A DNA stretch of 64,000 nucleotides from an uncultured Bacteroidales bacterium (GTDB taxonomy: Bacteria > Bacteroidota > Bacteroidia > Bacteroidales > VadinHA17): positions 320,223 to 384,222 of the forward strand of contig CAVWCO010000025.1 of assembly GCA_963753495.1 (NCBI GenBank), in the 5' to 3' direction. Positions within the stretch are counted from its first letter, which is position 1; the number at the start of each line of letters is the position of its first letter. Positions 1 to 64,000 of the stretch are shown here, piece after piece. The position numbers were made by a program, and so were the translations under genes. The notes beneath the pieces are model-generated. The model ran no database searches, was not told the DNA's origin, and saw only the letters and a list, made by a program, of their open reading frames with translations.

Positions 1-513
1 TCCTCGATACTCTCAGGATCATAACACCCGCAGTTTCCAAGTACTATCCGCTTCTGATTTGCAAAAAAAGGCAATTCGTTTATAAAGGAGATGCCGGGCC
101 AGAATTCAAATCCTTTGGAACCTGTCTGGCCCAGAAGATCATCTTCATTTATATCATTATGAAAAACACCGTTAAGAAGGGGCTCAACCTTTTCCTCGGT
201 TATGTTCCGGAAGAAAAGCTTGTTTTTACCCGGCATCTGAATACAGACCATTGGCTCATAGTTTGCAGGTCCGGAACACCCAACCCTTAACTGTGAGGGC
301 CGTTGGTTCATTCTCTTCAACATATAACTTTACCGCATTGAAAGTTTTATCAGAGCCCGCAATTATGCTGCTTGTGTTTGATGAAATATGGATCACAGGT
401 ACATTGGTTTTATCGCGACGCACCTGCTGCAATACCTTTTCAGTTTCGGACGGAAGGGTATCGGATTCAAATAACAGCACCTTATCAATAAGGAATGTCT
501 TTAAATCTTCCAT
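1..513 (-). CDS. NuoF-like NADH-binding subunit (HydB/HndC type) of a multimeric [FeFe]-hydrogenase or NADH dehydrogenase. Only the N-terminal region is present, including a thioredoxin-like-fold domain. The gene continues past the window start, and the frame breaks near 240-270.
   Basis: The reverse translation of 1..236 gives MPGKNKLFFRNITEEKVEPLL...FINELPFFANQKRIVLGNCGCYDPESIE. The RIVLxNCGxxDPESI box is characteristic of the region just before the NADH/FMN domain of NuoF-family proteins. ORF 256..513 (MEDLKTF...VKGWVFRTCKL) lies in an adjacent frame and resembles the N-terminal Trx-like domain of HndC-type proteins. However, the usual Cys positions read SSNTSS. Confidence 0.5.
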
Positions 514-516
514 TTA

Positions 517-946
517 ATCATTATCAATAATAAACTTAAGCTTCTTAATAAGGGCCGGAACCTGCTCGGCACGTATATGTATCTGGTATTCACCATTTAC
601 CATTATTACAGGGCCATGATAGCAGCCTCCAAGGCATGTGACGATATCAAAGCTGAAGTTCCCGTTCCTGTGTGGTTTGTCCCGGCGAGATTTTCAGCTC
701 CTCTTTGAATTTATCAATAATGGCCTGGGAGCCGTTCATAAAACACGAGGTGCCATGGCAGATTTTAAGATGAACCTTGCCTGAAGGAATGAATCTGAAC
801 TGGTCGTAAAATGTAGCCAGTCCGAATATTTTGGTTGTGCTCAGGCCAAGGTGGCCTCCCACTCTTACTATTGATTCTTCCGAAAGATATCCGTTTTCAG
901 CCTGTATCTCCTGTAACAGCGGGATAAGATCTTCCCGTCCGGCCAT
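517..946 (-). CDS. NuoE-like thioredoxin-like [2Fe-2S] subunit (HydC/HndA type). Two frames join near 660-665.
   Basis: ORF 647..946 carries a NuoE N-terminal region ending in CHGTSC...ISPGQTT. The continuation in the +1 frame (about 517..660) reads NGNFSFDIVTCLGGCYHGPVIMVNGEYQ, which is the second Cys pair of NuoE. Confidence 0.7.
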
Positions 947-1047
947 GTTTATACTTTTTAAGAATTAATATCGAGATCTGCTGCCATTACTAACCTAACT
1001 GATAATGCCAATACAAATATAATAATATTTATTGTTAATAAATAAAC

Positions 1048-1065
1048 ATTGTTATTTTATTAACA
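1048..1065. promoter_or_regulatory. Candidate Rex-type (redox-sensing repressor) operator TTGTTATTTTATTAACAA, in the divergent intergenic region between the two hydrogenase-related operons.
   Basis: The site is an 18-bp near-palindrome with one mismatch to the TTGTTAANNNNTTAACAA consensus reported for Rex in anaerobes. A second half-site, TTGTTAATAAA, lies at 1031-1041. Confidence 0.35.
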
Positions 1066-1160
1066 ATAAAACAAATTGCCATTATCTTCTGTCCTGTATT
1101 AAAAGACTTAAGAATATATTATTACATTTGAGATTGTATTGTTCCCTGATTAAAGTGGAA

Positions 1161-1415
1161 ATGACCCAAAGGATTGAAATGCAGATTTGTCTTGGCAGTT
1201 CCTGTTTTTCGAGAGGTAACAGGGATGTTGTTGCATTTATCAGGGAGTACCTCAAAAAGAATCACCTGGAGGACCGGATCATCTTTAAGGGAGCCAGATG
1301 CATGAACCTTTGCAGCAATGGTCCGAACCTCAGAATTAACGAAAGGATTATCGAAGGGGTCACTCTCTCGAAAATTGAAGATATCCTGGAAAAGGAATTT
1401 GGAAATATTAAATAG
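1161..1415 (+). CDS. Small thioredoxin-like [2Fe-2S] ferredoxin of the NuoE/HydC-like fold.
   Basis: MTQRIEMQICLGSSCFSRGN...KGARCMNLCSNGPNL shows a CxxxxC...CxxxC pattern and is about 84 aa. I placed the start at ATG 1161, because the upstream part of ORF 1032.. is AT-rich promoter sequence. Confidence 0.55.
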   Translation: MTQRIEMQICLGSSCFSRGNRDVVAFIREYLKKNHLEDRIIFKGARCMNLCSNGPNLRINERIIEGVTLSKIEDILEKEFGNIK

Positions 1416-1436
1416 AGAAACACTCCGGTAATCAAT

Positions 1437-3315
1437 ATGAATGACAGAAAACCTATCTTCTATATAAACGATCAGAAATGCAGGAATTCTTACTCCTGCG
1501 TCAGAGTGTGTCCGGTCAATGCCATTGAGGTCAGGGCACAGAAGGAACATCCTTACATAGTTCCTGGCAGATGTATAGGCTGCGGCTTATGCTTTATTGC
1601 ATGTACTCCTCGTGCTGTTGAATACCGCGATTCGAGGGAAGAGGCTAAAAAACTCCTGGCATCCGACAGAAAGACCGTTGCACTTGTTGCCCCCAGTATT
1701 GCCTCTGAATTTGACGATATAACAGACTACAGGAAATTTGTCGGAATGCTTCAGCCTTCTCGGTTTTGATTACGTTCATGAGAACTCTTTCGGGGTTGAT
1801 CTGATAGCTGCTGAATATGCAAAACTTTTCAATAAAGCCGAGGGCAAGTATTACATGACTGCCAATTGTCCTGCAATTGTCAAGCTTATCAGTAAATATC
1901 ATCCTGAGCTGGTACCGAATCTGGCTCCGCTTGTTTCGCCCATGATAGCAACAGCAATGGTGGTGAAAGAGATATATGGTGAAGAGGCTGCAACTATCTA
2001 TATCGGCCCATGCATTGATAATAAGGATGAGGCCCTTCTGTATCGCGATGGTAAACTTGTTGACAGAATCCTTACATTTATCGAGCTGCGGCAGCTGTTC
2101 GATGAATTCGATATTCAGGAAAGAGTAGCCAAAATGTCGGAATTTGATCCTCCTTACGGCCACTGGGGTGCTCTTTATCCTCTGCCAGCAGGGATCCTGC
2201 AGGCAGCAGGCATCAGGCGCGATATAGCTGTTAGCGGTGTAATAACTGCCGCAGGGAAAGAGGATGTATTTGAAGGAATAAACGATTTTGATAAATATAT
2301 TGATACTATCCATCATCATTTTAATTTTTTCTTCTGTCATGGATGTCTGCTGGGACCTGGAATGGAAAACCATAATGAGCGCTTCAGAAGAAGGGCCCTG
2401 GTGAGGCTTTATGCTGAAAAGAGAGTAAACAAGCTCGATAAGGTTCAGTGGCAGAAAGACATAGATAAATGGTCGAAACTCGATTTTTCCCGGACTTTTT
2501 TTCCCGATGATCAGAGGATACCGGAACCACCCGATGAAGCTGTCAATGAAGTACTTAAGATAATCGGAAGAGAAAATCCGGATCAGGAATTGGATTGCGG
2601 CGCCTGCGGATACCAGTCGTGCCGTCAGTTTGCTTCAACGGTTGCAAAAGGACTTGCTGTTCCGGAGATGTGCCATACTTACAACCTGCGGAATAAACAG
2701 GAGTACATAGAGACACTGAGGCAGACAAACAGGAAGCTGGCAGAAACCAAGAGGGCTCTCAAAGAGTCGGAAGAAATCGCAATGAGAGAAAAGGAAACTG
2801 CCCAGAGCGCCTCCGACATGTTGAACAACATGCTTGAAAAGCTCCCTACAGGGGTTGTGATAGTCGACAACAACCTGAAAATTCTTCATTCAAACCTCAG
2901 TTTTATAAATATTATAGGTGAAGATGCCAAAGCTATTTCAGACATCATTCCCGGACTTGCAGGTGCGGACCTGAAGACTCTGATGCCCTTCAACGTTTAT
3001 AATATGTTCACTTTTGTCCTCAAGGAGAACGAGCCGGTTGTAAGCAAGGACGTCCATTATGAGGAAAACATGCTTAACATTTCGATCTTTCCCATCAAGA
3101 AGAACAAGATGTGCGGTGCAATTATCCGTGATCTATATTCTCCTGAGGTTCAGGGCGAAGAGGTGACAAACAGGGTAAGTGAAGTTATCGATAAAAACCT
3201 TGAGATGGTCCAGAAGATAGGATTCCTTCTGGGTGAAGGCGCTTCTGAAACCGAGCAGATGCTAAACTCGATTATTGAATCATATAAAAAAAAATCCAAA
3301 GGAACAGCAAAATAA
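1437..3315 (+). CDS. Sensory-type [FeFe]-hydrogenase-like protein (HydS, group C-like). It has an N-terminal 2x[4Fe-4S] ferredoxin domain, an H-domain with degenerate L1/L2/L3 motifs, a Cx2Cx4Cx16C motif and a C-terminal PAS domain. There is a frame break near 1750.
   Basis: ORFs 1437..1769 and 1738..3315 are two frames of one protein. The motifs are CRNSYSCVRVCP and CIGCGLCFIACTP for the ferredoxin domain. The H-cluster loops read TANCP (against TSCCP), GPCIDNKDE (against MPCxxKxxE) and FFFCHGCLLGPG (against ExMACxxGCxxGG). The extra cluster motif is CGACGYQSCRQF...C. A PAS-like C-terminus follows. Confidence 0.65.
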
Positions 3316-3331
3316 CCACTAAGAATCTGCA

Positions 3332-4516
3332 GTGACCACCGATTTCTACATAGAAGTAAACAGCCAGCAAAAAAATCATGACGGAGAAAGGATTTGCGGG
3401 GATGTCTTCCTTTACAGGTATATAAAGGAAGAAGACAGGGTAATTGCAGTATTGTCGGATGGAATGGGGAGCGGCGTTAAAGCAAACATACTGGCCACTC
3501 TGACTGCCACAATGGCTATCAATTTCACCCGCGAACACAAGGAAGTCGACCGGATTGCAGAGATAATAATGAATACTCTTCCGGTATGCAGTGAAAGAAA
3601 AATCAGCTACTCAACATTTACCATAGTTGATATCGAAAGCAGCGGCCGGGCAAATATCCTCGAATATGATAATCCGTCAACGATAGTATTAAGGGGAAAA
3701 GAGATATTCGATCCCTCCTGGAAAAATGTGGTCCTCGATAAGGGTAAAAATGCCGGAAAGGTACTCAAATCATGTACTTTCATGCCTGAAAAGGAGGACA
3801 GGATAATCTTCTGCTCCGATGGCGTGGCGCAGAGCGGAATGGGAGGTGAAGAATACCCATTCGGCTGGGGAAGGGATAATGTTGCAACGTATGCATCGTC
3901 GCTCGTTAAAAGCGAGGCATCAATTTCTGCAATAATGCTCTCCGGGAAAATAGTCACGATGGCTCACAAGAACGATATCTATAAAGCAAAGGATGATATC
4001 AGCTGCGCAACAATTTATTTCCGGGAGCCCCGTAAACTACTGATCTGCACTGGTCCTCCGTATGAGAAGGATAAAGACAAGAATCTTGCGTCAAAGGTTA
4101 AAAATTACACGGGAAAAGTTATAATATCCGGCGGCACAACTGCAGATATTGTTGCACGGGAACTGAATAAGGCAATTATCGATGAGCTGATATTTGAAGA
4201 TCCCGAATTACCGCCTGAAAGCTTCATCGACGGTATCGATCTGGTGACAGAAGGGATTCTTACTCTTCAGAAAGTAAATGAGATACTGAAATCGTACAAT
4301 AACAGTGTAAGGCTCGGAAAGGGCCCTGCCGACAAAATAGTAAAGCTCATCATGGAAAGTGATGAGATCCACTTCATTATCGGCACAAAGATCAATGTTG
4401 CCCACCAGGATCCCAATCTTCCTGTTGACCTTGAAATCAGGAGAACGGTTGTGAAACGAATTGCCAGGCTGCTGGAGGAAAAGTGGCTTAAGAAAGTAAG
4501 CTTTGAGTATATCTGA
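3332..4516 (+). CDS. PP2C-family (SpoIIE/RsbU-like) serine phosphatase with an uncharacterised C-terminal alpha/beta domain.
   Basis: VIAVLSDGMGSGVKANILATL and FCSDGVAQSG are PP2C metal-binding boxes. The ORF is intact and 394 aa, uses a GTG start, and lies 16 bp after the HydS-like gene. Confidence 0.75.
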   Translation: MTTDFYIEVNSQQKNHDGERICGDVFLYRYIKEEDRVIAVLSDGMGSGVKANILATLTATMAINFTREHKEVDRIAEIIMNTLPVCSERKISYSTFTIVDIESSGRANILEYDNPSTIVLRGKEIFDPSWKNVVLDKGKNAGKVLKSCTFMPEKEDRIIFCSDGVAQSGMGGEEYPFGWGRDNVATYASSLVKSEASISAIMLSGKIVTMAHKNDIYKAKDDISCATIYFREPRKLLICTGPPYEKDKDKNLASKVKNYTGKVIISGGTTADIVARELNKAIIDELIFEDPELPPESFIDGIDLVTEGILTLQKVNEILKSYNNSVRLGKGPADKIVKLIMESDEIHFIIGTKINVAHQDPNLPVDLEIRRTVVKRIARLLEEKWLKKVSFEYI

Positions 4517-4552
4517 TTTAGGATTAGCAGTTTTGAGAAAGCAATAATCCAT

Positions 4553-4824
4553 TAACCGCAAAGCGCACAAAGTCATCGCAAAGTCACACACCCATCAATG
4601 AAATATGGGAACATCAATAAAAATAACTTTTAGTTACACAGAGTTCCACAGAGAAGTCACAGAGACACACAGAGTTAAGAAATCAATTCTCTGTGGATCT
4701 CTGTGAACCTCTGTGATTCTCTGTGTAAGTTCTTATATTAGTTATATAGAGTACTCTAAGTTAAATCCTTAAACATCACACCTTTGGGATCTTTGCGTAA
4801 ATCCTTTGCGAACTTTGCGGTTAA
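4553..4824. repeat. Nested compound hairpin repeat element. Outer arms of tandem CGCAAAG/CACAAAG units (4553-4590 and 4786-4824) enclose an inner hairpin of 4x tandem CACAGAG units (4634-4728).
   Basis: Read directly from the sequence. The left inner arm is TTACACAGAG TTCCACAGAG AAGTCACAGAG ACACACAGAG, the loop is ttaagaaatcaatt, and the right arm is CTCTGTGGAT CTCTGTGAAC CTCTGTGATT CTCTGTGTAA. The outer left arm TTAACCGCAAAGCGCACAAAGTCATCGCAAAG is mirrored by CTTTGCGTAAATCCTTTGCGAACTTTGCGGTTAA. The element sits between the convergent PP2C and NUDIX genes. Confidence 0.75.
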
Positions 4825-4857
4825 ACAAGGCTGAATCACTTACTCCATATTTATTTC

Positions 4858-5304
4858 TCAGCTGTATTCTTTCGTTTTTAAATAATCTAATACCCTATTG
4901 TATAAATGAGGCTGTATATCAGGATGGGTAAGGTTTTCAGGCAGTGAATCCATCATCTTCACTTCTGCAATTTCCGATATATCAGGTATCGGACCGAGTT
5001 TGGAAATATCGGCAAAATAGAGCCGTCCAAATCCGGTTTCACCATCCTTCAGTACTGAATATGTTGCCACGCATTCGATCTTAAAATCAACAGCACCCGT
5101 TTCTTCCGCCAGTTCCCTTTCTGCAGCTTCATCAGCAGTTTCGTTTTCCTCTATATGTCCTCCCGGAATTTCCCATGTATTACGCTTATGATGACGCACA
5201 TACAACCAGTTATGATTATATCTGGCAGCAATTACAGCATAAGTGAGTTTGATATCAGGAGTAAAAGAGGGATTATAGAATTTAACTTCAGTCATCTTTT
5301 TCAA
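4858..5304 (-). CDS. NUDIX hydrolase.
   Basis: The Nudix box is GGHIEENETADEAAERELAEETG (GX5EX7REUXEEXGU). The ORF is intact at 148 aa. Confidence 0.85.
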   Translation of the reverse strand: MKKMTEVKFYNPSFTPDIKLTYAVIAARYNHNWLYVRHHKRNTWEIPGGHIEENETADEAAERELAEETGAVDFKIECVATYSVLKDGETGFGRLYFADISKLGPIPDISEIAEVKMMDSLPENLTHPDIQPHLYNRVLDYLKTKEYS

Positions 5305-5378
5305 TTAAACCATCAGCTAATGTAGTGAATATCGCTGTAAATAATTATTAATTACATTTACCTTGTAAAATTCATAGA

Positions 5379-5475
5379 CTTTGTGAGTCCTTCGTGTAAA
5401 CCTTTGTGTGACTTTGTGGTAAAAAAGAATTTAACCACAAAGGATCTCAAAGGCTGTCACTAAGTAACACAAAGG
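5379..5475. repeat. Hairpin repeat element, CTTTGTG/CACAAAG variant, with 4 tandem units per arm.
   Basis: The left arm is CTTTGTGAGTCCTTCGTGTAAACCTTTGTGTGACTTTGTGG, the loop is taaaaaagaatttaa, and the right arm is CCACAAAGGATCTCAAAGGCTGTCACTAAGTAACACAAAGG. It lies in the divergent region between the NUDIX and metallophosphoesterase genes. Confidence 0.65.
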
Positions 5476-5533
5476 AATACAATAAATTAAGCATATTTAT
5501 GAATTAAACAAATTACATATTAAAGATCCCAGG

Positions 5534-6712
5534 ATGGTACTTTTCTTCATTCTGATTACAACTGAAATACTGACACTCATTGTCATCAGCAACCATTTTT
5601 ACGACAAATCATGGATGCAGTATTATTTCATCGTTATCCTGAATACGGTATTAAGCATATGGCTCTGGATATTATGGTTTGAATATGTATCATACGACGG
5701 AATATTTGATACAGCTGAGCATCAATGGTTGTTTATGAATCTTACCGGGATGGTGTGTGCTGTGTTTGTTCCCAGGATTCTTCTGATCATCTTTCATTTC
5801 ACAGGATGGTTTTCCGGAAGAAAACAGGGAGTTCACAGAAGGGCGCTTACAAATGCAGGATTTATAATATATGCCATAATATTCCTGGTTATTGCCACCG
5901 GTACACTGTTCAGCCGGTTCAATTTCAAGACTGAAAATATCTCCGTTAAAATCAAAGGTTTAAAACAGGATCTTGATGGCCTGAAAATAGTCCAGATATC
6001 GGATCTTCACCTTGCTTCATTTTATCATCACCAGGAGCTTCTTGAAGAAGTGATGACAAAGATCAATGAACTTAAACCTGATATTCTCATCAATACCGGT
6101 GATTTTATAACCATAGGCTGGCGTGAATTCATCGGGTTTGATACAATCCTGGATAAAGCAAAAAGCAAGTATGGAAACTACGCAGTGATGGGTAACCATG
6201 ATTTCGGCACCTATAATCCCTACTTTACAGAGGCTGATCTGGATAATAATGTTCTGCTGATGAATAAGTTTATTGCTTCCTCAGGTTATCATGTCCTGAA
6301 CGATGAATCTGCCATGGTTAATATCAGGAATTCAAGGATTGCTGTGATTGGGGTAATGACCAGAGGTTCCTTCCCGGAAATTATCCATAGCGATCTGAGC
6401 AAGGCATACAGCGGAACCGACAGCGCTGATTTAAAGATACTTCTGGCGCACGATCCAAACCAGTGGGAAAAAGATGTGGAAGGAAAAACGGATATTGATA
6501 TCACTCTTTCAGGCCATACTCACGGAATGCAGATGGGCATCCTTACAAAAAGAGTGAAATGGAGCCCGGCGCGTCATTTTTATCCTAACTGGAACGGACT
6601 CTATAAGAGGGGTGAGCAATATCTGATCGTTAACCGTGGCCTTGGAGTGCTTGCCATACCGTTCAGGATATGGATGCCACCGGAGATTACAGTAATAACA
6701 CTTATCGATTAG
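5534..6712 (+). CDS. Membrane-anchored calcineurin-like metallophosphoesterase.
   Basis: An N-terminal hydrophobic region of several TM helices is followed by the motifs IVQISDLH, NTGDF, GNHDF and GHTHG. The ORF is intact at 392 aa. Confidence 0.8.
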   Translation: MVLFFILITTEILTLIVISNHFYDKSWMQYYFIVILNTVLSIWLWILWFEYVSYDGIFDTAEHQWLFMNLTGMVCAVFVPRILLIIFHFTGWFSGRKQGVHRRALTNAGFIIYAIIFLVIATGTLFSRFNFKTENISVKIKGLKQDLDGLKIVQISDLHLASFYHHQELLEEVMTKINELKPDILINTGDFITIGWREFIGFDTILDKAKSKYGNYAVMGNHDFGTYNPYFTEADLDNNVLLMNKFIASSGYHVLNDESAMVNIRNSRIAVIGVMTRGSFPEIIHSDLSKAYSGTDSADLKILLAHDPNQWEKDVEGKTDIDITLSGHTHGMQMGILTKRVKWSPARHFYPNWNGLYKRGEQYLIVNRGLGVLAIPFRIWMPPEITVITLID

Positions 6713-6717
6713 AATTT

Positions 6718-8489
6718 TATGAAGGGACTTTTAATTTCAATTATTATTACAGGCACTGCTTTCCGCGTCGTGTAATAAAAATGATGATGAATGGATCAGG
6801 ATCAACCAGCTGGGCTACCGAACAGATGACATTAAAGTTGCTGTTTTTATAAGTCTTCAGGAAGTAAGTCTTACGTCATTCAGACTGGTTGATGTAAATT
6901 CCGGGAATGTTGTGCTGGTTAAAAATGAAACCGGAAATTCAGAACCGCTGGAGCCATTTAAAAGCTGTTACCGTTTATCATTCACTGAATTTACTGCTGA
7001 GGGAATTTACAGGATTGAAGCAGGAGATGCTGTATCGCCCGATTTCAGGATTGCTGATAATATTTATGACGGAACAGCCGATTTTCTGCTGAATTACATG
7101 CGACAGCAGAGATGCGGATTTAATCCTTACATAAAAGATTCGTGCCATACTCATGACGGATATGTGATTTACGGAGGATCATCAGATTCTGCTCATATCG
7201 ACGTAACAGGAGGCTGGCACGACGCTGCCGATTACCTTCAGTATGTTGCAACCTCTGCAAATGCAACCTACCAGATGTTATATGCCTATTCAGCAAATCC
7301 ATCATCATTCGGTGACAGCTATCTCGCCAACGGGTTACCAGGAAAGGACTCTGTACCTGATGTTCTGAACGAAATCAGGTGGGGACTCGACTGGCTCCTG
7401 AAGATGAATCCGGCTCCGGGTGAAATGTACAACCAGATTGCGGACGACCGTGATCACATCGGATTCCGGTTTCCGAACTTGGATACGGCGAATTACGGAA
7501 AAGGTTTTGAGAGGCCTGTTTATCGCTGCACCGGAAAGGAACAGGGCTTATTCAATTATAAAAACCGGGCAACAGGTATCGCCTCTACTGCCGGTAAATT
7601 TGCATCAGCATTTGCAAGAGGCGCTCAAGTTTATAAATCAATTGATCCGGAATTCTCCGAATTGCTGATTTTAAAAGCAATATCGGCTTTCGATTATGGA
7701 ATGGAGAACCCGGGAGCATGTCAGACTGCACCAGGTACGGCGCCATATTTTTATGAGGAGGATAACTGGACAGATGATATGGAACTTGCCGCCATCGAAT
7801 TATTTTTGATCACAAAAGATGAAAGTTTTCTGAAGCATGCCATCGGTTTCGGACGCATGGAACCTGTCACACCATGGATGGGAGCTGATACTGCCCGTCA
7901 TTACCAGTGGTACCCCTTTATAAATATGGGACATCCGGTTATTGCTTCGGGCACAGACAAAATAGATTTTAAGGAGGAATTTCTGAATAATATGAAAACA
8001 GGACTTCAGCTCATTAAAGCCAGGGGAGAAAAGAATCCCTTCCGCATCGGAGTTCCCTTTATCTGGTGCTCAAACAACCTTGTGGCTGCAACACTGACAC
8101 AGGCAGATCTTTATGCTGAGATAAGCGGTGATGAGTCATTTACGGAACTGGAGGCTGCTCACCGTGACTGGCTTTTCGGCTGCAATCCGTGGGGAACAAG
8201 CATGATTGTCGGGCTTCCTGAAAAAGGAGACTACCCTGAAAACACTCACTCATCCTATGTTGTCAAAGGGGAACAGGTACCCGGAGGACTTGTTGACGGA
8301 CCAGTTTATTCCACAATTTTCGAAGGACTCAAGTACATATATCTTTCGCAGGAGGATGAATATGCTCCATTTCAGACAAAGCTTGCGGTTTATCACGATG
8401 ATTATGCCGATTATTCAACAAATGAATGTACAATGGATGGAACAGCCTGCCTGATTTATTATCTTTCAGCTTTACAGAAAGGAAAGTAG
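6718..8489 (+). CDS. Glycoside hydrolase family 9 endoglucanase with a lipoprotein-type signal peptide and a CelD_N Ig-like domain. There is a frame break near 6775.
   Basis: The motifs GGWHDAADYLQY and QRCGFNP identify it. The main ORF is 6912..8489. A signal peptide MKGLLISIIITGTAF begins at 6718 in an adjacent frame. Confidence 0.75.
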
Positions 8490-8530
8490 CCAGGGTAGTA
8501 CTACGGTCAATAACCTCTTTAAAGCTTTAT

Positions 8531-9223
8531 ATGAAGGGCAATCATGATTTCAGATACCGGATAATTTTCTCACGCAGACGGACGATCAGTATAATAGTCA
8601 GTCCTGATAATGGTGTTGTTGTAAAAGCCCCTTACAGAACACCAGTAAGAAGCATCGACAGGTTTATAAGTGAAAAATCGGAGTGGATCAACAGAACACT
8701 AAAAAAATTCGACTCCCTTGTAAGAATTGATGACCAGAAAGGCTATTCAGACGGTGATTCAATTTTCTTGTTCGGAAGGGACCATATGCTTAAGCTGTTT
8801 CAATCGGATGACTATTCTGTAAGGCTTGGGGCCGGGGATACAATTGAAGCAGGTTATAATAAAGACAATAATCCTCTGATCATTAAAGCAATGCTTGAAG
8901 GCTGGTTTAAATTTATTGCCAGGGGCAGAATGACAAATAAATTCAGGGAGATCCTCATCCGATACAAGGAATACGGATTTAATCCAACAGGATTCGTTGT
9001 CAGGACAATGAAGAAGAGGTGGGGAAGCTGTTCCTCAAAAGGAAAGATCGCAATAAGCTACGACCTTATCAGGCTCGATGAGGTTTACGGAGAATACGTA
9101 ATAATCCATGAGTTGTGCCACCTGAAGCATCATAACCACAGTGCAAGCTATTACAAGCTTTTATCGGAGGTATATCCCGACTGGAAGAAAGTCAGGGAAG
9201 AACTAAAAAAGTATGTAAGATAA
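8531..9223 (+). CDS. YgjP-like (DUF45, M48/WLM-type) metal-dependent hydrolase.
   Basis: The C-terminal HELCHLKHHNHS zinc motif and about 230 aa from an internal Met start (MKGNHDF). The upstream part of ORF 8426.. overlaps the GH9 gene. Confidence 0.7.
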   Translation: MKGNHDFRYRIIFSRRRTISIIVSPDNGVVVKAPYRTPVRSIDRFISEKSEWINRTLKKFDSLVRIDDQKGYSDGDSIFLFGRDHMLKLFQSDDYSVRLGAGDTIEAGYNKDNNPLIIKAMLEGWFKFIARGRMTNKFREILIRYKEYGFNPTGFVVRTMKKRWGSCSSKGKIAISYDLIRLDEVYGEYVIIHELCHLKHHNHSASYYKLLSEVYPDWKKVREELKKYVR

Positions 9224-9242
9224 TGGCTAATAGATACTTTTT

Positions 9243-9330
9243 GTTACACAGAGGTCCACAGAGGATACACGGAGGTCCACAGAGCATTTCCTCGGTGGAA
9301 CTCTGTGACTTCTCTGTGATCTCTGTGTAA
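9243..9330. repeat. Hairpin repeat element, CACAGAG/CACGGAG variant, with 4 tandem units per arm.
   Basis: TTACACAGAG GTCCACAGAG GATACACGGAG GTCCACAGAG, loop catttcctcg, then GTGGAACTCTGTGAC TTCTCTGTGA TCTCTGTGTAA. It lies between the convergent YgjP-like and MBL genes. Confidence 0.7.
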
Positions 9331-9463
9331 GCTCTTGATTATAATTGTATTTACATCCCTCTTCTAAGGGGGAATTTATATAATATACTCCTGCCGCATT
9401 GCAGGTATCTGAATATTATTAAAACCTGATTCCTGAAGACGTGCTGAATATTTTACCTGTGTT

Positions 9464-10777
9464 TCATATTCCCCATGAACAAGAAAAGTATTTCTGAAGT
9501 TCGCTTTTATTCTGGCAGCTGAGAAAATCCATCATTTCATTGTAATCGCCGTGCCCACTGAATGAATCGATATTTTTTACTTCAGCATTTACCCTGTAAA
9601 CAGTACCGAAAATTGACACCTCTTTATCTCCTCTGGCGATCCTGGCTCCAAGTGTGACAGGTGAGCAATAACCTACAATCAGAATTGTATTTTGCGGATT
9701 TGAGATATTATTTGCAAGGTGATGCTTGATCCGGCCGGCTTCCATCATACCTGAAGCTGAAATAATAATGCATGGTTTTTTAGAGTCATTCAGCTTTTTG
9801 GAATCTTCCTGCCGCGTAATATAAGTCAGGCTGTTAAAGCCAAACGGATCGGAATCTGTTTCCATGACTTTTAATATCTCCTTATTGAAACATTCGGGAT
9901 GCATTCTGAAAATTGTGGTGGCGTTTACTGCCAGTGGACTGTCGACAAATATCTCAACCCTCGGAAGCTTTCCCTGGTTGAAGAATTTGTTAAGAGAATA
10001 AACGATCTCCTGTGTTCGCCCCACACTGAATGAAGGGATGATCAGCTTCCCTCCCTTATCAACACAGGTATGATTAACGGTTTTCAGCAACTCCTCATCA
10101 GCTGAAAACAGATCCTTATGTAATCTGTCGCCATAGGTCGATTCGGTAATGAGAAAATCAGCCTGCGGAAACGGTTTTGGAGGAGCGAGTATCCTGCTTG
10201 CCGGCCGGCCGATATCGCCGGTATAAGCCAGCCGTATGGTCGTGCCATTTTCCGTGACCAGCAAATTTGCCACTCCGCTGCCAAGCATATGTCCGGTGTT
10301 TGTAAACTTCACCTTTATTTTATCATCGATCCTGAAGTTCATATTATACGGAACACCAATAAAAAGAGCCATACCCTCTTTTGCATCTTCCTGGGTGAAA
10401 AGAGGTGTAACAAGAGGCAGTCCTTTCTTTGCCCGTCTCTTGTTGAAAGTCTTTGTATCATGTTCCTGAATATAGGCTGTGTCGGCAAGCATGATTGAAC
10501 AAAGATCGCGGGTGGCGTTTGAACAGACTATCGATCCTCTGAATCCCAGTTTGTAAACATATGGGATAAGTCCGGAATGATCAATATGAGCATGTGTAAG
10601 AATAATATGATCGACAAGGGAAGGATCGAAGCCAAGGTCCCTGTTCATCCCGTCTGTTTCAAGGCCTTTGCCCTGGAACATTCCGCAGTCAAAAAGGATC
10701 CTTTTCCCTGACTCAGTTGTTAAAAGAGTTTTACTTCCCGTTACCTCTCTGGCAGCTCCTAAAAATTTAAGTTTCAT
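9464..10777 (-). CDS. MBL-fold metallo-hydrolase with a beta-CASP RNA-metabolising domain (RNase J/CPSF-like).
   Basis: The HxHxDH motif ILTHAHIDHSG with downstream beta-CASP motifs. The ORF is intact at 437 aa. Confidence 0.8.
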   Translation of the reverse strand: MKLKFLGAAREVTGSKTLLTTESGKRILFDCGMFQGKGLETDGMNRDLGFDPSLVDHIILTHAHIDHSGLIPYVYKLGFRGSIVCSNATRDLCSIMLADTAYIQEHDTKTFNKRRAKKGLPLVTPLFTQEDAKEGMALFIGVPYNMNFRIDDKIKVKFTNTGHMLGSGVANLLVTENGTTIRLAYTGDIGRPASRILAPPKPFPQADFLITESTYGDRLHKDLFSADEELLKTVNHTCVDKGGKLIIPSFSVGRTQEIVYSLNKFFNQGKLPRVEIFVDSPLAVNATTIFRMHPECFNKEILKVMETDSDPFGFNSLTYITRQEDSKKLNDSKKPCIIISASGMMEAGRIKHHLANNISNPQNTILIVGYCSPVTLGARIARGDKEVSIFGTVYRVNAEVKNIDSFSGHGDYNEMMDFLSCQNKSELQKYFSCSWGI

Positions 10778-10839
10778 TATATATTTACTTGTGAATTAAG
10801 CTAATCTATTGTTTTCAAGCTAATGGTCTATTGTTTAGA

Positions 10840-12203
10840 TCATCTGAAAAACAGTGATAAAATTAAAGTAAAAATAAGCCCGCTTACCGCTATTATGGTT
10901 TCCATCACAGTCCATGACTGAAGTGTCTGTTTCTCATTCATTCCCAGGTATTTGCCTACTATCCAGAAACCGCTGTCATTAACATGCGACAGGATAGTGG
11001 CTCCTGCTGCAATTGCGATAACGATAAGTGCAATATTCGGCTTGGTCAAGATTAAACGATGAGAGTAGCGGCGACATTATACCTGCCGCCGTTATCATTG
11101 CGACAGTCGCAGAACCCTGTGTTACTCTTACAAGAGCTGAAAGAACCCATGCCAGAACCAGTAAAGGGATTGAAGAATCAGCCAGCGATTCTGCAAGCAT
11201 TTTACCAATACCGCTGTCAACAAGTATCTGCTTTAATACCCCTCCTGCTCCTGTAACAAGGATAATTATACCTGCCGGTCCAAGGGCTTTTGTGCTAAGG
11301 TCCAGTATTGTCTGGCCCGACATTTTTCTTTTCAGGCAAACAGAATAGACAAGAGAGTGGCAAGTAATAAGAGCGGTAAACGGATGGCCAATAAAAATCA
11401 GAAGATCACTAAAAAATGAGTTTTTCATCCATCCTTTGTCAACTCCAAGTTTGATAAATGTGCTCATTACGATGAGCAACAGAGGAGTCAATATTAATGA
11501 CCGCAATTACTCCGAAGGACGGCAATTTTTTAATGTCATCGCCTGGTTCGGTCCCTGAATCCTGGAATAAATCAGGAGCAGGTAAATAGATTTTCCCTGC
11601 AATAAACTTTCCAAAGACAGGACCGGCAACAACAGCGGTAGGAAGACCTACAATAAGACCCATCATTACCACCCATCCAAGGTCAACGCCAAGTATTTCT
11701 CCAACTGCCATTGGTCCCGGAGTCGGCGGCACCATTGTATGTGTCACTGCCAGACCTGCAAGAAGCGGGATCGCATAATAAAGTAAAGAGCGCTTTGTAT
11801 CTTTGGTTAAAGCATAAACAATAGGTACCAGGATAATGAATCCAACATCAAGAAAAATAGGTATCCCGACAATAAACCCTGTCAGCATCAATGCCCATGA
11901 TGCTCTATTGGTTCCGAATTTTTTCAGAAGATAATTTGCGAGAGATTTCGCACCTCCTGAACTTTCAAGCATCTGTCCGAAAATAGCTCCGAGTCCGACC
12001 ACTGTTGCCACAAACCCCAGAGTGCTTCCCATGCCTTCCTGGATACTTGCAGAAATATTCTGCAAAGGCATCCCGGCCATTATTCCGACAATAATTGATG
12101 TAATGAGCAGTGCAATAAAAGCGCTTAGTTTGAATTTAAGCACCATTAACAGGAGTAATGTTACTCCTGCTACTACTATAAGGATTATATATGGAGCTGA
12201 CAT
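10840..12203 (-). CDS. GntP-family gluconate/sugar-acid permease, split into 3 ORFs.
   Basis: ORFs 11439..12203, 10979..11506 and 10840..11049 are consecutive parts of one GntP-like transporter, with breaks near 11440-11500 and 11030. Confidence 0.75.
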
Positions 12204-12212
12204 ATTTAAAAA

Positions 12213-12244
12213 GTTTGGAGTTTAGAGTTTGGAGTTTGGAGTTT
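12213..12244. repeat. Tandem heptamer array (GTTTGGA/GTTTAGA) x4 directly 5' of the GntP start codon.
   Basis: The sequence is gtttggagtttagagtttggagtttggagttt, ending 9 bp before the minus-strand ATG at 12203. Confidence 0.5.
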
Positions 12245-12250
12245 ATAAAT

Positions 12251-13368
12251 TTATGTTCCTCTCCCATCAAAACCCGGTTCCGGCTTTAATGGAAATTTTA
12301 TTGGAATATTATCACGTGTTGAACGGTATATTGCACTGAAGAGTTCAACGGTTCTTCGTCCATCCTCACCTGTAACAAGAGGATCAGATTCATTTTTTAT
12401 TGCATGGATATAATCCTCAATCTGGCATTGCATATAGTAAACTGTAGGATCACAATTATTAAATATTTCAGTATCTGCCTTTATCCATTTTTTCAGCATT
12501 TTCTCTTCTCCCGGAACTGTCCAGAGGTCATTCACAGGTGGTTCGGCAACACCTGTCATGCCGGCAATAAACATTGCTCCGCCATCAGTCTGGACACCTA
12601 CTGAAGCTCCGTTTTCACCATGAATGTGACCTTTCCGTAAATACCGGGTTTCTGGGAGTTGCTGACAAGGATATTTCCCATTGCGCCGCTTTTGAATTTT
12701 ACAATCGCCAGGGCAGTATCATCAACTTCAATAAAAGGATGGTTAAGATTTCTCCATTGCCCGTAGACTTCATCCACTTCTCCCATGAACCAGAGCATAA
12801 GGTCGAGCTGATGAGGCGACTGATTGACAAGTACTCCGCCGCCCTCCTGTTTCCATGTCCCGCGCCAGGCATCTGAATTATAGTAGGCTTTATCGCGCCA
12901 GCCAAGCATTGTAATTGTTGCCAGAACAGGTTTTCCGATCTTTCCCTTGTCGATAGCTTCCCTCACTCTCATTACCGGGGCATACCATCTCCGCTGACTT
13001 ATAACACCAAGTTTCACGTATCTTATTTTACAGGCATTGATAATTGCATCACAATCGCGAAGATCGGAGGCTAAAGGTTTTTCAACCAGGAGATTGGCTC
13101 CGGCTTCTGCAGCCTGAACAGCAGGTTCTTTATGAAAGGGATGAGGAGTGCATACGATAACAAGGTCAGTTTCATTCTCAAGGACCATCGGGGCAATCTC
13201 AGAATATGGTTTTGTTTTGTAAAGCGAGGCAAATTCTTTCGCGGTTTCCGGGCTTCTGCTCCAGACTCCTGCAAGGCGGGCATTCCGGATATTACGAATC
13301 GCTTTTGCATGCAGATGAGCGACTTTTCCGCAGCCGGCAATCGAGATATTATAAATTCTTTCGGCCAT
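12251..13368 (-). CDS. Gfo/Idh/MocA-family NAD(P)-dependent oxidoreductase with a frame break near 12580.
   Basis: The N-terminal Rossmann region (ISIAGCGKVAHLH...EKPLA) in 12598..13368 and the C-terminal domain in 12251..12574. Confidence 0.75.
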
Positions 13369-13380
13369 ATTATTTCAAGA

Positions 13381-14415
13381 TCAGGGTACCAGGATAACCT
13401 TATTCAAATTGTCTTCTTTTCTGTAAAGCCTGCCGAACCACATGGCCCCTTCTGATAACGGAGCAATGGCTGAAATCTGATCATCAACGCTTAGTCTCTT
13501 ATTTTCAAGCAATTTAAGAATAACATCATATTCACCCCTGATTGCACAGCTTCCCTGGATCCTTAATTCTCTTGTAACAACCTTCTGAAGGGGAAATTCA
13601 ATAACCTTTGAAGTGTTTCCTATAAGTACCACCGTTCCGCCTTTCCTTACATGCATCAATTGCTATATTCACCGTCTCGCTCTTTCCTGCAGCTTCAAAA
13701 GAGATATCGGCACCCCGCTGAACCTGTAACTGCTTTTATTTTCTCTTCCAGGCTTTTGTCCTCAGATTCAAAGATATGTTCTGCTCCGTTTTTCAGAGCG
13801 TTCTGAAGTTTTAAAGGATTATTATCAATAGCTATTATTTTTCCGGCACCAGCAACTCCCAGCAGCTTTATGATAAAGATCCCTATTGATACCAGCACCG
13901 GTGACAGCACAATTGTCGCCGGTCTTCATTCCGGAGATATTCACTGCATGAAGTGCAACGGCAGCTGCTTCGACCATAGCAGCCTGTTCGAAAGTTACTG
14001 AATCAGGAATCCTGTAAAGAATATGCTGCGGAATTGCCATAAACTCAGCAAAAGCTCCATTGCGCCTGTAATCTCCGGGCGAAACACCAAGCACTTCCCT
14101 GTTGTCGCTCAGGTTATACCTTCCCTCCCTGGTAAACCAGTCATCGAGCCGGTAAACTGTCGAATCGAAAGTAACCCTGTCGCCAATTTTCCATTTGGTA
14201 ACTGCAGAGCCTGTTGCTTCAATGATCCCGGATGCTTCATGCCCCATAATCAAAGGAGGGATCCTTCTTCCTGTGCTTCCGTCAAGTCCGTGAACATCCG
14301 ATCCGCAGATACCGCAGGCCTTAATCCTCACCAGCACTTCACCAGGCAGTATTGACGGGTCAGGAACATCTTTGTAAACAAGTGTGTTATATTCCTCAAG
14401 AACAAGGGCTTTCAT
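13381..14415 (-). CDS. Zinc-dependent alcohol/polyol dehydrogenase of the MDR family (sorbitol/L-idonate dehydrogenase-like), split into 3 ORFs.
   Basis: GHEASGIIE and CGICGSDVH in 13825..14415. The cofactor domain is in 13695..13910 and the C-terminus in 13381..13659. Confidence 0.75.
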
Positions 14416-14464
14416 AATTGTGGTTCAAAATAAAGTAAACAGGAATGAATTTCCAATAACAAAC

Positions 14465-15856
14465 AAAATTAACAAAAACAATTAACAGGCTATTCTATCA
14501 ATACAATTAGCATATCCATAACATTGGTAAATGTTGGGCCTGTTACAATATGACCGCCAACACGCTTGAAGAAATTATATGAATCGTATTCATAAATATA
14601 CTTTTCAGGATCCTCATTAACAGAGAGTGCCAGGCGAACCGTATCAGAGTCAACAACTGCACCGGCAGCATCTGGTTGGCCCGTCAGTGCCGTCAGTTCC
14701 TGCTGAAAGCAAAGTTATGAACGGTATATTCCTGAGCCTTATTGCCGCTGATAAAGCCAGATGCTGGTTTCTGCCACCAATACCCTCTGCCGCCTACTTT
14801 TATTGTTGTCTCTCCTCCATATAAAAGGCAGACAGGTTTTGGGATTTCATTATTGTTTTTAAATGACATGGCAGTATTTAAGACAGATTCGCAGATGTTT
14901 TCCACATCACCATGCAGTTCAGAATCGATAATATATGTTTTGAATCCCAGACCCGAAGCATGACTCTTTGCTGCATTAAGAGCAATCTGATTTGTTCCGG
15001 CAAGAATATTCAATGTGCCCGAAAAAAGAGGATCGCCGGGTTTGGGAGTTTCAGGATGATTTCCAAGCGATCCCTCTTTCAGGTAATTCAAAACTCCTGA
15101 TGTAATATCAGTGGTCAGATTATACTTTTCAATAATCTTAAGGGCGTCGCTGAATGTTGATGGATCAGGGACTGTCGGTCCTGAAGCTATCACCTCAAGC
15201 GGATTGCCAACCACATCAGAAATGATGATAGTGACAAGCTGTGCCGGATTCACGATCCGGGTGAGCTGTCCACCTTTTACCCGTGAGAGGTGTTTCCTTA
15301 CGCAGTTTATTTCATTTATTGTTGCACCACATCGGATAAGAAGGTTATTTACAATATAGAGCTCTTCAGGCAGAAGGTTTTCCGGCAGATCAGCCAAAAG
15401 AGCTGAACCTCCCCCTGATATAAGACAGATCACAAGGTCGTTCTCCGAAGCTTTTTCGGAGATGCGTATTATTTCTTCAGTTGCTTTAAATCCGTTAGAA
15501 TCAGGTACAGGATGTCCTGCTTCGGTAACTGCGATCCTTTTCAGTTTACAGGAGTATCCGTATTTGACAACAATATGTCCGCCGGCTATCCGGTTCCCCA
15601 GGACAGTTTCAACATAATGTCCCATTGCCGCGCTGGCTTTGCCGGCTCCAATTACATAAATGTTCCTGATGCTGCCAAGCTCCAGTTTGTGCTCACCAAT
15701 TATAAGGAGTGATCCCTCAAGCTTCATTAAACCTGTTATCAGCTTTTCAGGAAGAACGCTCCTGACTCCTGCCATAAAGATCTGTTCGGCAAATTCCCTG
15801 TTATTCATATGGCGATTCCTATAATACAAACAATGATAAGATCCAGACACATGCAA
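14465..15856 (-). CDS. MOFRL-family glycerate 2-kinase with a frame break near 14690.
   Basis: The DUF4147/MOFRL region of 14693..15856 ([11 protein letters not shown]...GGETTIKV). The C-terminal MOFRL tail [19 protein letters not shown] is in the adjacent frame at about 14465..14690. Confidence 0.7.
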
Positions 15857-17150
15857 ATACCGTAATTCCCATTACCACTGTAGAAGAAGTGAACACTTTT
15901 AATGTATCATCAACTTTGATCTCCCCGAAATTGGTTACAACCCAGAAATAGGAATCGTTAGCATGCGAAGCTATCATTGAACCTGAGCCCATGGCCAGCA
16001 TTGCAAGAAGTCTTCCCCATTCGGTTTCGAGGTTTAACATGGGCAGCATAGGCAGAACAAATGAAGCAGTGGTGATGATTGCCACAGTCGATGATCCCTG
16101 AGCCGTTTTCATTATTACTGCTATCAGGAACGGCACTAGAAGTCCGATACTTGTTCCGGTCAGTAACTCTCCGATCATCTCTCCGATTCCAGTTGATTTG
16201 ATTACCATTCCGAACATCCCTCCTGCGGCTGTGATGATAAGTATTGGTCCTGCTTTGACTATTGCCTCAGAAAAAACAGAATTAATTTCGGCAATTGTTT
16301 TTTTTCTGAGGAGGAGAAGTGAAAAAACGACTCCTGTAAATAAAGCGATTACAGGTTCTCCTGGAAAATAAAATATTTTTGATATAAGTCCCTCTCCGGT
16401 TTTGTCAAAAAGGCCGGCAAGGGATTTGATTGTGATAAGCAGAAGCGGTATAACTATTGGCAGGAATGAAAGGGAAACCGGTGGCAGATCATTTGAAATA
16501 ACTTTTTCAACATCTTCATTTACAAAGGCATCAGCATAGTTTTTCTTTTTAGTGATCCATCTGCTCCAGAAATATGCTGCCGTCGCTCCGGGAATGGCAA
16601 ACAAAATTCCGATCAGAACAAGGTAGCCTATATTTGCATTGATCACTCCGGCTGCTGCAAGAGCTCCCGGATGGGGTGGGATAAGGCAATGGACCGAATA
16701 AAGTGAACATGCAAGAACAGTAGCCATAAAAGGCATTGCCAAACCCGATTTCCTGCTGAACGATTTTGCCAGACCGCTCAAAATAATAAATCCCGAATCA
16801 CAAAATATTGGCAATCCTGTTATGAATCCGGTAATTCCGATTGCAGCAGCGCTCCTCTTCTCTCCTGTTTTTGACAGGATATACCCTGCTATGCTTAATG
16901 TGCCTCCGGTTTTATCGAGAGTTATGCCGATCATTGCCCCGAAAATTATCAGGAAGCCGATTGTAGCCATGGTACTGCCAAATCCCTCCTTGATTGTTTT
17001 TATTATTGTGTCGGCCGGCAGTACAGCAAAGGCAAGCAGAAGGGAAACAATGAAAAGTGAAATGAATGCATGAAGCTTTAACCTGGTTGTCAGAATAACA
17101 ATCAGGATAATGCTGATAAGGACTAACAGGGAAACGGCTATTGCACTCAT
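15819..17150 (-). CDS. GntP-family permease, intact.
   Basis: A 443-aa polytopic membrane protein with GntP-like N-terminal repeats. Confidence 0.85.
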   Translation of the reverse strand: MSAIAVSLLVLISIILIVILTTRLKLHAFISLFIVSLLLAFAVLPADTIIKTIKEGFGSTMATIGFLIIFGAMIGITLDKTGGTLSIAGYILSKTGEKRSAAAIGITGFITGLPIFCDSGFIILSGLAKSFSRKSGLAMPFMATVLACSLYSVHCLIPPHPGALAAAGVINANIGYLVLIGILFAIPGATAAYFWSRWITKKKNYADAFVNEDVEKVISNDLPPVSLSFLPIVIPLLLITIKSLAGLFDKTGEGLISKIFYFPGEPVIALFTGVVFSLLLLRKKTIAEINSVFSEAIVKAGPILIITAAGGMFGMVIKSTGIGEMIGELLTGTSIGLLVPFLIAVIMKTAQGSSTVAIITTASFVLPMLPMLNLETEWGRLLAMLAMGSGSMIASHANDSYFWVVTNFGEIKVDDTLKVFTSSTVVMGITVFACVWILSLFVL

Positions 17151-17165
17151 GGCATTATAATCTGA

Positions 17166-18113
17166 TTAATATCCCAGATGAACCTCACTGATCGATTTTA
17201 CTGCCCTGTCGGAAAAGAAATCACAGGCAGGGAAAACTCTGAAAAGTCCTCCATCTTCATCTTTCCCGGTTTTTACCAGGAGAAATTCCTGCTGGTCATT
17301 CCGGTTGAATAACTCAGAATATGACACTGCACATCTGTATCCATCCTGTGCGGCAACAGATAAAATACCCAGCTGCAGCGACTCTCTGGTAAAGGGATAA
17401 GTTCCTTTCAGAATTTCTTTCAGCATCAAACCGGTAAATGGTTCGGTGCTGTGGATGCCTCTGCCTCTTCCGTAAAATACACTGCCATAAGTCACCTCTT
17501 TTATATCAGGAGGATAATCAGTTAATGAATCAATAAAACTGCTCTGCCCGAAAAGTTTAATCTGCTCTGAAAACATCGGAGATAATCCTTTTACGACCCT
17601 AAAAGATTTTGGAAAAGATCTGACAGTGATTTTCACCGGTGATGAAATATTCCTCTCTGTTATCAGATCATTCCCGGCAATAATTCTGCTTTCAGCCGGA
17701 AGATCCCAGAGATCCTTTGTTTTCGTTGGAACAATCCTCGAAACACCATCAGCAATCAAAATCCTGTGCAGGTTAACCGGATAATAGATCTCTCCCCAGC
17801 TGAATACAACTCTTTCTCCCTTTTGATTTTCTATTTCAATGTACATATCGATTACCCGACTGAATTCCTCACAATTTGCCTTCTGAACAACACGATTTTC
17901 GAGAATATCGAACAGGGAATAACCGTCGTATCTGTAGGCCCCGACGAATTTATCTTTCCCGGCTGAACCGAGGAGAGTCTCTTTTACAATAACGGAGTGT
18001 TTCGGAAAAGCTGAAAAATCAACTTTTCCCGGATTAGCGATTTCCCCTTCAACTGTTAAATCCTTAACAGTAAGCTGGTATGTTTCAGTATTATAGTAAA
18101 AGTTATTTGTCAT
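17166..18113 (-). CDS. Hypothetical protein with an internal two-domain repeat, first gene of the GntP/glycerate-kinase operon.
   Basis: An intact 315-aa ORF 16 bp upstream of the GntP gene. Two halves of the protein share a similar pattern (DGYSLFDILE versus GLMLKEILK). I could not find a recognisable catalytic motif. Confidence 0.45.
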   Translation of the reverse strand: MTNNFYYNTETYQLTVKDLTVEGEIANPGKVDFSAFPKHSVIVKETLLGSAGKDKFVGAYRYDGYSLFDILENRVVQKANCEEFSRVIDMYIEIENQKGERVVFSWGEIYYPVNLHRILIADGVSRIVPTKTKDLWDLPAESRIIAGNDLITERNISSPVKITVRSFPKSFRVVKGLSPMFSEQIKLFGQSSFIDSLTDYPPDIKEVTYGSVFYGRGRGIHSTEPFTGLMLKEILKGTYPFTRESLQLGILSVAAQDGYRCAVSYSELFNRNDQQEFLLVKTGKDEDGGLFRVFPACDFFSDRAVKSISEVHLGY

Positions 18114-18115
18114 CT

Positions 18116-19378
18116 TTACCCAAAGAACAGATAAGCCATAAATATCGCCGCGGTGAAACCGGCAAGGTCGGCAAGAAGTCCGCAGCCTATGGCATATCTT
18201 GTATTTTTAATACCTACTGATCCAAAATAAACAGCAATAATATAGAATGTTGTATCGGTTGTTCCCTGCATGGTACATGCCAGTCGACCCATAAATGAAT
18301 CTGCACCGTGCGTAGTCATGGCATCAATCATCAATCCGCGTGCGCCGCTGCCGCTTAGAGGTTTCATAAATGCCACGGGCAGCGCACCGGTGAAACGGGT
18401 ATCAACTCCAAGCCAGTGCAAAAAACTGTGCAATCCCCGCAATAATAAAATCCATCGCACCTGATGCCCTGAAAATTCCGATAGCTACAAGGATAGCAAC
18501 CAGAAATGGTATTATTTTAATTGCGATGCCAAAGCCTTCTTTTGCGCCTTCAATAAAAGCATCATAAACATTCACTTTTTTAATGAATGCAAGGGTAATA
18601 AACAAGACAATAATCGAGATCAGGATAAAATTTGCAGCAAATGTTGAGATCGTTGATATCTGTTCTTTGGGAAGCCTGTGAAATATATTATTATTCCGGC
18701 AACTATTGCTGTAAGACCTCCAAGATATGCCATCACCACTTTATCGAAAAGATTGATTTTCTGCATTATGGCAACACTGATCAAGCCTGTCATCGAAGCA
18801 CAGAATGTGGAAATCAGTATTGGAATGAAAATATCAGCAGGATTTGCCGCACCTAGTTGAGTCCTGTAAACTATTATACTGACAGGTATGATTGTAAGTC
18901 CGGCTGCATTAAGTACAAGGAACATTATCTGCGCATTTGAAGCCGTTTCCTTTTCCGGATTGGCCTCCTGCATTTCTTTCATTGCTTTAAGTCCTACCGG
19001 AGTTGCAGCATTATCAAGTCCAAGCATATTTGCAGAGATATTCAGCATAATCGAACCATAGGCAGGATGTCCTTTGGGCAGACCCGGAAATAGCTTTTCA
19101 AAGAGTGGACCGATTGCCCTTCCAAGAATAGCGACCACTCCGCCTTTCTCCCCTACTTTTAAAAGTCCCATCCAGAGAGTCAGAGCCCCGGTAAGACCAA
19201 GAGAAATTTCAAAGCCTGTCTTTGCATTTTCAAAAACTGAATTCACCAGATCATTGAAGATCTGAGTATTGCCGGCAAATATCAGCTGTCCGAGTGCTAC
19301 GATAAATCCGATAAGGAAGAATGCAATCCAGATATAGTTAAGGACCATTTCGATTGTCTGTTTGGCGAAGATAACCAT
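18116..19378 (-). CDS. Nucleoside-recognition (Gate) domain protein, a SpmA/SpmB-like fusion, with frame breaks near 18610 and 18460.
   Basis: 18620..19378 is SpmA-like and 18116..18605 is SpmB-like. The SpmA-like ORF runs into the SpmB frame, giving GFPKEQISTISTFAANFILISI. Confidence 0.6.
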
Positions 19379-19384
19379 TTAGGA

Positions 19385-19417
19385 TAAAAGACAAAAGATA
19401 AAAGACAAAAGACAAAG
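19385..19417. repeat. Tandem heptamer array (AAAGACA/AAAGATA) x4 abutting the SpmA/B start codon.
   Basis: aaaagacaaaagataaaagacaaaagacaaag begins 6 bp after the minus-strand ATG at 19378. Confidence 0.5.
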
Positions 19418-19429
19418 AAAAATCAATAA

Positions 19430-19514
19430 CCACGGGGTTACACGGAGTCAAAACGCGGAGTGGCACGGAGTTAAAACTCAGTGAAACTTAGATTAACTCT
19501 GTGAAACTCCGTGG
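19430..19514. repeat. Hairpin repeat element, CACGGAG variant, in the divergent promoter region.
   Basis: CCACGGGGTTACACGGAGTCAAAACGCGGAGTGGCACGGAG, loop ttaaaactcagtgaaacttagattaa, then CTCTGTGAAACTCCGTGG. Confidence 0.6.
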
Positions 19515-19525
19515 TAAAAAAAAGA

Positions 19526-19533
19526 TATATTTG
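19526..19533 (+). promoter_or_regulatory. Candidate Bacteroidota -7 promoter element TATATTTG (TAnnTTTG) for eda.
   Basis: It matches the TAnnTTTG consensus and lies 17 bp upstream of the eda ATG. Confidence 0.3.
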
Positions 19534-19549
19534 TATATTAGTGAAAAAT

Positions 19550-20230
19550 ATGAATATGGCACGATTTACAAGAATAGATGTAATGATAAGGATGCGTGAT
19601 GCGGGCATCATCCCGATTTTTTACCATAAAGACCGTGAGGTTTGCAAAAATGTTATAAAAGCATGCAGCGATGGCGGAGTAAATATATTTGAATTTACAA
19701 ACCGTGGCGATTATGCCCATGAGCTTTTCAGCGACCTTAATAAATGGGCTGAAAAAGAGGTACCCGGTCTTGCTATGGGTGTCGGATCAATCGTTGATGC
19801 GGGTACAGCATCACTATATATTCAACTGGGAGCTAATTTTATTGTCTCACCGATTCTGAATCCTGAAATGGCAAAGGTTTGCAACCGCAGGAAAGTGTTA
19901 TGGGTTCCCGGCTGCGGATCGGTATCAGAAGTCAACTATGCGGAGGAGCTGGGAGCTGAAACCATTAAAATATTCCCCGGTCTGTCTGTCGGGGGACCCG
20001 ATTTCATTAAAGCAGTCAAAGGTCCGTGCCCATGGACAAGCCTCATGCCTACAGGAGGAGTCGAACCAACGGTTGATAACCTGAGAGAGTGGTTTGAATC
20101 AGGGGCTTCCTGCGTCGGGATAGGATCGAACCTGATAACAAAAGAGCTGATCCAGAAGAAAGACTGGGAAGGACTGACTAAAAGAGTTGCCGCTGCCCTT
20201 AAAATTGCAAAGATGTTTCATAAGGTATAA
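19550..20230 (+). CDS. eda: KDPG / 4-hydroxy-2-oxoglutarate aldolase.
   Basis: A class I KDPG aldolase pattern with GVGSIVD, FIVSP and the GxxxxK region. The ORF is intact. Confidence 0.85.
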   Translation: MNMARFTRIDVMIRMRDAGIIPIFYHKDREVCKNVIKACSDGGVNIFEFTNRGDYAHELFSDLNKWAEKEVPGLAMGVGSIVDAGTASLYIQLGANFIVSPILNPEMAKVCNRRKVLWVPGCGSVSEVNYAEELGAETIKIFPGLSVGGPDFIKAVKGPCPWTSLMPTGGVEPTVDNLREWFESGASCVGIGSNLITKELIQKKDWEGLTKRVAAALKIAKMFHKV

Positions 20231-20321
20231 AACCCCGTTAAAATAAGGAAACATACCCCGCATCCCTCCAGGGGGATCCTATAATCTTTACATCGCCTAT
20301 CGCCTATTATACATAATACAT

Positions 20322-21737
20322 TATTCTCCCGGAGCACGATACAGCTCAATATTGGATATTAGCGGACATGCTTTTGAACTGACGATCGTTACTTTTATCT
20401 TTGATGTTCTTACCACAGGGAATTTCCGGATCACTTTGTAACCTATTGTTGTCCCATCGATCAACGTCTTCCATTCACCTTCAACCAGTGCTTCAACCTT
20501 AAATTCACTGTACCCGCTGTCCCAGCCTGATATATTCCTGAAGCAGTACCCTGTTCACTTCCGTCTCAGCACCAAGATCAATTGTAATGCTTGCCGATTT
20601 GATATCATCAGGTGTTGACCAGTAAGTTTCAGGATTCCCGTCATTGACGTTCAATGCCTTATATCCTTTCCCCCTGTCGCTGGATGAGGTTGCCTTCTTC
20701 CCTTTAGCCAGTTCATCAGCAAATTCGCTTACTCGTAATTCCCTGAAAGCCAGAAGGGATTTCACATCATTTTCATGAAGCAATCCTCTTCTGTCGGGAG
20801 GAACATTAAGAAGAAGATTACTGTTTCTGTCCGACTGATGAGTAATAAAGTTCCATAAGGTTTTCAGGGACTTCGTACAAGCGAATCCTGTGCTGATGAT
20901 AAAACCAGCCCGGCGGATTGAGACATCCACTTCGGCAGGCACCCAGTAATTTCCATCTTCATGTCCTTCGCCAAGTATCTTTGCAAAATCACCACCCGGG
21001 TACATTTCATCTTTTTTCAGAAGGCACCAGTTTGTAAGGCTGCCCATTCCGCTTTCATTGCCTACCCATCTTATATCAGGTCCTGCATCACTGAACATCA
21101 CTGCAAATGGCTGAAGCTCCCTGACAATTTTATGAGTATTTGGCCAGTCATAATATGTTTTATTATCAATTCTTCGTGTTTCCCTGGCTCCGCCATAATA
21201 ACCGTCTCCGCCATTTGCGCCATCGAACCAGACCTCAAAAATATCCCCATAGTTTGTAAGAAGTTCATGTAAGCTGATTCCTGTAATAGTTAAGGTATTC
21301 AGGAGTTCCGTAGACAGCACTGAATTCCTGTCCCACGGCGAAAGATAAACACCCATCTTCAGTCCATATTCATCACAGGCCTTCCTGAGTTCTTGTAAGA
21401 CATCACCTTTCCCGTCTTTCCAGGGTGAGTTTTTCACCGAATGTTCAGTAAATGCAGATGGCCACAGGCAGAATCCATCATGATGCTTTGCAGTTATTAT
21501 AATGCCTTTCATTCCGGCTTCTTTTGCAACTTTTGCCCATTGCCGGCAATCGAGTTCTGAAGGATTAAAAACTGATTCGTTTTCATCACCATATCCCCAC
21601 TCTTTATCTGTGAAAGTATTAACAGTAAAATGGACGAACATATAATACTCCATTTCGTGCCAGGCAAGCTGACGTTCAGAGGGTAACGGACCAAAGGGTT
21701 CAGGAGGCTTAACCTGTGCACATGAGGAGAATAACAA
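20322..21737 (-). CDS. GH29 alpha-L-fucosidase with a C-terminal F5/8 type C (discoidin) domain. There is a frame break near 20510.
   Basis: ITAKHHDGFCLWPS and the GH29 core in 20505..21737. A discoidin-like tail (ALNVNDGNPETYWS...) continues in the adjacent frame to about 20322. Confidence 0.8.
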
Positions 21738-21788
21738 TTAAGAAAAGAAATGACAAAATCTGATTTTCATATTAGTATATTTAATATT

Positions 21789-21879
21789 CCTCTGTGTAAC
21801 TCTTGCCTCTCTGTGTACTCTGTGTAACAGAATTTATAAACTTTCACTGAGTCACAGAGGATCACAGAGAGACACAGAG
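21789..21879. repeat. Hairpin repeat element, CACAGAG variant, 3 units per arm.
   Basis: CTCTGTGTAAC TCTTGCCTCTCTGTGTA CTCTGTGTAAC, a loop, then GTCACAGAG GATCACAGAGA GACACAGAG. It lies between the tandem minus-strand GH29 and DUF1080 genes. Confidence 0.65.
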
Positions 21880-21929
21880 AATAAAATTATCTTTAGAAAG
21901 ATCTTTTATTCTAATATTTCTGAATTTAA

Positions 21930-24900
21930 CTACTGAACCATGTCCGAGGAAACCAATATGTCCGGTTTTATTTTTAAGACCCGGATGATCATTATGATCC
22001 ATTGTACCGTTATCCCTCGGGCCGGCAATATCTCCATCAACAATAACAGTTCCGTTAAGAGTAATCTTAATCTGTGTCCCTTTAACATATACTTCCTCAT
22101 AATTCCATTCCCCACCGGTTTCTGAAATCCTCGTCTTGCAGGAATCACACCATAAACTGATCCATGATACTGGTATGGCTGCAGAGTTGCATAAACAGGG
22201 GCAGTATCATCAAGGATCTGAAGTTCCATCCCTACATAAGCTGCATCGCCCTCCAGCGGAGCCCTTATTCCCAGTCCGTTATTTGCTGCAGGAGTAAGCT
22301 GAAACTCAAACCTGAAAACAAAATCGGCATATTCCTTCTCAGTATAAAGATTTCCGCCACTGCCATTTTCAGGTTTTATAACTATCATTCCATCTTCAAC
22401 CACATATGATTCTTTGTTTCCGGTCCAGTTATCCAGATTTCTCCCGTTAAAGAGTGCAACAAATCCTTCAGATTTTTCCTCAGGGGTAAGATTATAATCC
22501 TTTTCACTTATTTCCCTTACATAAATATCCCTGAAAGCCAGGTCGGTGCCATGAGCCTGCAGTTCAATCGGTCCTTTCGGGAAGATAGGAATTTTACGGT
22601 CCCAGTAGTTCTCCATGGTTACATTGTCAACAACAAGTTCGCCATTAAGCCATACTGATACTTTCTCTCCAATCATGACTATCCTGAAGGTATTCCAGTC
22701 GCCTACCGGATTATCTGCAACCTTAAGTGGTTTTGAAGGATTCACCTGGTTATTGTACAATCCTCCGGAACCAACCTGGGCTCCCACATCAGTTCTCGAA
22801 GTATCCCATATCTGAACCTGGGGTGTTCCCCTGAGGTAAATACCGCTGTCGCCGTCTTTTGTGATTTTCCAGTCGACAAGCATTTCAAAATCACCATATT
22901 CAACTATTGAACAAAGATTATTGCCCTTCCCGTTAAACCAGATGCAGCCATCTTTAACACTCCAGTTTGCGGGGACCATAACATTTGCTTCTGCCTGTTT
23001 CCTTTCAAGCTCAACCCTGCTCATTCTTTGCTCGGGCAACGGGATTTTCGACAAGGCCCTGCCAGCCTGTAAGATCGATGCCATTGAACATCGGTTTAAA
23101 TCCTTCATCCGGTGGCATGGCTGCCAGATATTTATTGACCATTTCCCTGTCATATTCACTTTCAGGACCTGAAAGCTATGGGACTGCTTTAGTCAAGAAT
23201 TTCCCTTACAATTGTCCCATACATCCCTGTTTTTGAATTAACAGAAGGAAGAGCAATATACATTGCTGCTTTTGCTGCTGCAGCTGATGTTGCAGGATCG
23301 TCAAGATAGTCGGCAACAAAAAAGAGAGTCTGGTATGTTTTAAGTCTTCCCAGTTCAGTCAAGAACTTCATTTCTGCGCTCAGGGCTAAGGGCGAAAGGC
23401 ATTATTTTACGGTAAAGCAACAATTTCTGTTCATCTGGTAAAGCTGATGATCTTACCTGTCTGCACATAACCTTCAAAAGCAGGCTCTTCAAAAGTCTTA
23501 TTCCCTGAAGCACAGATCTCATAAAGTGCTGAAGAGGCAGTATAATCACGCCATGAAGTGAGTGTTTTGAAGCATACATCCCTTATGTCCGCATTCCCGT
23601 TCTCAAATTCCTTCAGAACAACTGCAAGTGCCTCTCTTCCGCCTGTCTTTGCAAGAACCGGAATAACTTTATCTTTCCATGGCTTACCTTCCATGGCCTT
23701 AAGGATTTTTTCCGATCTCTTTTCCGGATCAGCTATTCCGGATGCTGCTGAGGCAAGCGCATTCTGAACATCGGAAACATATGCCTTTTCTGTCGTTATT
23801 GAAAGAAGTTCAATTAATTTATCCTGATCTTCAGGCTGAGCAATTTCAGCCAAAGCTTTAAAAGCTGCTGATTTAACGCTTTCATCTGAATAGGAGGTAA
23901 ATGGTAAAATATCGTCAAAATATTCATTCCCCTTTTTCCAGGCCATCAGTTCAATTGCACTTTTTTTCGCAGATGGCGGACCATCTTTCAGAACAGGTCT
24001 CAGCAGAGCTATTTCATTGTTTCCTGAAACGGTCATTAATCCTGATTTAGCTGCTTCCTGATCAAGAGTATCAGGGAATTTCCCCATATACTCAATCAGT
24101 GCCGGTACTGCTTTATTTCCGCTTAATCTGACCAGCGCATCCGCAGCTGCAATCCTGACTGCCCTGTCGGGATCGGAAAGAGAAGAATTTATCAGAGGCA
24201 ATGGCAGTTTCATCGCCGCTATTTCCGAGCATTGTGATAATTTCAGGTTTTGCTTCAGGTATTGCTTTGGGAAAATACGCAATCCATTTTGCATTGATCT
24301 CATTCCCCGGAATGTCGAGAGATGACTGAAATGCAGCATTCCTGTATGTTTTATCAGGATGGCTGGCAGCTTTTATAAGAACTTTCATGGCATCAATTCC
24401 GTGAAAGCTGACATAAATCTTAAGAGCAGCTGTTTTATTCTGAATTGTAAGCTTATCGTTGCATTTGTTCATGACAGCTTACAGATTTTATCCATTGTTT
24501 TAATATCACCGTTTTGCCCGACATTATCTAGCATAATTCAGCAATGCGGATGTTGCGCCGGTATGGTCCCATCTGTACATGGCATCGCTTGCAGCTTTTG
24601 AAAGTACCGGATAAGCCAGGGGACTTGCGCTCTGTGCCAGTGCATTGTAAGCTGAAGCTTTTGTGTTTACATTTATATCCTTTGCCCATACAATATATTC
24701 ATTAACAGCCAGCTGCGATTTCATGACTAGCCAGAGCATTCATAACTGCTGCAGCACATGGAAGTTCTTTATTTTTAAGCGATTCTGCCAAAACACTCTC
24801 TGCTGTCTTTACCGCCAATTGCCAGAATTGCTGCCAGTGCAGGTCCGCACATCTCTTTATCCTGCAGGTAATGCTTTCATGGATGCAACTGAGGCTTCCC

Positions 24901-25297
24901 CTCCGATAAGCTGAAGCTGTTTAATAAAGAAATCCTTGACACCATTGTCCTTCTGACTGGTGGCATAACCGATACAGATTTTTTCCCACATTTCTTTCTG
25001 CAGATTGCATTTCCGTTCTTCGACAGAAACCTTGAGAGACTTTCGACGGCAAACCTTGCTTTTGTATCATCACCTGTTCCGGCAGGTATTATCTGATCGC
25101 AGATCAGTCTGATCCCAGCTTCGCCCAGGGCAAGCATATCTCCCATAAGCTTGTCAGTATATCCAGCATCATTTGCCGGAAACCGGGCAAGAAGATCTGC
25201 GACCTTTGTTTCAGGTAGTCCTTTTATCCTGAGAATAAGAAACAGCTGTAATCAAAAGGAATAGTAAGGGCAGTAATCAGTGTTCTTATGATTTTCA
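21930..25297 (-). pseudogene. Large secreted lipoprotein with N-terminal HEAT/PBS-lyase repeats and two C-terminal DUF1080 (3-keto-disaccharide hydrolase-like) domains, broken into at least 8 ORFs.
   Basis: A signal peptide MKIIRTLITALTIPFDYSC begins at 25297. HEAT repeats (AVRIAAADALVRLSGNKAVPALIEYM) are in 23431..24472 and 24524..25146. The tandem DUF1080 region is 21930..23159. The DUF1080 start FNGIDLTGW continues from the HEAT C-terminus in the adjacent frame near 23100. Confidence 0.55.
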
Positions 25298-25299
25298 TA

Positions 25300-25331
25300 T
25301 TTTCAAATTTTCAAATTTTCAAATTTTCAAA
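25300..25331. repeat. Tandem octamer array (TTTTCAAA) x4 spanning the 3' end of one gene and abutting the start codon of the next.
   Basis: ttttcaaattttcaaattttcaaattttcaaa. It contains the TGA stop of the Gfo/Idh/MocA gene and ends 3 bp from the ATG at 25297. Confidence 0.5.
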
Positions 25332-26609
25332 TTGGATATTAGATTTTCCACTCTCCCCTCATAGGCTGGATTAATAAGCCTGTTAGCTCCATCATCATCG
25401 ATAAACTGCTGTTTTACAGGATCATATTTAAGGTTTCTGCCAAGACGCAATGCAATTATTCCAAGGTTTACTATTGAACACGATCTGTGTCCGTTCGATT
25501 CATTAAGAGCAAATTTCTTCCTTGTCATTACTGATTCGGTGAAAGTCAGTAATCTGAGGTTCAGGATCAGGAAGCGAATTAATAAGCTTCTCCATATCTT
25601 TTATATCTGACCTGAAACCTTTAAAGACCTTTCCTTTAGGCCCTTCAATATATGCGGCATCCTTATCGCGGTTTTCACCATCGAGGATAATCTGACATCC
25701 GTCAGCATATGTATAAGTTATCCTTCTCCACGATCCGACTGCATCATAATGCTGCTGCGGTGCATCTATTTCAACAGAAACAGGTCCTGTATCATCCTTG
25801 CCAAGCATATATTGAACAGGATCGAGATAATGCTGTCCCATATCGCCCAGTCCTCCTCCGTCGTAATCCCAGTATCCCCTGAATTTTGAATGTACCCTTT
25901 CGGGATTATATGGTTTGTAAGGAGCCGGTCCAAGCCAGAAATCATAATCGAGCTCAGCCGGAACAGTCACGGCTTGAGGTTATAGAGGCCGCTCCAGTAG
26001 AATTTCCAGTCGTATCCGGTAATCCCGCTTACGGTTACTTTCAACGGCCATCCCAGCACTCCGCTGTCGACAAGTTTTTTCAGCGGTTTGACTGTAGTTC
26101 CCAAGTCCATAAAACTGGTCCTTAAATCTGAACCAGGTATTAAGCCTGAACATCCTGCCGTTTCTCTGAACAGCCTCAACAACTTTTATCCCTTCACCTA
26201 TTGTCCGGGTCATTGGCTTTTCGCACCAGATATCTTTCCCTGCTTCTGCGGCCATTTTTGAAATTATTCCATGCCAGTGAGGAGGTGTTGCAATATGGAC
26301 AATATCAATTTCCGGCCGTGCAAGCAGTTCACGAAAGTCGTGATAGCCGTTGATCTTTCCTCCTGCCAGTGCAATTGCCTGTTCAAGATGATTCTTATCG
26401 ACATCGCAGACAGCCAGAAGACGTGTTCCTTCATAATCAAAATGCCCGCGGCCCATTCCGCCAACCCCGATGATACCTTTTGTAAGCTGATCACTTGGGG
26501 CTGTATATCCCTGTCCTCCAAGCACATGCCTTGGAACTATTGTAAAAGCAATTGCGGCTGCAGTGCTCTTTTTAAGAAAATCACGCCTGTCCAGATTGTT
26601 CTTTTTCAT
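25319..26609 (-). CDS. Twin-arginine-signal Gfo/Idh/MocA oxidoreductase (glycoside 3-dehydrogenase-like), split into 3 ORFs.
   Basis: The N-terminus is MKKNNLDRRDFLKKSTAAAIAF (TAT motif). The Rossmann and C-terminal domains are in 25980..26609, 25503..25970 and 25319..25528. Confidence 0.75.
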
Positions 26610-26644
26610 AATTGAGTTATTTCTAATTTAACGAGATTTACTTT

Positions 26645-27789
26645 TTCAGGCAGTAAATTGAAACTGCCCAAAGATAGACCATGCAGGCGATCAGAATTGA
26701 CATCCCTAATGCAATGCTGCTGATGTCGCTTACCCAGCCTACAAGAAGAGGGATAACTGCCCCTCCTGAGATAGCCATCATGACCAGTCCTGAAATTTCA
26801 TTGCTTTGAGAGGGAATTTTTCAACAGCCAGAGAAAATACCAGCGGCCAGATATTTGCAACTGCCAGTCCGATAAGGAAGACAAGTACCCATGCCATAGC
26901 ATCTGATTTCACCAGGATTATGGCTGCCAGACAAATAATTCCAAGAAGGGAAGTCCACATAAAGAACTTACGGGATGAAATTCTTGTAAGCATTATTGCT
27001 CCTGCAAAGGTACCCAGCATACGTCCAAGGAAGTAAACGCTGCGTCCCGATTCGGCAGCAGTCTGATCAATGCCGAACTGTTTGATCAGGAACTGGCCTG
27101 AATTGGAATTGAATCCAACATCCACACCGACTACCAGAAATATTGAAAGGACCATCAGCAGAACAAATCCATTTCCCAGGAGCTTAAAAGATGAGGCAAA
27201 TGTTGCTTTATATCCCTCAACCCTTGTTTCTTCAATCTTTGAAGAGCCAAGCCACAGTACCGAAAGGATCGAGACAATTCCGAAAACAAGGAAAAGCAGT
27301 TTCCAGTCACCAAACTGAGCTGCAAAGAATGCTGCAAGTGGTGCTCCTATCATCGATCCTATTGCTTTCACAAACTGTGAAAAGCTCAGGAAACTTGATG
27401 CCCTGTTACCCGGGACAACATCAACCATCAAGGGATTGGCCGAGACCTGAACAATTGTATTTCCTATTCCGAGAAGTGCAAATCCTACCAGGACCATCGC
27501 GAAATGTATAAAAGAAGAAAGGGACCAGCAATCCCAGGGCGGTTACTCCCATTCCGATATTCAGCATGTTCTTTTTGCCCAGCCGCGACTGGAGAACACC
27601 TACCGGGACCGAGAGGATAAAGAACCAGAGAAATGCTGCTGAGGGTATCAGCTGAGCCACAGTTGCGCTGAGGCTCATATCCTTGCTTACACGGTCAACA
27701 CCGATACCTACCAGATCGACAAAGCTCATGACAAAAAATGCCATAAGCACAGGTGATATTTTTGAAATGTTAATTTTTTCTGTGGCCAT
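26645..27789 (-). CDS. MFS sugar transporter (FucP-like), with frame breaks near 27490 and 26800.
   Basis: ORFs 27421..27789 and 26778..27497, plus a C-terminal tail in the adjacent frame to about 26645. Confidence 0.7.
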
Positions 27790-27882
27790 AATTATATAGG
27801 TTTAAGGGTTCTAGGTTTTATTCCGGCCCTTTGAAGGGTGGTCAGGGGGATGTGAATTAAGGTTGTGGTACTTAGCAAATAG

Positions 27883-28826
27883 TTACATTAGCGGAAGTGC
27901 ATGTTGTATTGCTTTCCAGAAATCGTCGTCAAGAAGATATGCGGCTCCGATAAAAGCAGCATCTTCTTTCAGTTCTGAAAGAGCAACTTTGCAGTTGCAT
28001 CCTTCTTTTTTGAGGCTCTTCTCAAAAATATCTCCGAAGAGGTTGTAGGCATGAGAAATATTTCCACCTACAACCACAATTTCAGCTTTGAATTTCTTAA
28101 GCCATGGAGCAAGGAAAACTCCGAGATTGATACCGAATTCCGTAAACAGATCCATAACGATTTTATCGGTTCCGGCCAGTTCTGCAAATTCTTTCACACC
28201 TTTAAGCTCCCTTCCTGTAAGCTTTTTATACCTTCCGATAAACCATCGTGTCGAAAAATAATCATCAGCAATGTTATCTCCGTAGGGAAGGTGATAAACG
28301 CAACCAAGTTTCGGAACCTCAGGTCCGTCAACTATGGGTATCCTGTCGGCTATAAATGCTGAACCGAAACCAGTGCCAAGGGTTACTGACATCGATCTTT
28401 TTGCTTTTGCGGCTTTCCCGACAAGCGCTTCCCCGACAGCGAATGTTGAAACATCATTCATAAACCTCACCGGGAAGCCATCCAGTGAAATTAAGGTTAT
28501 CGGCGATGGCATTGCTTAACATTGCATCCATAAAGATTCTCATATTTTGCCACACCTTTTATATAGCTTATTCCTTTGACATAGTCGAAAGGGCCCGGCA
28601 TTCCAAATCCAATTCCCTTCAGTGAGTTCGGCCGGGATTTTTTTAATGACATCCGAAATTGCGTCTAACCCAGACTCCGATTATTTTACTGGCCTCTGCC
28701 TTATTATCAACTGACTCTTTCGGTGCGTGTTTCATTCAGTATTTTAAATGATTGAAGGTCAACTGCCGCACAGCTTATATGACTGCCGCCGATATCAACA
28801 CCAATTGCCAAATTCTGTTTCATGCT
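27883..28826 (-). pseudogene. ROK-family sugar kinase, with the N-terminal half broken into several frames.
   Basis: The C-terminal two-thirds are in 27883..28512. The N-terminus MKQNLAIGVDIGGSHISCAAVDLQ begins at 28826, and at least 4 stops or frame breaks lie between. Confidence 0.6.
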
Positions 28827-29070
28827 GAAAAAGGTGGTTAAATACAGGATTAAAATAAGTAATAAAAACAGATGCTGAAAGTATTGAATTTTATCGGGAA
28901 TGCAAAAAGATAGCCTTTAAAAATGATAACAGGATGTTTAATTAAATTGATATATCTCATATTTATTCAGGTTTATTAGTTGTACTTTAGGTTCATCGAA
29001 ACCTGACAATTTATCAGTTGAATCAGGTATTAAATCAGAAATAATCTAAAGAACTTAAAATCATAATCAT

Positions 29071-30380
29071 ATGCCTAAAGTTACAAAGGAAGATGCACTT
29101 CTCTATCACAGCAGAGGACGTCATGGTAAAATTGAGGTGATACCTACAAAACCTTACTGCACGCAGTACGATCTGAGTCTTGCATATACTCCGGGTGTGG
29201 CATATCCATGCCTGGAAATAGAAAAAACACCGGATGATGTTTACAATTATACTGCCAAGGGAAATCTTGTGGCGGTCATTTCAAACGGAACAGCAGTTCT
29301 GGGGCTTGGTGATATAGGTGCAATGGCAGGGAAGCCGGTAATGGAAGGCAAAGGCCTGCTTTTCAAGGTATTTGCAGATGTTGATGTATTTGATATTGAA
29401 GTTGATGAGAAGGATCCTGATAAGCTGGTTGAGATATGTGCCAGGATAGCTCCAACTTTCGGTGGCATAAATCTTGAAGATATAAAAGCTCCGGAATGTT
29501 TTGAGGTAGAGTCGAAACTGAAGAGAATGCTGGATATTCCGGTATTTCACGATGATCAGCATGGAACTGCAATAATTTCCGGAGCCGGACTTATTAAATT
29601 CACTTGAGATTACAGGAAGGAAGATTGAAAATCTAAAACTGGTTGTTTGCGGAGCAGGTGCTGCTGCCATTTCATGTTCAAGGCTCTATGTGTCGCTTGG
29701 AGTAAGGAAAGAGAATATTGTGATGGTCGACAGCAAAGGGGTAATCAACAGAAAAAGAAAGGACCTGAACAAATACAAGCAGGAATTCATTACCGACAGG
29801 GATATTGATACCCTTGCAGAAGCAGTTAAAGGTGCTGATCTTTTTCTTGGACTTTCGACAGCCAATATGATGTCGAAAGAGATGCTTGCATCGATGGCTG
29901 ACAATCCGATTGTATTTGCAATGGCAAATCCTAATCCGGAGATTACATATGAGGATGCAATGGCAACCAGGAATGACCTGATTTTTGCGACCGGAAGATC
30001 AGATTATCCGAATCAGATAAACAATGTTCTCGGATTTCCCTATATTTTCAGGGGTGCGCTCGATGTAAGGGCAACAACAATAAATGAAGAAATGAAGCTG
30101 GCTGCATCCAAAGCGCTTGCAGCACTTGCCAAAGAACCTGTTCCGGATTCAGTTCTGAAAGCCTATAATGTTGAAAGCTATGAGTTTCGGAAAGGATTAT
30201 ATTATTCCAAAACCCCTTGATCCGCGTCTGATTTCATGTGTGGCATCATGTGTTGCAAAGGCAGCTATTGATACAGGAGTTGCACGGCGTCCGATAACTG
30301 ACTGGGAGGCATACAGGAAGAGCCTTGATAAAAGGTTAAGCGTTCATATTAAAAAGGTCGGAGAACTAAGTGAGTTCTAA
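29071..30380 (+). CDS. NAD(P)-dependent malic enzyme, malic-enzyme domain only, split into 3 ORFs.
   Basis: [17 protein letters not shown] and the NAD-binding GAGAAA motif appear across 29071..29607, 29690..30220 and 30168..30380. Confidence 0.8.
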
Positions 30381-30504
30381 AGCGATCGATTTGATCTTTT
30401 TCCTTTCGGACATCTGTTTCATAACCTTTGTTCTCGTACATTGAAACAATAAGTCGGCAGTTTCGGCGATGCTGAATGATAATCTGTTAATTGTAACATC
30501 GAAC

Positions 30505-31087
30505 AGCGTTTCAGTATTTTTGATTTCTTGTCAAGGAAGGTCTGAATAAGATCATGCGCTTTTCATCAGTTTCAATAACATATTTTTCGGCGGTTTCAAG
30601 GTCCCATGTTCTTTTTCTTCATCACATTATCAACTCTCCAGTAAAAAGGACCAACAAGCCTGACATGCAGGGCATCCTTTATATCGTGGGCTATTGAAAC
30701 ACCTCCCCTTCCGACAAGGACAACATAACCCTCCTTGCATATTGACAGAACAACATCCTTAATTGCTTTCTTGACTCTCAGGTCGCTTACAAATCCGCCG
30801 GAAAAGGCCATTATCATTTCAGACAGATTAGACAGCTTGATCCCTTCATAGAAATTTTCAATACGTTGTGTGTCGATATTCAGTTCCTTGGCTATGGCAT
30901 AGATTATATCCTTATCGACCCATTTCCATTTTGTGGTTCCAAACCTGTTATTGAGTTTTTCAACAATACCTGAGGCAACTTCACGGGCATCACATCCGGT
31001 AAGCCGTGAGATTGTAATTACAGGTCCATCATCGGAGGCCGGACTGCTTAAGTACTGATTCCCTGTACCTTTCATCGAAATAATCAA
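30505..31087 (-). CDS. Cytidylate-kinase-like family P-loop protein with a frame break near 30600.
   Basis: 30596..31087 plus a C-terminal continuation DLETAEKYVIETDEKRM in the adjacent frame. Confidence 0.5.
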
Positions 31088-31395
31088 AGAATTTTTCCAT
31101 AATCCTTATCTCCTCCTTTTATGTTATTATTGATATACTAGACTTTCATAAATATCTTAAGATGAATACATCCGTATTACAGAATAACTATTTCAGATTC
31201 ATGAGATCCCGGCAGACAATACATTTAAAAGACCGTTATAAGTTACGAAAAAAACCTGAATCTGACACTATTTTTTTTCAGTGTACTAAAAATTCTTTTC
31301 ATAAACCGAATCTGACTAATTTTTGAAATTTTCTTGTTTTTATATATCTTTACTGTATACAAACAAATATCCCGCCAATATTTTAAATTAATAAT

Positions 31396-32812
31396 ATGAG
31401 TACATCATTTTTTCAAGACCGGAAATAGTCTGGTTTATTATCGGACTTGTGCTTTTCCTTCTCGAACTGGTTCTGCCCGGATTTGTGATCTTTTTCTTTG
31501 GCGTTGGAGCATGGGTAACTGCCCTTCTTTGCCTGATAGCTGATCCCGGAATAAATCTGCAGGCTATTGTTTTTGCAGTTACTTCTGTTCTTTCGCTTGT
31601 TGCACTCAGAAAAATCATCCAGAAGAAATTCTTTTACAGTAAAGATGAATTATCGAAAGAAGTTGAAGATGAATTTACCGGCAAAGAGGCAGTTGCCGTA
31701 ACTGATTTCGGCCCGGGAAAAACGGGAAAGTTGAATTCAAAGGAACTACAGTGGAAAGCAGAATCTGAATCATCAGATAATGAAGGCGACAGAGTTATTA
31801 TTAAGGAAAAAGAGAATTTTAAATTAATTGTTGAACCAAAAAATAATAAAAATGACAGTAATAATCACATTGGCAGGAGCAATTCAAGTACTACATTTAT
31901 TCTGATTGGAGTAATCTTCCTGGCTTTTATCCTGATTTCATCGATGGTAAAAGTTGTTCCCCAGAGAACAGCAATAATTGTTGAACGACTTGGAAAATAC
32001 AGGGCAACATTTACAGCAGGATTCCAGATACTTATCCCGTTTATTGATAAGATAAGGTACAGGCATACTCTTAAAGAACAGGCAATTGATGTTGCTCCTC
32101 AGGTATGTATAACCCGCGATAATATTGCGGTTGAAGTTGACGGTATTCTTTATCTTCAGGTTCTGGATCCTCAAAAAGCATCATATGGAATTGATAATTA
32201 CAGATTTGCATCAATCCAGATTGCCCAGACCACAATGAGAAGCGTGATTGGCAAGCTTGAACTTGACAGGACATTTGAGGAACGCGAAACAATAAATGTT
32301 ACAATTGTTGAAGCAGTTGACAAAGCCAGCGAACCCTGGGGTGTAAAGGTAACCCGCTATGAGGTTAAAAATATTTCTCCTCCGCAGAGCATCAGGGATG
32401 CAATGGAAAAACAGATGAGGGCTGAAAGAGAGAAAAGAGCTGTTATTGCTGAATCGGAAGGAACAAAACAGGCCAAGATAAATAATGCTGAGGGTGACAA
32501 GCAGGAGCTCATCAAGAAATCAGAAGGTGAAATGCAGAAGACGTATCAATGAAGCTGCAGGCCGTGCTTCGGAAATTGAGCAGGTTGCAAAAGCAACAGC
32601 CAACGGATTGAGAGCAATTGCACTTGGCAATATCTGAAGAAAACGGACTGAATGCTGTAAACCTGAGAGTTGCAGAACAATACCTGATTGGATTTGCAAA
32701 CCTGGCAAAAACAAATAATACAATGATCCTTCCGTCAAATCTTACAGATATTGCAGGAATTGTTGCAACAGCAACTTCGGTGTTCAATGAGATGAAGGAT
32801 AAGAAGAAATAA
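31396..32812 (+). CDS. NfeD-like membrane domain apparently fused to an SPFH/band-7 (stomatin-like) domain. Frame breaks lie in a T6 run near 31410 and near 32540.
   Basis: MSTSFF at 31396, then an NfeD-like TM region, then an SPFH core (VVPQRTAIIVERLGKY...). The C-terminal part is in 32618..32812. There is no in-frame stop between the NfeD and SPFH parts. Confidence 0.65.
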
Positions 32813-32897
32813 AGCTAAACTCTAAGTATAGCCTGTATCAAACTCTATGTATACATGCTCACTCTCTGAAAGCTAGAGGCCATTACATTCAATGTCT

Positions 32898-35283
32898 TCA
32901 TACACTGTTCATTTCCTCATGTTCCGTCCTGTTGATGATCTCATTCTGAAGATCTTCCCCAAGATCGTTGAAATAATCGCTGTATCCTGCAACCCTTACA
33001 ATCAGATCCCTGTATAATTCAGGATGCTTCTGTGCATCCTTCAGTGTTTCGGCATTGACAACATTGAACTGGATATGATGCCCATCGAGACTGAAATAGC
33101 TTCGGATAAGTGCAGTAAGACAATTATAGCTATCTTCATCTTCAAAAAACTGAGGTGAGAATTTCTGATTCAGAAGTGTTCCTCCTGTGCGAAGATGATC
33201 AATCTTTGAAGCTGATTTAATAACAGAAGTCGGTCCGTGATTGTCAACACCCTGAAATGGAGAAATCCCTTCCGAAAGAGGAGTGAATGCTTTTCTTCCG
33301 TCGGCAGTGGCTCCTGTAACACTTCCAAAATAAACATGAGATGTTGTCGGAAGCATATTAATCCGGTGAACTCCTCCCCTTGTATATGGCCTGCCGTTAA
33401 CTGCATCATAATAAATCTCAAAAACCGTAACAGCCTGCTGATCAGCATAATCATCATCATTACCATATTTGGGAGTATTATAAATCAGATCATATCTGCA
33501 TCTGTTCATATCCCTTAAAATCAGCATTCAAGAGCTTTATTAACTCATTCCAGCTGATATTTCTTCTTATCATAAATATTATACCTGATTGAAGTCAGCA
33601 TATCTGTAATACTCCCAAGACCGACTCCCTGAATATAAGAAGTATTATATCTTGCGCCTCCGTTGTTATAATCCTTGCCGTTCAGAATACAATCTTCAAC
33701 AAGCAGCGAAAGAAACGGAACAGGCAGCCATCTTGCAAAAGTCTTTTCAATTACATTATTCCCTCTTATTTTAATATCGGCAAAATAGTTAACCTGTGAT
33801 CTGAATGCTTCAATCAGATCATCAAAAGTTTTAAAATCAGCATGCATAACCTGTCTCCAGTCCGACCTGTTTGTTCTGTCCTCTTATCAAATCCGTTATT
33901 CAGGGTCAGTTCAAGAATTTTCGGAAGGTTGAAATAACCTGTAAGCCAGTATGCTTCAGTTCCGAAAGCTCCTGTTTCAACACATCCTGATGCTCCGCCG
34001 TTCCGGGCATCGACAATATTCTTACCCTGCCTGAGCAAGTTCCTGAATTATTGCATCAGTATTAAAGCATGATGGCTGTCCGAAGCCTGTCCTTATAATA
34101 TCAAGTGCCTTATGAATGAACCTGTCGGGACTTTTTTTGCTGATCTGAACCATTGAACTTGGCTGAAGTATCCTCATCTCCTTAATAACATCAAGAAGAA
34201 TATATGACATTTCATTAACAGCATCAGTTCCGTCAGGTTTAACTCCGCCAAGATTAATCAGACAGAAATCGGTATAAGTATTGCTTTCACTTGCAGTAAC
34301 TCCCATTTTAGGAGGAGAAGGATGGTTATTGAATTTAACCCAGAAACAACCAAGAAGATCATACAGTTCTTCATCTGAAAGAGTTCCTGCTTCCTTCTCT
34401 TTCTTATAAACAGGATAAAGATGCTGGTCAAGCCTTCCGGGATTGAAAGAATCCCATGGATTAAGTTCAGTTATGACACCCAGATGAATAAACCAGTAAT
34501 GCTGAAGCATTTCATGAACAGTTTCAGGAGCATGGGCAGGCACTTTCCGGCATACAGCAGCCATTTTCAAAAGTTCGTCTTCCTTGTTCGGATCGTTTCT
34601 CAGCAGCTGCAAGTCTTTCAAGTTCATCAGCATGCCGGTCTGCATACATTATAATTGCATCGCAGGCAATATCCATAGCCTTGAGTTCTTCAGACTTTTC
34701 AAAAGCTTCATTATCGTTAAAAAAATCAAGTCTTGAGATAGCTTTCCTTATTTCTTCCTTTAAGCTGAAGAAATCCTGTTTTGAACATTTTATAACCCAG
34801 AACAGTATGTCCCGGAGCCCGCTGTTCCTGGAATTCGGTGAAGATGCCGGCATTATAGGCATTAAGCCATTCAGGTGTCATAAGGCTCATTATCCTGTCG
34901 CGGTTGCTTTTTCCTTTCCAGAAAGGAATGATCTCTTCTTCATAAATCTTTCTTGACTTCATCATCAACTCTGAAAAATACTTTTTCCCTTGAATCAAGT
35001 ATTTCAAGATCCTTCAGTGAATGAAGGCTTATTTCGGGATAAGTAGGAGTCTCCTTTGGAGCAGGGCCTCTCTCTCCCACAATAAGTTCACCTTCATTAA
35101 TACATATCTTCTTGTTTTTCAGAAGATATTCAAATGCCTTTGCTCTTTTGACCGGAGCTGAAAATTCGCGGGCTTCATCGCTTTTATAAAATCGGGTGAT
35201 AAGCAAAGCCCTTTCGGCCTGATCTTTTCAACTGCATTAAGGCTCTGTTCCCTTAATTTTTTAACTCTTTCAGATAGTATCAT
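32898..35283 (-). pseudogene. Glycyl-radical enzyme of the PFL2/glycerol-dehydratase family (includes CutC-, HypD- and PD-dehydratase-like enzymes), broken into at least 7 ORFs.
   Basis: The glycyl-radical motif is RVAGYS (33000s). The catalytic loop is GGASGCVETG (33960s). FTEFQEQRAPGH and GFGQPSCFNTD are also present. The pieces are 34940..35206, 34726..35007, 34524..34862, 34022..34645, 33814..34038, 33545..33847 and 32898..33527. Confidence 0.7.
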
Positions 35284-35333
35284 ATTTATAATTATTTATT
35301 ATCAGTTTATTTCATCATATTATGATTCATTGA

Positions 35334-35361
35334 TTTTACCCCTAAATCCCCTAAAGGGGAC
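35334..35361. repeat. Short G/C-rich hairpin motif CCCCTAAATCCCCTAAAGGGGA, also present at 41121-41146.
   Basis: Near-identical copies at 35334..35361 and 41121..41146, each embedded in an AT-rich spacer. Confidence 0.35.
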
Positions 35362-35430
35362 TTTATAATCGCTTTACTCTCCAAACCCCAAGTTCAACTC
35401 CATAATTTCATTTATCCTCCGATTTTAACT

Positions 35431-36215
35431 TTTATTCCTGTTTCCGAAAGAATTCCTTCAATTCCTTCATTCTTTCAGCTGAAGGCTGTTCAGTATCCTT
35501 CATCCTGTAAGGAATATTGAATTTCTTATATTTTGAAGCTCCGATCCTATGAAACGGAAGAAGATTTATCTTTTTAAGATTATCACATTTTAAGCCTGAT
35601 AAGAAATTCTCTTAAGTCTGTCCAGATGTTCCTGATCATCATTATTCCCGGAATAACAGGAATTCTTACCATTACATCTTTTCCACTTTTAAGAATCAGC
35701 TTGAAATTTTCAAGAATACCAATGTTTGAAACACCGGTATATTCAATATGTTTTGACATCATCAAGATGTTTGATATCGAAAAGGAAAAGATCGGTAAAA
35801 GGAATTATTGCTCTGATAATTTTCAGGAGATGAATATCCTGAAGTATCGACAGCAGTATGATATCCATTTGCTTTACAGGCTTTTAATGCTTCAAGCAGA
35901 AATTCAGACTGAATCAACGGTTCTCCTCCCGAAAATGTAACACCGCCATTTGACTGCTGAAGAAAACCTGTCCTTTATCAAGAATTTCAAGAATATTCTC
36001 AACAGAATAATATTTGCCAACTTCTTCATTCCGATGAAATTCCTTGTCTCCCACTCTCCTTGTCTGGTCAACCGATTCACTGTATCAGGAGAAATTCCTT
36101 CCGGATTATGGCACCACCAGCACGAAAGCGGGCATCCTTTCATGAAGAAAGTTACCCTGATCCCCGGACCATCGTGGATTGAATATCGTTTAACGCTGAA
36201 AATAAATCCTTTCAT
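35431..36215 (-). CDS. Glycyl-radical enzyme activating protein (radical SAM, PflA-like), split into at least 3 ORFs.
   Basis: [40 protein letters not shown] (CxxxCxxC) in 35904..36215. The later parts are in 35583..35765, and the adjacent frame runs to a stop at 35431. Confidence 0.7.
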
Positions 36216-36667
36216 TGAGAATGATAACTTTTAGAACATAATTAGGTGCAGAGGGCAAAATGGGGGCAATCAAAAACGAATCCGGTCTTAAGGACACTCT
36301 GTATTAGAGATTGTAGAACATCAGGCAATGATAAAGTCTCTTTCCGAGACGCTGCATCATGAAACGATATTTGAGCTTTGAAATCATAAATGATTAATTG
36401 GCCGAAAGTTATGAAAAATTTTACAGGATTTTAACATTTTAAGAAAAATATCCTGAAAAATTAACAAAAGATTAACAAAACTACCTGCAACAAAATGATC
36501 TCACAGGCGTCTATATATTGGATAACGAATGAAACAGTATTATGATATATTTTTTAACAGTTCTTTTTTTAATGGTTTGGTCTGCTAAAAAATAGAAATT
36601 ACAAAATATTAAAGATTTCTTAAAAGGCCGTCCGGCCAAATTCTACGATCAGGTTTAGGTTAATGAA

Positions 36668-36703
36668 GGAAAGATAACTCCCAACTATCTTTCCTTTTTT
36701 TTT
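36668..36703 (+). terminator. Rho-independent terminator-like hairpin plus T9 run with no upstream annotated gene on this strand.
   Basis: GGAAAGATAactcccaaCTATCTTTCC followed by ttttttttt, inside a 700-bp intergenic region. Confidence 0.4.
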
Positions 36704-36777
36704 ATTATTCCGTCTGATTCTTCGTTATTAACTGGCTTCAACCGGGCGGTTTAAAATCAGTGTTTTTTTTGGTTTTA

Positions 36778-36826
36778 ACCTTTGTGATACATTGTGAGGC
36801 ACTTTGTGGTCCTTTGTGGTTCAATG
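36778..36826. repeat. Half-element of the heptamer repeat family, 4x tandem CTTTGTG-type units with no clear partner arm.
   Basis: aaCCTTTGTGATACATTGTGAGGCACTTTGTGGTCCTTTGTGGttcaatg. It lies about 100 bp upstream of the M3 peptidase start. Confidence 0.5.
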
Positions 36827-36923
36827 TTTTAAAAGAAAACTTAATCCATAAGTAGTTAAATAACCGGAAATTTTAATCTTTGTACCGAACCGGTCAAAGG
36901 AATTAAACAATCTTGTCTGAATA

Positions 36924-39031
36924 ATGAAAAAAACTGTTCTTCTTATTGCAATTGTTACCATGGTATTAACTTCATGCAAACAAAAAGTGAAAAGTGATAA
37001 TCCGTTACTCAATGAATTTGAAACCCCATTCGGGGTTCCTCCGTTTGAACTTATAAAAGCTTCTCATTTTATGCCGGCATATCTGAAGGCTTTTGAAGAG
37101 CAGAAAAAAGAAGTACGTAAAATAATAACCAATAAACAGGCACCTGATTTTGAAAACACAATAAAAGCCCTTGAATACAGCAGTGAGCTCCTGACAAAAG
37201 TCAGCAGGGTCTTCGGTTCACTTAACTCAGCCAATACAAATGATTCATTACAGGCTATAAATCTGGAGATTGCACCTCTTTCATCAAAGCACAGGGACGA
37301 TATCAACCTGAATGACACACTTTTTCAGAAAGTTAAATCGGTTTATGAAAACAAGGATAATTTCAAGCTTACAGAAGAGGAACAGAAGGTGCTTGAAGAT
37401 ACATATAAAGGATTTGTAAGGAACGGGGCCGGGTTATCGCCGGAAGATAAGACCAAGCTCAGAAAGATAAACGAAGAGCTGTCGCTTCTCTCAGTGAAGT
37501 TCGGTCAGAATCTACTGGCTGAAACCAATGCTTTCAAACTGATTATTGATAAAGAGGAGGACCTGGCCGGATTGCCCGAAGGAGTTATTGCACAGGCAGC
37601 ATCAGCAGCTGAAAAAATGAATCTCAACGGGAAGTGGGTATTTACAATTCAGTATCCGATAATGGAACCATTCCTTAAGTATTCTGAAAAGCGTGAGCTG
37701 AGGGAAAAGCTCTTTACAGCATATTTCATGAAAGGAGATAATGGCAACGAAAAGGACAATAATGAAATTATATCCAGGATTGCAAAACTCAGGATTGAAA
37801 GATCTATACTTCTCGGATATAAAAGCTATTCGGATTTTGCCCTTGAAAGAACAATGGCAAAAACTCCTGAAAGGGTAATGGATTTCCTGGGTCAGGTTTG
37901 GAATGCGGCTTTGCCTGTTGCAAAAGCGGAAGCTTTGGCCCAGCAGGAACTTATTGATAGGGAGGGAGGTAAATTTCAAACTTCAGCCCTGGGACTGGTG
38001 GTATTACACCGAAAAGATCAAGAAGGAGAAGTATGCACTTGATGATGAGATGATCAGACCATATTTCAGGACGGAAAATGTTATTGATGGAATGTTTTAT
38101 GTCGCTAACCGGCTTTATAACCTCAGTTTTACAAAAAGGACCGATATCCCGAAATATCATCCGGATGTTGTCACATTTGAAGTGACCCGCGATAATGAGC
38201 ATGTAGGAATCCTGATGATAGATAACTACCCGCGTGCCTCAAAACGTGAACGGAGCATGGTGCGGAGCATACAGAGGGCAGAGCCGCGACATTAAAGGCA
38301 ATATGATTCATCCTGTGGTCACAATGGTTACAAACTCAACTCCCCCGACAGCCGACAAACCTTCACTTCTTACACCTGATGAAGCAAGCACTCTCTTTCA
38401 TGAGTTCGGACATGCGCTTCATCAGCTTCTTTCAAACTCAACTTACCCGGGCGTTTCAGGAACGTCTGTTGCGCGCGATTTTGTCGAGCTGCCCTCACAG
38501 ATAATGGAACACTGGGTGCTTGAACCGGAGGTGCTTAAGGTTTATGCAAAACACTATCAGACAGGAGAAATAATTCCGGCTGAAATAATTGAAAAACTTG
38601 ACAAAGCCGGAAAGTTCAATACAGGATTCACAACCGTCGAATTCCTGGCGGCTGCTCTCCTCGATATGGAATATCATATTCTGAATGAACCTGTTGATAT
38701 TAATATACGCGATTTCGAAAAGAAGGCAATGGAAAAATACGGACTTATGCCTGAAATCAAGCCAAGATACAGATCAACATACTTTAACCATATCTGGAGT
38801 TCAGGTTATGCCTCAGGCTATTACAGCTATTACTGGAGCGAAATGCTTGATGCTGATGCCTTCCAGGCGTTTAGGGAGACAGGCGATATTTTTAACAGGG
38901 AAGTTGCCGGCCGATTTGAAAAAGAGATCCTCTCAAGAGGAGGTTCAAGGGATCCACTTGACATGTATATCGCTTTCAGGGGAAAAGAACCCGGAATTGA
39001 CGCCCTGCTGGAAAACAGAGGTCTGAAATGA
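36924..39031 (+). CDS. M3-family peptidyl-dipeptidase Dcp / oligopeptidase A-like lipoprotein, split into 3 ORFs.
   Basis: Signal MKKTVLLIAIVTMVLTSCK. The HEXXH motif is HEFGHALH in 38234..39031. Pieces are 36924..38042, 37903..38295 and 38234..39031. Confidence 0.8.
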
Positions 39032-41088
39032 AAATCTGTTACCTGTTATTCCTCGTTATTATAATCTCTGCTACCGACTGTTTTGCTTATACAAAAGAGC
39101 CGGTGGCTGTAAAAGGAGTAATGGATCTAAGTGAAACAGCCAATGACAAATTCCTTATTAAGCTTGGGGGCAAATGGGAATTTTATTGGAACAAATTGTT
39201 GAAACCCGGGGATTTTGCCGGGGATATTAAATTAAGGCCCGATTTCTATGGTGAGGTTCCATCTTACTGGACCGATTATCCTGAAGATTCAGTGGAAACG
39301 ACCAGCATGGGATTTGCAACCTACCGGCTTATATTGTTACTACCTTCCGGTTACAGGAATTCACTTGGTTTCAATATGCCTGTTTTCGATTCTTCTTATG
39401 AAATCTATGTTGATGGAAAATCAATGGGGAAAAATGGTAACCCTGGCAAAACAAAGGATGAAACCAAACCTCAATATGAAAAAATATTGTTCAGATTTAA
39501 TCCCTCTTCAGATACCGTCCAAATAATAATTAACGTCTCGAATTTCAATCATCGCAGAGGTGGATTCTGGCAGCCAATAAGGATCGGTACATTTTCTGAA
39601 GTACAGCAGGGATACGCCTCAGCCTGGGCAAGGGACTGGGCATCAATAAGCTTTTTGTTGGGATTCGCTCTCTTCTTCCTGTTTTTTTATCTGATCTATA
39701 CCAAGGACAGCCTGATGGGATTCTTTAGTCTGGCCACAATAGGACTTGCCCTCAGGCCCCTGTTTACATCCAATTTCCTGATAAATACTATTATGGCAAT
39801 TAGCTGGGAATGGATAGTCCGGTGGGAATACCTTGGTTTGTACCTGATACTGGCTGGCTGGTACTGGTTTGCAGCAGTGTTGTATCCATCAAAATATTTC
39901 AGGATTCTAACCTGGATAATAACCTGCATTTTTGTGGCTGCATCAATACTTACACTGATTCTTCCCGTAAGGATTTTCAGCTATATGACTTTTGTTATTT
40001 ATCCTTCACTGCTCGTGATTATCGGATACTCTCTGACAGGTAGCCTCAGAGGATTAATCAGAAAGAATCGTGTAGATTATATATATTTCACAGTATTTGT
40101 AATGTTGTCATATGCAGCGATCCACGATGCATGGATATCGCTCGGCAAACCAGCTGCTATTTCGGCATATATACTCACCTATATACTTGTAATTTTCGTA
40201 TTTATCCAGGCTATGCTCCTGTTTTATAAATGGGTAAAAGCCTATTCAGAAAAGGAGAAGCTGCAGAAAGAACTTGAATATCTGAACAGAAATCTGGAGC
40301 TCCTGGTAAACGAGAGGACACAGGAAATAAATGCACGAAGAGGAGAGATTGAAAATCAAAATATACAAATTGCAATTCAGAACAAAAAACTATCAGAGAC
40401 CATTCAGCTAAAGAACAAGATCTTTTCAGTTATTGCCCATGATCTGAGAAGTCCCGTTGTAAATATCCTTTATATGCTTAATCTGCTTAAAGAAAAGGAA
40501 TTCAAGGATAAATACGATTCATTTGCCGATGCCAGCATTCAGTATTCACAGCAGGTAATTAACCTTCTTGAGAACATGCTGGTCTGGGGAAGAGGACAGG
40601 AAGATAAAATTAAGTTCTCACCGGGAAGGCACGATCTTGCCGATATTGTTCTGACAAACATGAGCATTTTCAAGGAGACCGCTGACAAAAAAGATATTAC
40701 TGTCAATTTCACCCAGATCGGAAACTCAAAAGCATTTTTCGACAAGGACCTGATGGATATTATTATCCGTAACCTTCTGTCGAATGCTATTAAATATACT
40801 CCTAAAGGGGGAAGAATAAGCATACTCCTCAAAGACAAAACTCTGACAGGAGAAGGGATCTCATTAAAGATTTGCGACAACGGAGTCGGGATCCCCCCGG
40901 TAAAGCAGGAATACATCTTCACCTCCACTGAAATTGAAAGCACACCCGGTACAGAAAATGAAAAAGGTACCGGATTTGGCCTCAAACTCTGTTATGAGCT
41001 CATAAAAATCAATAACGGTACAATCACATTAGAAAGCACTGAGGGAGAAGGGACATGTTTCACAATGACATTACCTGAACAGAAATAA
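39028..41088 (+). CDS. 7TM-DISM sensor histidine kinase with a 7TMR-DISMED2 extracellular domain, 7 TM helices, HisKA and HATPase_c domains.
   Basis: An intact 686-aa ORF. GGKWEFYW marks the DISMED2 start, followed by a 7-helix hydrophobic block, a coiled coil, the VIAHDLRSP H-box, and G-boxes near the C-terminus. The start overlaps the stop of dcp as ATGA. Confidence 0.85.
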   Translation: MKICYLLFLVIIISATDCFAYTKEPVAVKGVMDLSETANDKFLIKLGGKWEFYWNKLLKPGDFAGDIKLRPDFYGEVPSYWTDYPEDSVETTSMGFATYRLILLLPSGYRNSLGFNMPVFDSSYEIYVDGKSMGKNGNPGKTKDETKPQYEKILFRFNPSSDTVQIIINVSNFNHRRGGFWQPIRIGTFSEVQQGYASAWARDWASISFLLGFALFFLFFYLIYTKDSLMGFFSLATIGLALRPLFTSNFLINTIMAISWEWIVRWEYLGLYLILAGWYWFAAVLYPSKYFRILTWIITCIFVAASILTLILPVRIFSYMTFVIYPSLLVIIGYSLTGSLRGLIRKNRVDYIYFTVFVMLSYAAIHDAWISLGKPAAISAYILTYILVIFVFIQAMLLFYKWVKAYSEKEKLQKELEYLNRNLELLVNERTQEINARRGEIENQNIQIAIQNKKLSETIQLKNKIFSVIAHDLRSPVVNILYMLNLLKEKEFKDKYDSFADASIQYSQQVINLLENMLVWGRGQEDKIKFSPGRHDLADIVLTNMSIFKETADKKDITVNFTQIGNSKAFFDKDLMDIIIRNLLSNAIKYTPKGGRISILLKDKTLTGEGISLKICDNGVGIPPVKQEYIFTSTEIESTPGTENEKGTGFGLKLCYELIKINNGTITLESTEGEGTCFTMTLPEQK

Positions 41089-41153
41089 ATAAGGGTCTTT
41101 TGTTTATCCCATTTATTATTTGCCCCTAAATGCCCTGAAAGGGGACCGACCGT

Positions 41154-41180
41154 AATAAATTGCCCTGTGGGCAATTTATT
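41154..41180. terminator. Perfect 12-bp inverted repeat AATAAATTGCCCtgtGGGCAATTTATT between convergent genes.
   Basis: Read directly. It overlaps the stop region of the Crp-family gene and lies about 65 bp after the HK stop. Confidence 0.5.
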
Positions 41181-41845
41181 CTATTGTAAGCTCAGCAAGC
41201 CTTTTTTTATCAAGAATCTTAAGGTATTTACCTCTTGTACTGATTATTCCTGCGTTTTCCATTTCACTGAGAACCCTCGCGATCGATGGACGCGCAACTC
41301 CAAAATATTCAGCAATTTCGTTTTGAGTCATTTGCAGGGTGATCTCTGTCTTATCGTCACCGGCAGACTGAAGAATAATTGTGCCAGTTTACCCCTTATT
41401 GTTTTAAAATTAAGGAACTTAATTTTTGCAGAAAGGAATTGGGAGCGGTTAGAGATCATATCCAGAAAATTTGCAAGGATCTTATCGCTGTATTTCAGGA
41501 ACTTAATGAATTGGATTTTTCTATTAAAAGGATTTCTGTTTCCCTGACTGTGACCACATTAACCGGGAAGCGGTTTCTGGTTCCGAAAATAAATGCTGCT
41601 GCGATGGCCCCGGGAGCAGGAACATCCTCTATTTTTATAATCCTGCCGGAATAATCGATCATCTCTCCCTTGACCATTCCGCTTATTACCATCATAAAGA
41701 AGTTAACAGGATCTCCGCTCTGTGCAACTAATGCTCCTGGCTTGTATTTCCTTAGCTGATATTGAGTTACAGAAATTGCAGATTCCACTTCCTCAAGTGT
41801 CAATCCACTGAAAACAGGTGCATTTAAAAGAATTGAATAATCCAT
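41169..41845 (-). CDS. Crp/Fnr-family transcriptional regulator (cNMP-binding domain plus HTH). Frame breaks fall between 41390 and 41500.
   Basis: The cNMP-binding domain is in 41495..41845. The HTH region QNEIAEYFGVARPSIARVLSEMENAGIIS reads in the adjacent frame over 41169..41390. There is no N-terminal Cys cluster, so it is Crp-like rather than Fnr-like. Confidence 0.7.
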
Positions 41846-41942
41846 ATTTTTTTCAGTAAAATTAGCAATTGTAACATATGTTACAATTTACTTGCTTAAC
41901 ATTTTTCATTTTTGTATCTGAAATTATAAATAATTACATAAA

Positions 41943-42817
41943 ATGAAAAGAGACATTCTTAAAATAGACGAGGAGCTTTGCAATGGCTGCGGACAATGTG
42001 TCCCGAACTGCCATGAAGGAGCATTGCAGGTTATCGACGGAAAGGTAAGGCTGGTAAGTGAACTGATGTGCGACGGGTTAGGTGCATGCATCGGCCATTG
42101 TCCTGAAGGTGCAATAACAATCGAAAAGAGGGAAGCTGAGCCTTACAATGAAATAAAAGTAATGGAACAAATGATCATCCAAAGGAAAGAACACAATAAT
42201 TGCTCACCTGAAGCACCTGAAGGATCATGGTGAAACAGGATTTCTGCAGGAAGGGGTCGGCTACCTGAAAAACAATCAGGAAATTCTTAGTTTCGACCTG
42301 ATGGAGGTTATGCACGAAGTTCATAATCAGGGAAATCACCAGGTTACATGCCGGAGGAGGCTGTCCCGGCTCACGTGCAGTTGTGATAGAAAAACCAGAT
42401 ACTGATGACAACAGACTATCTGCAACCGACCAGCCTTCTGAATTAAGGCAATGGCCTGTTCAGATGCATCTTCTTAATCCAAATGCTCCCTATTTAAGGG
42501 GAGCAGATCTGCTTCTCGCTGCCGATTGTGTGGCTTTTTCAATGGGAAATTTCCACAGCAGACACCTGAAAGGAAAATCACTGGCAATTGCCTGTCCCAA
42601 ACTTGACCATGGAACTGACATTTATATTGAGAAGCTAACTGCAATGATCGATATTGCAAAAGTGAATACAATTACAGTAATGATGATGGAAGTGCCCTGC
42701 TGCGGAGGATTACTTCAGATGGTAAGGAACGCCTCATCCAGAGCAGCAAGGAAAGTTCCGGTAAAACAGATGATAATCAGCCTTTCAGGAGAAGTACTGA
42801 AAGAAGAATGGGTCTGA
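41943..42817 (+). CDS. Iron-sulfur protein with an N-terminal 2x[4Fe-4S] ferredoxin domain and a C-terminal Cys-rich domain (CPGGGC...CCGG). Frame breaks occur between 42230 and 42360.
   Basis: [11 protein letters not shown] and [12 protein letters not shown] in 41943..42233. The intervening frames encode [18 protein letters not shown]...[18 protein letters not shown], joining into 42383..42817 (…AADCVAF…CPKLDH…EVPCCGG). I could not assign a family. Confidence 0.45.
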
Positions 42818-42980
42818 TATGATATATATCATCTGGTAATTTCAAAAATTGGTTCCTATCAAAAAAATACATATTTTAGCCGCCCGATTGCAGAATTGAA
42901 GGAGTTTTAATTTAAAATATAAGATATGACCAACAATAATAGAGCAGGTAAAATCAGATAATCAGAAGTTTTACCTGGGT

Positions 42981-45900
42981 TTGGATATCGGTTCAGTTTC
43001 GCTTAACACGGTACTTTTAGATGAAAAATATAATGTCATTGAGGACTATTATGATTATGTTCATGGAAAACCATTCAATGTACTAAAGGAGAGGCTCACA
43101 TCAATTCTGAAAAATCATCCTTCCGGAACCATTACAGGAATTGCCGTTACCGGAACAGGCGGCAAACTTGCAACTGAACTTATCGGAGGAGTATTTGTAA
43201 ATGAGATAATTGCCCAGGCAACATCCACAGGCAGATTATATCCCGATGCTCAAACAGTTATTGAAATTGGAGGAGAAGATTCAAAACTTATAATTCTTGA
43301 AAAGGATCCTTCAAACGGGCATTCCCGACTGGTCGATTTTGAAATGAACAGTATCTGTGCTGCAGGAACAGGATCATTTCTTGATCAGCAGGCACGGAGG
43401 ATAGGAGTTCCGATTGAGAAGGAGTTTGGAGAAATGGCCATTGAAATCTGTTGATCCTCCCCGGATTGCAGGAAGGTGCAGTGTTTTTGCAAAGAGCGAT
43501 ATGATCCACCATCAGCAGATTAGCAACTCCCTTGCATGATATTGTTGCAGGATTATGTTTTGCACTTGCCCGTAATTTCAGAAGCAATGTGGCAAGAAGC
43601 AAGGAGATTAAGAAACCAGTAATTTTCTCAGGAGGTGTTGCAGCAAATATAGGAATGATCAGAGCCTTCAGGGAAGTTCTTGACCTGAATGAGGATGAAC
43701 TGATTATCCCGGAGCATCATGCCTCGATGGGTGCGATAGGAGCAGTAATGTATGCGCGTTCCAATAATCTTGAGATGAACCATTTCAAGGGGATGGAGAA
43801 GCTGGAAGAGTATCTTGCAGATGACTCAACAGCATTTCAATAGCCTCCCCCAGCTTAAAGAATCAGAGGCAGTCTACAATAAAGTAGTCCATTTTAGAAA
43901 GAATGGAAAAGAAAAGATCCATGTTTATCTTGGTATTGATGTAGGATCGCTGAGTACAAATGTTGTTCTTATCGATCCCGATCATAATGTAATTGCAAGG
44001 CGCTACCTGCCAACTGCAGGAAAACCCCTGGAAGCTATCCAGAAAGGGATGACTGAGATCTTATGATGAGGTTGGTGAAGCATGTTGAAGTTATCGGAGC
44101 AGGCACAACAGGATCAGGCAGGTACCTTACAGGCGATTTTATCGGTGCCGATACCATACAGAATGAGATAACAGCTCAGGCAACTGCTGCAATTGATTAT
44201 GATCCGACTGTTGACACAATTTTTGAAATCGGGGGACAGGATTCAAAATATATCAGCATTGAGAATGGTGTGGTTGTCGACTTTGAAATGAATAAAGTCT
44301 GTGCTGCAGGAACAGGATCATTCCTTGAAGAGCAGGCTGAAAAACTGAATATCAATATTGTTGATGAGTTCGGATGCATGGCACTTGAACTCAGAGTGCC
44401 CGGTAAAGCTGGGCGACAGGTGTACTGTTTTCATGGAATCGGACCTCAATTCATACATGCAGAAGGGTGCAAGGAATGAAAACCTTGTCGGAGGACTTGC
44501 TTATTCAATTGTTTATAACTATCTGCAGAAAGTTGTTGCTGACCGAAAAGTCGGAAACAAAATATTCTTCCAGGGAGGTGTTACAAACAATAAAGCTGTT
44601 GTTGCTGCATTTGAACAGGTTACTGGGAAAGAAAATAATCATTCCTCCGCATTTTGATGTTACCGGTGCTATCGGTGCAGCTATCCTTGCCCAGAAGATC
44701 AATGACAAAAGGGACAGAAAACCACATTTAAAGGTTTCGGAATCAGAAATGTAACATATGAAATCAGCAGGTTTTCATGCCAGAGCTGTGCCAACCATTG
44801 TGAGATCAGAAGAGTGAAAATTGCAGGGGAAAAGAAATCCCTGTTTTATGGCGGAAGGTGTGAAAAATATGAAACTGACGGCCGGAAAAAAATAGCGAAT
44901 AATATCCCGAACCTGTTCAACAAAAGAACAGAGATGCTGATGGAGGGATATCAGGAAAAACGAACCGGGAAAGACCCCACAATCGGTATCCCAAGGGCAC
45001 TGATGGTATTTTACCAGCAGTTCCCGTTCTGGCGTACATTTTTTGAAGAGCTCGGATTCAGGGTAGTAATTTCAAGAGAATCGGATAAAGTCACTTGTCA
45101 GTCAATCAATTGAGACAATGACAACCGAAACATGCCTTCCTGTGGAACTCATGCATGGTCATGTAATTGATCTTATTGAAAAAGGAGTTGATTATATCTT
45201 TCTTCCATTTATTGTAAATGCCAAATTCAGGGAAGGCAACAAGACATTCAACTGCAACTGCCCATGGATTCAGACTTATCCGTTTATGGTAAAGGCAGCG
45301 CTTAAAGGGAAGATTGATGAATCAAAACTGTTGATGCCGACACTTCATTTCAGATTTTTTGAGCGGGCTCTCGTAAAAGAGATGACTACTTATTTCAATG
45401 AAAAATTCGGGATAAGCAAGGAAGAGATTAAAAAAGCCATTTACAAAGCCGATGGAGTTCAGGTATCATTCGAAAAAAGTCTTGTGGAATACGGCAGGGA
45501 TGTTCTTAAAAAATATCCCTGAAAACTGCAGGCCGGTTGTCCTGCTTGGAAGACCCTATAACAGCACTGATCCGCATCTCAATCTTGGACTTGTTGAAAA
45601 GCTTATTACCCAGAATGTAATGCCTATCCCGATTGATATGCTCGACCTGACACCTTACAATATTTTTGAACAATTACAGGAATATGTACTGGCCAAATGG
45701 CCAGAAGATCATTGCAGCTGCCCAGCATGTGGCAAAAACAGATGGATTATATGCTGTTTATCTTAGCAATTTCCGGTGCGGACCCGATTCATTCATATGG
45801 CATTATGTAACTGAAGAGCTGAAAGGTAAGCCATTCCTTCATCTTGAGGTAGATGAACACTCTGCCGATGCCGGTATGGTAACACGTATCGAAGCATTCC

Positions 45901-47190
45901 TCGACAGTCTGAAAGGCTCAGAACAGAATGAGAAGAAGGATGTTAAGATCTTCAGACCGCGTCCAAGTCCATCATCTCCGCCCAAAGACAGGATACTGTA
46001 TTTTCCTTACATGAACGACGGAGCTTACATGATCGCTGCAGCTGCCAGAAGCATCGGCGTACCTTCGGAGGTTCTGCCGCGGCAGGATGAAGAAGACCTG
46101 GCAATAGGAAGAAAATACACTTCATCGAAAGAGTGCTTCCCGATGATATGCACAACCGGAAGCTTCATCAAAAAATTACAGGAACCCGGAGCGGATCCTT
46201 CAAAAATGAGCTTCTTCATGCCTGATCATAACGGTCCCTGCAGGTTTGGACAATACAATCAGTTTCACAGGATACTCTTTGACCGGCTGGGATTTGAAAA
46301 AGCAGAGCTCATTACCCCTTCAAATGATACTTCTTATGAAGATATTGCCGGGGAACATGGCCAGAAGTTCAGGATCAATGCATGGAAAGGATTTATTGTT
46401 GCTGATTATATAAGGAAGATCCACAGGGAGACAAGGCCTTACGAGATCAATAAGGGTGAATCGGACAGGCTATACCAGGATGCAATCCATCGACTTGAGA
46501 GATGCATTGAAAAGGGTGCCCGCGGACTTCATAAGGTGCTGGCCGGAATAGCAGCAGATTTTATGGCAATAAAAGTCGATAAGAGTGTAAGAAAACCGGT
46601 TGTGGCTATTATCGGGGAGATATTTATGCGCGATAATTCAGGCTGTAACGGCAATATTGCCAACCGGCTTGAAGATCTTGGTGTTGAGGTTGTTATCGGG
46701 CCATTCTCCGAATGGATATATTATTCCACATACCGTTTTACCCGCGACAGCAGGTGGAAAAATGATATAAAGGGAATAATTAAATCCAAAATCCAGGGAT
46801 ATCGGACAGGATGTAATTGCAGAATCATTATTGAGGGGGATTAAGAAATTCACCGACCATGAAAAAGATGTATCACTTCATGAAATGCTGAAGTTATGCA
46901 ACACTTATGTGAATGAGTTTTATGACGGTGATCCTCCGATAGCCATGGGTACTTCAGTGGCCCTGACAAAAAGAGGTGTTTCAGGTCTGGCTGCAATTCT
47001 GCCATTCACCTGTATGCCCGGAACTCTTATAGCTTCAGTAAGCGATTCATTCAGGAAGGACCATAATAATATTCCTTTCATAAACATAGCATACGACGGA
47101 CAGGATTCAGTTTCACTTGATACAAGGCTGCAGGCATTCGTATTCCAGGTGAAGGAGTTTGCAGCTATATCAGAACCAGTGCATGCCTGA
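42981..47190 (+). pseudogene. Giant acyl-CoA-dehydratase-activase-related protein. It has two BadF/BadG/BcrA/BcrD ASKHA ATPase domains and a DUF2229/HgdB-like domain (YjiL-YjiM-like fusion), and is broken into at least 11 ORFs.
   Basis: ASKHA motifs MDIGSVSLNTVLLD...ICAAGTGSFLDQQA (42981..43454) and LGIDVGSLSTNVVLID...CAAGTGSFLEEQA (43815..44479). The Cys motif CQSCANHCE is near 44790. DUF2229-like regions are in 45118..47190. Confidence 0.65.
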
Positions 47191-47221
47191 TACAAGAATG
47201 TAAGACTTTCAGGATTATTTA

Positions 47222-48350
47222 TCAGGATACTTTAAATCCAAGGTCCTTAAGGAGCTTTGTAATCTCCTTGTTACCATCCTTAAGCTTTATTGTGTAGAAT
47301 GAGAATTCGCGCCTGACAGGGTAGTTCTCTCTTTCTTTTTCGAAACGGGAAGGATCGAATCTAAGTCTGACGTCATCTTCAACTATATTATAGGAATGGA
47401 ATACCGCTTTTCTCAGTATCTCTTCATTGCTTTTACCGTTGCAGTCGATTGCAAGGACAGATTCCGGTAAATCAGGAACTTCAGACGGATACCAGTCAGC
47501 AAGAGGAATACCGAAAAACTCGCATAAATCCTTAACAATCATTGCAGTTCCGTTGGCTTTGCCATCGGCTGAATATCCTGCAATATGAGGAGTTGCCAAG
47601 AAATGACATATGCATAAGCGGAATATCAATTTCAGGTTCTCTCTCCCATACATCTATCACAACACCTGCAAGCTTCTCTTCAGCCAGCGCATCTTTCAGC
47701 GCTTCTGTTTCTGCAACTTCGCCACGTGATGCATTTATAAACCAGCAACCTTTTTTGATCCTGCCTAATGTTTCCCTGTTAAAAAGATGGAAAGTCTTAT
47801 CTTGTCCATCCATATTCAAAGGGACATGAAGTGTTATAATATCGGATTCTCCAAGAAGATGTTCAAGGCTGACAAAACTCTTTTTCTTCTCATTTCTTTC
47901 CCTTGGAGGATCGTTCAGGAGCACTTTCATCCCCAGTGCATTTGCCAGATATTGAACTTTTGAACCTACATTTCCAACTCCTATTATGCCGATCGTTTTG
48001 TCTTTAAGGTCAAATCCCGATTCTGCTGAAATTCTCAATAATGACGCTGCAATATACTGCTGTACAGATGATGAATTACAGCCCGGGGCATTTTTCCACC
48101 TGATATTATTCTCCTTACAAAAGTCAGTATCAATATGATCATATCCTATTGTAGCTGTCCCAATAAACTTCACAGGAGTTCCTTTAAGAAGTTCCGGATT
48201 GCACCTGGTCCTTGTTCTTACAAGCAGAGCATCAGATCTCATAGCATGATTCCTGTCAATTTGATTACCAGGCAAATATGAAACAGTGGCAAAAGGTTCC
48301 AGAACTCCCTTCAGGAATGGAATTTTATCATCTGCCGTTATTCTGATCAT
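47222..48350 (-). CDS. pdxB: Erythronate-4-phosphate dehydrogenase-like D-2-hydroxyacid dehydrogenase with a frame break near 47600.
   Basis: The NAD-binding GIIGVGNVGSKV and catalytic region are in 47532..48350. The PdxB-type C-terminal dimerisation tail (…YPVRREFSFYTIKL…) is in 47222..47653. Confidence 0.65.
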
Positions 48351-48612
48351 AACTTTTAAATTTCACCTGAAAGTTAATAAAATTTGTCGCTTTTTTAATT
48401 AATGTAAATTGTATGACAGTAAAATTATAAAATACCCTGACACATCGTTCCAGGCATTGAGTCAGTTTTAATCGCTCCCTGATACTGGCTGTAAAAATAA
48501 TATCCTGATAAACAATATAATATCATTGGTACTATTTTTGAATTACATTAATCAATATGGTTTATTTATTTATTTGTATATTTAAACATCAAAACAGATC
48601 TGCTTAAAAAAA

Positions 48613-49510
48613 ATGTTATGAAATCAAAATTTGCTCTTATAATATTAGTATTAATTCCTTTTCTGGGCATAAATGCCCAGCAGCCAATCGTTGTTGCTGC
48701 AGACACTCTTGTGATGGCCAAGTTCATGGTGCCAGGGTTATCGGTTACAATACCTGAAGCTGATTATGATGAAGCTGTAAAAGATGGGTAAAAGATATCC
48801 AAAGCGGAACAAAGTCGAAAGTGGTTACCGAAAAAGACGAGATGTCGATCTTTGGTGCAAGGCTTAAAAACATCAGCCCCAATCCTGTAAATATTTACAG
48901 CAAGATTATAAAGCTCGATTCAATGCTTAAGCTGTACGTATCGATAGAAACGAAAAAAGATGAGTATATCGAACAGGCAAACAATGCTGAGTTCATAAAG
49001 GTGCGCGATTATATTAAGGAATTCGCCAAGAACCAGTATATCGATGTAGCAAAAGTCCAGGCCGATGCTGAGGAGAAAAAGCTAAAGGATCTCCAGAAAG
49101 AATTATCATCGCTCGAGAACGAGAAATCAAAAATGCTGAAAACTATTCAGTCAGATAACGGAGATATTCTTAGTGCAAAAGATAACATTACAGTTCAGAA
49201 CAATGAACTGAGAAGTGTGGAAGCATCCTTAAAAGAACAGAATAGCTTACTGGCCGGAATGGAAGAAGGACCTGCACAGAAAGAAAAAGCCAGCCAGGTA
49301 AAGGATCTCGAAAAAAGAAAGAAAAAAGCGCTGAACGAAATTGATTCATCTGAGAAAAAGATCAAAAAATCGAATGATGCAATAGAGAAAGCTAATAAGG
49401 AGATCCCGGAAAATGAACTGATGCAGGAAAAGGTAAGAGAACAGATTATAATGCAGGAAGGCGTATATCAGAAATATGCTGATAAGCTCAAGACTATCAA
49501 ATCATACTGA
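48613..49510 (+). CDS. Secreted coiled-coil protein of unknown function with a frame break in an A-run near 48780.
   Basis: Signal MKSKFALIILVLIPFLGINAQ at 48613. The main ORF 48821..49510 is K/E-rich with heptad character. Confidence 0.45.
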
Positions 49511-49585
49511 TTTTTATCTGTCCTCCCTTCTCCCAGTGAACTGGGAGTTTTAATTTCAGTTATCAGAGAAACGCCGGGTAAAAGT

Positions 49586-51750
49586 CTATTCTATAATTGT
49601 CATCTCATCCAGGAGATACCCGGCACCTGCGAATTTGTCGATAATAAATAAGGCAAATCTTATATCGAGGCTTATATTACGGCTCTGATCAGGATTAAAA
49701 GCCATATCACTGGCGACCCCTTCCCATGCCCTGTCAAAATTAATACCTATCAGGTAACCCTCGGCATTTATAACCGGGCTCCCGGAATTTCCTCCGGTAG
49801 TGTGGTTGTTTGCAATAAAACAAACAGGTACCTCTCCATCCTGTGCATAACGTCCAAAATCGCGTTTTGCATACAATTCCTTCAACCTGTCCGGAACATC
49901 ATAGTCATAAATTTCAGGATTATCCTTTTCAATTATACCCTTAAGAGTTGAAACAGGTTTGAAGTAAACAGCATCCTTTGAATAGTATCCCTGTATGGTC
50001 CCAAAAGCGACCCTGAGGGTTGAATTGGCATCAGGATAGAAAACTTTTTCGCTCTCATATTCCATCTGCGCTTTCATGTATCTTTTGTTAAGCTTTTGCA
50101 ATTCTCCGTTTAGCCTTATCAGCTCTGGTCTTACATTGACTGTCAGAAATAATGCTGCATCGAGCGAAAGAGAATAAAACGGATCCCTTTTCAATTTCTT
50201 AACCGATGATTTGTTGAAATCTTTAATGAATGCAACATATCTTTGCTCATCAGCAAATGGTGTAATGCTGTATATTTTGGATGCAATACCGGAAAAATCC
50301 CCTTTGTACTTATTCTTAAGTTTCAGATATCCGGGAGAAAGCCATTTTTCATCAAGCGATTCTCCATACATATTCATCATGGCAACAAACAGTTTCTGAT
50401 CAGTCTCCTTATTATAATCCTTGAAAAACTGACCGGCATCTTCAATAAGTTTATCCTTCAATTTTTGAATATCTTCAGCCTGCTGCATCGTTCTCATACA
50501 TATCTGCCAGCTCTCTGGTTCTTCTTGACAATGCAAATGCCTCAACACCATTAATTACTTCATTTGTGAAGCTGTTGACAAGGGTGTATTCCTTAAGATT
50601 GTCATATATTTCCCTGTAAGCAGGAAGGATATCCCCGTAATCTGCTTTCCTTTTTACATCCGAATCGATCCATTGAGTCAGTTCCGCTTCAAACTCCTGC
50701 TTTTTGCCGATGGTATTCATCCTTTCAAGTCCCTGGATCTCCCCTATCCACTTTTTCCATGAATTGGAAATACCGGCTTTCTTTGCAGAATACTGTATCC
50801 TGATCAGCGGATCGGAGTTCATTGCCTCATCAATGATCTCAATCTTTTTCGACCTGATACTGATCATTTTCGGATTAATATAGTTTTTAACCATATCAAT
50901 ATGAAATGAGGGGACATATTCAGAAGTAGAACCCGGATAACCAAATACCATTGTAAAATCACCCTCTTTGACACCCTTCAGGGAGATTGGAAAATAATAT
51001 GCAGGTTTGTATGGCACATTATCAGCCGAATAATCGGCTGGCTGGTTATTGGTGTCTGCATAAACCCTGAACAGGGAAAAATCACCTGTATGCCGCGGCC
51101 AAATCCAGTTATCAGTATCACCGCCGAACTTGCCGATTGATGAAGGCGGGGCTCCAACAAGCCTGACATCCCTGAAAGTCTCATTCACAAACAAAAAATA
51201 CTGATTACCCATAAAAAACGGCCGTACTGACGCTTTGTAACCAGTACCTTCAACCGCCTGTTTCACAATATTTTCAATATTTGCTGAAATAAGATTTTCG
51301 CGGTCCGGCGATGGCATATCGTCAGAGACACCCGAAAGAACTCTTGTAGTGACATCTTCCATCCATTTCAAAAGTGTTACAGTATACTCCGGGATTGGGA
51401 AGCTCTTCTTTTCCTGACATTGCCCAGAAGCCATTTGTGAGATAATCATTTTCAAGGCTCGAATGTTCCTGTATCTGTCCGTAGCCACAATGGTGATTGG
51501 TTATCAGAAGTCCTTCTGCTGAAATAAGTTCCGCTGTGCAGCCTCCGTTGAAATTTACGACAGCATCTTTCATGCAGGCTCTGTTTACACTGTAAATATC
51601 CTCAGCAGAGAGCTTAAAGCCTTTTTCCTGCATCAGCTTAATATTGTATTTTTCAATAAGCAGAGGTATCCAGATACCTTCATCAGGAGGTGTTGAAAAT
51701 CCGGACAAAGTAACTAAAAGCAATGTGGATGCTAGCAGTATTTTTTTCAT
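49586..51750 (-). CDS. S46-family dipeptidyl-peptidase (DPP7/DPP11-like), split into 3 ORFs.
   Basis: GGCTAELISAEGLLITNHHCGYG in 51322..51750. The Ser-protease C-terminal domain is in 49586..50551, with the middle part in 50475..51488. Confidence 0.8.
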
Positions 51751-51823
51751 ATTGATGTATTTCTTTGTTAAACAGATGGTTCTATCCCTTTACCTCCAAC
51801 AGGGGGGTTAAAAATATTTTGTT

Positions 51824-52442
51824 TTAAATCCCCTTCAGGGGGTTGGGGGCGATAAATTTATGTAATTCATGGTAAACCTGTTCAACCGGCAGACCCATGA
51901 CATTAAAATATGATCCTTCAATATGACTGCACGCCGCAAGGCCGATCCATTCCTGTATGCCGTATGCTCCAGCTTTATCATAGGGTCTGAAGCTATCGAC
52001 ATAATATTCAATTTCGTCGTTTGTCAGCTCTGAAAATGTCACCTTTGTTGAAGAAAAAAAAGATACAAACTTCGACTTTGACAGACAGACATACTCCGGT
52101 TATAACTCTATGTGTATTTCCTGATATTTCCTTAAGAATTTTAATGGCATCATCCCTGCCGGCAGGCTTATCAAGGACTTTATTCTTACACCACACAATT
52201 GTATCGGCAGTAATCACAATCTCATTATCCCTTATCCCGGACCTGAAAGTTCTGGCTTTTGACCTTGCCACATAAAGAGCAATCTCTTCACCTTTGAGAT
52301 GTGAGGGATATTCTTCGGTCCAGTCCCTGACCTCAACTTCAAAATTCAGTCCCAGATCCTTCAGAAGCTGCTTTCTCCGGGGAGAACGGGAAGCAAGTAT
52401 TATTCTGTACTTATTGATATCCTCAATTCCCATATCAGACAA
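51824..52442 (-). CDS. maf: Maf-like nucleoside-triphosphate pyrophosphatase with a frame break near 52030.
   Basis: ILASRSPRR...ADTIV in 52008..52442. The C-terminal YGIQEWIG motif is in 51824..52042. Confidence 0.8.
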
Positions 52443-53428
52443 GATTCTGGTCCAGGATCACTTTTACAACTACTGAATAAAGAACACCCGCGACCATGAT
52501 GATCTTCATTATCCTGCTTGCATTATGAAGCTGCTTTTTATTGACACTGACAATTAACTGATATACCACAAATAATAAAGGAATTACAATTGCGCAGGAA
52601 ATATAAATCAATGTAATCCTGTCATTCAGGAAAAAATACCATACAACATAGAGCAATCCGGCAGTTATGAGGATCAGCAGAATGGAAATAATCCTTGCAG
52701 TCAGGGTTCCGGTCACCACAGGGATTGTATTTCTTCCATAAGCCATATCACCTTCAAAGTCTTCAATATCCTTTATTATTTCCCTTGTCAGGGTTGTCAG
52801 AAAAGCAAATATTGCAAAACCACCTGTCCAGTAAAAGAGAAGCCCCAGCTGAGGCGGAGTCACTGTGTTTATGGCATAATACCTGTAGAGTGCAGGCCAC
52901 TCATATACAACCACCATCATCGGAACCATCGCTGTAAGCAGTGCAACTACAATGTTCCCGATCAGAAACTGCCTTTTATAGCTTGCTGAATAAAAGTAGA
53001 GCAAGCCCGGAGACGATCAGAAAAAGAATCCCCATCCAGAAATATCCGGCTTTCCAGGAGATATAAAATCCTGCCGCTACACCAGTCGAATTTAAAATAT
53101 TATGCCACATCATTGCCTGGCGCCTGGGAATTTTCGTTCCTACAATTACTTCTCCCCTGTTAATCAGATCGGTTTTAATGTCGAAGTAGTCGTTTATAAC
53201 ATATCCGCCGGCAGTAATGGAGAGCGTTGCAAAAACAAGTATCAGAAAATCGTACCATGGAAATTTAAGTGTCAATGTAACTTCTTCCTCAAATCCATTG
53301 TTCAGGACGACAGTAATCCTGTTGATCAAAGGTTCGATTACGGCATATCTCATCAGGATCATTGTCAGAGCAACAATGAGAAGATTAGGCCATCTGATGA
53401 GATTAAGAAAAGCTTTCATCGCTACCAT
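52435..53428 (-). CDS. UbiA-family prenyltransferase with a frame break near 52990.
   Basis: The NDYFDIKTD motif and a polytopic membrane profile across 52976..53428 and 52435..53004. Confidence 0.7.
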
Positions 53429-53943
53429 GTAAATGCATCGGCATCCATCCAGTTATTATGCAGTCTTAAAACCTGTTCAATAACATCCCTGACACACCCT
53501 TCTCCCCCCTTTTTATCTGAAACATAAATAGCCACCTGCTTAATCTCACTGTCAGCATCTGAAGGGCATACAGGGACTCCCGCTGCTTTCATAACCTTAT
53601 AATCAGGGATATCGTCACCCATAAACAGAACATCTGATTCCCGGATATTATGTTTCTTTAAAAAAGCATTGAAATGTTCGATCTTCGAACGGCTGTTAAG
53701 ATAAACATCCCTGACACCAAGCTGTTTCAGCCTTTTCAGGTATTCCTTTGAGTTACTTCCTGAAATGATGGCAACATGATAACCTTTTCTTACCGCAAGC
53801 TGTATTGCATAACCATCGCGAAGGTTTACTGTACGGTTCGGAACGCCGAATGAGTTAAGGTTTATTGTCTGTAACGACAGCACTCCGTCAATATCAAAGA
53901 CAAATGCTTTAACTTTCGTCAGGTCTTCCTTAAAATTGGTCAT
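53422..53943 (-). CDS. kdsC: KdsC-type HAD phosphatase (3-deoxy-D-manno-octulosonate-8-phosphate phosphatase).
   Basis: FVFDIDGVLS and GDDIPD are HAD motifs. The ORF is intact at 173 aa. Confidence 0.8.
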   Translation of the reverse strand: MTNFKEDLTKVKAFVFDIDGVLSLQTINLNSFGVPNRTVNLRDGYAIQLAVRKGYHVAIISGSNSKEYLKRLKQLGVRDVYLNSRSKIEHFNAFLKKHNIRESDVLFMGDDIPDYKVMKAAGVPVCPSDADSEIKQVAIYVSDKKGGEGCVRDVIEQVLRLHNNWMDADAFTW

Positions 53944-54715
53944 TATTTACGGTTTTTATAGAATTGCATAATTGATCTGGTTACTTCCCTGTAAACAGCT
54001 TGTAATTCAGGTGAGAAAGATAATAAATCAATATGTCTTTTAATAGTCCCTTCATCAAATCTGAATGCCGGACCTGTTTGTGAATTCTCAGGACCCGTTT
54101 CAATGGCTTTAAGAATAGTCTCATTTATCAAAGGTTGCAGAACTTCAAACTGAAATCCGGCTCTTGAAGTCAGCTGTTTACCGGAAGTCATCATGTGGTT
54201 TATAAAATTGCACACAAATACGGCAGCTACATGGAGCAGTCTTCTGTGTTCAGTATCAACAAAATGGACCTTGCCACCAATCGACTCGGCAAGATCTTTA
54301 AGGATTGTTGATGAGTAAGAATCTGATGCCTCCAGGAAGAATGGAAGATCATCGAATTCTATTGTGCGGTTTTCTGAAAAAGTCTGCAGGGGATAAAAAA
54401 CCCCTGTATGTTTAATATGGTCCGGGAAAACTTCAAGCCCCAGGCTTCCTGCAGTATGTGCGACAACGATGTTCTCAGGGCATTTGATCCTCTCAGAACA
54501 TCTGCCAAATTATCATCAGGAACAGCAACAATTAATATTTCTTCCGATCCTGAAAACTGATAATCAGACGACCACAAAGCATTGCACGACCCCGCCAGGA
54601 TCTCGCCTCTTCCTTCAGTCCTTGAAACTATCTGTTGAATTTTAATAGCCGGACATATGAAATTTCCGGCACAGAGCACCTGCAACTTTGCCTGCACCAA
54701 TAAAAGATATTCTGT
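53943..54715 (-). CDS. Rossmann-like DUF2520-family protein, broken into several frames.
   Basis: N-terminal ISFIGAGKVAGAL (at 54700s), middle NIVVAHTAGSLG...FYPLQTF, and the C-terminus in 53943..54215. Confidence 0.5.
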
Positions 54716-54747
54716 ACTCCTTCACAGAACAATAAATGTATGTATCT

Positions 54748-55065
54748 TCAGGCCTGTGCTGTCGGACCTCCAAATGACAAAGGCAAAACAGGTGCGGATC
54801 CTTTTACGTCCTTAATTGTGCCATGAACCGATTCATATTTGGCAATATTATCCTGCAGAGCTGCAACCAGCCTCTTTGCATGCTCAGGAGTGAGAATAAT
54901 CCTTGATTTTACCTGTGCCTTTGGTATTCCGGGCATAATCCGCACAAAGTCGATCACAAATTCCGAAGATGAATGAGTAATAACAGCAAGATTTGAATAG
55001 GTCCCCTGTGCTATTTCCTCATTCAGTTCAATGTTAATCTGATTAGGATTCTTTGGATCTGACAT
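54748..55065 (-). CDS. DUF3467-family small protein, a conserved neighbour of rpoC in Bacteroidota.
   Basis: An intact 105-aa ORF immediately downstream of rpoC. Confidence 0.55.
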   Translation of the reverse strand: MSDPKNPNQINIELNEEIAQGTYSNLAVITHSSSEFVIDFVRIMPGIPKAQVKSRIILTPEHAKRLVAALQDNIAKYESVHGTIKDVKGSAPVLPLSFGGPTAQA

Positions 55066-55085
55066 TTCTTTACCGATTAATATTT

Positions 55086-58000
55086 CTATCTCCTTGCCTC
55101 CGATTCAACTTCAGCACTGGCATCAGTGAGACTTTCATACTCTTCGAGCGATCCCACTATAATGCTGTTATATTGACGCTGTCCGGTTCCGGCAGGAATT
55201 AGATGACCCACGATTACGTTTTCTTTCAATCCTTCAAGCTTATCGACCTTTCCAAGTATTGCGGCTTCATTTAGGACCTTTGTAGTCTCCTGGAATGATG
55301 CAGCCGAGAAGAAACTGTTGGTCTGAAGAGCTGCCCTGGTAATACCCTGGAGTACCTGATTTGAAGTTGCTGGTACTGCATCTCTTGCATCAACGATCTT
55401 TAAATCACGGCGTTTCAGAACGGAATTCTCATCCCTGAGCTTACGTGCCGTTACTATCATTCCCGGTCGCATGGTCTGGGAATCGCCGCTTTCCACAATG
55501 TATTTCTTGCCATAGATCCAGTCGTTTTCGTCCATAAACTCAAGCTTATCAACAATTTGGCGTTCAAGGAATTTAGTGTCGCCCGGATCGATAATTTCAA
55601 CTTTTCGCATCATCTGCCGCACGATGGTTTCAAAGTGTTTGTCATTGATCTTCACACCCTGTAACCGGTATACTTCCTGGATCTCATTTACAATATACTC
55701 CTGGACCTTTGTAGGACCCTTGATTGCAAGGATGTCGGAAGGAGTAATAGCTCCATCGGACAAAGGAATCCCAGCTTTTACATAATCATTTTCCTGAACA
55801 AGAATCTGTTTTGAGAGCGGTACAAGGTATTTCTTGATTTCCTCGGTCTTCGACTTTATCGAGATTTCCCTGTTGCCTCTCTTAATTTTACCGAAAGTGA
55901 CCTCACCATCGATCTCGGATACTATTGCAGGGTTGGAAGGATTACGCGCTTCAAACAACTCGGTAACCCTTGGCAGACCTCCGGTGATATCACCCGATTT
56001 CCCTACGGCTCTTGGTATCTTGGCCAGGACCTCACCAGCTTCAACCATCTTATCTGTTTCCATCACAAGGTGCGATCCTACAGGAAGGTTATATAGTCTG
56101 AGCTCATCACCTTTTGGTCCCAATATTTTAATCGCAGGGTTTTTGGTTTTATCCCTGCTTTCTATTATCACCTTTTCCTTAAAGCCTGTCTGTTCGTCAG
56201 ATTCTTCACGGAAAGTAATACCTTCGATGAGATAATCGTATGCCACTTTCCCGGCAAGTTCGGAAATAATCACTGCATTGAACGGATCCCATTCGCAGAT
56301 CAGTTTTCCCTTCTCAACTTCCTGTCCAGGTTTAACATAAAGTTTTGAACCATAAGGAATTGTATGAGTTGTCAGAGCAATTCCTGTTTTCTTGTCTATT
56401 ATTCTAAGCTCGGCAAGACGACCAATAACAATATCAATATTACCTTTCTCAATATCTTTCCTTGGAACCGAACGGATCTCCTCAATCTCGGCAATTCCGC
56501 TGTATCGGGCAACCAGGCGTGATTCAGTCATTATATTCGAAGCGGTACCTCCCACGTGGAATGTACGGAGGGTAAGCTGTGTTCCGGGTTCTCCGATACT
56601 CTGTGCTGCTATGACACCAACTGCTTCACCTTTCTGGACCATACGGCCGGTGGAAAGGTTACGTCCGTAACATTTTGCACATACACCTTTTTTGGATTCG
56701 CAGGTAAGAACCGAACGGATCTCAACGTGTTCTATCGGGGAATCTTCAATTTTCTTAGCCAGTTCCTCAGTCAGCTCCTGTCCGGCCTCCACGATCTGCT
56801 CACCGGTAAGAGGGTGGAAAACATCGTGGACAGTTGTCCGTCCCAGAATCCTTTCATAAAGTGATTCAACAACCTCCTCATTTTTCTTTATAGCCGTGGC
56901 CACCAGACCTCTCAGTGTCCCGCAGTCCTCTTCATTAATAATTACATCCTGTGACACATCTACCAGACGACGGGTAAGATAACCTGCGTCAGCTGTTTTA
57001 AGAGCGGTATCGGCAAGACCTTTACGCGCACCATGAGTTGAAATAAAATACTCCAGAACCGACAGTCCCTCCTTAAAGTTCGAAAGGATCGGGTTTTCAA
57101 TGATCTCGGATCCGGATGAACCTGATTTCTGAGGTTTTGCCATAAGGCCTCTCATTCCTGAAAGCTGGCGGATTTGTTCCTTTGAACCCCTTGCTCCCGA
57201 GTCGAGCATCATATAAACCGAATTGAAACCCTGCTTGTCGTTCGAAAGCTGTTTCATAAGCGATTGTGTCAGCCTTGCATTAACATGTGTCCAGATATCA
57301 ATAATCTGGTTGTATCGTTCATTATTGGTTATGAATCCCATGCTGTAGTTGCTCAGCACTTCTTCAACCTGTTCATAGCCCTCGGTTACGAATTTAGTTT
57401 TTTCCTCAGGTATAATAACATCGTCAAGGTTAAATGACAATCCTCCTTTAAAAGCTGAATAGAATCCAAGGTTCTTTATAGCGTCAAGGAAATCAGCTGT
57501 TTTAGCTGTACCTGCCAGTTTCAGAACGCGGCCGATAATATCCCTGAGTGATTTCTTGGTGAGGATCTCATTAATAAATCCAACCTCATAAGGTACAACC
57601 TGATTAAAGATAACACGCCCTACAGAAGTTTCAACAATATGATTGACCAGTTCTCCATCGACCCTGTCATTTACTTTGACCTTTATTATTGCATGGAGAT
57701 CTACTTTACCTTCATTATAAGCTATATTGACCTCCTCGGGGGAATAAAATACAAGGCCTTCACCTCTTACTTTTTCCGTTGCAGTGCCTTTCCTCCCTTT
57801 GGTAATATAATACAGACCCAGAACCATATCCTGGGAAGGAACGGTTATCGGTGCTCCGTTTGCAGGATTAAGGATATTATGGGATGCCAGCATAAGCATC
57901 TGGGCTTCAAGTATGGCCCCATTTCCAAGCGGAAGATGTACAGCCATCTGGTCGCCGTCGAAGTCGGCGTTAAAAGCCGTACAAACAAGAGGATGCAGCT

Positions 58001-59378
58001 GTATCGCCTTACCTTCTATCAGTTTTGGCTGGAAAGCCTGTATACCAAGCCTGTGAAGTGTAGGAGCACGGTTAAGAAGTACCGGATGACCTTTGAGTAC
58101 GTTTTCAAGAATATCCCAGACAACAGGATCTTTGCGGTCAACTATTTTCTTTGCAGATTTAACTGTCTTTACAATACCGCGTTCAATAAGCTTCCTGATA
58201 ATGAATGGCTTATAGAGTTCAGCAGCCATATCCTTTGGCAAACCGCACTCGTGAAGGCCAAGTTCAGGACCCACAACGATGACAGAACGGGCTGAATAAT
58301 CGACCCTTTTACCAAGAAGATTCTGGCGGAATCTGCCCTGCTTGCCTTTCAGGCTGTCGCTAAGAGACTTAAGAGGACGATTGGCATCCGTCTTTACTGC
58401 ATTTGCTTTTCTCGAGTTGTCGAATAATGAATCGACAGCTTCCTGAAGCATACGTTTTTCATTTCGAAGGATAACTTCGGGAGCTTTGATCTCGATAAGT
58501 CTTTTAAGACGGTTATTCCTGATTATGACCCTTCTGTAAAGGTCATTAAGGTCGCTTGTCGCAAAACGTCCTCCGTCGAGAGGAACAAGTGGCCTTAATT
58601 CGGGCGGTATAACAGGTACAACTTTAATAATCATCCATTCAGGTTTGTTGACATGTTTTGAGTCCCTGAATGCTTCAACGACCTGAAGGCGCTTCAGCGC
58701 TTCATTTTTCCGTTGCTGTGAGGTTTCGGTATTTGCCCTGTGGCGAAGAGTATATGAAAGTTCATCAAGATTGATACGGCTAAGCAGCTTATACAATGCG
58801 TCTGCCCCCATATCGGCTACAAACTTATCGGGGTGATTATCCTCAAGATACTGGTTTTCTTTCGGAAGCGATTCAGTTATTTCAAGGTACTCCTCTTCAG
58901 TAAGGAAATCAAGGTATTTAATCCCGTCGACTGCTTTGACGCCAGGATTTATTACTACATACCTCTCATAATAGATTATCGAATCAAGTTTCTTTGTCGG
59001 AAGTCCCAGAAGATACCCTATCTTATTCGGCAATGAACGGAAATACCAGATATGAGCAATCGGGACTACAAGTGAAATATGTCCCATACGTTCCCGGCGC
59101 ACCTTCTTTTCAGTAACTTCTACACCGCAACGATCGCAGACGATCCCTTTGTAACGGATCCTCTTGTATTTTCCGCAATGACACTCATAGTCCTTTACAG
59201 GTCCAAAAATCCTTTCGCAGAATAATCCATCCCGCTCAGGTTTATAAGTCCTGTAGTTTATTGTCTCAGGTTTAAGCACTTCACCGCTTGAACGATCGAG
59301 GATCTCCTCCGGTGAAGCAAGACCAATCGAGATTTTTGAGTAACTTGTTTTTGTTTTGTTATCTCTTCTGAATGACAT
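55086..59378 (-). CDS. rpoC: DNA-directed RNA polymerase subunit beta-prime.
   Basis: An intact 1430-aa ORF with the NADFDGDQM catalytic motif and zinc-finger cysteines. Confidence 0.97.
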
Positions 59379-59428
59379 ATACTGAATTTTATTTATTCAA
59401 TTATTATAAATAGTAATACTGAGGATGG

Positions 59429-62400
59429 TCAATCAAGAATAACACTTAATCCCAGTCCCCTTAGCTCATGCAGCAAAACGTTCAATGATTCCGGAATACC
59501 GGGTTGAGGCATAGGTTCGCCTTTCACAATTGATTCATATGCTTTTGCACGGCCTATGACATCGTCTGACTTAATGGTGAGTATCTCCTGGAGTATATGT
59601 GCGGCTCCGAATGCTTCGAGCGCCCATACTTCCATTTCACCGAATCGCTGGCCTCCGAACTGTGCCTTCCCGCCAAGCGGCTGCTGTGTAATAAGCGAGT
59701 ATGGTCCGATGGAACGCGCATGCATTTTATCATCAACCATATGTCCCAGTTTAAGCATGTATATAACACCAACCGTTGCAGGCTGGTCGAATCTTTCACC
59801 GGTGCCACCGTCATAAAGGTAGGTTTTACCATATTTCGGTAATTTCGCCTTTTCGGTATATTCGGTTATCTGCTCAATAGTGGCTCCATCGAAGATAGGT
59901 GTTGAGAACTGAAGACCAAGCTTCTGTCCTGCCCATCCCAGAACTGTTTCGTAGATCTGCCCGAGGTTCATCCTTGAAGGCACACCCAGAGGATTGAGAA
60001 CTATATCAACAGGTGTGCCATCCTCAAGGAAAGGCATGTCTTCCTGGCGCACAATTCTTGCGACAATCCCTTTGTTACCATGGCGGCCTGCCATCTTATC
60101 ACCAACTTTTACCTTACGCTTTTTGGCAATATAGACTTTGGCCAGGCGAACAATACCTGCAGGAAGCTCATCACCTATGGTAATATTGTATTTCTTACGT
60201 TTGAAGACGCCATCGATCTCCTTATACTTAATTACATAATTATGAAGCAGCTGCTTTATGCTGTCGTTCTTCTTCTTGTCGGTGGTCCACTTACTGGGAT
60301 TTATATTGAGGAAATCTATCTCCTGAAGCTGTTTCAGGGTGAATTTGCTTCCTTTAGGGATAACATCAACATTCAGATAGTCTTTCACTCCCTGTGAAGT
60401 CTTTCCGTTTACCAGTATAAATAGCTTATCGACCAGTCTTGATTTTAGTTCCTCAGCGCTCTTGTTGAAATCATTTTCGATTTTGTCGAGCAGGGGTTTC
60501 TCAACAGCTTTTGCTTTCCTGTCCTTTATTGCCCTGGTAAACAGTTTCTTATCAATTACCACACCTTCAAGCGAAGGTCCTGCCTTCAGAGAAGCATCCT
60601 TAACATCACCGGCTTTGTCGCCAAAGATCGCACGAAGCAGTTTTTCTTCAGGTGAAGGGTCCGATTCTCCTTTGGGAGTAATTTTTCCTATCAGGATATC
60701 GCCCGGTATAATATGAGCTCCGACCCTTATAAGGCCGTTTTCGTCAAGGTGTTTCGTGGCCTCTTCGCTGACGTTTGGAATATCAGAAGTCAATTCTTCA
60801 AGTCCGCGCTTTGTATCACGTACCTCAAGAAGGTATTCATCAATATGCACTGAAGTGAACATATCCTCCTCAACAACTTTTTCGGATATAACTATCGCAT
60901 CCTCAAAATTGTATCCTTTCCATGGCATGAATGCCACTTTGAGGTTTCTGCCAAGGGCGAGCTCTCCGTTTTTGGTCCCGTAGCCCTCTGTTAAGAACCT
61001 GTCCTTTTGATACTTTTTCACCCTTCTTAACAACCGGAACGAGGTTGATACATGTATTCTGGTTCGTTTTCCTGTATTTTGGAAGGACATACCGTCTTAT
61101 ATCATCATCGAAGCTGACAAATTTCTCTTCATCAGTTCGGGTATAGCGGACAACAATTTCATTTGAATCGACATATTCCACCACACCATCTCCTTCAGCG
61201 GCATAAAGAATCCTGCTGTCTCTTATCACCTGTCCTTCAAGACCGGTACCGACTATTGGGGCCTCCGGATTAATCAGCGGAACAGCCTGACGCATCATGT
61301 TCGATCCCATAAGAGCCCTGTTGGCATCGTCGTGTTCAAGGAAAGGTATCAGTGATGCAGCAATAGAAGCGATCTGGTTCGGGGCAACGTCCATAAGATC
61401 AACTTTTGTTACTTCCTCGAACGGGTAATCAGCCTCATATCTGCATTTTGCCCTTGGATTCTCAAAATTCCCGTCTTTTAGCAGAGGGGCATTTGCCTGG
61501 GCTATCATTTTCTCTTCTTCCTCCTCAGCACTCAGCCATACAATTCCGTCTTCACTGAAATCGACCTTTGCATTGTTAACTTTAAGGTAAGGTGTTTCAA
61601 TAAATCCCAGGTCGTTTATTTTGGCATAAACGCAAAGTGATGAAATAAGACCGATGTTTGGTCCTTCAGGGGTTTCAATCGGGCAAAGCCGTCCATAATG
61701 GGTATAGTGAACGTCCCTGACTTCAAATCCTGCTCTTTCGCGCGACAGACCTCCGGGTCCGAGGGCTGACATACGGCGCTTGTGCGTCATTTCGGCCAGC
61801 GGGTTGGTCTGATCCATAAACTGCGAGAGCTGATTTGTCCCGAAGAATGAATTGATAACAGAAGAGAGTGTTTTTGAATTAATCAGATCAACAGGTGTAA
61901 ACACCTCATTATCCCTTACATTCATTCTTTCCCGGATGGTGCGTGCCATACGTGCCAGGCCGACGCCAAACTGAGCATATAACTGTTCTCCTACTGTACG
62001 TACTCTCCTGTTGCTTAGGTGGTCAATATCGTCGATATCGGTTTTGGAGTTTATAAGCTCAATCAGGTAACCGATAATTTTAATAATATCTTCCTTTGTA
62101 AGGATCTTAACGTTCATCTCGGTATTGAGGCCGAGCTTTTTGTTTATCCTGTAACGGCCCACTTCACCAAGGTCATATCTCTTATCTGAAAAGAAAAGTT
62201 TGTCGATAACATCCCTGGCTGTTGCCTCATCGGGCGGTTCAGCATTGCGAAGCTGCCGATAGATATAGATAACTGCCTCTTTTTCAGAGTTGCACGGATC
62301 TTTCTGAAGTGTATTGTATATTATGGCAAAATCCGAAAGGGTGGAGTCCTCCCTGTGAAGGAGGATTGCTTTTGCACCTGAATCAACTATCATATCGACA

Positions 62401-63239
62401 TGTTCAGATTCGATTACTGTTTCCCTGTCGAGAATTACCTCATTTCTTTCAATTGAGACAACTTCACCGGTATCCTCATCAACAAAGTCCTCAACCCATG
62501 TTTTCAGAACCCTTGCTGCAAGTTTACGGCCAACAAGCTTTTTAATGTTTGTTTTTGATACCTTATGTTCTTCCGCAAGGTTGAAAATTTCGAGGATTTC
62601 CTTGTCACTCTCAAAACCGATAGCCCTTAGCAGTGTTGTTACCGGAAGCTTTTTCTTCCGGTCGATATATGCATACATCACATTATTGATGTCGGTTGCA
62701 AATTCGATCCAGGAACCTTTGAAGGGTATAATCCTGGCTGAATAGAGTTTGGTGCCGTTTGCATGGATGCTTTGTCCGAAGAATACACCGGGAGATCTGT
62801 GCAGCTGAGATACAACAACACGTTCTGCCCCGTTGATTACGAAAGTGCCTCTTTCGGTCATATAAGGCACTGTTCCGAGATATACATCCTGGATGACAGT
62901 ATCAAAATCCTCATGTTCAGGATCGGTGCAATAGAGTTTGAGCTTTGCTTTAAGAGGAACGCTGAATGTCAGTCCGCGTTCAATGCATTCTTCTATTGTA
63001 TAGCGGGGAGGGTCGATATAATAATCGAGAAATTCAAGAACAAAATTATTTCTTGTGTCGGTAATTGGAAAGTTTTCTGTAAAGACCTTAAAGAGTCCTT
63101 CTTTTTTCCTGTTTTCGGGAGTGGTCCCAAGCTGGAAAAATTCTCCGAACGATTTCAACTGAACTTCCAGAAAATCGGGGTAATCAAGCTGATTTTTCCT
63201 GGAAGCAAAACTAATTCTTTCAGTATTTTTTGAGGACAT
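59429..63239 (-). CDS. rpoB: DNA-directed RNA polymerase subunit beta, with a single 1-nt frame break near 60990.
   Basis: ORFs 60903..63239 and 59429..61090 overlap. The sequence ...KGQVL|[16 protein letters not shown]... is restored by removing one nucleotide in cttaacag. Confidence 0.95.
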
Positions 63240-63283
63240 TTATAAAAGGATTAAGTGAACTTATAATATAAAGAACGAAAAGG

Positions 63284-63310
63284 CTTAGTCCCGGATTCCC
63301 GGGACTAAAC
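63284..63310 (-). terminator. Hairpin in the rplL-rpoB intergenic region, attenuator-like.
   Basis: TAGTCCCGGattcCCGGGACTA followed on the transcribed strand by a T-rich tract. It is analogous to the known rplL-rpoB attenuator. Confidence 0.4.
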
Positions 63311-63335
63311 CTACAACCCAGATAACAGGTATAAC

Positions 63336-63713
63336 TTATTTAAGTTCAACTTCAGCTCCTGCTTCTACTAATTGACCTTTAATAGCTTCTGCTTCTTCTT
63401 TTGATACACCTTCCTTAACAGGGCCGGGAGCGGCGTCAACGACTGCTTTAGCTTCTTTCAGTCCAAGTCCGGTGATATCCTTAACCAGTTTAACTATCTG
63501 TAATTTCTGACCGCCAGCTGCTTTCAGGATAACATCAAATGTTGTTTTCTCTTCAACTTTGGGGGCATCGCTACCGGCTGCCGGACCTGCAACAGCTACT
63601 GCAGTTGCAGCGGGTTCAATACCATGCTCTTCTTTAAGTATTTTTGCCAGTTCGTTAACCTCTTTAACAGTCAGGTTTACAAGTTCTTCTGCAAATTTCT
63701 TAAGATCTGCCAT
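63336..63713 (-). CDS. rplL: 50S ribosomal protein L7/L12.
   Basis: An intact 125-aa ORF with an Ala-rich hinge and the C-terminal EAKAVVD...[11 protein letters not shown]. Confidence 0.95.
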
Positions 63714-63745
63714 TTTTATAGAATTTTAATTTGATTATACTTTAA

Positions 63746-64000
63746 TTATTCTTCTTTTTTTGATAGTGTTTCAAGAACACCATGTAATTTATTTCCGCCT
63801 GATTGTAAAGCTGATATAACATTCCTGGCAGGTGACTGAAGCAGGAGAATAATATCTCCGATCAGTTCCTGTTTAGTTTTGACGGAGACAAGTGTGTCAA
63901 GTATATGATTCTCCGACATAAACTGATTCCTGAACGTATGCACCTTTGAAAACAGGCTTATCATGTTGCTTCCTGAACTCCTTTAATGAGTTTGGCAGGA
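63746..64000 (-). CDS. rplJ: 50S ribosomal protein L10, C-terminal part only. It continues beyond the window and has a frame break near 63915.
   Basis: 63746..63964 encodes the L10 C-terminus (…LLQSPARNVISALQSGGNKL…). Upstream, the adjacent frame reads LPNSLKEFRKQHDKPVFKGAYVQESVYVGE. Confidence 0.85.

Follow-up and report, generated by a model that had tools for sequence, protein, structure and literature searches.

Frame breaks across a 64-kb stretch of an uncultured Bacteroidales contig very probably reflect consensus errors of the assembly

The window, the whole 64,000-nucleotide stretch of an uncultured Bacteroidales contig that was analysed here, carries rpoB, rpoC, rplL and rplJ, a BcrAD/HGD-D gene, and a sugar-utilisation and glycyl radical enzyme (GRE) island. 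Searches for tRNAs and Rfam families gave no hit in it. Frameshift-aware alignment of its genes to orthologues gave about 107 frame events, made up of 81 of +1, 5 of +2 and 21 of -1. The total ranges from 101 to 108 with the frameshift penalty, because a few close compensating pairs (11339/11362, 20866/20891, 31711/31751) depend on that penalty. Every event was paired with a nucleotide-level gap against the closest relative. A preliminary description of this DNA had counted 55-60 breaks, about half as many. Its view that shifts of 1-2 nt join adjacent ORFs into recognisable proteins was borne out over the whole window.

All indels were 1-2 nt and nothing longer was seen. Insertions outnumbered deletions by 86 to 21 (ratio 4.1), single extra bases made up 80% of events, and the mean rate was about 1.8 per kb of coding sequence. 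All genes aligned essentially end to end with their orthologues, with truncations and large deletions absent, and these alignments showed no long indels and no IS elements at the broken genes. The corrected frames held one in-frame stop in 19,755 codons. The features, in order of position, are as follows.

9379-10777, minus strand: MBL/beta-CASP nuclease gene, where an extra A (position 9490) lies 36 codons upstream of the stop
20500..36250, no strand: dense error block 1 from segmentation, 58 events in 14.4 kb of coding sequence (4.0 per kb)
21892-23757, minus strand: DUF1080/3-keto-disaccharide hydrolase gene, 5 events
23176..23178, minus strand: sole genuine in-frame stop (TAG); the window reads CCATAGCTT and the related contig L081 reads CCAATGCTT
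23917-25276, minus strand: HEAT_2 gene, 8 events
27886..28823, minus strand: ROK-family kinase gene, 311 aa, with 5 single-base insertions inside 235 nt (28480-28712)
32916..35283, minus strand: PFL2-family GRE gene, 789 aa, with 8 single-base insertions and 1 deletion; dN/dS 0.061
35415..36215, minus strand: GRE activase gene (radical SAM, 266 aa), 7-8 events in 0.8 kb
37973..38248, plus strand: two extra bases in the M3 peptidase gene, both missing in contig L087, where the gene is intact (701 aa)
41250..45750, no strand: dense error block 2 from segmentation, 16 events in 4.3 kb (3.7 per kb)
42926..47187, plus strand: BcrAD_BadFG/DUF2229/HGD-D fused gene, 1416 aa, free of stops, with 13 insertions between 42942 and 46799 (12 of +1, one of +2)
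55095..59390, minus strand: rpoC, zero frame events in 4.3 kb
60989, minus strand: extra base in rpoB, where the plus strand reads ccctcTgttaag; it splits the gene into ORFs of 778 aa and 553 aa
63907 and 63982, minus strand: two extra bases in rplJ (G and T, respectively)

The genes that had been singled out as heavily damaged were indeed so: 13 events fell in the BcrAD/HGD-D gene, 9 in the PFL2-family GRE, 8 and 5 in HEAT_2 and DUF1080, and 5 in the ROK kinase. The BcrAD/HGD-D gene is the one previously called YjiL/YjiM-like. Its protein is 95% identical to the orthologue on the JGI contig L084, and its dN/dS is 0.048. For the GRE, the identical 9 events were recovered using six JGI references, and six references concurred on the ROK events. 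The former "HEAT/DUF1080 lipoprotein" is two genes, DUF1080 and HEAT_2 (21892..25276), on which eight homologues and the JGI references agree. Three equally damaged genes had been missed: the GRE activase, which has the highest event density in the window (8.7 per kb), the fucosidase gene (5-7 events) and the cytidylate-kinase-like gene (4-6). The difference from L081 at the stop (23176..23178) fits either two substitutions or a -1/+1 pair side by side.

Among the genes listed earlier as unbroken, rpoC, the 7TM kinase, the second GntP gene, PP2C and the metallophosphoesterase kept that status; the MBL nuclease has one break, at 9490. For rpoC, the window mean predicts 7.7 events, but the sparse segment in which it lies, with 0.68 per kb, predicts only about 2.9.

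Essential genes are also affected. The rpoB break had been placed near 60990 as cttaacag, which is the minus-strand reading of the site at 60989, and the rplJ break had been placed near 63915, corresponding to the extra base at 63907; the second rplJ lesion is new. Since rpoB and rplJ are broken, the assembly itself contains indel errors, as had been stated. Maf, UbiA-family and PdxB-like genes carry lesions too. The 778-aa RpoB fragment was found as such in a public protein collection, from one 738,079-nt NCBI/ENA contig.

We then characterised the inserted and deleted bases. In 62 of the 83 single-base insertions the extra base differs from both neighbours, compared with about 47 expected if random (P ~5e-4), and 17 of the 21 deleted bases do likewise. 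Several breaks had been said to sit in short homopolymers. We found no association but a depletion, with 4 of 83 insertions in runs of at least 3 against about 15 expected. An origin by homopolymer slippage was rejected, since inserted bases avoid homopolymers. The inserted bases (G 24, T 21, A 20, C 18) were indistinguishable from a uniform draw or from genome composition. No common motif or slippery sequence was found around the 107 sites. Published Nanopore consensus errors are mainly homopolymer-linked; in contrast, the insertions in the window are depleted in homopolymers and outnumber deletions 4:1. Without a link to homopolymers, the events do not resemble the systematic Nanopore errors typical of the literature, and this counts against a consensus-error origin.

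Breaks per gene were overdispersed (chi2 = 123.4, 47 df, simulated P ~1e-5), as had been proposed. Segmentation gave five segments with event rates of 1.0, 4.0, 0.5, 3.7 and 0.7 per kb. The five-segment regional model had a BIC of 1559 against 1587 for a homogeneous one; on coding coordinates, a gene-specific model reached 1667 against 1571 for the homogeneous model. Gene-level dispersion partly persisted after the five segments were fitted (P = 0.02). Block 1 comprises consecutive genes on both strands: fucosidase, DUF1080, HEAT_2, GFO/IDH/MocA, MFS, ROK, malic enzyme, cytidylate-kinase-like, NfeD, Band_7, PFL2-type GRE and GRE activase. Block 2 takes in Crp, an Fer4 protein and two thirds of the BcrAD/HGD-D gene, counted from its start, and ends on the right within that gene, where 12 of 13 events precede 45750 (binomial P = 0.036). 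The clustering, which had been attributed to accessory metabolic genes, is described better by region, in two blocks, than by gene class, and BIC strongly prefers the regional model. Of the four segment boundaries, one is inside a gene and three are close to gene ends, and "region" and "gene set" are therefore not fully separable by position alone.

The insertion:deletion ratio was the same in dense and sparse regions (58:16 and 28:5, Fisher P = 0.60). Insertions unlike both neighbours made up 47 of 55 (85%) in dense regions compared with 15 of 28 in sparse ones (Fisher P = 0.003), which hints at more than one error component.

To place the events among relatives, we compared the window with related contigs. 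JGI metagenome contigs, which are presumably short-read assemblies, were unbroken at all sites: L086 (94-95% nucleotide identity), L084 (84-90%), L087 (97.3%) and six further contigs. The events of dense block 1 were reproduced with JGI references. The only conspecific reference is L087, which covers a sparse block, and the dense blocks were compared with more distant relatives. When metagenomes were searched for short-read copies of the dense GRE block from the same species, the relatives returned were no closer than 87% in nucleotide sequence.

Contigs of the ENA type gave a different picture from the JGI contigs. L083 and the JGI contig L084 are 99.4% identical and are separated by 6 indels; in 6 of 6 the extra base is in L083. 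L081, an independent related long-read contig of 22 kb from an ENA metagenome assembly, carries 27 insertions and 5 deletions (4.1 per kb). When its events were compared with those of the window, only about 4 of 26 and 31 coincided against about 2.4 expected by chance. Inheritance in common was rejected, as the overlap is at chance level. The two contigs are also not hit hardest in the same genes: MFS carries 9 events in L081 but 2 in the window. Among genomes, the closest relatives are Microflora Danica Nanopore MAGs, which were assembled with metaFlye and one Medaka round and whose low-coverage members show reduced coding density according to their authors (PMC12313526). Near-finished R10.4 assemblies require about 40x coverage (PMC9262707).

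Taken together, the results make it very probable that the breaks are consensus errors in the deposited long-read-style metagenome assembly and not mutations of the organism. They look like the product of one error process rather than of errors plus gene decay. On this reading the genes themselves are intact, functional orthologues of related Bacteroidales genes. The events show a single position-blind process that inserted single bases, and less often removed them, about 1.8 times per kb of coding DNA. Its intensity would vary over stretches of 5-15 kb, most likely through local read support, which could be lowered either by low depth or by reads drawn from part of a strain mixture. The 4:1 insertion excess may come from a polisher that, at low depth, is biased towards retaining insertions. 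Low-coverage long-read MAGs (Nanopore/Flye/Medaka; the "IDEEL" signature) are similar in that 1-2-base indels split ORFs everywhere, essential genes included. As in the window, the error rate of such MAGs depends on contig and region, and short-read relatives are intact (PMC12313526; PMC9262707).

A cause other than low depth, strain collapse, is an unlikely but live candidate. Here the consensus would retain both alleles side by side, giving a one-base insertion, and conserved genes such as rpoB and rpoC would be spared, having few strain SNPs. The most conserved genes, rpoB and rpoC, are nearly clean; inserted bases are mostly unlike their neighbours, above all in the dense blocks; and a single ENA metagenome assembly, ERZ25039502, contains several related lineages, L081 and L082 both being from it. 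However, the insertion slots are not concentrated beside third codon positions. Slots 3|1, 1|2 and 2|3 hold 32, 23 and 19 insertions, with no codon-position preference, and 40 of 56 insertions unlike both neighbours touch codon position 3, against a chance expectation of 67%. Break density is also uncorrelated with dS or dN between relatives. Because the codon-slot distribution is near uniform, an origin of the insertions as strain SNPs with both alleles kept was rejected as the main cause.

Far less probable is a two-layer origin, in which background assembly errors (about 0.3-0.7 per kb) underlie genuine recent pseudogenisation of accessory metabolic genes, the decaying set being the sugar-utilisation and GRE island and BcrAD/HGD-D. 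The preliminary description had similarly read the accessory-gene excess as genuine decay in a host-restricted lineage. Event density is about 6-fold higher outside rpoB, rpoC, rplL and rplJ, the dense blocks contain mostly dispensable catabolic genes, and the positions of the segment boundaries and the unequal neighbour-difference share of insertions also fit two layers. Pseudogenes are expected to show nonsense mutations and relaxed constraint. However, dN/dS is not elevated: broken genes lie at 0.02-0.12, unbroken genes at 0.02-0.18, and there is no correlation with break density (Spearman rho -0.06, P = 0.69); BcrAD/HGD-D, with its 13 breaks, is at 0.048. At 3-10 neutral substitutions per indel, the ratio used for the expectation, 14-47 in-frame stops would be expected, and one was observed. 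A decaying layer is also contradicted by the lack of truncations, long indels, IS elements and a slippage or homopolymer signature, by the equal insertion:deletion ratio in both layers, by the rate shift inside the BcrAD/HGD-D gene, and by L081, which carries such lesions at other sites and in other genes.

The insertion bias is opposite to that of real pseudogenes. Curated bacterial pseudogenes have 300 insertions to 396 deletions (about 0.76) and power-law indel sizes, and the 86:21 of the window departs from this with a binomial P of 3e-15 (PMC6054270). The pseudogene-rich genomes of the host-restricted Ca. Burkholderia leaf-nodule symbionts resemble the window in having many genes with several frameshifts each. 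In those symbionts about half of the pseudogene insertions form direct repeats (PMC6054270). Unlike their pseudogenes, with a ratio of about 0.76 and power-law sizes, the window shows a ratio of 4.1, indels of 1-2 nt, one stop and dN/dS of at most 0.12. The comparison of dN/dS and break status with relatives that had been suggested gave no relaxed selection in broken genes and no breaks in the JGI relatives. The decay reading was not upheld, given dN/dS, the single stop, the full-length genes, the insertion bias and L081.

Real, tolerated insertions, through programmed frameshifting, RNA-level correction or a non-viable lineage with insertion-biased mutation, are scarcely credible: all that favours them is that the deposited sequence contains the breaks, against the missing shared motif or slippery sequence at the 107 sites, the absence of any site conserved in a relative, the randomness with respect to codon position, the lesions in rpoB and rplJ, and the lack of an Rfam element in the window. 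Programmed frameshift sites such as those of prfB and dnaX likewise need a +1 or -1 shift for the full protein, but such sites are rare, recur in orthologues and go with a slippery or stimulatory motif, whereas the sites here have no common context and none is common to relatives. That the insertions exist in the DNA of the population is extremely improbable; if they did, they would imply either very recent insertion-biased, non-slippage mutation in two blocks, or frame-restoring recoding or editing.

The finding is thus almost certainly an ordinary one, an assembly artefact rather than gene decay. All gene calls here need repair. The importance is practical and not biological: about two thirds of the genes in the window are mis-called in the public record, and truncated fragments, such as the 778-aa RpoB and 392-aa DUF1080 pieces, are already in protein databases as singleton clusters. 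In similar long-read MAGs, insertion-biased, non-homopolymer errors and a density that changes from block to block can serve as warning signs. Without polishing or frameshift correction, pseudogene counts, metabolic reconstruction and inferences of "genome decay" based on this MAG would be wrong.

About 44 genes accompany rplJ-rplL-rpoB-rpoC in the window, which comes from a Bacteroidales bacterium. Among genomes scanned at one per species, the closest rpoC relatives were uncultured Bacteroidales MAGs (94% amino acid and ∼80% nucleotide identity), several of them Microflora Danica long-read MAGs. The window proteins occur unchanged in a public protein collection, the truncated RpoB fragment of 778 aa among them, and all derive from one NCBI/ENA contig (738,079 nt). 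The breaks therefore belong to the deposited assembly. Syntenic relatives obtained by homologue searches and contig look-ups together span nearly the entire window, and eighty JGI and ENA metagenome contigs were further references around the PFL2-type glycyl radical enzyme (GRE).

Syntenic reference contigs
L085: ENA contig, 85-92% nt identity, window 0-18.5 kb
L086: JGI, 94-95% nt identity, window 6.0-18.4 kb
L082: ENA sample ERZ25039502, window 10-33 kb
L081: ENA sample ERZ25039502, window 19.5-27.8 kb
L083 (ENA) and L084 (JGI): 84-90% nt identity, window 29-51 kb
L087: JGI, 97.3% nt identity, window 36.8-41.1 kb
L001, L003, L005, L008: window 45-64 kb

A purpose-written protein-to-DNA aligner that permits frameshifts was used to align the closest orthologues of 48 genes, one per gene, to the window. 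Across 59.4 kb of coding sequence this gave 107 frame events. In 81 of them the window has one extra base (+1); a further 5 are +2 events and 21 are -1. The 55-60 breaks of the preliminary description were about half of this number. Under a much stricter frameshift penalty 101 events were left, and nucleotide alignment to the closest relative showed a matching gap at every event. The same events were seen against as many as six independent JGI references and against eight DUF1080 homologues. Five of the six genes earlier listed as unbroken have no event, the exception being the MBL nuclease.

Frame events per gene
13: fused BcrAD_BadFG/DUF2229/HGD-D gene (BcrAD/HGD-D), 42926-47187, + strand
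9: GRE
8: HEAT_2
7 each: GRE activase, fucosidase
5 each: DUF1080, ROK
4 each: GntP-1, GFO-2, cytidylate-kinase-like
2: rplJ
1 each: rpoB, MBL nuclease
0 each: rpoC, 7TM kinase, GntP-2, PP2C, metallophosphoesterase, YgjP-like, NUDIX, aldolase, rplL and a few small genes

The breaks and their overdispersion among genes are real (chi2 = 123.4, 47 df, simulated P ∼1e-5), as the preliminary description had held. A piecewise-constant rate model placed breakpoints near 20.5, 36.25, 41.25 and 45.75 kb.

Frame events per kb by segment
0-20.5 kb: 1.0
20.5-36.25 kb: 4.0
36.25-41.25 kb: 0.5
41.25-45.75 kb: 3.7
45.75-64 kb: 0.7

These segments were preferred to a homogeneous rate (BIC 1559 vs 1587). On coding coordinates, one rate per gene had a BIC of 1667 vs 1571 for a homogeneous rate. 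The overdispersion is regional. The first dense block takes in many genes in a row, from both strands; the second ends, on its right, within BcrAD/HGD-D, with 12 of the gene's 13 events before 45.75 kb (P = 0.036). The zero count of rpoC is unremarkable at the rate of its own segment (∼2.9 expected). Residual dispersion after the fit (P = 0.02) had small genes as outliers (the 2Fe-2S protein, the activase and rplJ).

Genuine decay of accessory genes, proposed earlier as a layer over assembly errors, was not borne out. The dN/dS against the closest orthologue was 0.048 for BcrAD/HGD-D, 0.061 for the GRE, 0.034 for DUF1080 and 0.12 for the activase; the unbroken kinase and metallophosphoesterase genes gave 0.106 and 0.18. 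Overall, dN/dS was uncorrelated with break density (rho = -0.06, P = 0.69). The 19,755 codons of the corrected frames hold a single real in-frame stop, a TAG at 23176-23178 (- strand) in the DUF1080 gene, where the window reads CCATAGCTT and L081 reads CCAATGCTT (Met). It resembles a one-base deletion next to a one-base insertion (a -1/+1 pair). Random substitutions create stops in 4.4% of cases, and even at a background ratio of 3 neutral substitutions per indel ∼14 stops are expected (P of one or fewer = 1e-5). No long deletions, truncations or IS insertions were found in the 48 aligned genes, all of which align essentially end to end.

The lesions also differ from those of curated bacterial pseudogenes, which have 300 insertions vs 396 deletions, power-law indel sizes with a mean deletion of ∼19 nt, and direct repeats formed by about half of the insertions (PMC6054270). 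The window has 86 insertions and 21 deletions, all of 1-2 nt (binomial P = 3e-15). The insertion:deletion ratio was no different between dense (58:16) and sparse (28:5) blocks (P = 0.60), which argues for one process of varying intensity and not for two layers.

Related contigs served as controls. L081, which is another contig (22 kb, ENA assembly ERZ25039502) and ∼88% identical to window 19.5-27.8 kb, has 27 insertions and 5 deletions (4.1 per kb). On the same reference residues, its 31 events and the 26 of the window share about 4 positions, and ∼2.4 are expected by chance. In L081 the MFS transporter gene is hit hardest, with 9 events vs 2 in the window; the aldolase gene has 3 in L081 and none in the window. 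Between L083 and the 99.4% identical L084 there are six indels, all six being extra bases in L083. Event rates are 0-0.2 per kb in the longer ENA contigs L082, L083 and L085 and zero in the JGI contigs. In the conspecific L087 the M3 peptidase is intact, and the window there differs by exactly two extra bases.

Some gene calls in these contigs also differ. Two extra bases of L083, T at 6208 and T at 6257, lie close to the 5′ end of its GRE gene (3882-6050), whose product is called at 722 aa vs 789 aa in L084. In L082, a 410-kb contig, the GFO/IDH/MocA gene (7162-8431) is called as two, of 138 and 276 aa. L082 probably carries a frame error here too, because JGI contig L094 reads through the gene in one continuous frame, stop to stop with the start unchecked. 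The GntP-1 orthologue of L086 (4796-6236) is called at 396 aa vs 453 aa in L085 and the window, and where the 5′ part is missing an ORF of 83 aa runs antisense. The start site may have been miscalled, or the gene may truly differ.

The preliminary description had placed several breaks in short homopolymers, a link that did not hold. Runs of at least 3 hold just 4 of the 83 single-base insertions, vs ∼15 expected (P = 2e-4). Sixty-two of the 83 differ from both neighbours, with ∼47 expected for random bases at random sites (P ∼5e-4), as do 17 of the 21 deleted bases. Such insertions make up 47 of 55 (85%) in the dense blocks vs 15 of 28 (54%) elsewhere (Fisher P = 0.003), which suggests more than one error component. 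Collapsed strain haplotypes may create insertions, but the near-uniform codon-position slots (32, 23 and 19) lend this no support. No motif common to the 107 sites was found. The pattern is not that of replication slippage, of the homopolymer-linked errors for which Nanopore is known, or of a programmed frameshift site.

The lesions are short and recent, are mostly insertions made without regard to context, and are neither inherited nor present in relatives assembled independently. They are probably stochastic read errors left in the consensus at places of low read support. The dense blocks, at 5-15 kb, would be on the scale of long reads, and the insertion bias could come from a polisher prone to keep inserted columns at low depth. 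This model leaves the excess of neighbour-unlike insertions in the dense blocks and the general homopolymer avoidance unexplained. The Microflora Danica long-read catalogue was made with metaFlye and a single Medaka round, and low-coverage MAGs in it are reported to have a reduced coding density (PMC12313526). Near-finished quality of R10.4 assemblies takes ∼40x coverage (PMC9262707). This context supports an origin in low read support; the window may or may not come from the Microflora Danica project.

Several gene neighbourhoods were also noted. Window 32916-47187 is conserved and syntenic with L083/L084 3882-18058, and a large part aligns in several JGI contigs. It holds the GRE, its activase, an M3 peptidase, a 7TM-DISM histidine kinase, a Crp-family regulator, a Fer4 protein and the 1416-aa BcrAD/HGD-D protein. 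The 700-nt intergenic region between activase and peptidase (36216-36923) has many length differences from L084, a conserved small ORF (54 aa in L084) and no Rfam match. At window 1-4513 (L085 1-8192), a FeFe-hydrogenase-like protein (625 aa) is directly followed by a PP2C/SpoIIE phosphatase and adjoined by NuoF-like and 2Fe-2S thioredoxin-like genes; L085 has an extra protein with a hydrogenase large-subunit domain and HisKA/HATPase_c. These genes may form a regulatory module that senses hydrogen. Between GntP-1 and the GFO/IDH/MocA gene, the window has a 14-nt tandem duplication relative to L085 (12224-12237, AGAGTTTGGAGTTT).

Two truncated products are singleton clusters in the public protein collection: the RpoB N-terminal piece (P0363, window 60906-63239) and a 392-aa DUF1080 piece (P0001, window 21933-23159) read in the wrong frame over its last ∼60 residues. 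Assembly errors have therefore spread into protein databases. The assembly-error half of the earlier interpretation is supported. The breaks are an artefact of the deposited assembly and of low biological interest, and the practical consequence falls on users of its gene calls.

Follow-up and report, generated by a model that had tools for sequence, protein, structure and literature searches.

What does a hydrogenase-like protein with an altered active site do when a phosphatase gene follows its own and a hydrogenase operon runs in the opposite direction? This question arises in a 64,000-nucleotide stretch of DNA from an uncultured Bacteroidales bacterium, here called the window. Our favored answer, which we hold to be moderately probable, is that three genes at 1161-4516 make up a putative signalling module that would sense hydrogen (or a hydrogen-linked redox state) and act by the mechanism set out below.

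The three genes look like one unit. They are co-oriented and close-set: 21 bp separate the ferredoxin gene from the hydS-like gene, and 16 bp separate the latter from the PP2C phosphatase gene, after which comes a convergent NUDIX hydrolase. NuoE-like and NuoF-like genes diverge from them, and the whole layout is as an earlier, sequence-only reading of this DNA had described it. That reading also assigned the divergent pair to a hydrogenase operon, which related contigs L001 and L002 bear out by showing a trimeric NuoE/NuoF/HydA hydrogenase. The L002 orthologue of the NuoF-like protein (HydB) is 644 aa long, with Complex1_51K and NADH_4Fe-4S domains. The ferredoxin protein carries the cysteine pattern C-x4-C ... 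C-x3-C, and an 84-aa orthologue is also called in L001 and L002. The features, in window positions, are these:

1..513, minus strand: 5' part of the NuoF-like (HydB) gene, which continues past the window start; frameshift near 287
514..991, minus strand: NuoE-like (HydC) gene with several single-base indels; the intact 149-aa L002 orthologue has PF01257
1028..1070, no strand assigned: conserved palindrome of the divergent promoter, ATTGTTATTTTATTAACAAT plus a weaker second site
1161..1415, plus strand: gene for a thioredoxin-like [2Fe-2S] ferredoxin, HfsA-like, 84 aa (Pfam 2Fe-2S_thioredx, E = 1.2e-9)
1437..3315, plus strand: hydS-like gene, 625 aa after removal of inserted base 1753
1461..1607, plus strand: N-terminal ferredoxin-like domain, residues 9-57 (Fer4 family matches)
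1671..2427, plus strand: H-domain, residues ~79-330 (Fe_hyd_lg_C, E = 2e-36)
1753..1753, plus strand: single inserted A, an assembly error, missing from related contigs L001, L002 and L003
2590..2673, plus strand: C-terminal Cx2Cx4Cx16C motif (C387, C390, C395, C412), a putative extra [4Fe-4S] site (Pfam FeS PF04060, E = 3.2e-9)
2674..2853, plus strand: long helical, coiled-coil-like linker (one helix in AlphaFold, fragment residues 39-94)
2854..3132, plus strand: PAS fold, residues ~473-565 (AlphaFold, Foldseek)
3154..3300, plus strand: C-terminal helical segment, VIDKNLEMVQKIGFLLGEGASETEQMLNSII (family alignment; low model confidence)
3332..4516, plus strand: PP2C gene (open reading frame)
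3332..4021, plus strand: PP2C/SpoIIE-type phosphatase domain, RsbX-like, residues 1-230 (Pfam SpoIIE, E = 5.7e-9)
4022..4516, plus strand: phosphatase C-terminal domain, Rossmann-like, residues 231-394 (no Pfam family)

The broken frame of the hydS-like gene is a one-base assembly error and not the mark of a pseudogene. As assembled, the gene does lie in two frames, 1437..1769 (frame 3) and 1738..3315 (frame 1), as first read, but the cause is the A inserted at 1753, which is lacking in L002 (98% identical to the window) and L003 (95% identical). Deleting it fuses both frames into 625 aa, 623 of them identical to the intact L002 open reading frame, and more than 120 database clusters (≥80% identity) of homologues are single open reading frames of 623-639 aa. 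We draw this conclusion because rpoB and many other genes of the window are frameshifted as well (Peptidase_S46, Peptidase_M3, malic enzyme, PFL, nuoE-like and nuoF-like). That the gene is a true pseudogene here, or is read by programmed frameshifting, leaving the module dead or unusually expressed, is highly improbable. The break itself, and those in the adjoining nuoE-like and nuoF-like genes, would fit such decay; yet rpoB is essential and split likewise, L002 carries different frameshifts of its own (GH9), and the hydS-like gene, bar one lone base missing in three relatives, has no lesions. Frameshifts in the window stem from the assembly and are not to be taken for gene decay.

The domains flanking the H-domain mostly follow the sequence-only reading. 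It had called an N-terminal 2x[4Fe-4S] ferredoxin domain; the Fer4 matches agree, but the domain holds seven cysteines (C15, C21 and C25, then C46, C49, C52 and C56), not eight. Its first motif, C15-x5-C21-x3-C25-P, has only three, with Ser18 at the place of the second Cys, and reads CRN-SY-SCVRVCP in 111 of 120 close homologues versus CxDCYKCVRxCP in classical HydS. By analogy with 7Fe ferredoxins, such a domain could hold a 3Fe-4S cluster or a Ser-ligated one. The extra Cx2Cx4Cx16C motif downstream of the H-domain stands, given its Pfam match and four cysteines that never vary among 35 aligned family sequences. The linker after it holds an insertion of ~40 aa that is a gap in all classical HydS sequences aligned. 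The C-terminal PAS domain also holds up: its AlphaFold topology is two strands, helices and three strands (pLDDT 70-79), Foldseek of the model against the PDB returned PAS domains only in its top 50, and 19 of the 35 aligned homologues match PAS_8, for which the window protein itself scores sub-threshold (E = 0.007). Apart from the FeS motif, VIDKNLEMVQKIGFLLGEGASETEQMLNSII is the best-conserved part of the C-terminal region, with N587, V591, Q592, G599 and E600 almost invariant across classical and Bacteroidota types.

The H-domain keeps cysteines at the four cubane ligand positions and has lost residues of the canonical proton path. Its PDB sequence matches include TmHydA (2e-20) and CpI (1e-16), and its motifs are TANCP for L1 (C144), GPCIDNKDE for L2 (C192) and NFFFCHGC for L3 (C300, C303). 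These four cysteines are present as first read, and are invariant in the Bacteroidota clade down to 36% identity; the L3 pair, however, is spaced Cx2C (C300-H-G-C303) and not Cx3C as in CpI and classical HydS. Aligned with T. maritima HydA and CpI, T141-A142-N143-C144-P145 falls on TSCCP, placing Asn at C299. The change of TSCCP to TANCP had been read as loss of both the Cys and the Ser of the path. The Cys is indeed gone, but the path Ser is CpI S319, here Ala163, and not the Ser of TSCCP. In the same alignment E282 becomes K129, E279 is kept as E126, and G190-P191-C192 aligns with MPC so that M353 is Gly. Asn and Phe stand in place of CpI E495 and M497. In CpI, Lys358 holds the distal cyanide ligand. 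Its position is Asn195 here, with Lys at the next residue (K196); all 120 close homologues have N, A, S or T there, and classical and kinase-fused relatives mostly retain KK. In the adjoining HydA of these genomes, presumably the catalytic enzyme, Lys likewise stands at C+4 rather than C+3. An APS motif (A85-P86-S87), K196 and E198 are conserved, and sensory enzymes are described, in general terms, as conserving the H-bonding residues around the [2Fe] cofactor (PMC10055695). Because this divergent subclade is without Lys358 and has Cx2C in L3, we can only infer that the window protein binds an H-cluster.

By its sequence, the protein belongs to a divergent subclade of a known sensor-type kind. 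[quoted passage not shown] Those enzymes have Gly at M353 and a residue other than Cys at C299 (PMC10055695), lack the proton path and carry a Cx2Cx4Cx16C motif (PMC8163306). The HydDB subgroup C3 is 'phosphatase-linked' (PMC5037454), and its trait, an adjacent Ser/Thr (PP2C) phosphatase gene, is found here 16 bp downstream. A neighbour-joining tree without bootstraps groups the window clade next to kinase-fused sensors; the classical PAS-type clade stands apart from it, and HydA is far removed.

The ferredoxin-HydS-PP2C triad is kept in Bacteroidales and in distant classical HydS loci alike. A PP2C gene, homologous over its full length including the C-terminal domain, lies directly 3' of hydS in all 80 Bacteroidales loci that reach past hydS, and in the same way, C-terminal domain included, in 75 of 80 distant classical loci, as expected if an adjoining phosphatase is a hallmark of HydS, which is how the sequence-only reading had taken it. 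The 2Fe-2S ferredoxin gene that it placed upstream is confirmed by its Pfam match and its position: it directly precedes hydS in 81/82 Bacteroidales and 64/71 classical loci. The Bacteroidales clade occurs in at least 556 species-level genomes. hydABC genes adjoin hydS in some 73-76 of its 82 loci, and several others carry the triad without them (L004, L007, L009, L011). Among the 80 classical loci, NuoF-like genes were detected in 13 and HydA-like genes in 18.

The phosphatase pairs an RsbX-like catalytic domain with a domain of its own. Its best PDB sequence match is B. subtilis RsbX (E = 4.8e-4, over CGDxF and DGxGSG), and the metal-binding Asp residues D24, D43, D163, D221 and D222 are ≥90% conserved among 63 classical homologues and the window sequence. 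The C-terminal domain, left unassigned by the earlier reading, matches no Pfam family; it is Rossmann-like and kept across the whole family, with the motifs (C/S)GGTT, TEG, GTxxNxAHQDP and RR. The window ORFs scanned include no STAS protein or anti-sigma kinase, as had been noted, and neither the window nor the conserved neighbourhood yielded a phosphatase substrate of either sort (STAS protein or kinase). No hfsD-like kinase gene follows PP2C here or in the other Bacteroidales loci.

The triad stands back to back with the NuoE/NuoF/HydA operon, and the promoter region that they share carries a predicted Rex operator. ATTGTTATTTTATTAACAAT (1048-1067) matches the Rex motif ATTGTTAN6TAACAAT (PMC5886521) perfectly and is its only match in the window; the palindrome is conserved in 73 of 82 loci. 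In L001, L002 and L003 the hydrogenase genes lie between two sensors, a PAS-type one upstream of the NuoE-like gene and, downstream of hydA, one of histidine-kinase type. In related contigs, this second, histidine-kinase-fused hydrogenase-like sensor is encoded just past the window limit.

We propose that the module would work as follows. H2, or the electron pressure behind it, would shift the redox state of the H-domain cofactor, and slow turnover is expected from the disabling of the canonical proton path (C299N, S319A, E282K). The small 2Fe-2S ferredoxin may serve as redox partner or reference. The signal would pass from the C-terminal Fe-S site through the coiled coil to the PAS domain and on to the phosphatase; the likeliest relay would be direct touch between the conserved C-terminal helices of HydS and the Rossmann-like C-terminal domain of the phosphatase, a purely conjectural contact. 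The RsbX-like PP2C would then alter Ser/Thr phosphorylation of a target encoded elsewhere and thereby adjust expression of hydrogenase or fermentation genes, with Rex (NADH/NAD+) and the histidine-kinase-fused hydrogenase-like sensor as parallel inputs. The relay step is uncertain even in model enzymes, because work on TamHydS suggests that its C-terminal cluster keeps the same redox state under H2 (PMC13104023). Deletions of hfsA/B versus hfsC/D in T. saccharolyticum gave regulatory phenotypes (PMC5707799), and in R. albus co-regulation with H2 is described (PMC6776011).

Two other readings concern the H-domain. An H2-evolving or H2-consuming enzyme of catalytic group A or B is extremely improbable. 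The H-domain is homologous to theirs and the best NCBIfam match is the monomeric FeFe_hydrog_B1, though at 145 bits against a cut-off of 450; every curated catalytic-group model scores far under threshold, the proton path is lost at three positions, the tree places the protein with sensor-type sequences, and a PAS domain, an extra Fe-S motif and a PP2C partner are present. We also think it unlikely that the site holds the [4Fe-4S] part only, as in Nar1/NARF, so that the protein would be a redox or iron-sulfur sensor reporting ferredoxin/NADH redox rather than H2 through the same PAS-PP2C output. The variable Lys358 site, Cx2C in L3 and the replaced E495 and M497 would fit this, as would sister lineages P0242, P0251 and P0258, which are without the covered Cys ligand positions while P0242 and P0251 retain FeS and PAS; a dedicated 2Fe-2S ferredoxin partner and a Rex box likewise tie the locus to redox control. 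Against it stand the conserved four cysteines, APS motif, K196 and E198, and the close tie of the module to hydrogenase operons. The displaced Lys may also be tolerated in this lineage, because the neighbouring, presumably catalytic HydA shows the same C+4 pattern.

Synteny bears on a further possibility, that the protein is physically attached to the HydABC complex as its fourth subunit, a regulatory 'T', tuning enzyme activity directly and not gene expression. A counterpart has been named BfuT and drawn as a subunit (PMC11406978), and the gene adjoins hydC in ~90% of Bacteroidales loci. We consider this very unlikely: some Bacteroidales triads have no adjacent hydABC, NuoF-like and HydA-like genes were detected in a minority of classical loci only, and the constant partner is a phosphatase, a signalling enzyme. 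To our knowledge, moreover, the solved HydABC structures (7p5h, 8a6t) are described without a HydS-like subunit. A more speculative proposal goes past all of these. Because the Bacteroidales PAS-type clade unites Asn299 and the missing Lys358 with Cx2C in L3, seven ferredoxin-domain cysteines and an additional coiled coil, it might have a non-canonical cofactor site, or [4Fe-4S] only, and sense cellular redox rather than H2; separately, the phosphatase C-terminal domain (GGTT, TEG, NxAHQDP) might bring in a second signal, as a ligand-binding or docking domain of a kind not yet described. We rate this proposal as distinctly unlikely.

The locus matters chiefly through its relatives. Sensory [FeFe]-hydrogenases are proposed to be what allows fermenters to change hydrogenases and fermentation routes with H2 pressure. 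By itself the window locus adds little; comparative work gives three testable points. The triad is a unit conserved across phyla; the phosphatase C-terminal domain belongs to it and is an obvious candidate for the interface by which the signal leaves the sensor. The Bacteroidales clade, deviant at Lys358 and in L3 spacing, is a useful natural variant for spectroscopy. And three inputs appear to meet at the locus, one through a Rex box and two through sensors of PAS and kinase type.

The three-gene module is of an ordinary, already described kind: Thermoanaerobacterium has it as hfsABC, Thermotoga and Ruminococcus as HydS, and in bifurcating-hydrogenase clusters it is called BfuT. TmHydS shares with the window protein the N-terminal ferredoxin domain, H-domain, Cx2Cx4Cx16C motif and C-terminal PAS domain, and like it has a residue other than Cys at 299, Gly at M353 and no group A proton path (PMC10055695, PMC8163306). 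By comparison with those TmHydS residues that are published and with unnamed sequences of its type, the window protein is ~30-35% identical to TmHydS-type sequences; it has Asn at 299 and Phe at 497, where TmHydS has Ala131 and Ser267, and Cx2C in L3, seven N-terminal cysteines, no Lys358 and ~40 aa of extra coiled coil before PAS, whereas TmHydS-type sequences have Cx3C and eight N-terminal cysteines.

The genes hfsA, hfsB and hfsC of Thermoanaerobacterium saccharolyticum, reportedly characterized by Shaw et al. in 2009 as encoding a small Fe-S protein, a PAS hydrogenase and a PP2C, correspond by that description to the window triad in gene order. HfsB, which carries PAS, is homologous to R. 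albus HydS, a Rex site is predicted upstream of the hfs operon (PMC5886521), and hfs genetics points to a regulatory, not catalytic, role (PMC5707799). The full hfsABCD has an hfsD-like kinase after the phosphatase, whereas the window module equals hfsABC only, in a host of another phylum.

The Bacteroidota arrangement is already published as well: a 2024 paper describes hydABC clusters with a sensory hydrogenase gene on either side, two in all (PMC11406978). There, BfuT (group C3) accompanies sub-type V BfuABC/HydABC in Perlabentimonas gracilis, Tenuifilum thalassicum and Williamwhitmania taraxaci, with the PAS sensor upstream of the NuoE-like gene and the kinase sensor downstream of hydA, as in L001, L002 and L003 and in the window's share of the cluster. 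In the text consulted, that paper takes up neither the phosphatase with its C-terminal domain nor the ferredoxin nor the departures in the active site. The window differs from those species in its origin, uncultured Bacteroidales MAGs, with MFD00032.bin.3.31 as the nearest record.

More distant systems share single elements. Group D enzymes, whose role is likewise putatively sensory, have the N-terminal clusters and the C-terminal Cx2Cx4Cx16C motif and have lost C299 (PMC8163306), but they have no PAS domain, and typically carry Ser or Thr at M353 where the window protein has Gly. RsbX/RsbU-type phosphatases, RsbX being the best solved match, share the minimal SpoIIE-family domain and conserved metal-binding Asp residues; the ~165-aa Rossmann-like domain of the window phosphatase is absent from them, and no STAS substrate or anti-sigma kinase lies near it. 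HoxBC-HoxJ-HoxA of Cupriavidus necator follows the same logic, in which a slow hydrogenase with a PAS partner controls hydrogenase genes (PMC5707799, PMC8163306), yet it uses an unrelated metal site and family and ends in a histidine kinase and response regulator rather than a Ser/Thr phosphatase.

The hydS-like gene in the window is best taken as intact and forms, with a ferredoxin and a phosphatase gene, an old, conserved unit. The window features on which this account draws are as follows.

1..513, opposite strand to the triad: NuoF-like gene, start only
about 514..991, opposite strand to the triad: NuoE-like gene
1161..1415, + strand: thioredoxin-like 2Fe-2S ferredoxin gene (84 aa), co-oriented with the next two genes
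1437..3315, + strand: hydrogenase-like (hydS-like) gene, in two frames, 1437..1769 and 1738..3315
3332..4516, + strand: PP2C gene (394 aa)
59429-63239: rpoB, split by frameshift
49586-51750, 36924-39031, 29071-30220 and 32898-34645: further frameshift-split genes

The sequence-only reading gave gaps of 21 bp between the ferredoxin gene and hydS and 16 bp between hydS and the PP2C gene, and these stand. It also placed the hydS-like gene in two frames, which are present but arise from a one-base assembly error at 1753. Alignment with the related contig L001 revealed a single extra A there, in CTTC[A]GCC, and the base is also absent from the related contigs L002 (98% identity) and L003 (a 95%-identical MAG contig from uncultured Bacteroidales MFD00032.bin.3.31). 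Deleting it yields a 625-aa protein identical at 623 of 625 positions to the intact L002 ORF, and single ORFs of 623–639 aa occur in more than 120 database clusters (at least 80% identity). Breaks recur throughout the window: the essential gene rpoB falls into two parts, the Peptidase_S46 and Peptidase_M3 genes into three each, and the malic enzyme and pyruvate formate-lyase genes are fragmented. The nuoE-like and nuoF-like genes each carry single-base indels relative to L002, whose own frameshifts differ from those of the window. Because relatives lack the base, a near-identical intact ORF exists and breaks run through the whole window, we take the hydS-like gene as intact. Two overlapping frames could also mark a pseudogene or a programmed frameshift; both are unlikely, since the lone A1753 is missing from relatives and rpoB is split as well. 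The metagenome assembly behind the window is error-prone (long-read style), and the broken ORFs of the window are therefore not to be taken for pseudogenes. Elsewhere, at 42981-45522 (+), BcrAD_BadFG ATPase and DUF2229 fragments (CoA-enzyme activase type) follow in series and probably belong to one or two activase genes interrupted by indel errors of the same sort.

The corrected protein has the architecture of a sensor-type [FeFe]-hydrogenase. Pfam placed Fer4-type domains at residues 9-57, Fe_hyd_lg_C at 79-251 (E = 2e-36) and the FeS family PF04060 at 385-412 (E = 3e-9). The C-terminal motif C387-x2-C390-x4-C395-x16-C412 is exact, and a 35-sequence alignment shows no variation in it within the family. 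About 40 extra residues, predicted to form a coiled coil, separate this motif from the PAS domain. No PAS family reached the Pfam default threshold in the full corrected protein; the C-terminal 210 residues alone gave concordant sub-threshold matches (PAS_8 0.007, PAS 0.02, PAS_9 0.09), and PAS_8 matched 19 of 35 aligned homologues (best E 8.7e-8). A predicted model of residues 375-625 (overall pLDDT 62, 70-79 in the relevant part) opens with a 56-residue helix; two strands, a set of four short helices and a further three strands follow, and two helices close it. Its best 50 Foldseek matches in the PDB were all PAS domains (E = 1e-4 to 4e-3), including Aer2, PYP, LOV, FixL and ThkA. A protein search with a broad family alignment returned only further close Bacteroidales sequences and added no diversity for structure prediction. 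Pfam, alignments and Foldseek thus bear out the H-domain, Cx2Cx4Cx16C motif and PAS domain read from the sequence earlier.

The N-terminal 2x[4Fe-4S] ferredoxin of that reading fared less well: the Fer4 matches agree, but the domain holds only seven cysteines, not eight. Its first cluster motif, C15-R-N-S18-Y-S-C21-V-R-V-C25-P, has Ser18 at the second-Cys position, where classical relatives (distant PAS-type HydS proteins) carry Cys in CxDCYKCVRxCP. Of 120 close homologues, 111 share the Ser18-type motif. The domain may bind a 3Fe-4S or Ser-ligated cluster, as comparison with 7Fe ferredoxins suggests.

The H-cluster site departs from catalytic enzymes at many positions. Equivalences at L1 and L2 were taken from HMMER alignments to the solved T. 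maritima HydA and to CpI, the reference for numbering; TmHydS and TamHydS were compared through published residue identities. T141-A142-N143-C144-P145 aligns with TSCCP (L1) and G190-P191-C192-I-D-N195-K196-D-E198 with MPCTSKKFE (L2). Asn143 thus stands at C299 in both alignments, confirming the change from TSCCP to TANCP with loss of Cys noted earlier, and Gly190 stands at M353. Along the CpI proton path, S319 is Ala163, E282 is Lys129 and R286 is Lys133; E279 is kept as Glu126. L3 is N296-F-F-F-C300-H-G-C303 in the 35-sequence family alignment, a position that makes E495 Asn and M497 Phe. The L3 cysteines are spaced Cx2C; those of classical PAS-type relatives and CpI are spaced Cx3C.

The main doubt concerns the [2Fe] subsite. 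Lys358 of CpI keeps the distal cyanide ligand in place. For sensory enzymes in general, the residues that hydrogen-bond the [2Fe] cofactor are stated to be conserved (PMC10055695). The Lys358 position is Asn195 in the window protein and N, A, S or T in 120 of 120 close homologues, always followed directly by Lys196; Lys-Lys is retained there in most classical and kinase-fused relatives. Given Asn195 and the Cx2C spacing, it is doubtful whether this subclade binds a normal [2Fe] subsite. Yet the argument for a dead site is weakened by the neighbouring HydA: in 68 Bacteroidales loci its Lys likewise stands at C+4 instead of C+3, and position C299 is occupied by Ala. This HydA (L002 3521-5242 (-)), presumably catalytic and of the trimeric type, reads [ST]ACP at L1, TPCxAMK[FY]E at L2 (M353 to Thr; Lys358 to Met, with Lys one position later) and canonical ExMxCxGGC at L3. 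Such L1 and L2 residues are surprising for an active group A enzyme.

An exhaustive, profile-free family search returned 4165 cluster representatives, which we sorted by C-terminal content and L3 motif. Three kinds emerged. The classical PAS-type proteins measure about 560-600 aa; their L3 is ELLACxGGC and their L1 usually SSACP. Those fused to a histidine kinase span about 590-840 aa, the bulk of them 650-710, and have Cx2C in L3. The third kind, Bacteroidota PAS-type proteins of 616-625 aa, also has Cx2C in L3 and includes the window protein. In a neighbour-joining tree of N-terminal and H-domain columns, built without bootstraps and star-like in its deep branches, the window clade adjoins the kinase-fused representative P0250 and groups with the kinase-fused branch; it falls outside the clade of classical PAS proteins and at a large distance from the HydA outgroup. 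In three sister lineages (P0242, P0251, P0258) the ligand Cys residues are gone from every such position that the sequence covers, as in ASNDP, GPD and FYGN-SL of P0242. The C-terminal Fe-S motif and PAS module are kept in P0242 and P0251. This pattern suggests sensors able to function without any H-cluster.

The ferredoxin-HydS-PP2C triad is conserved well beyond the window. Scanning one genome per species found relatives in at least 556 genomes, the best 80 all being uncultured Bacteroidales, Rikenellaceae or Bacteroidota MAGs at 70-99% identity. Across 82 Bacteroidales loci, the ferredoxin gene lies 5' of hydS in 81 and a PP2C gene with its C-terminal domain 3' of it in 80, the two exceptions being contig ends. 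Divergent nuoE, nuoF and hydA adjoin the triad in about 73-76 of the 82; in a few (L004, L007, L009, L011) the triad occurs with no hydABC beside it. Of 80 metagenomic loci with a classical hydS gene, 75 encode a PP2C of about 390-400 aa immediately after hydS, and the gene immediately before hydS is for a small 2Fe-2S ferredoxin in 64 of the 71 with enough sequence. The homology of all 63 full-length classical-locus PP2Cs to the window PP2C extends from about residue 3 to residue 394 (E = 1e-91 to 1e-158). This synteny and full-length homology, from Bacteroidales to classical loci, mark the triad as an old, conserved unit. No kinase or STAS gene conserved downstream of the phosphatase was found in the classical loci, where clustering was noisy and GC-rich contigs yielded spurious ORFs.

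In roughly three quarters of the 82 loci, nuoE/nuoF/hydA are followed by a gene for a second hydrogenase-like protein, this one fused to HisKA/HATPase; in 59 loci we detected a receiver protein. This sensor (L002 1452-3413 (-), and about 58 other Bacteroidales loci), encoded downstream of hydA and followed by a receiver and a hybrid kinase, reads SSDCP, GPCVAKKAE and ELLCCEGC. SSDCP places Asp at the C299 position, the only substitution there reported to preserve activity in group A enzymes. On the other side, the phosphatase gene is followed by a NUDIX hydrolase gene (window 4858-5304 (-); 70 of 82 loci) and a membrane-anchored calcineurin-like phosphoesterase gene (window 5534-6712 (+); 66 of 82), also at loci without adjacent hydABC. 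These neighbours could reflect a functional link or mere conserved gene order among relatives.

The phosphatase pairs a recognizable PP2C domain with a second, family-wide one. Its PP2C domain matches SpoIIE (E = 5.7e-9), has B. subtilis RsbX as nearest solved sequence relative (E = 4.8e-4) and conserves D24, D43, D163, D221 and D222, which we take to be the metal-binding Asp residues. For the 164-residue C-terminal domain, earlier called unassigned, Pfam and PDB searches gave no credible match, nor did a profile of 12 diverse sequences help: PDB hits reached E = 0.31 and 0.8 at best, and Pfam gave isolated weak single-member matches (best E = 0.006). The domain is nonetheless family-wide, its median identity between classical-locus and window phosphatases (45%) being close to that of the PP2C domain (44%). 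It is, by sequence, a hallmark of HydS-linked phosphatases rather than an oddity of the window genome. Its invariant motifs, (C/S)GGTT, TEG, GTxxNxAHQDP and RR, appear to sit at loop positions typical for ligand-binding sites.

The divergent promoter holds a candidate Rex operator. A near-perfect palindrome spans 1028-1070, and its right half, ATTGTTATTTTATTAACAAT at 1048-1067, exactly matches the Thermoanaerobacter Rex motif ATTGTTAN6TAACAAT (PMC5886521). This is the sole such match in the 64-kb window; a weaker half-matching second site adjoins it. The palindrome is kept in 73 of 82 related loci. A promoter and terminator consensus scan of 900-5400, with a consensus that does not model Bacteroidota promoters, found sites no commoner than in shuffled sequence. 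L001 carries, at the far end of the hydrogenase/sensor cluster and beyond the window, a frameshifted rex-like gene (264-999 (-)) with a winged-helix N-terminus and a CoA_binding Rossmann domain. Its nuoE-like/ferredoxin intergenic region also holds an insertion of ~450 bp (about 9240-9700), absent from the window and L002, with short CTTTTGT/CTTTTAT-type repeats and inverted segments. The insertion looks like a small inserted element and leaves the Rex palindrome intact.

Beyond what is seen, namely the architecture, the conserved triad, the hydABC link and the Rex-motif match, we infer how the module might signal. An H2-dependent redox change would occur at the H-domain of HydS, with the small 2Fe-2S ferredoxin as its partner. 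From the Fe-S site the signal could then travel along the coiled coil and the PAS domain and so reach the phosphatase, whose C-terminal domain the conserved HydS C-terminal helices may contact. The phosphatase would act on a distant, Ser/Thr-phosphorylated target. The interest of the locus is modest and lies in the conserved, uncharacterised phosphatase domain and the unusual cofactor-site residues.

The locus belongs to a known kind of module. M2f/group C enzymes are defined by two N-terminal cluster motifs, Cx2Cx4Cx16C and PAS, with C299 and the proton path lost and M353 and M497 altered (PMC8163306, PMC10055695); group D lacks the PAS domain (PMC8163306, PMC10407848). Surveyed residues at C299 are Ala (43%), Cys (17%), Pro (10%) and Ser (10%) (PMC8163306/PMC10055695), placing the Asn of the window protein among the unlisted minority. 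HydDB names subgroup C3 'phosphatase-linked' (PMC5037454), and the R. albus sensory enzyme comprises an H-cluster subunit with PAS and a putative Ser/Thr phosphatase subunit (PMC6776011). In T. saccharolyticum, hfsA/B and hfsC/D deletions differ in regulatory phenotype (PMC5707799), and a Rex site is predicted upstream of hfsABCD (PMC5886521). BfuT proteins, of group C3, carry either a PAS or a histidine-kinase domain, and the Bacteroidota Perlabentimonas, Tenuifilum and Williamwhitmania have two bfuT genes, the first located upstream from bfuC and the second downstream from bfuA (PMC11406978), the layout found here. Architecture, residue changes, triad and published layout together support the putative sensory group C assignment of the sequence-only reading. 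Because the group C, C3, R. albus, hfs and BfuT literature all match it, the module is of an already described kind; its novelty is low, and the locus represents a divergent Bacteroidales subclade of it.

Follow-up and report, generated by a model that had tools for sequence, protein, structure and literature searches.

The small REP/BIME/REPIN repeats of Proteobacteria have proposed roles in mRNA 3'-end protection, attenuation and protein binding. Repeats of this kind can also receive mobile DNA: IS1397 inserts into palindromic repeats that are already present and duplicates very little sequence in doing so. According to Tobes and Pareja (2006), as cited in PMC3733652, IS1397, ISKpn1 and ISPpu9/10 all target REP/BIME palindromes. 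REPs have furthermore been reported inside other small palindromes and can give neighboring ORFs their stop codons (PMC3733652). The BrickBuilt MITE of Porphyromonas gingivalis is built from 23-nt bricks arranged in direct tandem, with no spacers and with a leader and a tail (PMC4596501). Heptamers also form arrays in other bacteria. For example, the STRR/TAACTGA heptamers, known from Cyanobacteria, Beggiatoaceae and some Bacteroidetes, form direct repeats without gaps. Most of them are located just upstream of start codons, and inverted sets are exceptional (PMC4679880).

The stretch of Bacteroidales DNA analyzed here (64 kb, hereafter the window) contains a 270-bp structure (4552–4824) in which direct reading of the sequence reveals a hairpin repeat nested in a second hairpin repeat. 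The bacteria that carry it are uncultured members of wetland, sediment and digester communities, in which they are abundant, and to our knowledge their non-coding DNA is essentially unstudied. We describe the anatomy of this compound, its history in orthologous spacers and the repeat family to which its two parts probably belong.

Anatomy and assembly of the compound

The compound lies between two convergent genes, one for a phosphatase, whose stop codon is 35 nt ahead of the outer element, and one for a NUDIX hydrolase. The features, in window coordinates, are:

3332–4516, plus strand: SpoIIE/PP2C-type phosphatase gene (Pfam PF07228, E = 5.7e-09)
4552–4585, unstranded: outer left arm, TTAAC followed by F1 CGCAAAG (4557), F2 CACAAAG (4566) and F3 CGCAAAG (4577), from an inverted-repeat search
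4586–4753, plus strand: inserted block of 168 nt, missing in L083–L085
4634–4674, plus strand: inner left arm, TTA followed by CACAGAG at 4637, 4647, 4658 and 4668, with spacers of 3, 4 and 3 nt
4675–4688, plus strand: inner loop, 14 nt, TTAAGAAATCAATT; conserved counterpart in the L003 copy, TTAAGAAATCACAT
4689–4728, plus strand: inner right arm, CTCTGTG at 4689, 4699, 4709 and 4719, then TAA
4729–4740, plus strand: family-specific tail GTTCTTATATTA after TAA (4726–4728), from alignments of CACAGAG-type copies (consensus TAAGTTCTT)
4754–4760, unstranded: displaced CTCTAAG, unit 4 of the outer left arm; L003 and L155 have CGCAAAG in its place
4761–4781, unstranded: outer loop
4782–4824, unstranded: outer right arm, CTTTGGG at 4782 (degenerate) and CTTTGCG at 4791, 4804 and 4813, then GTTAA
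4858–5304, minus strand: NUDIX hydrolase gene (Pfam PF00293; match in an exact-product look-up); the likely ATG start gives 4858–5295

All eight units of the inner hairpin (4634–4728) are exact, with four CACAGAG facing four CTCTGTG, in agreement with the initial annotation of an inner element at these positions with four CACAGAG units per arm. Folded as DNA, the hairpin reaches -28.9 kcal/mol (z = -6.5). The tail at 4729–4740 is common to other CACAGAG-type copies and sets the polarity of the inner element. The inverted-repeat search recovered pairs matching both the inner and the outer arms. Furthermore, CACAGAG occurs 25 times in the window, compared with an expectation of 5.45 +/- 2.5, and none of 100 shuffled sequences reached this count.

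The outer element required some redrawing. Its units were first placed in arms at 4553–4590 and 4786–4824; the units are present, but the arms span 4552–4585 and 4782–4824 and include a displaced fourth unit (4754–4760), which the inserted block parts from unit 3. Spacers of roughly 45–55 bp had likewise been described on either side of the inner element. Both spacers exist, but they are not equivalent, because unit 4 of the outer left arm lies beyond the block. The left spacer (4586–4633, 48 nt) belongs wholly to the block, whereas the right one combines the last 25 nt of the block (4729–4753) with outer unit 4 and the outer loop (4754–4781). The 168-nt block is composed of a 48-nt left flank, the 95-nt hairpin and a 25-nt right tail. 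The left flank has no resemblance to the repeat family, and the right tail starts with the family motif TAAGTTCTT.

Many genes in the window, including rpoB, are split by frameshifts, and given these split genes the sequence probably comes from an uncorrected long-read assembly. Although such indel errors might suggest that the compound arose when a repeat-rich region was misassembled, this explanation is extremely improbable. An independent contig from another strain (ena:ERZ25039503:contig_133059, L216), which encodes phosphatase and NUDIX proteins identical to those of the window, has 181 differences to the window over 7.2 kb and none across 4500–4870. The outer part is also backed by three short-read contigs, and the inner block and its junctions by the L003 locus. 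Misassembly, the caveat attached to the initial annotation, is excluded by this independent contig with an identical compound.

One repeat inside another

Among relatives (160 related loci carrying phosphatase orthologues, drawn from genome and metagenome collections), the length of the phosphatase-NUDIX spacer varies between 0 and about 350 nt, and about a quarter of the orthologous loci have effectively none (12 nt or less). Three metagenome contigs with the same gene order (L083, L084 and L085), whose phosphatase shares 95% amino-acid and 85% nucleotide identity with that of the window, have a 179-nt spacer that is homologous throughout and contains the outer hairpin only. Their alignment to the window leaves a single clean gap of 168 nt, at window positions 4586–4753. 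Identity to L083 around this gap is 77% in the left flank, 82% in the left arm (4552–4585), 81% in the loop (4761–4781), 89% in the right arm (4782–4824) and 76% in the right flank. The left arm of L083 reads CGCAACG-CACAAAG-CGCAAAG-TT-CTCTAAG, and the block site is in the outer left arm, between units 3 and 4 and outside the loop. The two block junctions have just AGT in common. The same spacer in L155 holds an uninterrupted CGCAAAG hairpin of 4+4 units.

These spacers suggest that both elements of the compound come from a single intergenic repeat family with dispersed copies, and that one sits inside the other, a reading to which we assign a probability of about 60%. The uninterrupted form has the 4+4 architecture that is standard for the family and the interrupted form is, thus, the derived one, from which we infer that the event was an insertion into the outer element. 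A CRCAAAG-type element would have first occupied the phosphatase-NUDIX spacer, and a 168-nt block carrying a CACAGAG-type hairpin would then have entered between units 3 and 4 of its left arm. The initial annotation had proposed that one element inserted into the loop of another and had pointed to orthologous regions as the place to look. The single-level element of L083–L085 and the uninterrupted outer hairpin of L155 uphold the insertion and move its site from the loop to the left arm. On this reading, the nested instance is a by-product rather than a device, and nesting as such serves no function.

A selected two-level palindrome, either a purpose-built double cruciform or a two-tier RNA structure, is a very unlikely alternative. 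The whole 296-nt region does fold far better than shuffled sequence (-94.8 kcal/mol, z = -8.7 on the plus strand; -104.7 kcal/mol, z = -7.8 on the minus strand), and the second strain (L216) carries the identical compound. However, the nest is missing in the nearest relative (L095) as well as in L083–L085 and L155, and the last two retain the outer hairpin only, whereas in L003 the outer arms are mostly lost and the block persists. Furthermore, only one such nest was found in 1.2 Mb. The designed cruciform offered as an option in the initial annotation does not survive the comparison with L095, which lacks the nested state and has an unrelated spacer.

The L095 locus also indicates how these spacers may change hands. 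It is the closest relative of the window, with 97–99% nucleotide identity across coding DNA, but its phosphatase-NUDIX spacer (4500–4900) is unrelated and carries CGGCGTG and GCGGATT arrays. Identity falls to 85–90% at 4900–5100, in the adjoining 200 nt of the NUDIX gene. An unrelated spacer amid such high identity suggests that whole-spacer alleles are exchanged among strains via homologous recombination, which complicates a simple vertical reading of presence and absence. Other observations weigh against a simple insertion. The inserted unit (168 nt) is more than the 95-nt hairpin, and its flanks (48 and 25 nt) match nothing in the 1.2 Mb except L003, which argues against plain cut-and-paste of the hairpin. 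Junction homologies of 3–4 nt would suit a microhomology-mediated deletion equally. Furthermore, the nearest relatives by genome distance are without both elements and more distant ones have them, a patchiness that calls for loss, transfer or repeated gain.

The distant L003 locus, whose phosphatase gene shares 79% nucleotide identity with that of the window, provides a second view of the block. The reverse complement of its spacer is colinear with window positions 4578–4768 (191 nt, about 77% identity, one gap) and keeps one AAAG-type unit per side (GGCAAAG-block-CGCAAAG). The block is inverted relative to the flanking genes, and it has been retained while the outer arms are largely gone. In the forward orientation, the rightmost CTTTGCC unit of L003 and its tail align with the fourth right-arm unit of the window and its tail. 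The sharing may reflect one old insertion, after which the stretch between the outer inverted arms was inverted and the arms eroded, or it may reflect two insertions into the same target. If it was a single event, the insertion predates the split from L083–L085.

An unlikely alternative is that the compound is the older state and that L083–L085 lost the 168-nt block by hairpin-stimulated slippage between AGT microhomologies. Long palindromes are prone to deletion, AGT is present at both junctions, and the block recurs, unit-block-unit junctions included, in the distant L003. Yet L155 and L083–L085 have the standard 4+4 architecture, like about 25 other copies, and a deletion would have to restore this architecture to the nucleotide. 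Spacer alleles also recombine between lineages, so the block in L003 need not mean vertical descent. Insertion of the block into an existing outer element is, for us, the better account of the loci compared.

A dispersed family of phased heptamers

Each member of the family has two opposed arrays of about four heptamers (consensus CRCNRAG) and a total size of 80–110 nt. The phased units are spaced 9–13 nt apart, with a mean of about 10.3 nt and a double period of 21 nt. There are two main sub-types. CACAGAG-type copies have the ends TTTT-n-GTTA ... TAAGTTCTT and CRCAAAG-type copies the ends TTAAC ... GTTAA. The polarity of the CRCAAAG type is not fixable because ATCCATTAAC is found on either side. 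Two topologies also exist: head-out, with the CAC... arm first, and head-in, with the CT...GTG arm first. Head-in elements resemble circular permutations of head-out ones, because the conserved 'ends' (GTAAAAAA..TTAAC) sit between their arms.

A census by regular-expression search of 1.2 Mb (the window and related loci) returned 27 paired elements, all 27 of them intergenic. Some copies are located between divergent genes. Seven copies lie in the window itself if the nested pair is taken as two. The remaining five are:

5362–5516, unstranded: second window member, an insertion of 155 nt when compared with the 88 orthologous spacers that are empty; core at 5379–5474
9244–9330, plus strand: simple CACAGAG-type copy (CACAGAG ... 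CTCTGTG) between convergent genes, 20 nt past a stop codon; z = -7.95
19437–19516, unstranded: CACGGAG/CTCCGTG variant of the family
21790–21879, unstranded: head-in CTCTGTG...CACAGAG copy
36780–36818, unstranded: solitary CTTTGTG array, a half element without a partner arm and the seventh copy

The proposal that the family is or was mobile finds support in the neighboring spacer, between the NUDIX and metallophosphoesterase genes, which is in a 57–78-nt 'empty' form at 88 of 123 loci and has gained elements at several positions and in several arrangements at others. The window and L095 share a 155-nt insertion (5362–5516) comprised of 17 nt, a hairpin and 42 nt. It directly follows a TAnnTTTG-like promoter box and has TTAC at both junctions. 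Its head-in core (5379–5474) has four CTTTGTG units, GTAAAAAAGAATTTAAC and CACAAAG-type units. Six loci (L145, L152, L159, L020, L138 and L032) have a head-in element at a different position in this spacer, and two others (L022 and L042) have a head-out element. Comparison of these arrangements suggests at least three or four independent gains. By eye rather than by alignment, the right flank of the 5362–5516 copy resembles that of L159 (ATTAAGCAT vs ATTAAAGCAT). The boundaries of the L145-group insertion are too blurred to call a target duplication, and the spacer around the CACAGAG-type copies upstream of a hydrogenase gene in L006, L109 and L022 is too diverged to define boundaries.

In both cases that could be measured, the inserted unit (168 and 155 nt) is longer than the hairpin. 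The family would, in our model, spread by an insertion process that leaves only 3–4 nt of junction homology (AGT at the compound, TTAC at the second window copy). No transposase or RAYT-like domain was detected by Pfam in window ORFs of at least 110 amino acids, within the 64 kb sampled from a genome of roughly 4–5 Mb, which counts against a simple insertion. Likewise, neither the window nor the related loci contain a related autonomous element with a transposase gene. The whole spacer had no blastn match in plasmids and phages. An Rfam scan of the window gave nothing at gathering thresholds, and permissive thresholds applied to 4400–5600 added only sub-threshold generic microRNA-hairpin noise. 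The family appears to be undescribed so far, as full-text literature on these heptamers and on Bacteroidetes palindromic repeats did not describe it.

The idea that the family prefers its own loops as targets, in contrast, loses ground. The compound is the sole F-F-R-R nest among the 27 elements in 1.2 Mb, and chance alone would often place an intergenic insertion inside the outer element, which takes up roughly 60% of the 179-nt spacer. We also considered a more specific scheme, in which array-carrying modules of ~150–170 nt insert site-specifically between heptamers and the CRCNRAG arrays serve, across the genome, as platforms for an unknown Bacteroidales protein that binds DNA or folded RNA, with purifying selection preserving them in hundreds of intergenic regions. 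This idea is speculative and rather improbable; if true, it would explain the unit-block-unit junction common to the window and L003 in opposite orientations.

Nesting in general is common in the clade: an 18-nt palindrome (TCCCGATAGCTATCGGGA) lies between heptamer units in L109, L139 and L159, and in L139 a CCCACC...GGTGGG hairpin breaks the right arm. CACAGAG arrays were also found at 54 loci in viral contigs, where they are nearly all one-directional and iteron-like and reside in unrelated contigs of about 50% GC. The only viral-contig locus with both orientations (L173) looks like an origin-type repeat field. Resemblances to DnaA boxes (TTAACCACA vs TTATCCACA), to Bacteroidetes promoter boxes and to an IS608-type TTAC target were also considered and dropped, as in each case nothing beyond the one resemblance supported them.

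Conservation, candidate functions and known systems

Settled copies of the family are conserved well above the neutral expectation. For the outer element together with its flanks, identity to L083 is 81.5%, compared with 46% at four-fold synonymous sites of the phosphatase gene, and the 191-nt block stretch is 77% identical to L003, compared with 34% at such sites. Orthologous head-in elements (L145, L152, L159 and L020) have 84–92% identity in the heptamers and 70–85% elsewhere, against 37–49% at four-fold sites between the same loci. As judged from these sequence comparisons, either the elements are under purifying selection or they crossed between lineages later than the surrounding genes did.

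By analogy to REP elements, we weakly favor a transcribed-hairpin role for the copies between convergent genes. Their spacer would be transcribed from the convergent genes, and the arrays would fold into long bulged hairpins that block 3' exonucleases or read-through, like REP/BIME in enterobacteria. The elements would, thus, be tolerated and probably kept because of this role. The folding z values of all copies fall between -5 and -8, and sub-type is matched between arms (AGAG or AAAG; CAC or CGC cores). Units that deviate in one arm have their mirror image in the other, as with aGCAAAG/CTTTGCt in L155. In several CACAGAG-type copies, the spacers also pair via G.U on the strand whose tail is U-rich (13 G.U vs 5 A.C, a weak asymmetry). 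On the other hand, heptamer position 4 varies and is usually non-complementary between paired units, some copies separate divergent genes, and the spacer is missing from about a quarter of the orthologous loci. Paired units showed no compensatory changes, and neither folding energy nor G.U counts showed a consistent strand preference across the family. A consensus scan found no canonical intrinsic terminator at the compound, where the tails are only AU-rich (TAAGTTCTTATATT).

Some of these features would be expected if the heptamers, phased on one face of the DNA helix, were a platform for a putative sequence-specific protein and their palindromic look a by-product. Consistent with this explanation, the units have a period of about 10.3 nt and a double period of 21 nt, and the fourth position of CRCNRAG is free and usually non-complementary between partners, with no compensatory pairs seen. 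Head-out and head-in forms both exist, and lone arms persist (at 36780 in the window and in L138, L032 and L005). CRCAAAG-type spacers are, furthermore, unpaired in orthologues yet 70–85% conserved. The explanation is nevertheless doubtful. Against it, sub-families keep both arms matched, deviant units are mirrored (L155) and the spacers of several CACAGAG-type copies pair through G.U on one strand. In addition, hundreds of copies beside unrelated genes are unlike a regulon, and no candidate protein is known.

A nest of this sort is unremarkable in genomes rich in repeats, and the practical value of this one is that of a dated insertion with known boundaries. The family is more interesting than the nest, with its phased heptamers, permuted form, inserted units longer than the hairpin and conservation well above neutral. 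The intergenic spacers of the host lineage are filled by several small hairpin-repeat families that nest in one another. They turn over by insertion and whole-spacer swapping, yet settled copies are far better preserved than synonymous sites. With turnover and conservation combined in this way, the phased-heptamer family becomes a candidate for a regulatory or structural role of the REP kind; 3'-end formation is poorly understood in its phylum.

The family resembles REP/BIME/REPIN elements in being made of short, imperfect palindromes that are intergenic, multi-copy and often located after stop codons between convergent genes. In both, inverted pairs fold into long hairpins with bulges, and repeats of other kinds join them in mosaic clusters. 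As with REPs, the family is strictly extragenic and present in many copies (seven in 64 kb; 27/27 between ORFs). However, it lacks the GTAG/CGTC tag and ends instead in TTTTnnGTTA/TAAGTTCTT or TTAAC/GTTAA. A different repeat in the related loci (GGTGCAGAGCACC...GAAATATTTGTAG) does bear GTAG. REPs are, furthermore, single palindromes of 20–40 bp, whereas each arm of the family has about four phased heptamers with unpaired spacers. Also unlike REPs, the family occurs in the head-in permutation, and no RAYT transposase has been linked to it within the 64 kb of the window.

Some traits of MITEs are also present. The arms are inverted arrays that reach the ends of the element, providing terminal inverted repeats, and copies are present or absent at orthologous sites. 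The 168-nt and 155-nt blocks, by reading, have no inverted ends beyond the central hairpin. The candidate target duplications (AGT and TTAC, respectively) come from two cases of 3–4 nt that could be duplication or microhomology. Like the BrickBuilt MITE, the family is non-coding and intergenic, has inverted ends and short tandem units within about 100–170 nt, varies in presence between relatives and has a Bacteroidales host. It differs in its 7-nt cores, 2–6-nt spacers and two opposed arrays, and no parent insertion sequence is known. The likeness to IS1397-type insertions is the same unit-block-unit junction in the window and L003. Unlike those insertions, the block encodes nothing, and with two instances that may be one event its target specificity is putative. 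Finally, the family shares with the STRR/TAACTGA heptamers the intergenic arrays of conserved heptamers, a patchy lineage distribution and the lack of a known mechanism, but its units are 10–11 nt apart and nearly always in opposed arrays.

Probable exchange of the spacer allele and quality of the assembly

The window and its closest relative (L095) share 97–99% identity, except at positions 4500–5100, where the spacer between the convergent phosphatase and NUDIX hydrolase genes is unrelated and the adjoining NUDIX end also differs, identity dropping to 85–90% over the final ~200 nt of the gene. This divergence probably marks a recombination tract in which the entire spacer allele was swapped within one species.

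Many window genes are broken into neighboring open reading frames. They code for the GntP permease, a GFO/IDH/MocA oxidoreductase, an MFS transporter, malic enzyme, pyruvate formate-lyase, peptidases M3 and S46, UbiA and even RpoB. The hydrogenase gene is unbroken (625 aa) in an independent contig (L216). The split genes look like uncorrected long-read indel errors rather than pseudogenes.

Window regions with split genes (nine)
10979–12203
25503–26609
26778–27789
29071–30220
32898–34645
36924–39031
49586–51488
52435–53428
59429–63239

Repeat families in the intergenic spacers

Several other repeats accompany the CRCNRAG elements, the intergenic hairpins built of two opposed heptamer arrays. 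A perfect 18-nt palindrome, TCCCGATAGCTATCGGGA, recurs among the related loci (L-numbered). Some copies are solitary, and others are inserted exactly between two heptamer units of a CRCNRAG element. This appears to represent a second mobile palindrome, very small, which nests within this family. The phosphatase-NUDIX spacer also carries clusters of GGTGCTCTGCACC hairpins, flanked on one strand by GAAATATTTGTAG. These are GTAG-tagged, BIME-like REP clusters and, because of this, the clade probably has a RAYT-type system as well.

G-rich tandem arrays with a period of 8–9 nt start exactly at the phosphatase stop codon. Their units, which include CGGCGTG, GGTGCGGG, CAGGCGAC and GGCGCAAC, among others, vary among close relatives, and the arrays read as C-rich, G-poor tracts on the NUDIX-sense strand. 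Additional hairpin families consist of short periodic units. One, GCGGATTT/AAATCCGC, has a period of 8 and a perfect GGATTTAAATCC center. The other, AAGACAAA/TTTGTCTT, has a period of 7 and is represented in the window by a half copy that adjoins the CRCNRAG-family element at 19437.

Locations of the repeats
TCCCGATAGCTATCGGGA palindrome: L109 577–674; L139 ~1855–2008; L159 1440–1511
TCCCGATAGCTATCGGGA, free copies: phosphatase-NUDIX spacers of L006 and L017
GGTGCTCTGCACC clusters: phosphatase-NUDIX spacers of L024, L059, L065, L072, L118, L121, L124, L126, L145, L146, L152
G-rich arrays: L010, L033, L056, L058, L074, L080, L081, L082, L091, L094, L095, L096
Short-periodic hairpins: spacers of L087, L089, L092, L095, L071, L007; L125, L129; window 19383–19416

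Contacts with genes and a viral likeness

In three loci (L032, L119 and L155), the right end of the element, GTTAATGGAT, encodes the close of the NUDIX gene on the opposite strand, both its last codons and its TAA stop. In the window and L083–L085, the same ATCCATTAAC motif lies on the phosphatase side, within non-coding sequence.

A conserved Bacteroidetes-type −7 promoter box (TAnnTTTG-like; variants TACATTTAC, TACTTTTA and TACATTTG) precedes the metallophosphoesterase start by ~25 nt. It occupies 5345–5361 in the window and the equivalent site in the 88 loci whose spacer is empty of repeats. Because the 155-nt repeat insertion parts the box from the gene in the window, its hairpin may form a 5′ leader of the transcript, or the insertion may have displaced the promoter.

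CACAGAG and CTCTGTG units are also dense (spacing of 10–13 nt) at positions 2078–2500 of L173, a 5-kb viral contig (IMGVR_UViG_3300001335_000658) with 53% GC. This field is probably unrelated to the Bacteroidales CRCNRAG family and resembles an iteron-type origin.

Follow-up and report, generated by a model that had tools for sequence, protein, structure and literature searches.

Gene-less tandem-unit hairpins in a Bacteroidales genome and their probable relationship to a widespread family of GxxExxY-associated palindromic elements

Tandem-unit hairpins in intergenic spacers of the window

The window, by which we mean the whole 64-kb stretch of Bacteroidales DNA analysed here, carries seven arrays of short tandem units at six loci within 37 kb of chromosome. 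All six loci had been listed in a previous sequence-only reading of this DNA, and all were found at the coordinates, and with the cores, that it gave. The locus originally noted, a hairpin at 9244-9330, lies between convergent YgjP-like and beta-CASP genes, and the neighbours of the elements as a whole encode NUDIX, metallophosphoesterase, GH9, YgjP-like, beta-CASP, KDPG aldolase and fucosidase proteins. At five loci the arms, of three to four units each, form a long imperfect hairpin, a unit being a 7-nt core, CRCRRAG, together with a spacer of 2-6 nt. The features are as follows.

4552-4583, plus strand: left arm of an outer element, TTAAC + CGCAAAG / CACAAAG / CGCAAAG
4634-4728, unstranded: inner CACAGAG hairpin, 4+4 units, head to head, with a 14-nt A/T loop, within the loop of the outer element
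4782-4824, minus strand: right arm of the outer element, CTTTGGG / CTTTGCG x3 + GGTTAA
5379-5474, unstranded: CACAAAG-type hairpin, tail to tail, CTTTGTG x4 ... CACAAAG x3, in a divergent spacer
9244-9330, unstranded: CACAGAG hairpin (the originally noted locus), 4+4 units, head to head, ends TTA...TAA
19430-19515, unstranded: CACGGAG-type hairpin, head to head, inner units degenerate, in a divergent spacer; fold z -7.6 and -5.5
21790-21879, unstranded: CACAGAG-type hairpin, tail to tail, CTCTGTG x3 ... CACAGAG x3-4; fold z -5.7 and -5.3
36778-36826, minus strand: solo arm, four CACAAAG-type units, one of them degenerate, without an inverted partner

The locus at 4553-4824 is a nested pair, in which a CGCAAAG hairpin encloses a complete CACAGAG hairpin within its loop of ~200 nt. 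The outer ends (4552-4572 with 4804-4824) form an inverted-repeat pair that is 86% complementary, and the arm at 4552-4583 pairs with 4782-4824 in a 286-nt fold (z -9.3); the inner hairpin, 4634-4728, folds at -52 kcal/mol as RNA (z -7.6 on the plus strand and -7.8 on the minus strand; DNA z -7.1). Four of the window hairpins are head to head (CAC...>...<...GTG), with TTA or TTAAC at their outer ends. At 5379 and 21789 the order of the arms is reversed to tail to tail and the end motif, TTAAC or TAA, points toward the loop; in the 5379-5474 hairpin (z -4.6 and -4.7) the loop is faced by GGTAA / TTAACC ends, and the 21790-21879 hairpin is flanked by two minus-strand genes. The hairpin at 9244-9330 includes one CACGGAG and one CTCGGTG unit and has an RNA fold of -53.5 kcal/mol (z -7.9). 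Unit spacing within the window is 9-13 bp, mostly 10-11.

Every locus had been taken to be a long inverted repeat, and folding of both strands had been proposed as a check. Five loci do fold strongly, as long interrupted hairpins on both strands, at -33 to -54 kcal/mol with RNA parameters (z -4.6 to -7.9) and with z scores of -4.6 to -8.0 with DNA parameters. The sixth, 36778-36826, is a single arm rather than a hairpin (z +0.3), and no inverted partner was found within ~600 bp of it. In the folds the 7-nt cores pair core to core, and the 3-4 nt spacers, mostly unpaired, form internal loops.

The claim that these loci make up a real dispersed family was borne out within the window, where CACAGAG-N3-4-CACAGAG occurs 10 times against 0.00 expected from 100 dinucleotide-preserving shuffles, and beyond it, where such arrays occur across many phyla. 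A generic detector of 7-mers repeated at 9-12 bp found almost only these loci across the 64 kb. Three further short direct tandem arrays without inverted partners are present at 12212-12244, 19383-19416 and 25291-25333, namely (AGTTTGG) x4.7, which fills a 47-bp spacer, (AAAAGAC) x4.4, immediately left of the 19430 element, and (ATTTTCAA) x5.4, respectively.

Searches for known features gave little. The window contains no rRNA or tRNA, and Rfam 15 at gathering thresholds gave no match in the 64 kb; a permissive search returned eukaryotic microRNA hairpins, which are sub-threshold with E values up to 1. No T-tail was found at the elements and, since they lack one, they are not ordinary terminators, in agreement with the sequence-only reading. 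We accordingly rejected the intrinsic terminator, a G+C-rich stem-loop with a T run: a promoter and terminator scan called none of the tandem-unit hairpins, and two of the elements lie in divergent spacers. Ordinary terminator-like hairpins do lie beside two elements, at 9356-9373 and, by eye, at ~36668-36705.

The beta-CASP gene beside the 9243 element has a frame change near its 3' end (window 9379-9525). By tblastn with a 97% identical homologue, the frame is -1 for residues 1-431 and -2 for residues 418-466, and the true gene end is at 9379, not 9464; the change is either a sequencing frameshift or the mark of a pseudogene. Several other ORFs of the window are likewise shorter than, or split with respect to, their homologues.

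Distribution and turnover of the elements

A distribution scan for three CACAGAG units, with one genome per species, yielded at least 120 stretches. Among the matches listed, most are from Bacteroidota, and the inverted architecture is shared by the rest; these include, among the matches listed, Chloroflexota, Ignavibacteriota, Acidobacteriota, Geobacterales (Citrifermentans), Armatimonadota, Gemmatimonas, Beggiatoaceae (Parabeggiatoa bins), Kiritimatiellota, some Proteobacteria and two archaeal bins. Some of the taxon assignments among the non-Bacteroidota matches may be binning errors. Restriction of the pattern to this one contig, which had been named as the sign of an assembly artefact, was not what we observed, the same arrays being found across many phyla.

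Across the family an array consists of three to five heptamer cores with the consensus C-N-N-N-R-A-G (CRCRRAG in the window), with short free spacers between them and an end motif, T-T-(T/C)-(A/T)-(C/A), before the first core. Arrays are single or, more commonly, in inverted pairs (about a quarter are solo in other genomes), and a pair may be head to head or tail to tail, whether or not it holds a gene. The unit period had been equated with one helical turn. This did not survive the wider comparison: the period in the family is 8-12 bp, with 8-9 bp as frequent as 10-11, and one helical turn is therefore not defining. Placement in convergent, divergent and tandem spacers was, on the other hand, confirmed for 230 elements elsewhere, which gave 27 convergent, 28 divergent and 86 tandem spacers, roughly the background proportions of spacers.

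These features also bear on several candidates that we rejected. Iterons and partition sites, helically phased direct repeats beside a gene for replication or partition, do not suit neighbours that are housekeeping and glycan-use genes, nor a family period of 8-12 bp, and the readings as iterons, uptake sequences, pause-site arrays or OmpR-type boxes were dropped because the core is the same across phyla, the arrays are paired in inverted orientation and they are linked to a gene (see below).

Three further observations come from the scanned loci. Two hairpins, L080:3279-3365 and L090:744-850, are 92% identical over 77 nt; their contigs are binned to Heliobacteriaceae and Dysgonomonadaceae, respectively, both from termite-gut-type samples, and the likeness reflects either inter-phylum transfer or a binning error. 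In Anaerolineales (L065:1-150; L168:5370-5532 and 6817-6990), a CACAGAG hairpin lies within a longer repeated unit of ~165 nt with outer inverted ends of its own, TACCCGACA ... TGTCGGGTA, a composite arrangement comparable to the nesting seen at window 4553-4824. Finally, in ~23 of 54 viral matches the pattern falls inside a conserved ORF of ~730 aa and was discounted as a coding coincidence; the loci concerned (L002, L005, L006, L011 and ~20 others) come from one related phage group, and the ORF resembles a replication protein.

Syntenic stretches of relatives, in which the flanking proteins are 88-97% identical to those of the window, show the following states at the orthologous spacers.

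Beta-CASP / YgjP spacer (9243): CACAGAG hairpin in the window; the same hairpin, with unit-level changes, in L176 and L177
Beta-CASP / YgjP spacer (9243), other states: hairpin of 7-bp units (GGTGTGG / CCTCATA) in L175; G-rich hairpin in L263
Beta-CASP / YgjP spacer (9243), other states: IS200-like gene with its own hairpins in L259-L262; empty, with only 22 bp, in L264-L266
Metallophosphoesterase / NUDIX spacer (5379): CACAAAG hairpin in the window; absent in L176 and L177, where the spacer is clean and shorter
Aldolase / Gate spacer (19430): CACGGAG hairpin in the window; absent in L176 and L177; a different hairpin, of 8-bp units, in L175
NUDIX / SpoIIE spacer (4553): nested hairpin pair in the window; arrays of 7-bp units in relatives

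The sequence-only reading had suggested looking for insertion polymorphism between strains; among these relatives, units and hairpins come and go at orthologous spacers, the 5379 and 19430 elements being absent from L176 and L177, whose flanking proteins are 96% identical. The IS200-like gene of the third line (L259:11402-12389, also L260-L262) is an IS200/IS605-type Y1 transposase gene (Y1_Tnp) with its own REP-like hairpins, CCACGG ttacat CCGTGG, and it sits in the convergent spacer equivalent to that of the 9243 element. A similar IS200/IS605 transposase gene (131 bits with the IS200 model) lies between two CACAGAG arrays at L111.

Several genomes contain near-identical gene-less copies at separate loci (89% over 110 nt, 96% over 72 nt, 92.6% over 95 nt and 90% over 83 nt), with an identity that extends over spacers and loop. 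The window's own copies have nothing in common beyond their cores, and therefore none of them is a recent copy of another. A comparison of orthologous units in L267 (2440-2500 and 2880-2930) and L285, whose surroundings are ~93% identical, gave 1 change in 49 core positions and 6 in 14 spacer positions; in this small sample, spacers may thus change faster than the neighbouring non-coding DNA. The statement that target-site duplications are missing also held: 149 of 154 head-to-head elements have none, and duplications are no more frequent than in controls. AAGA, considered as a target-site duplication at one unit, did not generalise to other elements.

In-place replication slippage would offer a non-mobile, microsatellite-like origin for the short units, with the similarity between loci arising by convergence. 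Unit number does vary in close relatives (3 to ~20 units in the neighbouring 7-bp arrays of L175-L177), as does the number of tandem heptamers beside the ORF of the 23S rRNA intervening sequence between Coxiella strains (PMC4990558), and spacer pairs are often unequal in length. Slippage would, however, copy spacers along with cores, and the spacers differ within an array; nor does it account for a core and end motif that are the same across phyla, for clean empty sites, for 89-96% identical copies at separate loci or for the tight link to one protein family described below. It is largely refuted by these observations, and we consider it highly improbable.

The GxxExxY gene between inverted arrays

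ORF clustering over the array loci singled out a 125-aa protein of the GxxExxY family, assigned by TIGR04256 (152-159 bits) and by PF13366 (Pfam PDDEXK_3; E 1e-42). Eight GxxExxY genes or remnants were found in the scanned array loci, all of them adjoining arrays, and in the loci examined gene-less copies exceed the gene by ~10:1. Both arms are present for six of the eight (L125, L145, L156, L157, L108 and the L085 remnant), the second arm of L159 is weak, and the L119 locus is truncated by the locus end. In L125, L145, L156, L157 and L108 the gene lies exactly between two head-to-head arrays, and in L085 it is reduced to its first 24 codons between the arms, which makes this locus one clear deletion intermediate. 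The arms that enclose the gene are ~400 bp apart (the mode of the inter-arm gap is 390-430 bp). A complete unit in L267 forms a ~500-bp insertion, whose two flanking genes abut in relatives.

The earlier statement that no transposase is nearby needs to be divided. It holds for the 64-kb window, where we found no transposase gene; outside it, in many phyla, a GxxExxY nuclease gene is found between these same arms, and the elements do therefore have a nuclease gene associated with them. The loops of the window's own elements hold no GxxExxY remnant. Since neither gene nor remnant was seen in the window or in the 21-kb syntenic stretches of nine related genomes, a cognate gene in the organism of the window is assumed.

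The GxxExxY family is very large, comprising 21,899 clusters at 50% identity. In the protein, E27, D67, E77 and K79 are invariant or nearly so. A structure model with a pLDDT of 96.8 was obtained (an earlier one, built on a shallow alignment, had a pLDDT of 45 and was unusable). The protein is a predicted minimal Cas4/RecB-like PD-(D/E)XK nuclease with intact residues of the catalytic type. A sequence search of the PDB gave no match and PADLOC returned weak Cas4 matches only. Literature searches on GxxExxY/PDDEXK_3 gave almost nothing, and found neither an assigned function nor nuclease activity or binding by any family member. The best-scoring representatives (P0361-P0371), at 266-295 aa, have two tandem GxxExxY domains.

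We examined the link between arms and gene independently of the repeat, in 80 metagenome loci picked by the GxxExxY protein alone. A naive two-sided array detector passed 44 of the 74 evaluable loci, and most of the 57 loci inspected by eye have inverted arrays beside the start and stop codons, with cores that fit C-N-N-N-R-A-G (for example CACAGAG, CACGGAG, CACGAAG, CGCAGAG, CGCCGAG, CGCAAAG, CACAAAG and CAGTGAG). When the upstream flank was compared with the reverse-complemented downstream flank, 35 of 73 loci reached a score of at least 40, as against 6 of 73 with flanks from mismatched loci. Of 1764 ORFs, 70 are flanked by inverted repeats, and half of those 70 (35) are GxxExxY genes. The proposal that core variants match between the two arms of a locus was upheld in these repeat-independent loci, 30 of 36 of which share one majority core between their arms (permutation mean 6.9, maximum 15). 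Moreover, in 37 of 43 cases a protein and its nearest neighbour belong to the same core class (permutation mean 17.1, maximum 29), and the CACAGAG protein clade spans hosts of 32-63% GC. Other arrays in a locus carry the core of the unit in 17 of 37 cases (permutation mean 5.9), although these cases are not independent. The arrays and the GxxExxY gene are shown to be one co-inherited unit; simple co-inheritance, and not recognition, could be the reason why protein clade and core go together.

REP-like elements of this sort could in principle have been mobilised by a different enzyme, a single-strand transposase (Y1/HUH, as in IS200/IS605 or RAYT) that works on hairpins in single-stranded DNA. 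Consistent with such an enzyme are the missing target duplication, hairpins that are predicted with DNA parameters as well, and the two placements given above, of a transposase gene between CACAGAG arrays in L111 and of a Y1_Tnp gene in the very spacer of the 9243 element in L259-L262; the end motif TTAC also resembles the IS608 target. Against this, the ~130 array loci contain one such case versus eight for GxxExxY, the L111 and L259 genes have their own, different subterminal hairpins, and the sole Y1 gene found between arrays scores 21.8 bits with the RAYT model, for which the cut-off is 80. Furthermore, the symmetric inverted-repeat ends are unlike those of IS200/IS605, and the set of array-flanked ORFs yielded no Y1 gene. 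A Y1/HUH origin is, on balance, very unlikely.

Arm pairing, known systems and a possible mechanism

The pairing between arms is confined to the cores. Across 52 gene-less hairpins from many genomes, spacer positions are complementary at 36.8%, about what unrelated sequence might give, and 37 of 134 spacer pairs are of unequal length; because cores pair while spacers do not, the arms are not plain inverted duplications. Position-specific compensatory changes are seen between the orthologous units of L207, L209 and L215 (CACAGAG/CTCTGTG versus CAATGAG/CTCATTG versus CAGTGAG/CTCACTG), and one compensatory pair was found in the comparison of the window with L176 and L177. Heterogeneous units gave 29 cases in hairpin register versus 23 in the reversed register. 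On the gene-sense strand, G.U-type and A.C-type mismatches are equally common (104 versus 102 overall and 27 versus 26 inside helices), and selection for pairing solely in mRNA is therefore unsupported. One heptamer that fills all units of an arm, its recurrence across phyla and the free spacers fit protein recognition of the core better than selection for the stem alone.

It is against these data that host selection has to be weighed. The elements might be structural or regulatory, acting on transcripts as processing sites, insulators or stabilisers (RNase III substrates, for example), with GxxExxY as a passenger or homing gene lodged in their loops. The strong hairpins predicted on both strands and the compensatory changes would be expected of such elements, the loops do take other insertions (the nested element in the window and the IS200-like gene in L111), and RNase III cuts the stem of the Coxiella intervening sequence (PMC4990558). 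Selection for a stem does not, however, explain the use of one heptamer per arm or the occurrence of CACAGAG across phyla and over 32-63% GC; the unpaired spacers, the equal mismatch counts, the quarter of arrays that are solo, the lack of a T-tail and the absence of elements at orthologous sites in close relatives also speak against it. Host selection therefore strikes us as an unlikely account of the family.

Among described systems, REP, BIME and REPIN-RAYT elements resemble the present ones in consisting of short extragenic units, single or in inverted pairs in both orientations, that form hairpins; the window elements and their relatives are likewise extragenic, multi-copy, hairpin-forming inverted pairs. 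The two also share a small nuclease-type gene bracketed by two inverted units, gene-less copies that outnumber the gene, and the lack of a target duplication. They differ in that a REP unit is a 20-40 bp imperfect palindrome tagged by GTAG or CGTC (PMC3733652), whereas here we find tandem arrays of non-palindromic heptamers with free spacers and a T-T-(T/C)-(A/T)-(C/A) end motif. The bracketed gene encodes a GxxExxY PD-(D/E)XK protein, not a Y1/HUH one, and the hosts centre on Bacteroidota, Chloroflexota and others, in contrast to the Proteobacteria of REP/REPIN-RAYT.

The 23S rRNA intervening sequence of Coxiella and Leptospira is a selfish element of ~430 nt, inserted in a helix of the 23S rRNA and removed by RNase III, with an inverted-repeat stem and a ~120-aa S23p (four-helix-bundle) ORF in its loop (PMC4990558). 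Complete GxxExxY relatives share with it an inverted-repeat stem with heptamers around a small ORF. The window elements, by contrast, are intergenic between protein-coding genes and have a stem without an ORF, and their units, of the GxxExxY class, are core plus spacer rather than contiguous 7-bp units. MITEs are similar in being small, intergenic and non-coding with inverted ends, with near-identical copies in some genomes, and at least one copy here (L085) resembles an internal deletion of a gene-carrying element, with ends common to the GxxExxY units. Unlike MITEs, the present elements have neither a target-site duplication nor a recognised transposase, their ends are arrays of repeated cores rather than a single terminal repeat, and most copies are alike in their cores only. 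The STRR repeats of cyanobacteria, Beggiatoaceae and some Bacteroidetes are also intergenic arrays of 7-nt words with a patchy occurrence across phyla. In the TAACTGA/STRR heptamers, however, direct repeats follow one another without spacers at a period of 7 bp, in most cases shortly before a start codon, with one inverted set reported and no associated gene (PMC4679880).

Membership in REP/RAYT, MITE, intervening-sequence, terminator or Rfam families thus fails on at least one defining feature each, and the literature searched (core words, REP/MITE in Bacteroidetes, GxxExxY and PF13366) contains no description of these elements. The view that they are not a described REP, BIME or MITE family stands to this extent, with the qualification that a described analogue exists in the 23S rRNA intervening sequence (PMC4990558). 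By analogy, the closest functional parallel would be REP/REPIN with RAYT, and the closest anatomical one the intervening sequence. The element is real, widespread and undescribed in the literature searched, and is best filed with the REP/MITE/intervening-sequence kind.

Our preferred reading, to which we assign a probability of roughly 0.6, is that the window hairpins are gene-less, REPIN/MITE-like members of a widespread family of GxxExxY-associated palindromic elements. The relation of the family to the units in the window is well supported; mobilisation by the GxxExxY nuclease is inferred. In the complete form, two arms enclose the gene for the ~125-aa GxxExxY protein, and the window copies would be the gene-less counterparts of this form. 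A multimer of the cognate nuclease may recognise the cores. Gene-less hairpins would then be carried or maintained in trans, as REP/REPIN sequences are by RAYT or MITEs by transposases. Insertion would proceed without target duplication, with a probable preference for intergenic spacers and the loops of other hairpins, and the hairpins, when transcribed, would presumably fold, as 23S rRNA intervening sequences do, into long stems with interruptions.

Besides the lack of a GxxExxY gene in the window and the divergence of the window's own copies, some observations sit less easily with this reading. Identical GxxExxY proteins in different samples always have the same gene context; over short times, complete units therefore stay where they are, which argues against frequent recent jumps. 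The inserted segments include 10-40 nt of extra DNA outside the arms, which is untidy for precise transposition. And a simple transposon with terminal inverted repeats does not predict head-to-head as well as tail-to-tail pairs.

Other small genes were also seen between inverted arms. In L064 (4990-5500 and 5950-6450) two genes for four helix bundle proteins (TIGR02436, 23S rRNA intervening-sequence/Avd-like) each lie, in intergenic DNA, between inverted arrays of contiguous 7-bp units, TTGGGTG/CACCCAA and GGGTTTC/CGAAACA, and in L175-L177 the sites orthologous to the window's elements are occupied by gene-less hairpins of this contiguous-heptamer type. In L264 (5100-6325) G-rich inverted arms (TTTCCCCTCCTTcgcAAGGAGGGGTGGCCCGG...) enclose a DUF559 (Vsr-like endonuclease) gene. 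The whole insert, ~1.17 kb long, is flanked by a ~50-bp direct duplication of sequence at the 3' end of the MOFRL gene that lies upstream; gene-less G-rich hairpin versions occur in L175 and L263.

The L064 and L264 cases hint at parallel classes, and we offer, as a tentative proposal with the odds somewhat against it, that GxxExxY proteins act as the enzymes of REPIN-like genomic replicators of a class not recognised before, which use a PD-(D/E)XK nuclease instead of a Y1/HUH one, and that this could be one of at least three parallel systems. Each of three systems would comprise a small ORF family between its own inverted arms, made of tandem units in the first two: GxxExxY with core-plus-spacer arms, four-helix-bundle intervening-sequence/Avd-like proteins with contiguous heptamers, and DUF559 with G-rich hairpin arms. 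If this is true, gene-less hairpins left by such systems populate intergenic spacers across many bacterial phyla.

For GxxExxY/PDDEXK_3, the tight physical link to a specific repeat provides a concrete, testable substrate. It also ties the long-unexplained rRNA intervening sequences to a wider group of elements that combine a hairpin with a small ORF, and it would account for intergenic hairpins that are common in Bacteroidota and other phyla and otherwise confuse searches for terminators, small RNAs and repeats. Since their turnover at orthologous spacers is rapid, such elements are of use as markers of strains, and they may drive changes in operon structure.
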